A stretch of 64,000 nt of DNA, from contig NW_024055454.1 of NCBI RefSeq assembly GCF_902713615.1, forward strand, positions 62,001 to 126,000, given 5' to 3'. This DNA is from Scyliorhinus canicula (taxonomy: Eukaryota). A model generated the notes under the pieces. It had not been told where the DNA came from, ran no database searches, and worked only from the letters and a program-made list of their open reading frames with translations. Below, one piece after another: positions 1 through 64,000 of the stretch (position 1 is the stretch's first letter; the number at the start of each line of letters is the position of its first letter). A program made the translations under genes and the position numbers.

Positions 1-1555
1 GTGTGAACATATGTGTATGTTCCTGTGTGCCCCTATGTGTGTGTTCCTGTGTGCCCCTATGTGTGTGTTCCTGTGTGTGTGAGAGAGACAGAGTATGTGT
101 ATGTATGTGAGATAGGTGTTAGAGGGAGAATAAAATAATTTGCAAGGGAGAGTTTCTGTGTGAGTGTGTGTGAGGGGATGTGTGTGAGAGAGATTTTGTG
201 TGTGAGTGAGAGAGGCAATGTGTGTGAGAGTGTGTAATGGGAAGATTGTGTGCGTGAGTTCGAGATTGTGTGTGTATGTGAGTGTGTGTGAGAGATTAGA
301 GAGCACGTGGGTGTGTACCTCAGACAGAGAGAGACCACGTGTGTCAGAGAGAGACAGAATGTGGGGCACGTTTGTGTGTTTCTGAGAACATGTGATAGAG
401 TATGCCAAAGAACGATAGAACGATACAGCGCAGTACAGGCCCTTCGGCCCACGATGTTGCACCGACATGGGAAGTCAAAAACTAAAGGCCATCTAACCTA
501 CACTATGCCATTATCATCCATATGCTTATCCAATAAACTTTTAAATGCCCTCAACATGTCTGTGTTTGGGTGAAAGAAAGTGTGTTCACGAGGTATGTAT
601 GTACCAGTGTGTGTCAGAGAGAGAAATAAGTGCTTGTGTGAGTATGTATGTGTTTGTGTATGAGAGTGTGCATGTGCGAAAGAGAGAGATTGTTTGAGAG
701 AGGCACGTGACACAATGTGCATGAGAGCGAGCAGGTGAGAGAATGTATGTGTGTGACAGGGTGCGTGTTTGTGTCTGTGGAAGTGTGTGTGAGAGAAAGG
801 GAGAGAGATACAGTAGTATGTTTGAGATTATGTGTGTGAAATAAGGAATGATTCTGTTTGAAGAGCGATTATGGATGTGAGACTGTGTGTGGGAGAGAGA
901 GATCTGTGTGTCTGAGATAGTGTGTCTGCCATAGAGAGGGAGTGTGTGAGAGAAAGAATGTGCGGATGAGAGAGTGTGTGTGTCAGAGAGAGAGAGAATG
1001 TGTGAGAGTGTGAGATACTGCATGCCTGAAAGAGAGAAATAGTTTGTTTGTCAACAGAGAGAGAGAATGAGACAGTGTCCATGAGAGAGAGAGAGAGAGG
1101 GCATGTGCCAGGGTGCACGTTTGAGAGAGCGTGTAAGCGAGAGAGTGAGAGAGTAATAATGTGTTGGTGAGTTTGTGTGCGTCTGAGATATTGTATATGT
1201 ATATAAGAGGGAATATGTGTGAGAGAGAGCCTGAAAGAAAAAAATGCTACGTTTGAAGAGCGATTATGCTTGTATGTGAGGGAGAGAGACGGTCTCTGTG
1301 TTTGACAGTGGGTGTGAGAGTGAGGCAAGGTGTATCAGAGATTTGGTGAAAGAGAATGCGTGTGAGATAGATCGTGTGTGAGTGAGAGCACGTGGGTGAG
1401 AGATCATCACAGTGTGTCTGAGAGTGAGATTGTGAGTGTGTGATTGTGTGTGAGGCACAGTGTGTATATTTGAAAGAAGTATTGTGATTATGCGCGTGAG
1501 AGAATTCGTTTGTGTGAGGATGTAAGAGAAATAGCGAGTGAGAGTGTGTATGTGT
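1..1555. repeat. Degenerate (GT)n/(GA)n low-complexity tract
   Basis: Continuous gtgtgt/gagaga mosaics; the ORFs here are H/T/L/S-rich artefacts. Confidence 0.9.
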
Positions 1556-1574
1556 TTGTATCGATGTATGGGTG

Positions 1575-1760
1575 CACCAACACCTGCAAGTTCCCTTCCA
1601 AGACACTCACCGTCCTGATTTGGAAATATACTGCCAATCCTTCACTGTCGCCGAGTCAAAATTCTGGACCTCCCTCCCTAGCAATATTGCAGATATACCT
1701 CCGCCACATGGACTGCAGCTATTCAAGGATGCTTCACATCAAAACTTTCCCAAGGACCCT
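1575..1760 (+). mobile_element. 3' fragment of an old CR1/L2-superfamily LINE
   Basis: Same sequence family as 10980-11210 and 13750-13990 (cacctgcaagttccc...atcgccgttccttcactgt-like motif). Confidence 0.55.
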
Positions 1761-1762
1761 TA

Positions 1763-1945
1763 ATGAAATGAAATGAAAATCGCTTATTGTCACGAGTAGG
1801 CTTCAATGAAGTTACTGTGTAAAAGCCCCTAGTCGCCACATTCCGGCGCCTGTCCGGGGAGGCTGGTACGGGAATCGAATCGTGCTGCTGGCCTGCTTAG
1901 TCTGTAAAAAGCCAGCGATTTAGCCGAGTGAGCTAAACCAGCCCC
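1763..1945 (-). mobile_element. tRNA-derived SINE (second family, (TTTCA)n tail)
   Basis: Reverse complement starts ggggctggtttagctcactcggctaaatcgctgg, has an internal B-box-like gattcgattcc and ends in (catt)tcatttcattt. Near-identical copies at 36779, 59059 and 16749. Confidence 0.8.
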
Positions 1946-4058
1946 AGGGATATATATTAAAATCTAGCCTTGCCAGCGCCTCCAGAATCCTAGGATAGGA
2001 TTAAAAATCAAATGCAAAGGGATTTCTCCGCTGCACTGACGCATTAAATAGATCAAGGACTGCCATAGCACGGAATGTAACCCAATAAATCGCTCTCTGC
2101 ATTGCCGAATCGAAAATTCCCAAGACCGATATATCACTGCTTAAAAATCAACCAAATCTCCTTCTCCAGCCTGTCTGGCGTTGCTGAATTCTTTCTGACT
2201 GTCACAATCTGGGTTTGGAATCCCCTTTCTGAGTCACCTAGTCAAACATCAAGTATAATTTCCACATTCCACACATATACAAGTTTTATTGAAGAGATTG
2301 ATCAAATTGTACTCCCTGAAATATTGGAAAATGAAGCAGAAGATTTACAACCAGTCAGGAAGATTCCTGGTCCCAGCACAGTGACCACACGCACAGAAAC
2401 TGAACAGACGCAAATGACAACAATCGAGTTCCAGCAGATAGATCTATTCAATCTGTCAGTTTCATGAAACTGTTTGATTCTAATTTATCAATGGTCAACT
2501 TCCGACAACAATAATTTAGTAACTTATTTGAAATTAAACTGACATTAATTTCAAAACTGCATTCGGTTTTTAACTATTTCTCTCTGTCTATCTCAAAACT
2601 CGACAATTGGGCAAAAAGTAGTTTTGCTGAAAATGAGCAGATTAAATATTACAGATTCAGGCTAGATTAATGACGGAACAGAGACTCAGTGACAGGGTAA
2701 TAATTAAACAAACCAGGAAATATTCACATTACCCACTGATATGATCTAAAAACACAATTAAATGTAATCAGAAAAATAATCAGGGCAAAAGAATGTAATC
2801 AGTAAAATAATTGAGCTGCACACAGCAGTATAATGAAATGTATGGTTTCCTCAATTAATTTCAGATATTATTAAAATTCTCTAAAACATTTGAGATATTG
2901 CACGACAGGATACAACTCAATTGTAGGAGATCATTTATGTTGAATTAATTCTCACTGATATTGTACTGTAAGTTATTGTTAATTGTCAGCTAATTCTTTA
3001 TTCGATTATCTGTACTATAATAATAAATATAATAAAAATAGCATTCAATAATCCCCAAATTGTTTTTACCCAGAGCGTTATGAAATAATTGGGGTTTAAT
3101 TAAAACAACCTGACAATCAAACAATGTTGAACAGTAAACTCCAAATTACTCGATGGAAACATCTTAACATTTAATTGACTATATTCACATTTCTTTAAAC
3201 TCCAATTGCTCTATTCGACCTACAAATGTGTAAAATATGCGCCTTTCTGAAAATATTGATAAATCATAAACTCCATCTATTCTCAGAAAGTAATGAATAT
3301 AACGAGAACAGCTCAGTAATGTTTATTCAAATCATTTGCAAAACGCACCCATTATGAGCAAGTGGAGTCGACAATTTGTTGTTGAATTTAGCATTTAATA
3401 AAATGTATGCCTAAAGCTAAGATATAATCATTCTTCCTTTCCAATCATCTGTTCTTCCTATAATTCTATTGTGTGTAGAGCCCAGCTATGGGAGACAGGA
3501 TGTCATTATCAAATGCAAAGCTACTTTTAACCTTTTGTAAATAAATAAACCGGTTTGACATTCAAGCTTTTACTTTTCAATCTCTTGCCATATGCAATCT
3601 GAACTTTCCTACAATACAAATAAAATCATGGGAACAATTCCTTGATTGGCAGCGACTTCCACATCTCAGAAACCTATTTAAGATTAGATTAATGATAATT
3701 ACCTCGCTACCCAACTACGCATTACAGTGAAGGTATAATATGGTTGCAGCACCACAGAAATAATAGAATAACTGGAATTACAAAGTATTTCCAGCCTAGA
3801 AACCTGTCCGGTAAAGTTAACCTCGTGCGGAACACAGCAGGATTGTGAAAGGTGATTAATGATGAATTAGATTAATATATAATAACCTTTGGTTAATATG
3901 GAGTTGTATCACCGCATTAGAATTGTTTGAATTATATAAATGTTACTATGTTCTGCATGGTCGTTTCAGTCACTATTTCGTTTAATCTGGAAGCATCAGT
4001 TAAAATTACAAAATGCATCAATATATCTTTATTCGATTATTTTCTTAAGCCTGGCTGT

Positions 4059-5260
4059 TTTCACCCGACAATCGCCCTTCAAGCATTTTCAAACGCGGAG
4101 ACTGTTTGCATTCAACCAGAAAACGTGTAACCGCTCAGTGTCACCGAGTTTAAACAATGCAGAAACAATGCAGAAACGCTGAACAGTTTGACAGATCTGA
4201 ATCATTTAAAGTCACCCAGATACACAATCTCCTCAGCAGAACAAAACACTAAATTACATCAATGAAGGACTGAAACCCGTTTATGGAGAAGCAGCTCAAT
4301 TCTACGTCGAACAGCATCAAACTTAACTTTGCAAGAAAATATCAATATCCAGCAAACCAGCTAGTCACCAAATGTATGAATTATTAAACTAAACAGAAAT
4401 GTGGAATAACAGCAATAGCATTGCGAGGTGCTCGAATATTAACAACAAATAAATGTTGAAACTTAACCATTTTTTTCATACTGAGTCATTTTTCAAACAC
4501 ATTTAATGCTTTTAATGTTTGCAGTTGATGGTAAAAGCTGCAACCATCAGATGCCACGGAGATTTAAATTTGCACAAACGGCAAACTGATTGCAGCAACA
4601 ACTTGTGCTCGGAAAGGATTGTCGTAGAACGTGGCTTAGTTTAATCTGCAATTTTCACTTTTTTCAAGATGCAGAAACAGCCTCCCTGTTCTCTGCAGAC
4701 AATCCTGCGACAAGCAGTTTCAAACACGTATACTTTGCATTCAATCACAAACCGTGTAACCGCTCAGTGTCACCGAGTTGAAACAATACAGACACACCAA
4801 ACCGTTTCACAAACTTTCCTACACAAAGTCACCCAAAAACATTCCGCAGCAGGAAAACACCAAATCACATCACTGAAGGAGTGAAACATCATAGAGAAGC
4901 AGCTCAATTCTACAAAACACTTCCAAAAGAATCGAATGTAACATTGCAAGAAAATCTCAATTTAGAATGCACCAAACCCTCATGTCATCAAATGAATGAA
5001 CAGTAAACTAAACAGAAAACTTGAATGATATCATCAGCACTTTCAGTAAGCAGAACATGTTCAATAAGATAATACAGAAACTTTAGCACATTTTATCAAT
5101 GTTGGGATCGATATCATGCACTTGTGCGGTGGACGGTACAAACTGCAGACATTAGATAGAACCGAGATTAAACATCGTACAAACAGACGTTTTGTATTTA
5201 AAGTAACCGAACCACACAGTATCCTCAGCAAATAAACATTAGATCACAGCAAACAGCGAC
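4059..5260. repeat. Diverged tandem triplication (~630-bp period) downstream of JH
   Basis: gtgtaaccgctcagtgtcaccgagtt and gagaagcagctcaattctac occur in both the ~4060-4440 and ~4690-5040 copies; a partial third copy lies at ~5160-5260. Confidence 0.75.
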
Positions 5261-5464
5261 TGATCCCTGAGCAGTATCTTTCTGTCAAGAAATTGCGGGA
5301 TTCTATATCCCCCTTTCAGCAGAATCAAATGAAACATTGCAACAACATCTCAATACATGATCCACCAAAACACATTTCAGTGAACGAATGGATTTTGAAA
5401 ATGCAGAAAAATCTAAAACAAATACTCAAGTAAAACAGTTGGTAAATGACTGAATGGTTCTTAC

Positions 5465-5512
5465 CTGCAGTCACCGTCACCATGGTGCCTTGTCCCCAGT
5501 AGTCCATGGCGT
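5465..5512 (-). CDS. IGHJ: Immunoglobulin heavy-chain J segment (AMDYWGQGTMVTVTA), phase-1 donor GTAAG
   Basis: WGxG motif, shark-type TMVTVT ending, donor at 5464-5463, preceded by a 23-RSS. Confidence 0.97.
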
Positions 5513-5551
5513 CACAGTGTCACATTCCCTGGGCTGCTCCATACAATAACC
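5513..5551 (-). promoter_or_regulatory. JH 23-RSS
   Basis: Plus strand CACAGTG (5513-5519), 23-bp spacer, ACAATAACC (5543-5551). Confidence 0.95.
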
Positions 5552-5873
5552 GCACTCTGCACAAATAGACAGAAATCCAGCATTATTTTAAATATTCACA
5601 AACCAACGGCAAAGAAAATTCACGATTAATTTTCAGGAAATTATATTAATATTTGTGGATACCGCTCTCTCTTCATAAATGACCGAATGTTTTACATTTC
5701 ACAGATATGGAAATGTTACTGAAAACACCAACTGTGACTAACTAACGACCACCAAATTTCCATATTAATTCTTATTATTTTGTCAGTGCTGGAAATAAAT
5801 AATGCTTCACTGTAAATAAAGTTGGATTGTAAAAGCGAGCACTGAGCCAGCCTCAGTGAATTAGTGCTGAGGG

Positions 5874-5939
5874 GCTTTTTGTATTGACAGTAACTGCTGT
5901 GCCCCAGTTATCACAGTGAGACACAGCGTGTCAAATACT
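5874..5939 (-). other. IGHD: IgH D2 segment (ATAACTGGGG, 5902-5911) flanked by 12/12 RSSs
   Basis: Plus strand GCTTTTTGT-12bp-TGCTGTG-[ccccagttat]-CACAGTG-12bp-TCAAATACT. Confidence 0.9.
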
Positions 5940-6247
5940 GCGGCAGACTGTTAACTAAAATACAGAGATTTAATTCACTGCTCTCCCAAAAAACTAACTC
6001 TGTCTCTTCCAAGGCGAATGGGTGAGTTATTTCAGCTTGTCCTGGTCATTACATTTAGAAGAAGATCGGAACACTTTTAAAACCTCTGTGCACATTTCGC
6101 GAGTCGGTCAACAGTGATAAAGTGGAAGATTTTTATACCTTTTTGCAAACTAATATTACTTCCAAACGTTGTTTTATTTAAAACTCGTTTACTTTAACGT
6201 TCGTGCTGTGACGCTGATCACCAATTTGAACAAGCTCTATTCACTGA

Positions 6248-6325
6248 GGTTTTTGTATGAGGATGTCGCTGTGCACAGCACTGTGACCCACTGTAGTCAC
6301 AGTGACAGACACCCGCACAAAAACT
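6248..6325 (-). other. IGHD: IgH D1 segment (ACTACAGTGGGT, 6286-6297) flanked by 12 (V side) and 22 (D2 side) RSSs
   Basis: Plus strand GGTTTTTGT-22bp-CACTGTG-[acccactgtagt]-CACAGTG-12bp-ACAAAAACT; all three sense frames are open (TTVG, LQW, YSG). Confidence 0.95.
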
Positions 6326-6693
6326 GCACTCACTCTCTGTTCAGTCCTGCCGCTCAATATTCGCTACAAATACAGTTTACTTCTGATCTAATTTACAATT
6401 TATACAGCAGTTTATCAAATCCAATGGACATAGATTTTCCCAAGAATCAGAAATAATAAACCAGGATTATAGCCAAGTCTCTAATTGCTGAAAATGTGAA
6501 CAGTAAATATAAACAGACAAAAGCTCATCCTATTAGATCGATTAGTTTGTTCAGTTTTACTGTTTAATTTACTCTGTGTGAGTTATGTAAGAAGCAGCTT
6601 GTGCAATGACTCTGATCACTGACATTAATATTACATTTGAATCAAGTACTGACCTTCAGGTTAAGGTGCAAGTTGCTGAATTCCCTCTCGAGC

Positions 6694-6732
6694 TGTTCTT
6701 GTGCGGGTCCAGCCCTGGTTCCTCTCGCTGTG
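6694..6732 (-). promoter_or_regulatory. VH 23-RSS
   Basis: Minus strand CACAGCG, 23-bp spacer, ACAAGAACA directly after ...YYCARD. Confidence 0.93.
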
Positions 6733-7037
6733 GTCTCTTGCACAGTAATAGATGGCGGTGTCTTCGGTCTTCAGGCTCCTCATGGCCAAAGAGAAGATGT
6801 TGTTTGAAGTGTCTTTGGACGCAGTGAATCGATCTTTAATGGCTGGGGCGTAGCCGTTGCTGGATGAAGTATAGTAATATACCAACCACTCCAGCCCCTG
6901 TCCGGGAACCTGGCGGACCCAGTTCATGGCGTAGCTGCCAAGATCGAAGCCGCTGGTTTTGCAGGTCAGTGTCAGGGAGCCTCCGGGACGCCCGGTCTCT
7001 GCCTCTGGCTGAGTCAACACAACATCCGACTGGACAC
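6733..7037 (-). CDS. IGHV: IgM-type VH exon, intact ([49 protein letters not shown]...[11 protein letters not shown])
   Basis: Open frame with Cys, Trp (WVRQ), DxAxYYC; acceptor tttttacag. FR1 resembles shark IgM VH as I recall it; the isotype call was not checked by alignment. Confidence 0.95.
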
Positions 7038-7165
7038 CTGTAAAAATATATCAAAAAGCCCGAGGATTAATGCTGGTGAAATGATTGGTGACTCTGGAAC
7101 ATTCCAGAGAGAGACTAACACTGAGACAGTAACAGTGAGAGACTTGGACAATAAAAACTACTCAC

Positions 7166-7211
7166 GGGATAAGAAAGTCAGCAACAAACTGAGAGAAATG
7201 GCCCACCTCAT
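7166..7211 (-). CDS. IGHV: VH leader exon (MRWAISLSLLLTFLS-R; possible upstream in-frame ATG at 7223)
   Basis: 46-nt hydrophobic exon, phase-1 donor GTGAGT, splices in frame to give ...[13 protein letters not shown]. Confidence 0.92.
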
Positions 7212-7300
7212 CCTTCTGGTCATTTGGGGGAAATGGTTGTGTCAGGAACTCAGTGAACAAACCAGCTCCCGGACTGTTGGATTCGGGTCCCAGTGAGCGG

Positions 7301-7310
7301 CATTTAAATA
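7301..7310 (-). promoter_or_regulatory. TATA-like element of the VH promoter, next to a GC-rich block
   Basis: TATTTAAATG on the minus strand ~90 bp upstream of the leader ATG; GC-box-like ggggcgg at ~7322-7328. Confidence 0.5.
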
Positions 7311-10300
7311 CCCGGCAGAAGGGGGCGGCTTTCCAGGCGCCGCCTGTTGATTCCCTGGTGGAGGCGGCGACTGGATCCACGTTCCACCTTCCACACCCCC
7401 AACAGAATGGACTCAGATATTTACTATAGGTTATTATTTAAAAAACGATATTGATCGGTATCGGTATATTTGTTTGGCTGAATGGATTCATTGTAATGTC
7501 TATCCTCATCTGAATGGAAAATGATATTTGAACATCTCTAAGTAAAATCGAATTCCATTATATATTAAGTCTCTTTATTTCTGCACTCCAATATAAAGGG
7601 ATGAACACAGACAGATTAATTTACACTATCAGGGAATAAATTGTCTGTCACTCAGATATGCAAAACTCCGGGACTCTATCCCATTGCAACAATAAAGTAT
7701 AATTTATCAGACGAAATGTAACTAAATGAGGGAATGAATGACGTGATTACATTTGCAGTGCGGATGGCCATCACTGTACAATGTGGGTCTGTCGACAAGA
7801 AGAAACTCCTCACATTATACAATGTCTCTCTTCACATTTCTCGAACTGTCCCTGAGCCTCAGACAGTCCTGTGAACATTAGCGGTAAAAGAAGCCGCTTG
7901 CCTGATAATTCAGCAGTGAGTTGACAGAGAAACATAAAATTCCCATCAGCTTTTGACAGAGAAGTTAATGAATCAGAACACGCGGCGATCAGCAAAGTTA
8001 TCCTTCAGCATCCAAACCATTGCAGCTAATTTTACTGACCACGGCTGTCTAGCATTCACTGGTGTTGGAACACAGGATATCAGGACTTTGTGGCATATTA
8101 CACATATCACAGGAATAAATTGTTTATCTTCCACTGAAGCTGGTCATGAACTGGTAATTTCTCCACTCATTAGCAGCAATGAAAGGGACTTCTAACTAAT
8201 GGAAATCCAGACAAATTAAACTGTACAGAACCACGGTGCTAATCGGATATAAGAGAAGACTCCGTTTAAAGGAGATCAACAACTCGGAGAATATTCCAGG
8301 ATTCCCCGCGAATTCAATGCAGTATTTTAAAACTTTTAATTCATTTTATTTTATTTTTTGTAATTGGAGTCATCTTATTGAACTTGTGGATTGGGGGTCC
8401 ACCAACACCACCACTCCCACTTCATTAGGTTTTTAACAAACGGACTTTAATAACTAGAGTGACCTTTACTCGGAACTTATATAAATTAAATAGCATTAGT
8501 CAATTTACCATTTTCCTATCATGTTTAATCTAAGAGTGAACAGAACATTCACTGAATATATTTATTTAGATGGAACACCATTTAAAACGTTTACTTCATG
8601 TGCGACTAAACATCTATTGTTTGAATGGATAAATCCCATTTAATCCATTCATATTCAGGTTAATCTGTCCCACACAGTATTTGGCAGCAATCCAGCCGCC
8701 TGCAGTCAGGGAGGCTCGAATGTTCAATGTTGTTTACAGGAAGCATCTGGATTTGTTTTTCAGAGATCTGTTAGCTCAGTACTGACCGCTTGGCTGCAAG
8801 CCAACTTCAAACTCTTAACATTGTCAATGAGAACTATTTATAAACAAATCTACCCAGCAACAGTACTGGAGATCATTTATGTTTTAAATTGTGAACCTAT
8901 TTGTACTGTTCCCATCTCTATGGAAAGGATTTGTAGCCCCTCTTAGCAGCAATATCCCGCTGGAGGATCTCTCCCACATCTCATAACATTGTGATGACGG
9001 AAATAAATACAATCAGACTATCAGACAGAGGGTCCATTTGTAACAGACCAACACGTATATTCATGTTTTCCCCCTATATACGTCCAAGGATTGTGGGACT
9101 CAATACAAGACCCTGCCCCTAATTACTCTTGAACTGAGTGGTTTGCTTTGCCAGTTCAGAATGAATGGAAGAGTCAGACATGTTGCTGTCCGACTGGAGC
9201 CTGATGTAGGTGAAGCCAGGGAGAGATGACAGATTTCCTTCATTGGTGAAACAGAGCGGATTTCATGTAATATGTATTCCAGATTATTAAGTGGAACTCA
9301 AATTCTTCCCTCCGACTATGGTGGGATTTGTTCCCGAGCATTTGTACCCGGGCAGTTTTATTACTGGCCCAATAACATTAATGCTGCATCACCATCCACC
9401 CAAAATATAAAGGGATCACTGATTTGATGTAGAGATGAGTGTTAGTTGGATGCCTGAATATTGTGATTGAGGAATCAGTGAATGGGGTTGATGGATGGAT
9501 GGATAGATGGCCCTGAAAGATGCTGTTCTACATTCTCAGTTTTGCGCTTGATGATTTCACAAATTAAAGTTGGTCCTTTATAATTTGTATCGCCTGATAC
9601 ATTCGGTGGCTGAAGCCTTTCTGGGTGAATTCCCTCCCCAGACTATCGGCAAATAACGAGCTAGACGTCAATAAGAGGGAACTGGAGATATTCCTGCGGT
9701 GCTGGTGATCCTTCTCTGCTGATGGCGAATCTTCATCTCAAAACAGAAAGCGGGAACGTGATTACATTGAGGAGGGACGGCTGTAATATTTGGAACATGT
9801 GGCCATTTCGTGTACAATAAGTCACTCAAGATGTCCTCACCCAAATTAATGAAGACAGCAGACTAAAAACATATTAATGTGAAAACAGAAATACTGTGAA
9901 ACTCAGTGGAGAGCTGTAAATGTTGAATTACTTTCCAAAACAGTGTAATAAGAAATTGGGAAGGAAAGATTCATTAACGTCACATTAGGTAAAGGCATTT
10001 TTATTTCTACCGGCACTTTAAATATCATCTCACCCTCCAGTCTGGAGATTCTGTGTGACGATGACGAGATTACTGACCAATACAGCGCAGAGGCTGCTGG
10101 GTAGCTGCACACTCTCCTCGGTGTGGTTTAATTCCATTTCACATTGAATTCCGGTGTAGATGTGACTTCTTGGTGACAGAATGGTCAATGCTATTCAATT
10201 ACGTTTAACTCTAATAAATTATGTTAAACACACAAGAAAAGAATTAGGAGCAGAAATAAGCAATTAAGCCCTTCGAGCCTGCTCCGCCATTCAATCATCG

Positions 10301-10519
10301 TGGCTGATCTCTTCGAGGTCTCAAAACCACCTCCATTAAATGAATTCTATTTACATTTTGTAAAAGAAAGTGCGGATCATAATTGGTGAATGGAACTTCT
10401 TATGTTGTGTTGATGATAATTGAATAATATCATTATTTAACTTTGTGACTTGTGACAATTGGTGATATTCGCCACGGAATTGCTAAACAATGACCATTTC
10501 CAACAAGATAGAATCGAAC

Positions 10520-11210
10520 CATCGCTCCTTGACATTCACTGATATTGTCATCGCTGAATTCCCCACGATCAATACACTGGGGTTACCATTGACCAGAAAC
10601 TGTACTGGACTGACCATATAAATGCTGAGGCTACAAGATCCGATCAGCGTCCAGGAAACCTGCGGTGAGCAACTCGCCTCCTGACTCCCAAAGCCTGTTC
10701 ACTATCTACAAAGCAGAAACCATGGAGTGTAATTGAATACACTCCAGTTGCCTGGCTGGGTGCAGCTCCAACAAAATTCAAGAAGCTCGACACCATCCAG
10801 GCTAAAGAAGCTTTATTGTCATCCCATGTGCAAACACTCATTCCATCCACCTCCGGCGAATAATGGCAATAATGTCCCATCCACAAGATACACTGCAGGA
10901 ACGCAGCAAATCTCCTTTCGAAACACCTTCGGAACCCAGGACCATATCCTTCTAGAAGGAAAAGGCAGTTGATACATGGTAAGATCACCACCTGGAAATT
11001 CCCCTCCAAATCATTCACTATCCTAACTTGCAATATATCACCGAATCTTCGCTGTCGCTGGCTCAAAAGCCTAGAACTCCCTCCCTAACATCATCGTCGG
11101 TGGACCTGCACCAGAGTGGCTGCAGAGGTTCAAACAAGCAGTTCACCTCCTCTTTGTGAAAGGCAATTAGCGATGGACAATAAGTCATGCTGCCCTCGAT
11201 GCCCACACCA
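10520..11210 (+). mobile_element. Degenerate CR1/L2-superfamily LINE RT C-terminal fragment
   Basis: Homologous to 13250-13990 and 34850-35341 (cattgaccagaaactg...ctacaaga...ctcacctcctgact). Confidence 0.65.
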
Positions 11211-12769
11211 TATAACTTCATTTAAAACAGGACTTTGTGGAACGATGGCAATTGGCTGAATCTAATCATTTATATTCATAAATTAATGAAAAGTGGTGAA
11301 TATAATTGCTATGTTTCTGACCATTTATGGCCTCCGCCTTCTCTGCTGGAACAGTATAAGGCATCCCACAGGAGATTCATGATGTAAAATCATAACCAAT
11401 ATCGGAAACAAAGTGGACAGAGGGAAGTGCAACAACTATTGACATATCTCACTCATAGCAGCACTGGGAAGGCCTTTGCTAGCTTTACACTTTAAACACG
11501 TCATTCTGCTTGCAGGCGAAAAGTTGCTGGAAGTAAGGTGCTGTGTTTGTGTCACAAGATTTACTCTGACATGATCTGCTCTTTCTGCCACTGTCTACCT
11601 CTTCACCTTACTTTAATCAATCTCAATAAACATTCGACACTGTCGGTGGGCTGGTGTGAGCCACCAGGACCAGTGCATTTAGCAGCTTTGAAATAGACAA
11701 AAACCGAGAAAACGACAACCCAGAACGACAATTGGGAGCTTCATGTGCAACATTTGTGGAAATGTTGCTGTGTATCTATTGGAAATAGAAGGATGCCGTG
11801 GCCTTTGTTAAATTTATACGCAACATGTGTTCTCACACAAACACAGCCACACACACACACACACACACACAGTCTCCACGCACGCATTCTCTCTGTCTTA
11901 CACGCACAGACACATTTCCCCTTTAAAATTAAAATCCCAGTGTTAACTTCCGAGGAAGCTTCGGACACAATGGCCCCAACCATTTTGCAGGTGGTATAAT
12001 CAATCAATAAACACTCCCCAGCAGTATGTTTGTGAGATTAATGTTAAATTTCCCATGGACTCCATAGAACGCCCAGGTAAACATTCCTCTATTTAACAAA
12101 GATGAACAAAAACGCTTTACCAGGAATTGAGCCGCTTTGCTCTGGTACTGATCTCAATGTGGGAGAATCAGTCAGCCACACCTGCAATTAGTTACACTTT
12201 AAATTTTGGCACCTCCCGTAGAAGACGATGCGATATTACATTTGTGGAAATGGATTATGGATACATCAACATCATGGATTATACCTGACAGCAACATTTT
12301 CACAGCAACTGCAATTGTAAAGTTTGGCCAGCAGATGGGATTTAAATCGAGATGACTTGCATCACATGAAGCAGACATTGCCTCAATAATTACTGCTGCC
12401 TCTGCTAATTTTAAATTGGACTCCATCTGTATTTTTGTTAGGCTAGACAGTGTCTTTGTTTTTATACACGGCACTGTTTCAATTAATACTGCACCAGTAC
12501 TTGTCAATGTTTATATCACACAATCAATGTGATCCTATTTTCAATATACAGTATCTGACTCTGCAGTTTTGCCACATCCAGTCCTGAATAGTAATGAATA
12601 AATAAACAAAAGGCCGGAATAGGAGCCTCAATAAAATTCCCCTCTTCAATGATGCCGGGAGCCCAGCACGTCAGTGCAAAAAAAAGAGCTGAAAGTTTCT
12701 GCAGAAGTGCCGAGATGATGATCCATCTCGGCCTCCTCCGGTGGTCTGCATCATCGTGGATGTCAGTCT

Positions 12770-13990
12770 TCAGCAAATTTGATTCACTCCACATGATATC
12801 AAGAAACGGCTGACGGCGATGCTAATGCATTATCCCTGGCAACATTCTAGCAGCAATACTGAAGATGTGTGGCCTGGAACTGGCTGCGCCCCAGACAAGT
12901 TGCTCCAGTGCAGGTATAGCACTGACATGTACCCAACAATGTGTAACATTGCCAAACATGACCCGTCCACATAAGGCAGGAAAAATCCAACCCGGCCAAT
13001 TATTGGCCCATCAGTCCGCATTCGATCATCAGCAACTTCATGAAAAGTGTCAAGGAGCATCCTGTCACGTATAGTGTCCTAGCATAGTGTCCCCGGCCCT
13101 AGCTTCACCCTTCATCATAAGGTCAGAAGTGGGGATGTTCGCTCATGATTACCCAATGTTGTGCACCATATTCGATTCCTCAAATACTGAAGCAGTTTGT
13201 CTTCATATACAGTAAGACTTGGACAACATTCAGCTTGGGCTGACAAGTGTCAGGCAATGACCACCCCAAAACATAGAGGTGCTAACCAACTCCCCTTGAT
13301 TTTAAATGACACTACATTGATTGAATCCCCCACCATCATTAGCATTGATGAAAAACTGAACTGGAAGAACCATTTAAATAATGTGGCTACAAGAGCAGGT
13401 CAGTGGCTGGAGATTTTACGGTGAGTTACTCACCTCCTGACTTCCCAACCCCTACTCATCATCTGGAAAGCAGAAGTCAGGAGTTTAACTGAATATTCTC
13501 CATTTGTCTGAAGTGCGCCCCTCAAGCAACACTCGAGAATCTCAACGCCATCCAGGAGCAAAGCGGCCGACTCGAGGAACACCCCATCCACCAGGCTGAA
13601 ACATTCAGTCCCTGAATCAGGGGTGTACAATTCTAGCAGCGTGAGCGATATACAAGGATGTACTGCAGCAACTGCCTCCTTCTATACCACCTTCCAAACC
13701 CACGAACTCAGACATTTAAAAGGACCAGGCCCGACAGACGCATTGTAACAGCAGGACCTGCAAGTTCCCCGACAAGCCTCACACCATCTTCATAGATTTC
13801 ATAGAATTTACAGTGCAGAAGATGGGAACTATATCTCTGTTCCTTCACTGTCACTGGTCAAATCCTGGAACTCCCTTCCTATCAGCTCTGTGGGTGGACT
13901 TGCTCAGAATGGAATGCAATGGTTCAATAAGCGGGTTCAACACCACATTCCAAGGGCAATTAGGAATTGGCATCAAATGCTGACGTTACT
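12770..13990 (+). mobile_element. Degenerate CR1/L2-superfamily LINE fragment
   Basis: Residual RT-like translation (...IDEKLNWKNHLNNVATRAGQWLEILR) with stops and frameshifts. Confidence 0.65.
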
Positions 13991-14551
13991 GGTGACACCA
14001 AGATGCCATTAAATCATTTAAACATATCTCTCAGCTTACATTCACCTAACCCCGCCTCTGTTTACATTACACTTGCCGTGTCTCTATCACATTGCAGCAG
14101 GTCCTGTCTCAGTTTCCCTGCACTCGGCTGAATATCAGTTGTTAATATACAGGCCCACGCCCTGTTTATATTACAAATCATTAATAATAACTGCACTGAA
14201 TCATGTCTCGGTCAGTCTGGCACGAAACACGTCACAATGGTTCCAGCATCAGAACGTTTATCTGTGCATCGTAAACTGGAACAACATTCTGTTTGCATCA
14301 CGTGGTTCGGTCTCAGCTATTACTCGACAAGATAGTTAGATTCTAATAAACTCAATGCTGCTTTAGCTTAATTCTACACCTGTCCATGTCCCTGTTTATA
14401 TAACACTAGTCCCTGCCCCTGTTATTCTTGTGTTGTACGATATCCCTCTTATTGCTGCATTGATCATGTCTCAATTTGTATCAATCGGACACTCCGCTAG
14501 ACCAGAACTCAGTTTATATTGCACTAGGACCCAGTCTCTGATTATGTTATC

Positions 14552-14845
14552 GGCGGCACGGTGGCACAGTGTTTAGCACAGCTGCCTCATAGCTCCAGGG
14601 TTCAATTCTTGACGATCGGTGTGGAGTTTGCACTTTCTCCCTGTGTCTGAGTGGCTTTCCTCCGGATGCTCCTGTTTCCTCCCATAATCCAAAAATATGT
14701 AGGTAGGTGTATTGGCCATTCTAAATTGCCCCTTAGTGTCCAGGGATGCGCAGGTCATGTTGCAAGGGCAGGGGATTGGGGAAGATGTTCTTTCAGAGGT
14801 CGGGGCAGATGCTATGGGCCGAGTGACGTTCTGCCCTGTAGGGAT
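14552..14845 (+). mobile_element. HE1-type (V-SINE) tRNA-derived SINE
   Basis: ggcggcacggtggcacagtgtttagcacagctgcctca...gggttcaattc head with conserved gtggagtttgcac...ctccc core. Confidence 0.85.
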
Positions 14846-16748
14846 TCTATATTTGATCCTGAATCTGCCTATTTTTTCCGAGACCTGCTCACTTTTATTA
14901 ATGCACCAGATGATGCCTCTATTTTGAATTGTGGGCGCATTATTCCACATGTCTTTGAGATGGAAAGATAATATAATAAATAGATATTTTGGACAAGAAA
15001 TCAGTATAGGGAAACAGCCTGAAACGGGATGTATGGTGTATACAGTGTGTGCTATGCAACATTTGATATTCATTTTCAGTGCAGTCAGCCGAATTAGATT
15101 TCAGTTGGCATTTCTTCTTTGCCAGTGCCCAAGACCAATTCCTACCCCAGAGAGCTGTATGTGTAGGCGGATGCAGAGTATTGTGTTTCCATGTGCTTGC
15201 TGCCCTTGTGATTCTCGGAGGTCTCGGGTATGGAAGGTGCTGTTGAAGAAATCATGGCGAGTTGCTGCAGTGCATCCCGTCGATGTTACACAATGCAGCT
15301 ACTGTGTGCCTGCTGTGAAGAGAATGAATGTTGCTGCAACATTAAGTTCTGTCTCAGTTATTTATCTAATGGTCCTTTGTTTATGTTTCACAATTACAAC
15401 TATTCCATTCCCTTAGTTTATTGCACTAGGCCCAGGCAATAGAAGTTCAGTTGTACAAGTTGGAGTGGCTGCAAGAAGATCAGGGAGGTCTGCGCTTGTA
15501 TGTAGATGCATCTAGGGTGCTGATAAGACAGACTATGTCGTTTATCTGGACATAGATCAGCATTGCTTGCTGAAGAATTTTAGACTCTCACTTTTCCCTC
15601 AGTTTTTATAAATCTTCACAATTTCCACCTCAGCCACTTTCCATATTATTGTGCGTGGTCTACCGCAGCAATTACTGAGGCTGAGTCCAATGTAATATGA
15701 ACAGAGATATGGCCCAGTGCAGAACTGAAGCTGTATCTAATGTAATACAGAGACAGGTTTAAATTAATAGAAACAGAGTCAGGTTCTAGGTTATTGTAAA
15801 GAGAGACAAACTGGGTCCATAACGCCATAACATATCGGAGCAGAATTAGGCCATTCGACCCATCGAGTCTGCTCCGTCATTTATTCATGGCCAATATGTT
15901 CCTAATCTCCATTCTCCTGCCTTCTCCCAATAACTCCTGAACGCCTTATTGATCAATACATGTCCTCTAATTGGTGGCCTAGTTTAATATGAACAAAGAG
16001 AAATAGGTCCTTATTTAATATCAACTGACACAGGTACAAGGTAGTATAATATAAACAGAGACGGGCTCACGGCCTGGTGCAATTCAGAGCCCGGGACGAC
16101 TGTCCCTTCAAACACTCTCAGGACTGGTGCATCACAGGTTGGTAGACAAAGAGAAACTCCCTTACACTGTCCCCATCAAACATTCTCAGAGCAGCTGCAG
16201 ATTGTTTAGATGTACAATTAAATTCCCTCTACATAACTCGCTCAAACACATTAACTGCCTGGAAACCAAGAGTTCGATACCACGCAAAACCTCTCTGCAC
16301 TCTTCCTTCAGAGATCCTCAAGACAGGTTGACAGTGGGGTTAGTTACTGGGTAAAGAAATCACTGCATTTTCCCATCAAACTCACCCAGGTCAGGTGCAG
16401 CACAGTTCAGATACGGAGTAAATCTCTCTGTGCACAGTCATGTCCAACACTCACAGGGCAGGTTCAGTGCAGGTTACATGCAAGTAAAGCTTGCTCTACC
16501 CTGGGCAATCAAATGCTCCAATGTCCTGGCAGCTTGATTAAGTGCAAGGAAAGATTCTTCGGCCCTGCCACGTCAAATCCTCAACCACCATGTGAATCCC
16601 AAATCAGATATAGAGGAAAATTGTCTCTACAGTTCTCATTAAACACTCCAAGGTCATTGAATGCTCCAACCTCATTTTAGCTTCCAATGAGATTCCAATT
16701 CATCGGATTCGATTCTATCCATTTAGTTGGAAGCCAACGGGGTGAGAG

Positions 16749-16890
16749 TGCTGGTTTAGCTCAGTGGGCTAGACAGCTGGTTAGTGATGCAGAACAAGAC
16801 CAGCAGCGTGGGTACAATTCCCGTTCCAGCTTACTCGAACAGGTGCCGGAATGTGGCGACTCGGGGCTTTTCACAGTAAAATTGTTATTA
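16749..16890 (+). mobile_element. tRNA-derived SINE (same family as 1763-1945), absent from duplication copy 2
   Basis: gctggtttagctcagtgggctagacagctgg...gaatgtggcgactcggggcttttcacagtaa. Confidence 0.75.
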
Positions 16891-19800
16891 GTGTTGGCCA
16901 CATGTCGATTAAAGACAATGACCCTTCGTGGAGGGACATGAGATAGAACCAGTTATGAGAAAGACACAGAGAGATAGGATACAGGAAAATTTCTACTAAC
17001 ACACTTGGCATGTCCTTATATTTAGATATTAGAGGGAATATTTCCTAATTATGAACATGGATATCATAATGACATTTTTCTCATATAACCGATGAATAAA
17101 AAAATGTCGAAAAACAAACACTAGCTGGAATCCGTTGATCTATTTGCAATTTTGTCTCTATTTCTGTGCTGTGTTGGTGGGGAAACATTTGTTTTGCTTT
17201 TCTCAGTCCGCAATCTAATCTGGAACTTCTATTTCTGTGTTTATTTACATAAAACCCCCACTGGTCACAATGAAATGTTCATGTCAGCAAAACGAGATAA
17301 ACACAGTCACTTATTGATTAGTTTCAACTGAAAATAGCGGTTTATTTTCAGAATATTGACAGTTGGTTAAATGAATAGAAACTTCCATTAGAACAGATGT
17401 TACTTAATTCAAATAAAACATACTTTAAATAAAGTATTCATTCTGAAAGTTATGATAGCCTCAATTAATAAAGCATCTTTAACCAGCTACTTTTCCACTG
17501 AATGTTAAATTGATTGAAATATTAGCCGATTTAAAGTAAATAAATTGAAACATCAGGCAGAGGATTGATCTGTTGTCACATCAATCTCAGATCTTGCGAC
17601 ATATTACAACCTGCATTTAAAAATGTTAACATTAGGAAAGAGCTTGATTTTGTAAAACGCTTTTCCCGACCTCAGGTCATCCCAACGCCCTTAAAACTCA
17701 CTGAAATATTTTTACTGAATTTAGTCACTGCAGTAATGTTGGAAACAGAGCAGGGCATTTGTGCACAGCAAGCTCCCACAAATGGAGATGTGATAAGTGA
17801 CCAGCTAATTTGTGATTTTAGGTGAAGAACGGACATTGGTCCAAGATACTGGGAAAAGCAGCTCTGCTCTTTAGAATTATATCAGTGAGGTAATCCACCC
17901 GAAATGTGACTCTGGTCCTCTCTCTGCTGATGCTCACTGACCTGCTCAGCAGCCTTTTTTGTTGATTTTGTTTTAGATTTCCAGAATCTGCAGCACTTTG
18001 CACAGTTTTGGATTCATTCTCGCTATATAGCCATCAGTGACACAGTCAGCATTAACTGTCCATCCTGAGAAGCCGGATGTGAACCACGTTTTTAATAAGG
18101 TGCACTTCGAGCGATTTTATTGACATTTGACTTTCTGTAGCATGTTCCGTTGAACTGACTTGCTTGCTCGGCAATATCAGAGATAGTTAACAGTCAACCA
18201 CATCATTGCTGAACTAGAGTCACATATGGGCCAGAGTAAGGAAGGAAGCTTTCTTCTCCTGAAGGATGTTGCTGAACCTGCTGGGCGTTGCAAAAGTTCG
18301 ATAGCTTCATAAGTATTATAAATGACACGTCGATTTTTTTCTGATTGATTAAGTCATTCAATTGAAAGTATCTAGAGCTGCCATAAAACCATAAGATCTA
18401 GGAGCAGAAATTGGCCATTCGGCCCATGTAATATGATCTGCCATTCAATGAGTTCGTGGCAAATCTGCTAAAATCCTCAACTCCACATTTCCACGTCATC
18501 CCCATAACCCTTGATTCCCTTACTGATGAAGAATCTGTCTGTCTCAGCCTTGAACATATTTATTGACCAGGCCAACTCTCTATGGCAAAGAATTCTAGAG
18601 AATCACTACCCTCTGAGAGAAGAAATTCCTCCTCATCCTCGTCTGAAATGAGTGGCACCTTACACTTAGATTGTGCCCTATGGTCCTAGACCCTCCCACA
18701 AGCCGAAACAACCTTTAACATCTACACTGTCAAGTGCCCTGAGAAAACTATAAATATCAGTAACTTCGCCTTTCATTCTTCTAAACTCCTATGCGTGTAG
18801 TCCTAACCTACTTTAGCCCTCCTCATGTCAGTCTCTGTGGTGCAATTGGTCAGCGTGTTTGGCTGTTTACCGCAAGGTTTGTGATTCAAGGCCGGATTCT
18901 TCTTTATTTGCTGACAGACAGAGTACCGATGGGCCGAGGAGCCTCTGTCTGTGCTGTGAAATGCTACCTGCCTTTGAAAATCCCTCCATTCTCGGGAATA
19001 ACCTAAAAAGCCTTCTCAGGACTGTCCCCAAATATCTATCCTTACATAAGGAGACCAAAATCGTTCACAGCATTACAATATGCCCTGGAGGAATTTGCAC
19101 TCCTGTGTCTGGAGTATTAGTTCAGACCTCCAGGTTACCAGTTTTGTAATAATCTTGCGAAACTACCCCTAAGACTGAAATCATCACATCTAAAAGATGG
19201 AACAACTGAACATAATACACTCCTCCTGCATTGGATCACAGGTCTGGATCATGGGCTCAGGTATCTGTTGTGGGAGGTGATATGGATTCCACTGAGACAA
19301 GACTGCTAACCTATCATGGTTTGTATTTTGACATTCTGACATATTGCTCAGTGTATCTAAAGTTCAAACTCTGGGTCCAGTCTTACTTGGGTCAATTTAA
19401 TTTTCAGAGGCTGGTCTTTTATTAGTCTTGGTCTTATTCGGACACAATGGTAATGGTGAATGGGAAGTCCATTGGCTCCATATAAAATATCAGTTATTCC
19501 AAAAATAGCATCTAAATGCAAGCAAGGCAGAAACATATGTACAACCTGATCTTCTCACTGCATCAGCTGCACGGTCAGAGCGGTTGGAAGCTGGGATTGT
19601 TTTCCTTATAACCCAGCAGGTTATGGGAAGGCCTGGTGAAAATGGTCAAAATCGGAATGGTTTTGTTTGATTAGTTAGGAAGAAACTTAATTCACTGGAA
19701 GAAGGGTCAGAAAACAGAGAACACTGATTAATGAGATATTAATTCATTTTCCGCTCTGATTATAAACCGATCAAATTGCAACAGGACTAGACAGGGCGGA

Positions 19801-20424
19801 TGCAGAAAGGATGGTCCCGATGGCCGGCAAAGCTAGAACAAGGTGTCACAGTCTAAGGATACGGGGTAAGCCATTTAGGACTGAGATGAGGAGCAATGTG
19901 TTCACCCTGAGATTTGTGAATCTGTGAATTCTATACAACAGAACGAAGTTGAGTCCAAAGTATTCTATGTTTTCAAGAAGGCGTTAGATAAAGCTCTTGG
20001 GGATCAAAGCTATAAAGGGACCAAATGACAGGGGGGAAAGTGGAAACAGGTTACTGATGTGGATGACCAACCATGATCAGAATGAATAGCGGAGCAGGGA
20101 CAGAATGGTTTACTCCTGCTCTATTTTCTATGTCACTGTATTACGTCAAATCTGTTTCTTCTCAAGTTGAATGAGACTCTGCCTTTATTTATATTAAAGT
20201 AAATCCTGTCCCTGTCTATACTACACTGTTCTGTTTGTGCCACACTCAATTAATATTACACTAAACCATGCACATTATTATATTACATTAAGTTCCGCCT
20301 CTTTTATATTCCACTGGAATGTGTCTCTTTACATCACACCAGGGCCTGTCTCTGTTAATATTATACCGGACCATGTTCCTGTTGTCTGTCTCGATATTAT
20401 AAATTATTTTATATATTTGCTTGT

Positions 20425-21235
20425 TGTGACTCGTGGTGTTCCGCAGGGACCAGTGGTGGGACCTTTGATGTTGGTAGTATATATAAATTATTTTGAGGAA
20501 AATGTAACTGATCTGATTAGTAAGTTTACGGACGACACAAAGGTTGGTAGGGCGAAAGAGAAAATGTTGGAAAATCTCAGCAGGTCTGGCAGCATCTGTA
20601 GGGAGAGAAAAGTGCTGACGTTTCGAGTCCAATGACTCTCTCTCACACAAAGGTTGGTGGAATTGCAGATAGCGATGAGGACTGTCAGAGGACATAGCAG
20701 GATTTAGATCGTTTGGAGACTTGGGTGGAGAGATGGCAGATGGAATTTAATCCGGACAAATGTGAGGTCATGCATTATGAAAGGTCTAATACAGGTGGAA
20801 AATATACAGTGAATGGTAGAACCCTCAAGAGTATTGACAGTCAGAGAGACCTAGGTGTACACGCCCACAGGTCACTCAAAGGGGCAATATTGGTGGAGAA
20901 GGCAGTCAAGAAGGCATACGGCATGCTTGCCTTCATTGGTCGGAGAATAGTGCTTAAAAATTGGCAAGTCATGTTGCAGCTGTATAGAACCTTAGTTAGG
21001 CCACACTTGGAGTATAGTGTTCAATTCTGGTCGCCACACTACCAGAAGGATGTGGAGGCGTTTGAGAGTGTGCAGAAGAGGTTTACCGGAATGTTGCCTG
21101 GTATGGAGGGCATTAGCTATGAGAAGAGGTTGAATAAACTTGGTTTGTTCTGACTGGAACGACGGAGGTTGAGCGGCGACCTGATAGAGGTCTACAAAAT
21201 TATGAGGAGCATAGGCAGAGTGGATCGTCAGAACC
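20425..21235 (+). mobile_element. CR1 LINE RT/3' fragment, present only in duplication copy 1
   Basis: Translation ...GVPQGPVVGPLMLVVYIN...ISKFTDDTKVG... and WQMEFNPDKCEVMH...LYRTLVRPHLEYSVQFWSPH. Confidence 0.9.
20549..20644 (-). mobile_element. Short Penelope-related insertion nested in CR1, 14-bp TSD
   Basis: ACACAAAGGTTGGT duplicated at 20535-20548 and 20645-20658; same family as 40429-40574 and 63200-63320. Confidence 0.75.
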
Positions 21236-22347
21236 TGATGCACTGGCAGTGTTAGACAGAACCGTGTCTCACAGTATCGCCAGATTGGCACCCACAGGAT
21301 AAATATCTGAACAATCATAGAACTCTCATCTGGTTAAGGAGAGCAATTGAAATCACTGCAAAAACGTATTGACCGTTCGTGTCGGTGTGGAAAAAACATT
21401 GTTCAAAATGTTTGCAACTGTAATCAATCAAGACGTAATGCTATCTTCGGAATTAATTGTTTCACTTTGCCATGTCTTCATGCGTCTCGGCCCTGAGCTC
21501 TGGTACGCATTCCACACTCCTCTTTACCTCAATTCCCTTAATAAAAATCATCCCATATAACTTGCCTCGTCGACCAAGCTTTCAATCATCTGACCTAATA
21601 ACTCTTTAGACATATATTAATCCAGACCCTGCAGCAGGAATGACCGAAATAGACCCTACCTCAGTTTAGACTATTCCAGACTCTGAATCAATGGTCACTG
21701 CTCGACGTCCTATATCATTTAAGGTGAATCAAACTTTGTATCAGTAATTTCTGCACTAGAACCTGTCTCGGTTTATGTTAGTGTGGACTATGTATCAGAA
21801 ATCACTGCACTAGATCCAATCTCAGTGGCACTGTTGCTTCACAGTGCCGTGGTCCCAGGTTCGATTCCTGACTTGGGTCACTGTGCGGAGTCTGCACTTT
21901 CTCCCTGTGTTCTGTGTGGGTTTCCTCTGGATGCCCCGCTTTCCTCCCACGTGCCCCGAATGACGTGCTGTTAGGTAACTTTGACTTTCTGAGTTCTCCC
22001 TCTGTGTACCCGAACAGGCGCCTGAATGCTGCGACGAGTAGCTTTTGACAGTAGCTTAATTGCAGTGTTAATGTAAGCCTACTTGTGGCAATAAAGGTTT
22101 TTGGATTAGTTTAGGTTAATCTCCACCCTGTATGAGTGATAATCGTTTTAGACCTTGTCATAGAGCCATGGAGTCTTAGAGGTTTACAATACAGAATGAC
22201 GCCCTTCCATCCATCGTATCGGCGATGGCAATCAAGCACCTATCTATTCTAAGATCGTCCACAGATGGTCTTCATACCATAAAACTATAAGACACAAGAG
22301 CAGAACTAGACCATTAGGCCCATCGAGTGTGCTCCTCATTCAATCAT

Positions 22348-22565
22348 TTTAAAAATAAATTTAGAGTCAGCAATTCATTTTTTCCAATGAAGGGGCAACT
22401 TAGCGTGGCCAATCCACCTACCCTGCACATCTTTTGGGTTGTGGGGGCGAAACCCATGCAAACACGGGGAGAATGTGCAAACTCCACACGGGCAGTGACC
22501 CAGGGACAGGATCGACCTCGGCACTGTGAGGCAGCTATGCTAACCACTGCGCCACCGTGCTGCCC
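22348..22565 (-). mobile_element. HE1-type SINE with 16-bp TSD
   Basis: CTCCTCATTCAATCAT at 22332-22347 and 22566-22581; head gggcagcacggtggcgcagtggttagc on the minus strand. Confidence 0.92.
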
Positions 22566-24829
22566 CTCCTCATTCAATCATGACTTATGTTTCTAATCGC
22601 CCATCTCCTGTTATCTCCCCATAACCCCTGATCCCCTTATTAATCAAGAAACTATCTATGTCTGTCAGACTGGTTAGATATAGGGAAAGATCCTATGGCA
22701 CTGCCATATCAAATCCTCACCACTCTGTGCAGCTCAGGATAGATACAGAGTAAAATTTTCTCTACAGTTCTCATTAAGCACTACAAGGTAATTGAATGCT
22801 CCAACCACATTTTAGAAGAAAACGCTCTCTATGTATTCCAATTCATTGGATTAGATCCATTTAGTTGGAAGCCAATGGGGTGTGATCGGGCTGAGAGAAT
22901 ATATTGGGCACATGTGACTTCAATTTGTCGATTACCGACAATGACCCATCGTGGAGAGACATGAGACAGAACCAATTGGGAGAAAGACACCGATATCAGA
23001 TACATGAAAACTCTACGAACACATTTGGCATGTCATAATATTCGAGATTAAAGGGAAACTTTCCTCATTCTGAACATAGATATCATGATGACATTTTTCT
23101 CATATAACTGATGAAGAAACACATGTCCAAAAACAATTACTACTTGAATCCGTTAATCTATTTACATCTTCATCTCTATTTCTGTGCTGTGTCGGCGGGG
23201 AAATAGTTGTTTTGTTTTTGTCAGTCTACAATCTAAACTGGGCCTTCTATTTCTGTGTTTATTTACATAAACATCTCACTGGCACAATGTCAGCAAAACG
23301 AGATAAACACAGCCACTTATTGATTAGTTTCAACTCAAAATAGCGGATTATTTTAAGAATATTAACAGTCTATTAAAATGTATAGAACCCTCCATTAGAA
23401 CAGATGTTACTTAATTGAATTAAAGAATACAGTTGAATTAAGTATTAATTCTGAAAGTTCTGATGTCTCAATTAATAAAGCATCTTTAACCAGGCTGTTA
23501 TTCCACTGAATGCTAATTTGATTGAAATATTAACCGATTTAAAGTAGATAAATTAAAACATCAGGCAGAGGAGTGACCTATAGTCACATTAATCTCAGAT
23601 CTTTCAAAATCTTACAACCTGCATTTTAAAATGTTAACATTTGGAAAGAGCTTGCTTTTGTGAAACGCTTTACCCGACCTCAGGTCATCCCAACGCCCTG
23701 AAAACTCACTGATGTATTTTTGCTGAATTTAGTCACTGCTGTAATGTTGGAAACAGAGCAGGGAATTTGTGCACAGCAAGATCCCACAACCTGAAATGTG
23801 ATCAGTGACCAACCAATCTGTGATTTATGTTCAAGAACGGACATTGGTCGAGGATACTGGGAAATCAGCTCTACTCTTTAGAATTATGTAAATGAGGCAA
23901 TCCACTAGAAATGTGAATCTGTTTCTCTCTCTGCTGATGCTCACTGACCTGCTGAGCAGCCTTTTTTATTTTGTTTTTGTTTTAGATTTCCGGATTCTGC
24001 AGCACTTTGCACTATTTTTAACATTCATTCCCGGCCTATGACCCTCACTGACAAAGTCAGCATTAACTGTCCATCCTGTGAAGCCGGATGAGAACCACCT
24101 TTTAGATAAGGTGCACTTTGCACAGTTGAATTTACATTTGACTTTATGTAGCAGATTCTCTTCGACTGACTGGCTTGCTCGGTAATATCAGAGGTAGTTA
24201 AGCGTCAACCACATCATTGCTGAACTAGTTACATATAGGCCAGACAGGGGAAGGCGGGAAGATTTATTTTCCTGAAGGACATTGGTGAACCTGCTGAGCT
24301 TTGGGAAATTTCAAGAGCTTCATGAGTATTATGAATGACACGACGATTTTTATTGCTGATTTATTAATTCATTCAATTATAAAACCATAAGATGTAGGAG
24401 CAGAAGTTGGCCATTCGACCCATGCACCTTCTCTGGACTGCCTCCAAAATATCTATCCTTAGGTAAGGAGACCAAAACTGCTCACATCATTGCAATATGC
24501 CCTGGTGGAATGTGTACTGCCTCTGGAGTAATAGTTCAGGCCTCCAGATTACCAGTCCAGCAACAATATTGCGAAGCAGCCCTAAGGCTGTAATATAATC
24601 ACATCTAAAAGATGGAACAACTGAAACATAAAATACTCCTGCATTTGATCACAGGCTGTCGTGAGAGGTGATATTGATTCTCACGAAACAAGACTATTGA
24701 CCTATCATGCTTTGCATTTTGACATTACATTCTGAGATATTGCTCAGTGTATCTAAAGTTCTAATTCTGGGTGCAGCCTTACATGGGTCAATTTAATTTT
24801 AAGAGGCTAGTCTTTTATTAGTCTTGTGA

Positions 24830-25058
24830 CTTATTCTTTTATAAATTTAGAATACCCAATTATTTTTTCCCGATTAATTGGCTTTTTAGCGTGGCCAATC
24901 CACCTACGCTGCACATCTTTGGGTTGTGGGGGCAAAACCCACGCAAACACGGGGAGAATGTGCAAACTCCACACGCCCAGGGACCCAAAGCCGGGATCGA
25001 ACCTGGGACCTCGGCGCCGTGAGGCAGCAGTGCTAACAACTGCACCACCGTGCTGCTC
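24830..25058 (-). mobile_element. HE1-type SINE
   Basis: Minus strand gagcagcacggtggtgcagttgttagcactgctgcctcacggcgccgaggtccc... head; tail aaatttagaatacccaatt. Confidence 0.9.
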
Positions 25059-26370
25059 CCGTCTTACAACTTGTTCTAACACGATGGTATTGGTGAATGG
25101 GAATTCCACTGGCTCCATATAAAATGTCAGTAATTCCAAGAATAGCATCTGAACACAAGCAAGGCATAAAAATATATACAACTGGGTCTTCACACTGTAT
25201 GATCTGCACGGTCACAGCGGTTGGAAGCTCGGATTGTTTTCCTCAGAACCGAGCATGTTATGGGATGCGTGTAAAAATTGTCAAAATTATTCAGGGTTTT
25301 GTTTGATTAATTAGGAAGAAACTTGATTCACTGGCAGGAAGGTCAGAAAACAGAAGACACTAATTTATGAAATATTAAATCCACCCTCTGATTATAAACC
25401 GATCAAATTGTAACAGGACGAGACAGGGCGGATGCAGAAAGGATGTGTCCGATGGCGGGGAAGGTAGAACCAGGGGTCACAGTCTAAGGATACGGGGTAA
25501 ACCATTTAAAACTGAGATGAGGGGTAATATTATGAACCTGTGGAATTCTCTACCACAGAGCGAAGTTGACTCCAAAGTATTGTATGTTTTCAAGAAGGAG
25601 TTAGATAAAGCTCTTGGGGATCAAAACTCTGGAGCGACCAAATGATATGGGGGAAAGTGGGAACAGGTTATTTAGGTGGATGATCAGCCATGATCAGAAT
25701 GAATAGCGGTGCAGGCTCGAAGGGCAGAATGGTCTACTTCGGCTCTATTTTCTATGCACTGTATTACATCAAATCTGTTTATTCTCATGTTGAATGAGAC
25801 CCTGTCTTTATTTCTATTAAAGTAATCCCTGTCCCTGTCTATACTACACTGTACTGTGTGTGCTACACTCAGTTAATAATACGCTAGAATATGCATAGGA
25901 TTAGATTACATTAAGTTCCGTCTCTATTATATTCCACAGGAATTTGTTTCTTTACATCACACCAGGGCCTGTCTCTGTTGATATTACACCGGACCATGTT
26001 CCTGTTGTCTCTCAATATTATAAATGATTGTACATGTTTGCTTGTTTCTCCAAGTACAATCATCGTTGATTATGAGATTATGTTAATTCCTGTTAATATC
26101 TATAAGTAGTTGTATTAAATGTGTATTTGCTCTGCTATCATGTGGGCAATATTGAGTTGAATATTTTACCAACATCCCAGGAATGAACTGGTCTTGGGAG
26201 ACATGTCTACATGTGAACACCGGTGCACAGCAATTTCCAAAATGTAGAGGAAATCTCTGTTTTGTTCAAAATTATGAATTTACTCTTGTGTTATGCTCTA
26301 TCGATTGGAAAGTTTTTTTTCACGATGGTGATTATTTTCATGCCTCCATTTATATTAACCAATCACCTGT

Positions 26371-26540
26371 TCGAATCCCGGGCCTAGGTCACTGTCCATG
26401 TGGATTTTGCACATTCTCCCCGTGTCTGCGTGGGTTTCACCCCCACAACCCAAAGACGTGCAAGGTAGGAGGATTGGCCACGCTAAATTGCTCCTTAACT
26501 GGAAAAAATAATTGGGTACTCTAAATTTATTTTAAAAATA
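26371..26540 (+). mobile_element. 5'-truncated HE1-type SINE
   Basis: Starts at the B box gttcgaatccc; flanked by near-duplicated tatattaacc(a/c)atcacct. Confidence 0.8.
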
Positions 26541-26851
26541 TATTAACCCATCACCTAATGCACTGGCAGAGTTAGACATAACCATGTTCTCACAGTATCG
26601 CCACGATGGTAATGGTGGGCACTCATAGGAGAAATGCCCACCCAATCATACAACACTCATCTGGTTAAGAAGAACTACTAAAATCGCTGCAAACACGTAT
26701 TGACCGTTCGTGTAGGTGTGCATATGAAACATTTTTCTTATTTTTTGCAACTCCAATCGATCAAGATGTAATGTTATCTTCTGAATTATTTGGTTCACTT
26801 TTCGATGTCTTCATATGTCTCTGTCCTAAGCTCTGGTATTCATTCCCTACT

Positions 26852-27314
26852 TGTTGAAGAAATTAATAGTCAGCACTTCGAGTTTTCGCCAAAGGTTCTT
26901 TATTTAACACGAAGTTCGTGGGGGGATTAGAAAGTCCACAGTCATTCCAAAAGTCCCCGCTTTACAGAGGTAAGGCAAGCAATTTATAAGTTATAGTAAG
27001 CAATATCTTGGACAAAATGCATTCTTTAGATTAGCAAAAAGGGAGAAAAGCGAGCAGGCCGGAGTTGAGTTTAAGTACAGGCCTTGAGTTCCTCGCCTAA
27101 GAAAAATAATAATTGTCTGCTGTCAGCAAAACAGTGTGCAGCTGTATGCTTGTTTACACTGACTGCTTCATACAGAACTTCTTGACTAAAAATAAGGCTA
27201 AATATCCATCATGCTTTGCCAAGTGCCTATTTACATGAGATATAGTCGAGCAGCCAGTTAAAATGAATACAGAGTATTCAGGCAACTAATCCGCCAACTA
27301 AAGTCCCTTCAACA
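26852..27314 (-). mobile_element. Solo LTR (463 bp)
   Basis: Termini TGTTGAAG...CTTCAACA (8-bp inverted); flanks ctact/gtact (imperfect 5-bp TSD); minus-strand TATAAA (26988-26983) followed by AATAAA (26904-26899); absent from duplication copy 1. Confidence 0.8.
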
Positions 27315-39878: not shown

Positions 39879-40428
39879 AAGGACGTCAAAGCATCATTGA
39901 TATGCCGGTAACCCGCAGTTCGCTGAATGGAGCGACTGATCAGTGTTTTCTGTCCTTCACCCCTTAAATCTGAAATGTATGGAAATAATGGATAATGGAC
40001 TCGAAGGATTTTCATCCAAACTATCACGGTGAGAATTGATCTATATTGTGAGGTCGGGGCTCCGGACTGGAACTTGCACCCACAGCTTTCTGACTCAGGG
40101 GTTAAGAGTACCACCAACGAATCGATGCTGAAATACCTGTTCGCAGCTCCCATTACATTAGTCCAAAGGTAACACGCCTCATTTACTAAAAATCTAAAAT
40201 AGTGATACTGCTCGAAAGCTGCTGAAAAAACTCAACACGTCAGAAAGCGGATGGACAATCCAATTGGTTTTCGTACATTCACATTATATCCCTCTTGCAG
40301 GAAGGTATGGAGAGTGTTAAGGATTTTGGAGGCTGATTAATAACCTGCTTCAGTGGCACCAACACTCCTTCCATGGTCAACAGTCCTGGAGTGGAATTTG
40401 AACCCAGGTCAAACAGGTCAGAAACAGA

Positions 40429-40574
40429 CCCTAGTCTGACCTTTGACAAAGAGTCATTGGACTCGAAACGTTAGCTCTTTTCTCTCCCTACAGATGCTGC
40501 CAGACTTGCTGAGATTTTCCAGCATTTTCCCTTTCGTTTCAGATTCCAGCATCCGCAGTTATTTGCTTTTATTT
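40429..40574 (+). mobile_element. Short Penelope-related insertion with 14-bp TSD, carrying a hammerhead-like motif
   Basis: AGGTCAGAAACAGA at 40415-40428 and 40575-40588; TTGACAA-A-GAGTC attg GACTC-GAAA-CG-TT at 40443-40472. Confidence 0.8.
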
Positions 40575-41239
40575 AGGTCAGAAACAGAAGTGCGGCCGAA
40601 TGTGTTACTCTGGCGGGTCACATTTTCAGAGAGAAATAGTTAGTTTCAGGTGATGAACCTGGTGCTGATGTTCTGTCAGAGACATGAAACGTGAACTCTG
40701 TTTCTCTCCTCAGATTCTGCCTGACATGCAGAGGAATTCCAGCAATTTCGGGTTTTATCTGCCTGACACTAACTTCATCCAATCACATTGCAATGGTGCC
40801 TGACTCTGATGCAACGTTAAGAAAACCATTGGCTGTTATGTCAATGTTCTCTGTCTCTCACACAAACAAACCCGATACTCATTGTGTCAGCATCAGACTC
40901 GATCCAGAGATGTGTTCAGTCATGCACTGCAAGTTGTAACTATTAAAATTGCACCAGACCCTGTATTGTGCACGTTCATAGTCAGCAATGTCTTAACTAT
41001 TTTAATTGCGTCTCCTAAAATGAGAGTGGGCAAAAACGCTGCTTCGGTAATGTATGTACAAATAGCCCACCACCATTCAAGTTTTAATGCTCTAATTCTC
41101 TATTATTATTTCTGGAATCTGTATTCCTGTCACTTCGGAATTTGATCCTGATGCCTGCATTATCTTTGACCTATTCCACTTATTAATGTTCAAAATATTT
41201 CTACGATTGATCACACAAATACACGTGTTTTCTGGCGTG

Positions 41240-41780
41240 GTCCTTCAAGATGGAAGTGTTAGTTGGTTGGAAGACGCTGCCTCAGTAGCCGTGGTGAGTT
41301 TCTATAGGACATCTTGTATATGTTACATAATCTGACACTGTTCGTCGGTGGTTGAAGGATTTGACGTTTGTGGAAGTGACAGCAATGGAAGAGGCTGTTT
41401 TGACCTGTGTTCCTGGACTTGACTTGCTCTGGTAGAAACCATATTTATTGGGCTATTCGATTTCAGTTTCTAGTCAATGGTCACACGCAGGGTATTTGAT
41501 GCAGGGGGATTCCATTCAATGTCAAGTGGCGATGGTTTGATCCTCTCTTGGCCATTGCCTACACTTGTCATATATCAGTCAAACCTGAATGTAGTCCCGA
41601 TCTTGTTGCGTTGTTCATAAGTTGCTTCAATATGTGAGGGGTCGTGAATGGTGGTTTAATATTGTGCAATCAACAGAGAACATCCTCATTTCTGATTTTA
41701 TGAATAAAATAAGATAATTGATAAAGCAGCTAAAGATGGTTTGGCCCAGACCACTATGCTGAGGAATGTGGCAGGTTATT
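41240..41780 (-). mobile_element. Degenerate CR1/L2-superfamily LINE fragment
   Basis: Reverse-complement similarity to the 12770-13990 family (ggggattccattcaatgtcaag...ggccattgcct). Confidence 0.55.
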
Positions 41781-43118
41781 TTAAAGTAATAATTGAGACA
41801 GAGCCTCATGTAATACAAATAGGAACATGCTTAGGTTTAGTATCAGTGGATGCTGGGTCTCGTGAAGTAACAATTGGGCATGGACCATTTTCATATTAGC
41901 CGAGGTATTATTCAGTGCTAATGTAACTTCCTGAATGCTGGGCGTAATATAAGGAGGGCCTTGGTTCAACATATTAACAGCTGGGATTCAGCCGAGTATG
42001 GTCATAACTGGGCTCTGCAGTCATAAAATCAGAAACGTGACCGAGCCTAATAGGTAAAGTCGCCATAGTCCCAATGGACCACAGGTTACTTTCCTCTTTG
42101 AGGGCGAGAGATAGCTGGTGGGAATTAAACCTGAGGCCAGGGGCAAGGTTGGGAAGGCAAGTCCTTTAGGAATAACCTTAGCTAGTACGGGAATTCAACC
42201 CATGCTGTTGGACTGGTTTTGCATCACAAACCAGCTGTCTAACCAACTGAGCTAGCCTAATACGGTGTCTCGTTTAATTTGAACACAGACAGGGTCCATT
42301 GTCGTAATAATTGAGACAATCTCTGCTTCATGTAATGTCAGCAACCACGGTGTCACTGCCACCAACTGGTCAAACTATAGTATTGCAATTTCTGATTTAA
42401 AAAATAAATGTCATGGGGTGTGGGCCTCACTGGCTAGACCAACATTTGTTGACCATCTCTAACCCCAAGAACTGATTAGCTTACTGTGCCATTTATTTAT
42501 ATTTTAAAATTAATCTTTCAGCTATTGTAGGATTTGAACATATGGTGTCAGAAATTAGGCTGGGCATCTCAATTACTATCTCAGTGACATTACAGCTAAC
42601 CCACTGCCGCCCCTTTAAACATAATCAGAGGGTGTGTTCAATGCAGAAGAAGACCCTTCCACCAGGCATGCATGTGCTGGCCCAATAAAGGGGCGATTTA
42701 TCTAACACCACTCATTTATCTGTAAACTAGCATTGATTTTCTATTTGAGGTAACAATCCAATTACCCTTTGAAAGCATCAGTTGACCCTTCTTCCCCCCC
42801 CCCCCCCCCCCCCACCACCACACACAATCAAACAGTTCAGTACACATCCTAACCATTGGTTGGGTGAAAATGTTTCTCTCATGGCTCCAAGATTCCTTTC
42901 CCAATTACCTTCAATCTGTGCCCTCTGGAACTCGACCCTCCCACCAATGGAAACTGTTCCTCCATATCTACTCTGTCTAGAACCGTCATGATTAGCAATA
43001 CCTCTCTCAGATCACGTATTAACCTGCTCATCAAGGGCAGCAGTCGCTACTTCTCAAATCTATCTTCGTGAATAAAGTTGCTTATCTCTGGATCCGTTCT
43101 CGTAAATATTATTAGGCA

Positions 43119-43580
43119 GGGGGTGATTCACCTAGACAGCGCCAATGTTCACAGGCAACTTATTGAAAGCAGACACAAGTTGACAGAATCGGAGCTATTT
43201 TGAAAGTTTTACAGGAGGATTGAAACAGCTAGAGACATAGATAGATTAGGATCGATGAAGATAATCGATTAACCGAATACAATAGCAGATTGCTAAGTGT
43301 AAATCAGATGTATCGACAGTGCAATGGACAAACAGACAGAGGTATAGAGATGGCTAAAACAACCAATGTCATAAGATTCCGAAAAGCAAAAACACCAAAA
43401 GACGCATTGGCCACATTGCTCTGCAGTGCCTCCTTTCCAATGAAGCATTCTGATGGAGGGAGAAGAGTTCGATGGAATTCCTTCGAAACATGGAATCTCC
43501 GTCACTTTCAGCATCAAAACTACAGTGAACTTTCAATGGGTTGTCTGTGAACATTGGCGCGGTCTGGGTGAATCACCCCC
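43119..43580. mobile_element. Putative MITE with ~50-bp imperfect TIRs
   Basis: gggggtgattcacctagacagcgccaatgttcacaggcaacttattgaaag (43119-43169) versus ctttcaatgggttgtctgtgaacattggcgcggtctgggtgaatcaccccc (43530-43580); non-coding interior; no clear TSD. Confidence 0.65.
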
Positions 43581-43599
43581 ACCTTGATAATGAAACAAC

Positions 43600-46500
43600 G
43601 GGGAGGTGGGGGGAGGGGGACATCGCCATGGGGAGCGGGTCAGAAGGGGAGGGTCGACCCGGGGCGAGCAGGGAACAGGACATGGCTAATCGGCAGGGGA
43701 AGGGGGCGGGTCGTCCCGCGACCCGGCTGATCACTTGGAACGTGAGGGGGCTGAATGGGCCGGTCAAGAGATCAAGGGTATTCTCACACCTGAAGGGACT
43801 GAAGGCTGATGTAGCAATGTTACAGGAGACCCATTTGAAGGTAGTGGACCAGGTTCGCCTGAGAAGGGGGTGGGTGGGACAGGTGTTCCACTCTGGATTG
43901 GACGCAAAGAACCGGGGGGTGGCGATTCTGGTGGGAAAGAGGGTGTCGTTCGTGGCGGAGGAGGTGGTGGCGGATAAGGAGGGTAGGTATGTGATGGTGA
44001 AGGGTAAGCTGCAGGGGGAGAAAGTGGTGATGGTCAACGTATATGCCCCGAACTGGGATGACGCGGGTTTTATGAGGCGCCTATTGGGCCTCATTCCGGG
44101 ACTGGAGGCAGGGGGCTTGATCATGGGGGGGGACTTTAACACAGTGCTGGACCCCGGGCTAGACAGATCGAGCTCAAGGACCAATAGGAGGCCGGCAGCG
44201 GCAGAAGTGCTGAGGGGGTACATGGAGCAGATGGGAGGAGTAGACCCATGGAGGTTTGGTAGGCCGAGGGCGAGGGAGTATTCCTTTTTCTCCCACGTCC
44301 ATAGAGTGTACTCCAGAATCGATTTCTTCGTGTTGAGCAGGGGGCTGATCCCGAGGGTACGGGAAGCTGAGTACTCGGCCATCGCGATCTCTGATCATGC
44401 ACCACATTGGGTGGATGTGGAAATGGGGGAGGCGCGGGACCAGCACCCGCTGTGGCGGCTGGATGTGGGGCTGTTAGCGGACGACGAGGTGTGTAAAAGG
44501 GTCCGGAAGAGCATTGAGAGCTATCTGGACTTGAATGACACGGGTGAGGTGCAGGTGGGGATGGTCTGGGAGGCCCTGAAGGCAGTGATCAGGGGAGAGC
44601 TGATCTCCATAAGGGCGCACAGAGAAAGAAAGGAGAGGCAGGAGAGGGAGAGGCTGGTGGGGGAGCTATTGGAAGTGGATAGGAGATATGAGGAGGCACC
44701 AGAGGAGGGGCTGCTGGGAGAACGGCGCAGCCTGCAGGTCAAGTTCGACCTGCTGACCACCAGGAAGGCAGAGACGCAGTGGAGAAGGGCACAGGGCGCG
44801 GTCTATGAGTATGGGGAAAAGGCGAGCAGGATGCTGGCACACCAGCTTCGCAAACGAGATGCGGCTAGGGAGATTGGGGGAGTGAAGGAGAGGGGCGGGA
44901 AGGTAGTGCAGGAGGGGCAAGAAGTGAATGGGGTCTTCAGGGATTTTTACAAGGAGTTGTATCGGTCTGAGCCGCCGACGAGGAGAGGGGGAATGGAGGA
45001 CTTCCTAAACAAATTGAGGTTCCCAAGGGTCCAGGAGGGGCTGGTAGAAGGGCTGGGGGCGCCAATAGGGCTAGAGGAGCTAGTCAAGGGAATAGGTCAG
45101 ATGCAAGTGGGGAAGGCGCCGGGGCCAGATGGGTTCCCGGTGGAATTCTACAAGAAAAATGTGGACTTGGTGGGACCGGTACTGGTACGAGCCTTTAATG
45201 AGGCGCGAGAGGGGGGGGGTTCTGCCCCCGACAATGTCGCAGGCTCTGATCTCCCTGATATTGAAGCGGGATAAAGACCCCGTGCAGTGCGGGTCCTACA
45301 GGCCTATCTCGCTTCTGAACGTGGATGCCAAGTTGCTGGCAAAGATCCTGGCAGCTAGAATAGAGGATTGTGTGCCAGGGGTAATCCATGAGGACCAGAC
45401 AGGGTTCGTGAAGGGGCGGCAGCTCAACACGAACGTGCGGAGATTGCTGAATGTAATTATGATGCCGGCAGTGGAGGGGGAGGCTGAGATAGTGGTAGCG
45501 CTGGACGCGGAGAAGGCATTCGATAGGGTGGAGTGGGAGTACCTGTGGGAGACGTTGGAACGGTTTGGGTTTGGGGAAGGGTTTATTAAGTGGGTGAAGT
45601 TGCTCTACTCGGCCCCGACGGCGAGTGTAGTGACAAACGGGAGGAGGTCGGAGTATTTCGGGCTCCACCGAGGGACCAGGCAGGGATGTCCCCTATCCCC
45701 CCTACTTTTCGCACTGGCGATTGAACCGTTGGCGATGGCACTGAGGGGTTCAGGGGGGTGGAGAGGACTGACTAGGGGAGGGGAGGAACATCGAGTATCG
45801 CTGTATGCGGATGATCTACTGCTGTACGTGGCAGACCCAGAAGGGGGAATGCCGGAGATAATGGAACTATTAGCAGAGTTTGGGGACTTTTCGGGGTACA
45901 AACTAAATTTGGGCAAAAGCGAGGTTTTTGTGATACACCCGGGGGATCAGGGAGAGGGTATTGGGAGACTCCCCTTCAAGCGAGCAGGAAAGAGCTTTAG
46001 GTACTTAGGGGTGCAGGTGGCAAGGAACTGGGGGACCCTCCACAAGTTGAACTTTTCCAGGCTGGTGGAACAGATGGAGGAGGAATTTAAGAGGTGGGAC
46101 ATGGTACCGTTGTCGCTGGCGGGGAGGGTGCAGTCAATCAAAATGACGGTCCTCCCAAGGTTCTTGTTTTTATTTCAGTGCTTGCCCATCTTCCTCCCTA
46201 GGGCCTTCTTCAAAAAGGTGACGAGTAGCATCATGAGCTACGTGTGGGCGCATGGCACCCCAAGGGTGAGAAGGGTCTTTTTGGAGCGGAGTAGGGACAG
46301 TGGAGAGCTGGCACTACCCAATCTCTCGGGGTATTACTGGGCGGCAAATGTGTCAATGGTGCGCAAGTGGATGATGGAAGGGGAGGGGGCAGCTTGGAAA
46401 CGAATGGAGAGGGCGTCCTGTGGCAACACAAGCCTGGGGGCCCTAGTAACGGCACCATGGCCGCTCCCCCCCACGAGGTACACCACGAGCACGGTGGTGG

Positions 46501-47838
46501 CGGCCACCCTCAAGATATGGGGGCAGTGGAGGCGACACAGGGGTGAAATGGGAGGTCTGTTGGCGGCGCCAATAAGAGGGAACCATAGATTCATCCCGGG
46601 GAACATCGACGGGGGATTTCAGAGCTGGTACAGGGTGGGCATACGGCAGCTGAAGGACTTGTTTATAGAGGGGAGGTTTGCGAGCCTGGGAGGGCTGGAG
46701 GAGAAGTTTGAGCTCCCCCCGGGAAACATGTTCAGATATTTACAAGTGAAGGCATTTGCTAGGCGGCAGGTGGAGGGGTTCCCCCTGCTCCCCAGTAAGG
46801 GGGCGAGTGATAGGGTGCTCTCGGGGGTCTGGGTCGGAGGGGGGAAGATATCAGACATCTACAAGATAATGCAGGAGGCGGAAGAAGCATCAGGGGAGGA
46901 GCTGAAAGCCAAGTGGGAAGTTGGAGCTGGGAGAGCAGATAGAAGACGGGACGTGGGCGGATGCACTGGAGAAGGTCAATTCTTCCTCCTCGTGTGCGAG
47001 GCTGAGCCTCATTCAATTTAAGGTGCTGCATAGAGCTCACATGACGGGGACAAGGATGAGCCGGTTCTTTGGGGGTGAGGACAGGTGTGTCAGATGTCTG
47101 GGAGGCCCAGCGAACCATGTGCATATGTTCTGGGCATGTCCGGTGCTGGAAGGGTTCTGGAAGGGGGTGGCAAGGGCGGTGTCGAAGGTGGTGGGGTCCA
47201 GGGTCAAACCAGGATGGGGGCTTGCGATCTTTGGGGTTGGGGTAGAACCGGGGGTACAGGAGGCCAGGGAGGCCGGAATACTGGCCTTTGCGTCCCTAGT
47301 GGCTCGACGAAGGATATTAATTCAATGGAAGGACGCGAGGCCTCCAAGCGTTGAAACTTGGATTAACGATATGGCTAGCTATATTCAGCTAGAAAGGATC
47401 AAATTTGCCCTGAGAGGGTCGGTACAGGGATTCTCCAGGCGGTGGCAACCTTTCCTTGACTTTTTAGATCAGAGATAGGCGTACGGGGTCGTGGCAGCAG
47501 CAACCGGGGGGGGGGGGGAGGGGGGGGGGGGGAGGGGAGAGGGGGGAGGGGAGGGGGGGAGGGGAGGGGAAGGGGGGGCAGCAATGGTCGTGGGGGGACA
47601 TGCACGACTGTAACGCGGGCAAGTCTGCTCGCTGCTCATGTCTGAAACTGTAGGCTGCCTTGTTTGTTAAGTTGTTGCTTGGGGGGCGGGGGGGGGGGGG
47701 GGAGGACTGGTGCGCGCGAGAGGGCGGGCGAGGGAGGGATATTTGCCTAGAGGGATTGTGTTGTAAATAATTTAAAAATTAGTAGGGGTAAATGTCTGTA
47801 TGGAAAAACTCTTTCAATAAAAATTATTTAAAAAAAAA
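43600..47838 (+). mobile_element. 5'-truncated young L1-clade LINE; ORF2 (APE endonuclease + RT) 43682-47478 with two +1 frameshifts
   Basis: ITWNVRGLN, LQETH, GGDFN, SRID, SDH, YRPISLLNVDAK, RQGCPLSP, YADD motifs; G-rich 3' UTR, AATAAA and poly(A); perfect 14-bp TSD GATAATGAAACAAC (43586-43599, 47839-47852). Confidence 0.97.
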
Positions 47839-48186
47839 GATAATGAAACAACATTGCGTTTAATGCCCGCCATATTCTTATTCCCCGAGACATGAGTCGT
47901 TGTTCAGTTGTTAATTTCCTTAAAAACAGGTGTTGATGGATTTGTGAATATTAAGGTAATCAGGAATTTTGGATAGCTCAGGAAGTTAAATGTCAGGTCA
48001 AACAATCAGGATCTTATTGAATGGTGGAGCAGGTTAGAAAGACCAAATGGCCCACACGAAATCCTATTTCTTGTCATCTTCTGTTCTTCTGTCCAATTAG
48101 CTGTTGTGGGAACAGTTTCAAGTGGTTCGATATTCATTGCTCTGACGTCGTGGATTGGCGGAAAGCAAATGAACGTTAATCTAATT

Positions 48187-48505
48187 GGGCATATGGTGGC
48201 ATAGTGGTTAGCACTGCTGCCTGACATCGCCAGGGACTCAGGTTCGATTCCGACCTCGGGTATCTGTCCGTGTGGAGATTGTCCATTCTCCCCGTGTTTG
48301 CGTGGGTTTCCCGCGGGTGCTCTGCTTTTCTCCCACAGTGCAAAGATGTGCAGGTTAGCTGGTTTAACCATGCTAAGGGACCATGCCCCTTCGGGTGGAG
48401 TTTCAGGGAAATTGGCCCCAGATAGGATGGTCTTTCGAAAGGACGGAGCAGACTGTATGGGCCGAATGGCCTCCTTCTGTACTGTCGGGATTCTGTGATT
48501 CTATT
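48187..48505 (+). mobile_element. HE1-type SINE
   Basis: ggtggcatagtggttagcactgctgcct...ggttcgattcc head. Confidence 0.8.
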
Positions 48506-48522
48506 CCTTGCAGGACAAAAGA

Positions 48523-48850
48523 ACAGCACGGTAGCATGGTGGTTAGCATAAATGCTTCACAGCTCCAGTGTCCCAGGTTCGATTCCTGGCTGGGTCACTG
48601 TCTGTGCGGCGTCTGCACGTCCTCCCCGTGTGCGCGTGGGTTTCCTCCGGGTGCTCCGGTTTCCTCCCACAGTCCAAAGATGTGCGGGTTAGGTGGATTG
48701 GCCATGCTAAATTGCCCGTAGTGTCCTAAAAAGTAAGTTGTTGGGTTACGGGTATAGGGTGGATACGTGGGTTTGAGTAGGGTGATCATTACTCGGCACA
48801 ACATCGAGGGCCGAAGGGCCTGTTCTGTGCTGTACTGTTCTATGTTCTAT
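48523..48850 (+). mobile_element. HE1-type SINE
   Basis: acagcacggtagcatggtggttagc...ggttcgattcc head; (tgttcta)n tail. Confidence 0.88.
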
Positions 48851-48923
48851 CTAACTGTGAGCTGATTGGGTGTCACCTGTTGACTGTCAGGAATGAACCA
48901 ATCGGCACAGAGACCGGAGCGTC

Positions 48924-48931
48924 TGACGTAA
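48924..48931 (+). promoter_or_regulatory. CRE-like motif (TGACGTAA) with upstream CCAAT in the V promoter
   Basis: 60 bp upstream of the leader ATG at 48984; CCAAT at ~48898. Confidence 0.45.
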
Positions 48932-48983
48932 AATAATTCAGGGCTAACTCGCTCTGTTCAAATCCACCATCAGTTCTGTGGAC

Positions 48984-49498
48984 ATGTTGGGAGTTACTTT
49001 TTACTCATTCCTCTCAATTGCGGCTCTCTTAGCCTGTAATAGCCCAAGTTACACAACTTTCACGTTATACTGACATAGTAATCTTCCCTTTAACTGTTTA
49101 TTCACTATATTTACAAAACATGCCGGTTCCTTGATAACATTAATATAACAGAATGATTTTTTTAAATCTCTTTGTTTCTAAATTTCTGCAGGTGTTAGTG
49201 GTGTAGATTCAATCTCACGGGAACCGGTTACACTGACACCGTTTGAAGGAGATTCGGTGACAGTTAACTACAACTATCCGACCATTGCTGCTTCATATTC
49301 CTTACAGCTGTACCGCCTGGATCGGGAGAAAGCCCCCATCTTCTTGATGCACATTCCTAATTCCGGAGCAGTTTCCAGAGCAGTGGGTGCGGGGTATCGA
49401 TTTTCTGCATCTCTGGATATTTCGAAAAGTGAGGGGAAATTCACCATCCGGGAGCTGCGGCTGTCTGACAGCGCGGTGTATTACTGCGGACGTAAAGA
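48984..49498 (+). CDS. TRAV/TRDV: TCR alpha/delta-type V gene, open frame but non-canonical (leader 48984-49035, V exon 49192-49498); first Cys is Tyr and core Trp is Leu
   Basis: Leader MLGVTFYSFLSIAALLA with phase-1 GT; exon ...FEGDSVTVNYNY...LQLYR...LSDSAVYYCGRK; 23-RSS CACAGTG(49499-49505)-23-ACAGAACCA(49529-49537). Confidence 0.88.
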
Positions 49499-49724
49499 CA
49501 CAGTGACAGCAACCAGAGGGAGCCTCGTACAGAACCAACTCTGTGGTGAAACAGAGGGAATTGCGGGCAGGAGAGAGTGTGTGTGGGAGGGGGGGGGGGG
49601 GGGGGGCGAGTGGGGGGGGGGGGGGGCGCGGTTGGGACATGGACTTTCCAAAATTCGCAGCAGATTCCTCTGTCTTCAAATAAATCCAAAAGGTTAACAA
49701 GCCGAGAGGAACAGGTACAACTTT

Positions 49725-50028
49725 GAACATACAGTGCAGAAGGAGGCCATTCAGCCCATCGCGTCTGCCCTCACCTATACCCTATCCCCGTAACCCAATA
49801 ACTCCTCCTCATCTTTCTGGACACTAAGGGCAATTTAGCATGGCCAATCCACCTCACCTGCCTGCACGTCTTTGGGCCGTGGGAGGAAACCAGAGCATTT
49901 GGAAGAAGGCCACGCTGACACGGGGAGAAAGTGCAGACTCCGTACAGACAGCGACCCAGCGGGGAATCTAACCTGGGACTCTGGAGCTGTGAAGCCACAG
50001 TGCTAACCACTTGTGCTACCGTGCTGCC
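49725..50028 (-). mobile_element. HE1-type SINE
   Basis: Minus strand ggcagcacggtagcacaagtggttagcactgtggcttcacagctcc head. Confidence 0.88.
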
Positions 50029-50954
50029 GTTTGGGAAAGGTTTCCTTTGTTCATTTTACATTGAATATATTTTGAGCATAATGTAAAGATGTGCTTGGAG
50101 AATCTATGCCACTTTGTAAATTGAAGATATTACGAAATAAATGCTGAGCTAAAGATGTGATATTGCCTTCCAGCCGTTAAAACAGGTGAACATAACAGGT
50201 AACATAGCAGGTATATAACACTGGGAAGTATAGAAACGCAGAACAAGCTTTGTACGTGCATAAAGATGTATGCGATGTGTTTGGATTTCCCAAACGCGTC
50301 TTGTGATTATAGCAAACTAGCTGGTGCTCTTTTCAATGAGGCGTTTGTATTCAGCTGATTTTCCTGTGCCTGAAACACACCTAGCCTGTCTTTAGAGGCC
50401 ACTTGCTTATTAATCATTGTTCATCAGATTCAAATCATGACCTGAAAATAATCTGTTTGTGTTTGTTTATGATAAGAATTCTTAGTTGTATTATGCGGAA
50501 GGAATTTAACATTGTGAGCTTTATAATCAGGGTACTGTAGTTAATAGAATGTTCCTCAGCTGGCGGACTTCAGTTTACACTATTGACGATATGTCAAAGC
50601 CAATATTATTTGTTCCTTGTCAAGAGCTCTTTCTGAAACATCGAATCAGGAACATACCAAGTTCCAGACCGTCTGCAGCGTTTTGTATTCTCAATTTTCG
50701 TGGCGGGTTCCTAGAGATGCCCAAACAAACTGCCTCAAATTCCTGCCTCGCACAATGGATGGAATAATCAGATGGAATCGGTCATTGATATGAACTATGT
50801 TAGATGGCGTTTATGTGTATTGTGTTCGGAGTCTGTGCTCACACTGAGTCAGTATCTGAGCCGTTGTTATAAACAACCTTCAACAGACAGCAGCTGTGAC
50901 CCAGAAACCTGCGGCAGTTTTTATTCGAGATTTTCCCTCGTTCCCATCACTGTG

Positions 50955-51594
50955 AGATTCTGTGCACAGTAATAGACCGCGGTGTCAGACAGCCGCATCT
51001 CCAAGATGGTCAATCGGTACAACTTGTCTGCCTGCTGGACTGCATCAGAAAACCGGTCCTGAGCGAAATCCGCCGTCAATACAGCACCGCGGCCCGTGTG
51101 CCTTGGATTCATGTCACATTACACTCACCCCCATGATCTGGCCTGGGTTTGCGAAACCCTCCCAACTGTCCTGGCCTGAGACAATTCACATCTCTTTAAC
51201 CTGTGATTACCCCTCTCTCCAGTCGCACCGTCTGGACCTGTAAAGGCGTAATTACAGGCAAAGACTGGCATTCAAAGTATTGTCTTGCATCGCTGACTTT
51301 GTCTGTATATATACTTCTTGAACATACCTCTTCATTCACCTGATGAAGGAGCAGTGCTCCGAAAGCTAGTGATTTGAATCAAACCTGTTGGACGTTAACC
51401 TGGTGATGTAAGACTTCTTACTGTGTGCCTCCGGACCGCAAACTCGGGCAGTCTGTCTGGGTATTGACGGTCCCAGAATAAATAATAAGCATCCTCGGTA
51501 TAGGTACAGGTTGAAGTGACATCTCCTCTCTCTGTCTGTGTGAGTGAGGATTCTCTCCGAGTCACAGAATCTCCATCGGTCAGACATTGAGCAC
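50955..51594 (-). pseudogene. TRAV/TRDV: Inverted TCR V pseudogene split by a 319-bp insertion; splice acceptor appears mutated AG>AC
   Basis: Removing 51104-51422 plus one TSD copy restores DGDSVTRRESSLTQTERGDVTSTCTYTEDAYYLFWDRQYPDRLPEFAVRRHTGRGAVLTADFAQDRFSDAVQQADKLYRLTILEMRLSDTAVYYCAQN; intact 23-RSS CACAGTG(50954-50948)-23-ATAAAAACT(50924-50916). Confidence 0.9.
51104..51422 (+). mobile_element. Penelope-like pseudo-LTR inside the V exon, 8-bp TSD, with hammerhead motif
   Basis: GTGTGCCT at 51096-51103 and 51423-51430; homologous to 33780-34057; CTGATGA(51340-51346)-A-GGAGC agt GCTCC-GAAA(51361-51364)-GC-TA. Confidence 0.88.
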
Positions 51595-52012
51595 GTAATG
51601 AAAGCGGAAATCGTCGATTAAAACTTCAACTGAACTGTACTGAGGGTGCAAAGTTAGTTCCTGTTATCTAAAACTAAACGAGTTTCCAGCGCAAAGAAGC
51701 TATTCAGCTGAACTGGTCAATGTTCCTTCCACTTCATCTCGGTGAATCAGGAAAACTTCCCGGCCCTTCCTCCCTCGCCTGCTTACCTATTGCCCCTTAT
51801 TGCATCTTCACCAATCTCAACTGCTCCTTGTGAGTTCTACTTTCTAACCGCTCTCCTGATAAAGATGTTTCTCTTGAATTCCAGATTGGATCATGTTGGA
51901 TCTCTTATATTTATGAATGTTAGTTTTAGAATCATCCATAAGTATTAGCGACTTGTCCAAGTAACTCTCATCGAAATTCTTCTTCAGTTTAGAGCAGCCT
52001 ATTTGTTTACTT

Positions 52013-52067
52013 CTGAGTCTTACCTTCACTCGAGGAGGTCCCCTCCTCGAGTGAAGGTAAGACTCAG
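52013..52067. repeat. Perfect 26-bp inverted repeat with a 3-nt loop
   Basis: CTGAGTCTTACCTTCACTCGAGGAGG-tcc-CCTCCTCGAGTGAAGGTAAGACTCAG. Confidence 0.97.
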
Positions 52068-53624
52068 CCAGTCTGTACAGCGTTCCTTAATGGGTGGAAT
52101 CACTCAGTTACAGATTCGCCATTGTCGTGTGATTTTTCTATTGTGTTTTCTGTCCCCATGTTCCACCGATGAGGAAGTGACCAGAAATGCTCGCAATCGA
52201 TCAGAACCCAGAGTCAGTATAGATTTTTCCTCCTCAAGTTTCCATTTGTCAAATTTATTACACCAAAGAGAAATTCGTAAAAAAATTAAACATCTTACAG
52301 ATAATTAATATAACCCAGACCATTGTGAGAACGGAGAGCGACATTGTTGCTTCAGCATTTTCCAGAGATTTATTATTCATCTCAGAAACCTGTGCAAATG
52401 TAATCAAAAACTGAGACTATTGGCTGAAGCTTGACTGAAGCCACTTCCTGCGGAACATATGACAGGAACATCGCCTCGAGAGCTGCGTCTGATTGGCCGG
52501 ATATTATTTCTGTAATCACAAGTCTGTGTTTATTGCAAAGGCTGAAAATCTAATCGTACATTTCGTTGATCACTAACAGAATGGTAAAAATCAACAAAGT
52601 TTGATCTCGAATTGACCTCAGCGACTGTTTAATCAGTAATTGTCCTGAAAGCTGTTCTCTGGAAGGATTAACAGTTTGGATGCAGATGAAGATGTTCTAT
52701 ATATTTCAGTCTCTGTCACGAAATAAACTGAACTGGCTGCCGGGAAGAGTGTGGGGGGAGGAGGGGGGGGGGGGGGGTATAACTGTAGTTATCATCTTAT
52801 GTATTGTAAAGTTCCTCCCATCAAAGAGCTCCAGCATCGTATTTGTCTGTTTACTGCGGTGGGAGCGGTTACGGGTTCCGTTTTATTACTATTATAATGT
52901 ACTTTAATGCAGCTGAATATACCCAGGAACTAATGTTAAATTATGTTTAAATCGCAGTGAAGTAACATATTTTGACACGTATTGTGTTATATTCAATTGA
53001 TTATATCGTTTTCTCAATTATTTAATATTTTAATATATTATTATTTATATCTTATTTTTCTTCCCATTTTAAATTCCTGCGTCTACTTTATGCTTTTTTC
53101 TCACTATGTTCCTTTGATTCTCTGTTTCTGTTGTTATCTGTTTGTTTGTCTCTCTTCGTTTCTCCGACCTTATTGTCTCCATATCACGGCACCGGGTCTC
53201 TTCACTGTTGGTGAATTCGTTGAAACGGGAATTTGAGATTAATTTGATTTTCTACCCTCCGAAATTGAATGCCATGTGAAATAACGAAAACGAGACAGTG
53301 AAAGTGTCTTTGTGTGTGTGAGAGAGAGAGGCGAGATACCGACAGAGAAGCCGAACAGCAGAGAGAGACAGACACGAAGAGAAAGCTGAGAGACACCAAG
53401 GCAGCGAAAATGCTAAAGGAGTTTATTAGCCCAGGAGCAAGAACGATTGGTGCCCGACTCTCACGGGCACTGAGGGACTAGCCAATCCTGACCTTGGGAA
53501 ACGCCCCTCAGAATCACATTGCGTGAAATCTGCAGCTGATTGGAGATTGCTCTTTAACATCAGACTAGAACTACAACGTATTTCAAACATGATTTTATTC
53601 CTTTCCAACCTTAAACCAGGCACC

Positions 53625-54069
53625 ATGTTCTCCTCACATTGCTTCATGGTGATTCTCATCATCCTGCCCAGTGAGTCAATATTTACTATAATATTCAATA
53701 TCACACATGCACATGTTCCATATGTTATGTTCACTCCCAGACGTTTCAAACATTGTTTGTCTTGTTACAGGAACAAATGGCAAAGAAGCAGTGTTCCAGG
53801 ATCGATCTGAATTAAAGGTTCCGGAAGGACAGAACGTAACACTGGATTGTAGATACTCGACAGCTGCTCTTCGAACTCTGTTCTGGTACATCCAGTATCC
53901 CGGGAAAGCTCCAAAATATTTAATGACAATATATAGCTCTGGGGAAGAATTCTCCAAATTTACCAGCCAGGTTCTTGGCGGTTTTGCATAAAGAAAACAC
54001 AACGGTTCCTTTAACTATCACCGGGGCTCTTCTCTCCGACTGCGCCGTGTATTTCTGTGCCATAGAGCC
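53625..54069 (+). pseudogene. TRAV/TRDV: TCR alpha/delta-type V gene with a single +1 frameshift (leader 53625-53670, V exon 53771-54069)
   Basis: Leader MFSSHCFMVILIILP; ...VPEGQNVTLDCRY...LFWYIQYPGKAPKYL...; deleting one A at ~53956-53958 restores ...FSNLPARFLAVLHKENTTVPLTITGALLSDCAVYFCAIE; RSS CACACTG(54070-54076)-23-ACAATAACC(54100-54108). Confidence 0.88.
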
Positions 54070-54131
54070 CACACTGCACAGAGATATAGCAGCTGCCGTA
54101 CAATAACCCCACACTGAGAGTTCCAGTTGGT

Positions 54132-54148
54132 GCCCACCAGAGGGCGTT
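54132..54148 (+). promoter_or_regulatory. CTCF-binding consensus just 3' of a V RSS
   Basis: GCCCACCAGAGGGCGTT matches the CCAC/GCAGA/GGGGCG core; 24 bp after the nonamer. Confidence 0.65.
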
Positions 54149-54892
54149 CTCTGGCCGATAAACATTCAACCTCCACAGTGAAAGCCAACGACACTTTTCA
54201 TAATTTCCGTGCAAGACAGGGGACCCAACAAAACCAGGCAAGGGCCACTTAGGGAATTAAAGTAGTTGCTTTCAGCTCACAGCTGTAATAAAAATGAGAG
54301 TCACAAATGAATTTCTGGTGTCACCTCGTTTTTTTCTTTTGATGTTATTTCTGTGTCTGTCTGACTTATTGTGCAGCTTTTTCCCCGTCTCCCCGTTAGT
54401 ATACCGATCCTTTTGATCACGACCGCGCACAAACTCTATATGAACAGCGTGTTTTAGTTGTCCGGATTGTTTTAATTAAAAGTTTGAAATTTTCAAATTA
54501 GGAACATCGAGTGTTAAAACACACCCCATGCATTAATTTCCCTCGATGTTCATGGCCTTTTGGAGTGTCTTTTTATATCTATAATATTTTCCACCAGCAA
54601 TCATAGCCCAGAATTTCTGTCTTAAAGTGTCGAAAGGAAGATTTTCTTCTCACCCATTTCCTCCAACAGAACCAGCCCCCGAAAAGGACAGGACACTGTA
54701 GCCGAGACCGATGCCGATATGTTTCTGTTCATTCGCAGTCACTTCACTATTCATCCGTTTCACAACCGCACTGCGATAAGATGGCAGAGAGGTGGTAGAT
54801 ATTTAAAATCTTTCAGCAGTTTATTGATGGAAGATCAGGATCGGTGTCTTCAAATACTCAACTCTCCTTTAGTAGAGCGGATAGCGAGCAGA

Positions 54893-55343
54893 ATGTGATT
54901 TAGCATCAGGATATTGTGGGAATATTTCTGACAGGTAATTGTGGATTAAACACCTTCCGCATTTTCTCTAATTTCCAAAATAGAGTATGAATCAGAATAT
55001 TAAACACCCGCCGCTCTGATAATTCCTTGTTTGAATATGCTTTTAGATCCAGGTCATGGAGGCTCTGTTTGTCAGTAGCTGTCCTTAGATCTAAAGACAG
55101 TTGTAGAAGGGAAAACTGAAAAAGGTATATGCAACATCAGCTTCATTATTTATTCTGGCTCAAGAGCACCAGATACACAGCGCGCGAAGTTGCACTCCGG
55201 AAATTCTGGGTGTGTAAATGAAAGTTTTGCCAAACCATATTTATCGGTAGAATTCGAGTCCTCTACTCAATTCGCCAGTTTAAGCTTCAAGGGGCGGCAG
55301 TTGACTGCCTGTGCCGTCAATTATGTATTACTGCGTTCTGTCT
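54893..55343 (+). pseudogene. Heavily decayed TCR V relic (leader-like 54893-54934; V ~55047-55343)
   Basis: Frameshifted motifs in the expected order and spacing: ...IVGIFLT-G|GTAATT, GGSVCQ*...VVEGKT...C, HYLFW, ESFAKPYLSVEFESSTQFASLSFKGRQLTACAV, MYYCVL; nucleotide similarity to the 51-kb V; no usable RSS. Confidence 0.6.
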
Positions 55344-57257
55344 GTACGTCTACCTTGGACAGTAGCTCAGTACTCCTGTCGGTTTGGGGGTTCTACAGAA
55401 TCTACAGAATCTCGGGCAGATTCATCCGTAATATGAGCAGCGCTGTCAGCCTCTCAAACCAAATACTGCCAAGGAACTAATCAGTGATGCTGCTGGCCTA
55501 TTACTGCATGAACACTCAAAGCTCTTCCCGTGCTGATCCGCTTGAGGTTGTCCTATCGGTTCACTTACACACACACCAGAAGCACACGCAAACGCTTTCA
55601 TACAAACACTCAAGCAGAGGCTCACACTTCTAGTTAACCAGATGTAACCGTTCCCCAGTGTGGCTAAACCTATTTCGGTGTCTTTCTCTTTCTTGACCTT
55701 CTGCTTCGAGTTTTGCTTTAAATATTCTCTCTCTCTCACTGCCCCCCTTCCATGTGCTTCTCTCTCTCTCCCTGCACCATCCAGTTTTTGCCCGTCTCAC
55801 TTTCTACCTTGCTCACTGTTTTCCCCTCGCTCATCTCCTCTCTTGCAATATTTGACGAGATTGAAAGTGAAGCAATTCCAGGTTTTGATATGACCCATGA
55901 ATAATTCCAAACTTAATAACGTGAGAAACATTATGTGCACGATCAGAATTTAAAAATGTGCTCACAGTGGCTTGATTAGTTGAAGGAATTTACATAGATT
56001 GAAAATGTCTGCTGTGAAAAATCTTTACCAAATTATTTAGTAGCACTGTCTTGCATCAAGGTTTGGTAAAATAAGCATAACAGCAGACGCCGGGAATCAG
56101 ACGTGGAGACGGACAAATAAACACTTCCAGACGCATACGCCTAAAAGGAAAGCAATAAAGAACACATGCACGCACGCATACACAGCACACACACACAAGC
56201 ACACACATAATTAAACAGGCACATACAATCACTCACACAAACAGAAACACACATGCGCACACACACACACACACACACATTCACACACGCACACACACAC
56301 ACAAAGCAAACATTGGTAGACAGACCATTATTGTAATCGAGTGATAGCTTTCGATATACATTTCATAACAAATTGCACAGTTACTAATAAGGCATGACTG
56401 AATGCAGATAATTCGTTAATTGGATCCAGCAGCATGTCAGAGACATTGGCAAATGGTTCCAAACCAGGCGAAAAAGTCCTGAGGATGATGCGAGAAACTG
56501 AATTCAGGGACTGTGCTTTCTCACTTCCCGTCATAAACACTTTTTCAAGGTGGATATTTTCAACTGTTCCTCATTGAAAAAAAATGCGGTTGCAAGCTTC
56601 TGATTTTCAAGCGAGTTCCCGTTTCTGAAGGGTAGACAGGAAATTGGACATACGGCCGCAATCTGATCAACTGTGAACATACTGAATGTTCGAAGGGTCA
56701 ACTAATCTGCGCTCGATGTTATTTCTTATATGGTTAGTTTCATATAATATAGAGAGGACCAAAAGATACTTAAAAACAAATATCTCAGGGTTCTTAGGCG
56801 GAATATCAATGCCATCGTGTTTTTAAGACCAGGGCATATACATTCCCCTTTGGGGGTTAGTCTATCGCGCGGAAGGAGTGATGAGAAAAGCCGATGTTGT
56901 TGTGTTGCTAATTCCGGAGTTTCTGAGGAGAAGAGCTTCTCACTGGCCATACTAACTGTCTACGGTCTAAATAGGAGGGGTAATAGGCAGGCAGTGAGGT
57001 AACTGAAGAGGAAATTGTGGTAAATTACAAAAGTAGAAATGAAATACGGAGTGCCCCACGGGTTTGAGGAAAATGGGATTGTTGGACAAACAAGTAGAAT
57101 CAGTGATATTTGGGGAGGGGGGGGGGGGGGGGGGGAGATCAGTCAGAGAAGAATGGAGTTTTAAAGTGAGGGAATTATTTTCTGAGAAGTCAGATCATGT
57201 TGAGGAGTGGAACCAGGAGGATCCTGAATTAGTCCCTCTTCAGTGGAGGAACTGATC

Positions 57258-57536
57258 AGCTGGAGCAGAAATACAAACTCCCAGACCGATCAGCATTGCT
57301 GGCCTATCCGATGCCACGAATGGGTCATGTGCAGCAATGTCCCCAACAGCACAATCGTTTCAGAATGAAAATGGGAACAGCAAACGGAAGCTGCTCCCCG
57401 GGACACCGCAGATTCTAAACAAGTCAGGCTGTGCGGCTGGTATCAGCTGCAGTCGGGATTGCCGGAGCGGAAATAGCGACGGTTCAATCCTGTGACCTTC
57501 CGGCACCTGCTCACTGCTCAAGTGAGTGAGAACAAT
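57258..57536 (-). pseudogene. Possible inverted V relic
   Basis: Minus strand IVLTHLSSEQVPEG..., TGA-TAC-CAG (W>stop YQ), ...DRSGSLYFCSS, spanning ~90 codons; no RSS. Confidence 0.4.
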
Positions 57537-58247
57537 TAGTGGGGGACTGGCATGAATCGCCCAAAAGCATAGAAAATTAGGGAACGGAATGAGCATTCGG
57601 CTTACCGTGCACGTGCCAATTGGAAAATGCTGTCCCAATCGTCTTGCCCACCTCACATTTTCCATATTGCTTTCCCTTTTCAGATTATGACAGTCACCTT
57701 TTGGCAGTTGTTACGGAATCTTCTTTCATCATTTTCTCGTTGTGTTGTAGATGTTAGCAAATCGGAATATTATGAATAAATACATCATTCTCTGTCATAT
57801 TTTTCTATCAAATCGGGATGATTTGTTATTGGAACTGCTGCTAATGGGAAGAATTACAGACGCTCTACGCTATTGGAAAGGCATATCTTTTCAGCAAAAC
57901 TAATGAGTCTTCCTTCTACTTCCTTTGTGACAGGCAAATGAAGCGAAAGTTCTCTGGGTCTTTTGCATAAACGGCCCTCGTCCCTGGCAACATTTAAATG
58001 TATAACATCCGCACTTTCTCCAACGTCCTAACACTACTTCTCATTTGTTGTGCAGGATTTGTAAAGTAACGGCCAACACATATTTAATCGATTAATAGCC
58101 CTTTCTGACATAAACATCAACAGTAATAAAAACTGTTTCGTAGCAGATCCAGTTTAGATTTCTGGGAAACATTCGCGTCTTCCTCTGTATTTCAATACGC
58201 CCTGGATGCATTCAGTGGCTGCATTCCAACAGGAATGAAACTACTCC

Positions 58248-58264
58248 GGCAGCAGGGGGCGCCA
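58248..58264 (+). promoter_or_regulatory. CTCF-binding consensus (duplicated copy)
   Basis: GGCAGCAGGGGGCGCCA. Confidence 0.6.
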
Positions 58265-58688
58265 CCTTCAAACATGGGGATGATGAAGTTCCGTTACGGC
58301 ATTGTCAAAACCAACTAATGGGAACAATTACAGCAAAACGATTTGAATCTTCCATTCTACCTCTATTGTTACAAGCAAATGAACCCAAAGTTCTCTGGTC
58401 TTGGCATAAACGGGCCTGTCCCTGTTAATCTTTAAATATATAACATCCACACTTTCTCCAACGTCCTATCACTACTTCTCATTTGTCGTGCACAGGGTTT
58501 GGAAAGAAACGGGCAGCAAAGATTTCATCAATTTAGTGACCCTTTCTGACACAAACATCAACAGTAGTAAAAACTATGCCCTACCAGATCCAGTTTAAAA
58601 TTCTGGGAAACATTAGTGTCTTCTTGTGTATTTCAATACACCCTCAATCTATTCAGTGGCTGCATTCAAACAGGAACAAAACTACTCC

Positions 58689-58705
58689 AGCACCAGAGGG
58701 CGCCA
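58689..58705 (+). promoter_or_regulatory. CTCF-binding consensus 206 bp upstream of a V ATG
   Basis: AGCACCAGAGGGCGCCA. Confidence 0.65.
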
Positions 58706-58771
58706 CCTTCAAACATGGGGATGATGAAGTTCCGTGATGGCATCGTCAAAACCAATAGATGTCGTGGTCTG

Positions 58772-58781
58772 AGTGATGTCA
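58772..58781 (+). promoter_or_regulatory. TCR V promoter decamer (CRE-like) AGTGATGTCA
   Basis: Exact match to AGTGAYRTCA, 123 bp upstream of the ATG; CCAAT at ~58752. Confidence 0.6.
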
Positions 58782-58894
58782 CAATGGGCCTGGTCCCCTG
58801 CAGTGTGTGGGTGGAACATTGAGCTAAACAGAGCCCGGGTTCCCTCTCTCCTCTCAGTCTCTGGCTCATTCCATTCCCATTCACTCAGTCAGAC

Positions 58895-59586
58895 ATGTTT
58901 CTGTTAATACTGGCGGCGTTGTTGGACGGTAAGTAATGGATAATATTCATCAAGCCAGATTAGAGGGTGATAGATTGCAATAACATTGAATAGAATTAAC
59001 GATCAGAAATATCCACATGATGAGGGAGTTTATTTTCCGCAAACTCACAGATAAAGGAAAATAAATGAAAATCGCTTATTGTCGCAAGTAGGCTTCAAAT
59101 AAAGTTACTGTGAGAAGCCCCTAGACGCCACATTCCAGCGCCTGTTCAGGGAGGCTGGTACGGGAATTGAACCGTGCTGCTGGCCTGTCTTGGTCTGCTT
59201 TCAAAGCCAGCGATTTAGCCCTGTGCTAAACCAGCCGCTAATTTAGGTGAATTATGTTTAAACTATTGATATTTCATTTCTCTCCCTTTACAGGCGGGCT
59301 AAGCGCAGATCCAGTAACTCAATCACCGGTGACAAACACCGTGTCAGAAGGGGGTTCGGTGCGGCTGGATTGTGAATATGCAGACTCGAATATGCTGTAC
59401 ATGCAATGGTATCAGCAGAAAGCGGCACAGCCACCAATCTGGATTATTACCAATGCATTTGCTCTGAAGAAAGATGAAGTTTCAGGACGATATCTGGCGG
59501 CTGCTGACAAGTCTAAACAGAACGGTTACCTCAATATAAGCGGCCTCAGTGTGGGTGACGGGGCGGTCTATTACTGTGCAGTGAGG
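58895..59586 (+). CDS. TRAV/TRDV: Intact TCR alpha/delta-type V gene (leader 58895-58928, V exon 59294-59586)
   Basis: MFLLILAALLD-GGLSA-DPVTQSPV...LDCEY...MQWYQQK...DGAVYYCAVR; GT/AG intact; RSS CACAGCG(59587-59593)-23-ACAAAAACC(59617-59625). Confidence 0.93.
59059..59237 (-). mobile_element. tRNA-derived SINE in the leader intron of the 58.9-kb V
   Basis: Family of 1763-1945; absent from the paralogous intron at 62111-62279. Confidence 0.88.
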
Positions 59587-60141
59587 CACAGCGTTAGAGA
59601 GCAGCTGGTGCCCCGTACAAAAACCTCAGCGAGTATTCACAGCTCCACTGAATCTGCTTTCCTGCTCCTGTCTGCGGGAATTGTTTAATCCCGGATTCAC
59701 GAACACAGTCAGTTCTATTTATCAGACAGTTATATTTGTGTCTCCGCTCTTCTGCGGGTGAACAGATGAGCAATTTGGAAATCACGCGACTCATTTCCAT
59801 GCCGCAATGTACATGGTAAATTGAAACGTGGAATACCCGGGTACCAGCAGCGGTAATAACAGCTCTCAGATGTCGAAATAATACAGCCGGAAATTATACT
59901 TTGCTCTTCCAGAACCGTTAACTCAGATGAGCCCAATCCCACTGAGCCTGCCCCTGGAATAAAACAGAGACTGTGTCAAACTCTGCTGTTGTATTTAACA
60001 CAGGAAATTCAGAATAAGAAATTCAACAGGACATCACAGAGCAACACGAGTATTATTATCATGTAGGACCATGGTGTCTGCTTTGGGCTTCATTAGAAAA
60101 TCGATTCTTCGATCGAAAACACATCCATTGCCTGCTGCTAG

Positions 60142-60420
60142 AGAGTCACTCAGATACGGGACTTGCTTCAGTGAGGCGCGGCTCACGGTGAGCGCTAAAA
60201 ACTACAAGTCATGAAGTCCCGGGACCGCCACAGCCTTGTATTGGTATCGTCCGTACAGATTTTTGCTGCACTGTCACGGGGTGGGGGTCCAATATTACTG
60301 ACGCTGCCTTTCACCCGAGTGGTAGTCAAAGGATTGGCCGTCTCTGCTGAAATGAACAGAGTCTGTTCTGATCGTCAGTACCCCGATCCTGCTGCTACAT
60401 TGAGTCGTCTACACCATTGT
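60142..60420 (+). pseudogene. Possible decayed V relic
   Basis: RVTQ (60142), ALYWYR (W at 60242) and HHC (TGT at 60418; YYC-like) at V-like spacing but across frameshifts; no RSS. Confidence 0.35.
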
Positions 60421-60944
60421 AGATCCTTCCTCTTCATGCGGTCAGACAGCTGTGCTGTACTTCGGTCGTTAACAAGATGTACTTATGTATTTACCTGTAT
60501 GCGAGGCATAGTAAGATCATCTATACCTTTCTGCTGCACGGATTCCGTCCCATCAGATGAAACATGAACGGTGCAGGGTGCCCGGATGCTGACTGTATCG
60601 GTCAGGATCTATTGTTTTGACTGAACTGTTGTGTGACGTCACTGTCCTCTTCGACCCTTATTTCAGCCTCGCCGCTGTTCTCCTGGGTCCTGGTGGCTCC
60701 AGTCTGACAGAAACCAAAAGAAAATATAAAATTCAGCATCAACCTCATATTGACCAACATAACAGCCACCCCCATTATTATTATTATTATTATTATTTAA
60801 TTAACAGTAATATCAGGTTACACAGTGAGGGGAGAATGGAGAGTTTGCAATGAGTGAAATACCGAGAAGTGAGATGATGTTGAGGAGATCGGAGAGGCGA
60901 TTCCCGCGATAATTCCTGAATTAGATGCTGTCAGGAAATTACCT

Positions 60945-61205
60945 GTCCGAGCAGAAATACAGATTCAGGAGCCACTGCACGGCTGCTCAAACCAATGACA
61001 GGAATCGAGCAGCGACAGCAATGTCTAGAATATCATAATGGTGTTCGAGCCAGAGAAACAAACGGAAACTGTGACTGGGGACACCGCAGATTCAAAGCTG
61101 ATACAAAATGTGCGGCGGTTATCGGCTGCTGTCGCAAGTGAGGGAGGGAAACAGCGACAGTTGACCATCCTGCACCTGCTCACTGCTCAAGTCACTGAGA
61201 ACAAT
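60945..61205 (-). pseudogene. Possible inverted V relic, paralog of 57258-57536
   Basis: Minus strand IVLSDLSSEQVQDG...LYFCSD; shares cacctgctcactgctcaagt and ggacaccgcagattc with the 57-kb copy. Confidence 0.4.
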
Positions 61206-61274
61206 ATAGAGGGAAGACACTTCCCTCCAACGAGAAGGGATCTGATACAACTGACCCTCCCTGCCCCTATTTCG

Positions 61275-61597
61275 TACAATCATAGGATCTACAGTGCTGA
61301 AGCAGGCCACCCGGCCCATCGAGTTCGCAATGGCCCCCGGAAAAAGCATTCCACCCAAGCCCACGCCTCCACTTCATCGCAGCAACCTAACACAACCTTT
61401 GTGGGCATTTAGCATGGCAAATGCACCTAACCTGCACATCTTTGAATTCTGGGGGAAACCAGAGCACCCAGAAGAAACCGACGCAGACAGGGGGAGAACG
61501 TGCAGACCCCGCACAGACAGTGACGCAGCCGGGAATAGAACCTGGGACCCTGAAGCTGTGAATCCATTGTGCTAATCACTATGCTACCGTGCCGCCC
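61275..61597 (-). mobile_element. HE1-type SINE
   Basis: Minus strand gggcggcacggtagcatagtgattagcacaatggattcacagcttcagggtccc head. Confidence 0.88.
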
Positions 61598-61870
61598 ACA
61601 TACGTACACGACGCTGTCAGAAATCATTGTGCTCCTGATCGTTAGCTCGGTCGTCTTGTCCTTTGAATATTTGACATACCCAGGATTGAGACAGAAGATT
61701 CCAGCGATGGTTTCCGGAGATTTAGCATAGTTTTCAGGCATAAACATTAACAGTAACAAAGACAGTATATAAACAGGTCCAATTTAGATTTTTGGGTCAC
61801 ATTCGAATATTGGTATGTTTTGCAGCAAACCCTGAACACACTCACTAGGAAAATTCGATTTAACACAATT

Positions 61871-61888
61871 TGCCAGCAGAGGGCGCCG
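61871..61888 (+). promoter_or_regulatory. CTCF-binding consensus 206 bp upstream of a V ATG
   Basis: TGCCAGCAGAGGGCGCCG, a canonical CTCF core. Confidence 0.72.
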
Positions 61889-61953
61889 AATTCAACCACG
61901 GGCGTCATAAACCCACGTGATGTTTTCTTTGAAACCTGTTTGGCTGGGGGGCC

Positions 61954-61963
61954 AGTGAGGTCA
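61954..61963 (+). promoter_or_regulatory. Decamer variant AGTGAGGTCA
   Basis: 123 bp upstream of the ATG at 62077, the same offset as in the paralog. Confidence 0.5.
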
Positions 61964-62076
61964 CAAACCACCCCCCCCCCCCTTCCTGCACTGTAACGCC
62001 TCCGCCTCCTCAATGAGTTGAGCAGACCCGGGGCTCCCTCCCTGCTTCACAATCTCTGAGAGAGATTCAGTCTGAC

Positions 62077-62572
62077 ATGTTTCTGATAATACTGGCGGCG
62101 CTGTGGCACGGTAAGTCCTGGATAATAAACATCGAGGCAGATTAGCATATTAATACAGATCGATGGCAATATAATTGCGCTCGAAAATATCGATATGATG
62201 CGCAGTTGGGAGGTTTCACAAACTCTCTCAGATACAGGCAAATTTGCATCAGTTGATATTTAATCCTCTACCTTCACAGGCGGACTGTGCGCAGATCCAG
62301 TAACTCAGTTACCGGTGATAATAACCGCATCGGAAGGAGATTCGGTGCTGTTGAATTGTGACGATACAGACAAGAATATGGACTTCATGCTATGGTATCA
62401 GCAGAAACCGGCACAACAACCGAGATGGATCATCACTAACACTCTAGCATTGAAGAAAGAAACAGTTTCAGGACGATATTTGGCGGTTGCTGACAAGTCT
62501 AAACAGAAAGGTTCCCTCAATATAAGCGGCCTCAGTTTGGAGGACGAGGCGGTCTATTACTGTGCAGTGAGG
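62077..62572 (+). CDS. TRAV/TRDV: Intact TCR alpha/delta-type V gene (leader 62077-62110, V exon 62280-62572)
   Basis: MFLIILAALWH-GGLCA-DPVTQLPV...LNCDD...MLWYQQK...DEAVYYCAVR; RSS CACAGCG(62573-62579)-23-ACAAAAACT(62603-62611); 66/93 aa identical to the 58.9-kb V by hand count. Confidence 0.93.
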
Positions 62573-63281
62573 CACAGCGTTAGAGAGCAGCTCGAGCACC
62601 GTACAAAAACTGCAGCGAGTCTGTACAGCTCCACTAAGGTTCCTTCTGCCCGAAGCATTTGATCCCCGCTGTTCGAACGCTGTTAGGTGTATTTACCAGG
62701 CTTTGTTTAATGCTTCCACCCTTGTGCCGATCAACAAAGGAGCCGTTTGGAGAATGTTGAGGCTTATCATGCTGCGATATATACAGTAACATTTATCACG
62801 GAATATCCACCAAGCTGCACAGGGAAGATTTCACATGTGGAGTTAGTTTAGCCGGAAAGTACGGCTAGCCTTAACTCAGCTGAGCCCAGGAACACCGACT
62901 CCTCGGCACCCGGTATTTAACGAAATGCAGAATGGATCAGGGGGACGCGGTGGCAAAGTGGTATTGTCACTGGACTAGCAATGCAGACACCGAGAGTAAT
63001 GATATGGGGTTGACTCTTAACTGCCCCCTCATGAGCGATTCGCGATGAACCAAAAAAAAATTCCTGCGATACTTAACACATGAAATGTACAATAGCAGAG
63101 ATTCACCTCACAACACGGCTAGCACTATCAGTCTGTGACATGGGGAGCAGATGATGCCGGGTTTAGGCTTGAATACAAATCGACTTGCCGATCGATAATG
63201 TAAATAAAAGCAAATTATTGCTGGAATCTGAAAACCTGGACAATCCCAGCAGGTCTGGCAGCATCTGTGGAGGGAGAAGGG

Positions 63282-63320
63282 AGCTAACGTTTCGAGTCTG
63301 AGTGACTCTTTGTCAAAGCT
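63282..63320 (-). ncRNA. Hammerhead-like motif (U3-A8 core) in a short Penelope-related repeat
   Basis: Minus strand agct-TTGACAA-A-GAGTC actca GACTC-GAAA-CG-TT-agct. Confidence 0.6.
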
Positions 63321-63419
63321 GAGAATTCGGATGTTGAGTTGATTAAGGATTTACCGAAATACATACAGAGCCGCAAATGTGTCCCAGAAATCTAAATTGC
63401 AGCTTTTTAGACACCGTCT

Positions 63420-63780
63420 TCCTTAATGTTGATATTTATGTAAGAAAATGATAAGGGGCATAGATAGGGTAGATAGGAGGGAACTTAGTAGATGGGTCAA
63501 TAACCAGGGTGCAGAGATTTAGGTTAAGGGGCAGGATTTAGAGGAGATTTGAGGAAACAATTTTACCCAGAGGGTGATGGGAATCTGGAACTCACTGCAT
63601 GAAGGAGTGGTAGAGGCGGGAAGGCTCATAACATTTAAGAAGCATTTCAATAAACACTTCAAACGCCACAGCATACAAGGCTATGGGCCAACTGCTGGTT
63701 AATTGAATTAGGATAGAAAGGTGCTTGATGGCCAGCGCATGCACACTGGGCCGGAGGGCCTCTTTCTGAGCTGGAAAGCC
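63420..63780 (+). mobile_element. Degenerate CR1 LINE 3' fragment
   Basis: gggtcaataaccaggg...ttttacccagagggtgatgggaatctggaactcactgc, the CR1 3' motif. Confidence 0.7.
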
Positions 63781-64000
63781 ATATTGTTCTTTGACTCTAA
63801 GTGGAAAGGTGAAAACGTCTAGGGAGGGAATTCCAGAGCTTTGTGTCGAGGCAGCTGAAGGCACGGCCAGCGATGATGCAGTGATTAAAGTCGGAGGTGA
63901 AGGCAGTTAGTTCCAGATTCCCACCACCGGCTGGATGACAACGTTTTTCCTCAAATCCCCTCGAAATCTCCAACTCCTTATCTTTAATCTGTGCCCATTG

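Follow-up and report, generated by a model that had tools for sequence, protein, structure and literature searches.

An intact IgM-type VH-D1-D2-JH minicluster lying 42 kb from TCR alpha/delta-type V segments in Scyliorhinus canicula

A 64,000 nt stretch of the Scyliorhinus canicula assembly (GCF_902713615.1, contig NW_024055454.1, positions 62,001 to 126,000; here called the window) very probably carries a conventional, working elasmobranch germline IgM-type minicluster (VH-D1-D2-JH) that lies inside an antigen receptor complex, among TCR alpha/delta-type V segments. Its anatomy and the types of its V segments were read directly, and within-cluster V-D-J joints and J-to-C splicing were observed in RNA. 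A preliminary description of this DNA could not match such an arrangement to a description, but linkage of IgH and TCR alpha/delta in sharks and rays has been described from four elasmobranch assemblies by Flajnik et al. 2025 (PMC12227049), who offered this proximity as the basis of Ig-TCR-delta rearrangements. The locus is what would be expected within the shark antigen-receptor complex and no new kind of locus, and no concept is changed by it, since the 2025 study had already reported the linkage and used it to account for chimeras. It provides a base-level example of the published complex, with an intact, apparently expressed IgM-type minicluster 42 kb from TCR alpha/delta V segments and every RSS mapped.

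Anatomy of the IgH minicluster

The coordinates of all features are given in Table 1. An intact, unrearranged germline IgH minicluster occupies the minus strand at 7223-5465. It is made up of a leader, a V exon, two D segments (D1 and D2) and a JH, and its six RSSs are arranged as V-23 / 12-D1-22 / 12-D2-12 / 23-J. The open frame of VH retains Cys22, Trp36 and the YYCAR motif, and its CDR1 (GFDLGSYA) and CDR2 (YYYTSSSNG) read as they had before. Open reading frame, splice sites and all six RSSs are intact, which confirms the complete, unrearranged minus-strand cluster that was first reported. The gaps between coding ends measure 435, 374 and 389 bp, against a segment spacing of about 330-410 bp given at that time.

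Table 1. Positions of features in the window (position 1 is its first letter)
Feature	Position	Strand	Basis or remark
First 5.4 kb of JH-to-C intron	1-5464	-	sequence
JH AMDYWGQGTMVTVTA, splice donor gtaag after 5465	5512-5465	-	sequence
JH 23-RSS	5551-5513	-	RSS scan
D2 12-RSSs, both flanks	5939-5912 and 5901-5874	-	RSS scan
D2 ATAACTGGGG	5911-5902	-	whole unit with RSSs 5939-5874
D1 3' 22-RSS	6285-6248	-	RSS scan
D1 ACTACAGTGGGT	6297-6286	-	whole unit with RSSs 6325-6248
D1 5' 12-RSS	6325-6298	-	RSS scan
VH 23-RSS, CACAGCG-23-ACAAGAACA	6732-6694	-	RSS scan
VH exon, IgM-type, intact open frame	7037-6733	-	sequence
VH leader intron, GT..AG	7165-7038	-	sequence and RNA
VH leader exon, ATG at 7223	7223-7166	-	sequence
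VH promoter TATA box TATTTAAAT	7310-7302	-	sequence
Assembly gap in spacer	35342-35893	.	left flank LINE 3' tail, right flank SINE-like repeat
L1-like LINE, endonuclease and reverse transcriptase	43529-47475	+	spacer
V49, whole element	48984-49537	+	leader 48984-49035, V exon 49192-49498, 23-RSS 49499-49537
V51 pseudogene, frameshifts	50916-51580	-	23-RSS 50954-50916
V53, TCR alpha-like	53771-54108	+	23-RSS 54070-54108
V59, intact TCR alpha/delta-type	58895-59625	+	leader 58895-58928, V exon 59294-59586
V59 23-RSS, CACAGCG-23-ACAAAAACC	59587-59625	+	RSS scan
V remnant (FR3, ...DSVVYVCG) fused to SINE	61592-61756	-	sequence
V62, intact TCR alpha/delta-type	62077-62611	+	leader 62077-62110, V exon 62280-62572, 23-RSS 62573-62611

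At the threshold chosen for the RSS scan, 128 kb of strand yielded 15 RSS-like hits. The 1.3 kb of the minicluster holds six of these, all of them at segment borders, where chance alone would put about 0.2 (Poisson P ~5e-8). Searches of the window against Rfam at gathering scores gave no match, and an octamer was not found near the VH promoter. The single ATGCAAAT in the window, a number below chance expectation, lies in the leader intron of V62.

The cluster closely resembles the IgM miniloci of horned and nurse sharks, in which a single VH, a pair of D segments and a single JH lie within 2 kb (PMC2435157). In the nurse shark minilocus described by Malecek et al. 2008 (PMC2435157), segments are about 400 bp apart (374-435 bp here) and C-mu1 follows several kb downstream; the 23 / 12-22 / 12-12 / 23 RSS pattern and rearrangement within the cluster are also common to both. 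By the 12/23 rule, RAG would join segments within the cluster (V-23 to 12-D1, D1-22 to 12-D2, and D2-12 to 23-J), and transcription would be driven from the promoter with the TATA box at 7310-7302. The leader intron would then be removed and JH spliced to the first constant exon.

Transcripts and the constant region

RNA contigs from four runs were compared with the window, a minimum of 95% identity being required. In contigs of all four, the leader intron (7165-7038) has been spliced out (joint 7034/7163, cut +3, minus-strand GT..AG), and in one run (X10) the 5' end of an RNA is found at 7279 (31 nt past the TATA box), where the loose end resembles a template-switch cDNA adaptor. More than 12 distinct joints link the end of V (6726-6739) to the start of J (5501-5512), with inserted letters at the junctions that contain D1 (ACTACAGTGGGT) or D2 (AACTGGGG) letters, and the loose ends seen where V stops (its 3' end) carry D1-like letters. 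At the JH donor (5465), loose ends in three runs continue into one and the same exon, starting ATPSPPTLYS. This pattern of a spliced leader, V-N/D-J joints and JH-to-C splicing is that of ordinary antibody use. Since the cutoff was set at 95% identity and shark IgM clusters are multicopy, some or all of this RNA may come from paralogues, but it probably derives from the present copy rather than from a near-identical one.

The V-D-D-J cluster had previously been described as IgM-type, and comparison with other sharks supports this. VH is 86% identical to chiPu_0018445 of the bamboo shark Chiloscyllium punctatum and 81% identical to HV01 of the horned shark (Heterodontus), both within the IgM-type VH of sharks. 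Next to the closest V of the bamboo shark, on its downstream side, is a gene of 468 residues, the size of IgM, in which C1-set domains are repeated. The exon joined to JH in RNA starts with ATPSPPTLYS, which would be a C-mu1-like start (a literature search for this string found nothing). These three points speak against the cluster being instead of the IgW (IgD-like) class, or feeding IgW constant exons, which is improbable. The nearest annotated proteins are from Scyliorhinus torazame and C. punctatum.

A scan for C-domain motifs detected no constant-domain exon in the window, including the 5.4 kb downstream of JH. The constant region served by JH is probably C-mu, with its exons lying to the left of the window. 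The distance from JH to C exceeds 5.4 kb, compared to 6.3-6.8 kb in nurse shark (PMC2435157) and more than 9 kb for the J-to-C intron of the bamboo-shark homologue. When the bamboo-shark and whale-shark loci were searched, no C exon was found within 10 kb of J. A TG/AG-rich, low-complexity array occupies positions 1-1600, inside the JH-to-C intron.

TCR alpha/delta-type V elements

Six TCR alpha/delta-type V elements are present between 49 and 62.6 kb, and were earlier presented as a TCR V array. V elements are indeed found there, but most are pseudogenes: two of the six are intact (V59 and V62, plus-strand elements that are 72% identical to each other) and four are decayed. V49 has an open frame with intact splice sites and RSS, yet Cys23 is changed to Tyr and Trp41 to Leu, while V53 is interrupted by one frameshift and a stop near 53960-53990. 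In all five elements with a surviving RSS, the spacer is 23 bp.

Searches of PDB sequences with VH and V59 returned multi-domain scFv chains as top matches, among which TCR and Ig types were indistinguishable, and the V elements were therefore typed by fold and Atlas searches. Every one of the best 18 Swiss-Prot matches of V59 by Foldseek is a human TRAV or TRAV/DV (model pLDDT 67), and the Atlas clusters closest to it are those of TVA and TCR alpha/delta variable, in agreement with the TCR alpha/delta type first assigned to the right-hand V genes. A homologue search with V59 gave four matches, none of them named, and one with a piece of V53 gave no match. The V59 and V62 elements were also considered as part of a light-chain cluster, a reading ruled out by the lack of J or C segments within 3 kb and by the TRAV fold matches. 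Because they carry 23-RSSs and have no J or C nearby, the right-hand V elements appear to be of the translocon type; D, J and C segments of TCR were not detected anywhere in the window. The elements would represent a partly decayed stretch of a TCR alpha/delta V region, transcribed oppositely to the minicluster, and four of the six do face away from VH, as had been noted for most of them.

Linkage of the two gene sets

The distance from the ATG of VH to that of V49 is 41.8 kb on one scaffold, across the gap at 35342-35893, and includes this gap at a length that is an estimate; it bears out the approximately 42 kb first reported between IgH and the TCR V genes, and places IgH physically close to TCR V, as in the antigen receptor complex. 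The 42 kb spacer is rich in transposons (LINE and SINE material) and has no other gene; a scan for V- and C-domain motifs together with tblastn found no further Ig or TCR exons between 8 and 48 kb. The gap is clear of all features and leaves reading frames unaffected. The layout is confirmed as real in this assembly, in which the linkage of IgH to TCR V depends on a single scaffold join.

The two sides of the gap are probably truly adjacent. It is very unlikely that the juxtaposition is a scaffolding artefact, with the gap joining unrelated IgH and TCR V contigs, or joining them in the wrong orientation. The gap is bordered by dispersed repeats on either side (the tail of a LINE and an element resembling a SINE), which are typical places for mis-joins, but the gap length (552) is an estimate and not a fixed placeholder, suggesting that spanning data were available, and the same kind of linkage has been published in four elasmobranch assemblies (PMC12227049).

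Like the antigen receptor complex (PMC12227049), the present locus has a complete IgH cluster adjoining TCR alpha/delta-type V exons. The text of that study is without orientations or RSS geometry, whereas in the present locus the IgH cluster can be seen to diverge from the intact TCR V genes; a further difference from that complex is that the local TCR V elements are mostly pseudogenes. The syntenic markers of the complex, PSMB5 and the other isotypes (IgW, IgNAR and UrIg2), fall outside the window.

Geometry of possible Ig-TCR rearrangements

The preliminary description had proposed the cluster as a cis source of Ig-TCR chimeras. Direct support did not emerge from the RNA, which holds within-cluster V-D-J joints and JH-to-constant splicing only; no joint or loose end leads to a TCR partner in the contigs of the four runs, a weak test made on contigs and not on raw reads from thymus. 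RSS geometry does permit cis chimeras by inversion. Since the orientation of VH is away from the TCR V genes, its 23-RSS would pair by inversion with the 12-RSS of a D-delta (or J-alpha) of TCR situated on the right, an event that would invert the whole interval and put VH upstream of D-J-C delta. The reciprocal joining of V59 or V62 to the 12-RSS of IgH D1 or D2 is also geometrically possible, via an inversion of about 53 kb. Spacers are compatible in either case, with 23-RSSs on VH, V59 and V62 and 5' 12-RSSs on D1 and D2, and the inversions should yield correctly oriented coding joints.

In nurse shark, rearrangements of IgM and IgW V to TCR-delta are documented and have been ascribed to close linkage (PMC12227049, PMC5931798). 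Most shark thymocytes have partly rearranged IgH miniloci, indicating that RAG reaches IgH in cells of the T lineage (PMC2435157). Against a role as cis donor stand the absence of TCR partners in the RNA contigs, the absence of D-delta, J-delta and C-delta from the window, and the confinement of B-cell rearrangement to one minilocus (PMC2435157). On balance, a role as cis donor in chimera formation is unlikely for this cluster. Also unlikely is a wider proposal, in which a single recombination unit comprises both the IgM cluster and the TCR V genes divergent from it, is present in this genome in several copies, and is used in cis by inversion in thymocytes (VH to D-delta, and possibly V59 or V62 to IgH D1/D2-JH); if true, 'trans' Ig-TCR chimeras would be cis products of a co-amplified module. 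The mapped RSSs allow the design of exact primers that would show whether Ig-TCR-delta chimeras in sharks arise in cis, by inversion, or in trans.

Inverted V segments that are used by inversional joining include TRDV3 and TRBV30 of mammals and many mouse V-kappa segments. As with these, VH would be opposite in transcriptional orientation to its potential D/J partners, and joining would invert the interval, the signal joint being kept on the chromosome. It differs from them in that inversional use of VH is hypothetical and the interval would be far larger than for TRDV3 or TRBV30. The conventional minicluster may also be compared with TAILV of nurse shark and VH-delta of frogs, birds, monotremes and coelacanth, in which an IgH-type V likewise lies near TCR alpha/delta V segments, with a 23-RSS capable of pairing with D-delta. 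TAILV and VH-delta reside in TCR alpha/delta loci as single V segments that lack D, J or C of their own and are used with the D-J-C of TCR-delta; the present VH, in contrast, is accompanied by a D1, D2 and JH belonging to the same cluster and occurs in VDJ-C RNA of Ig type, which places it outside that group.

A germline IgH minicluster

The minus strand from 5465 to 7310 is a textbook germline shark heavy-chain minicluster, the segments of which are listed in the table. In a consensus scan, recombination signals (RSS) were found at each segment border, in the order V-23, 12-D1-22, 12-D2-12 and 23-J (numbers are spacer lengths), and the heptamer CAC is kept in all six. These six are among 15 RSS-like matches in the window, and about 0.2 would be expected within the 1.3 kb of the cluster (P ~5e-8). 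The layout agrees with that of nurse-shark miniloci, where segments lie ~400 bp apart and C-mu1 follows several kb on (PMC2435157). The complete germline V-D-D-J cluster of the preliminary description is borne out by segments, splice sites and six RSSs on the minus strand, and the CDR sequences reported there were correct on re-reading.

Annotated features of the window
Feature	Position	Strand	Details
TATA box	7310-7302	-	TATTTAAAT
VH start codon and leader exon	ATG at 7223	-	58 nt
Leader intron	7165-7038	-	128 nt, GT..AG
V exon	end at 6733	-	305 nt; last residues YYCARD
D1	6297-6286	-	ACTACAGTGGGT
D2	5911-5902	-	ATAACTGGGG
JH	5512-5465	-	AMDYWGQGTMVTVTA; gtaag donor
Tandem segmental duplication	17125-21822 and 23143-27619		period ~6 kb; 78-89% identity
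78-bp tandem repeat	39396-39750		4.5 copies, 95% matching
L1-like LINE, nearly full-length	43529-47475	+	endonuclease PF03372, reverse transcriptase PF00078
V49		+	splice sites and RSS kept; Cys23 to Tyr, Trp41 to Leu
V51		-	frameshifted
V53		+	one frameshift and a stop
V59		+	complete gene: 34-nt leader exon, intron, V exon, 23-RSS
FR3 remnant	61592-61756	-	
V62		+	complete gene: 34-nt leader exon, intron, V exon, 23-RSS

Identity of the V exon is 86% with a V of Chiloscyllium punctatum, 83-85% with two V genes of Scyliorhinus torazame and 81% with horned-shark HV01 (Swiss-Prot), an IgM VH. Downstream of the Chiloscyllium punctatum V lies a gene of 468 residues with repeated C1-set domains, as long as a four-domain mu chain, and the J-to-C intron of this bamboo-shark locus is longer than 9 kb. 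No C-domain exon was found in the 5.4 kb 3' of JH within the window. That the cluster belongs instead to IgW is distinctly unlikely. Positions 1-1600, within the presumed JH-to-C intron, are a TG/AG-rich low-complexity array with many degenerate repeats of 14-40 bp and a plus-strand GC skew of +0.40. Mammalian switch regions have a G-rich non-template strand, whereas the array is C/A-rich on the coding (minus) strand.

Probable rearrangement and expression of the cluster

Conspecific RNA contigs of four runs were aligned to 5300-7400 at 95% identity or more, a threshold at which paralogues may contribute, as shark IgM clusters are multicopy. The leader intron is spliced out in all four runs. 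More than 12 distinct joints between the V end (6726-6739) and JH (5501-5512) were detected in runs X9 and X10, with 9-28 inserted letters that, in the minus-strand reading, hold the core of D1 (ACTACAGTGGGT) or D2 (AACTGGGG). These are ordinary VDDJ rearrangements with junctional diversity. The JH donor (5465) leads, in three of the runs, into one common exon with the translation ATPSPPTLYS, presumably the beginning of shark C-mu1. In X10, a loose end at 7279 resembles a template-switch adaptor, which places the 5' end of an mRNA 31 nt past the TATA box.

A GT..AG joint between 6654 and 5554 on the minus strand, present in contigs of X9 and X16, indicates a spliced germline (unrearranged) transcript. 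It reads through the V RSS, omits D1 and D2, and restarts just upstream of the JH RSS.

TCR-type V elements

Motif, RSS and tblastn scans gave six V elements in the right-hand part of the window, named by their kb position apart from an FR3 remnant. The two complete genes, V59 and V62, are 72% identical and lie 3.0 kb apart. All 18 best matches of a V59 model (pLDDT 67) among Swiss-Prot structures were human TRAV or TRAV/DV, and its closest ESM Atlas clusters were TVA and 'T-cell receptor alpha/delta variable'; a piece of V53 also fell in TVA clusters. Light-chain clusters were ruled out, no J or C being nearby, and for the same reason the elements are best described as translocon-type TCR V genes. 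The term 'TCR alpha/delta V array' used previously is fair as to receptor type, but only two of the six elements are intact. Most of them do face away from VH, as had been stated (four of six, including both intact genes).

Gene model P0059 of Scyliorhinus torazame treats 58726-58894, the ~170 bp 5' of the V59 start codon, as coding (MKFRDGIVKTNR...), and this match shows that the V promoter region is conserved between species. A poly-G tract of 42 nt (49585-49626) starts 48 bp past the V49 RSS.

Linkage and the antigen receptor complex

The linkage, distance and relative orientation of the IgH cluster and the TCR V elements rest on the only N run in the window (35342-35893, 552 letters), which lies between a LINE open-frame 3' tail on the left and a SINE-like dispersed repeat on the right. 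A mis-join of the two sides at this point is very unlikely. Continuity is favoured indirectly by the gap length, which is an estimate and not a fixed placeholder, and by a like linkage published in four other elasmobranch assemblies (PMC12227049). The IgH cluster (up to 7.3 kb) and the TCR-type V elements (from 49.0 kb) both lie clear of the gap, so that reading frames are unaffected by it.

Arrangements of this kind are already known. Flajnik et al. described an antigen receptor complex in elasmobranchs, with IgH clusters near TCR alpha/delta V genes, in which every V(D)JC cluster stays together (PMC12227049), and the earlier view that the layout matched no description no longer holds. We regard the present cluster as probably an ordinary IgM-type minicluster within such a complex, rearranging internally and expressed as an antibody heavy chain. 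The presence of D, D and J segments in the cluster itself sets its VH apart from the TAILV and VH-delta type of element.

Chimeras of Ig and TCR-delta are documented in the nurse shark (PMC5931798), and most shark thymocytes have partly rearranged IgH miniloci (PMC2435157). The preliminary description saw in this VH a possible cis source of such chimeras, and the geometry would permit it. VH is on the minus strand and the TCR D-J-C segments presumably lie on the plus strand further right, so a reaction between the VH 23-RSS and a D-delta 12-RSS would invert the whole interval, giving a VH-D-delta coding joint in correct orientation and retaining a signal joint in the chromosome. The reverse case, V59 or V62 joined to IgH D1 or D2, would require a 53-kb inversion. 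Among the joints and loose ends of the contigs (four runs, at least 95% identity) no TCR partner was found, contigs being no proof of absence, and neither a VH-D-delta nor a V59/V62-IgH product was seen. The observation underlying the proposal is confirmed, and its interpretation finds support in part; a contribution of this copy in cis is unlikely. The locus provides a precisely annotated example for which specific primers make the cis-versus-trans question testable.

The spacer

No other genes were found between 7.3 and 49 kb, and Rfam gave no match. The L1-like LINE has a GC content of 0.55-0.58 and a frame break between its two ORF pieces, and is followed by a poly-G/GGGGA tract (47506-47578). 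LINE reverse-transcriptase fragments lie inside the 6-kb tandem duplication (17-28 kb), and further LINE fragments and SINE copies occur in the spacer. Across the window, the motif CACAGTA-22/23-ACAATAAGC, which resembles an RSS, occurs on the minus strand in each of three copies of a SINE-like dispersed element (1782-1819, 36802-36839 and 59074-59112), the last copy being within the V59 leader intron.
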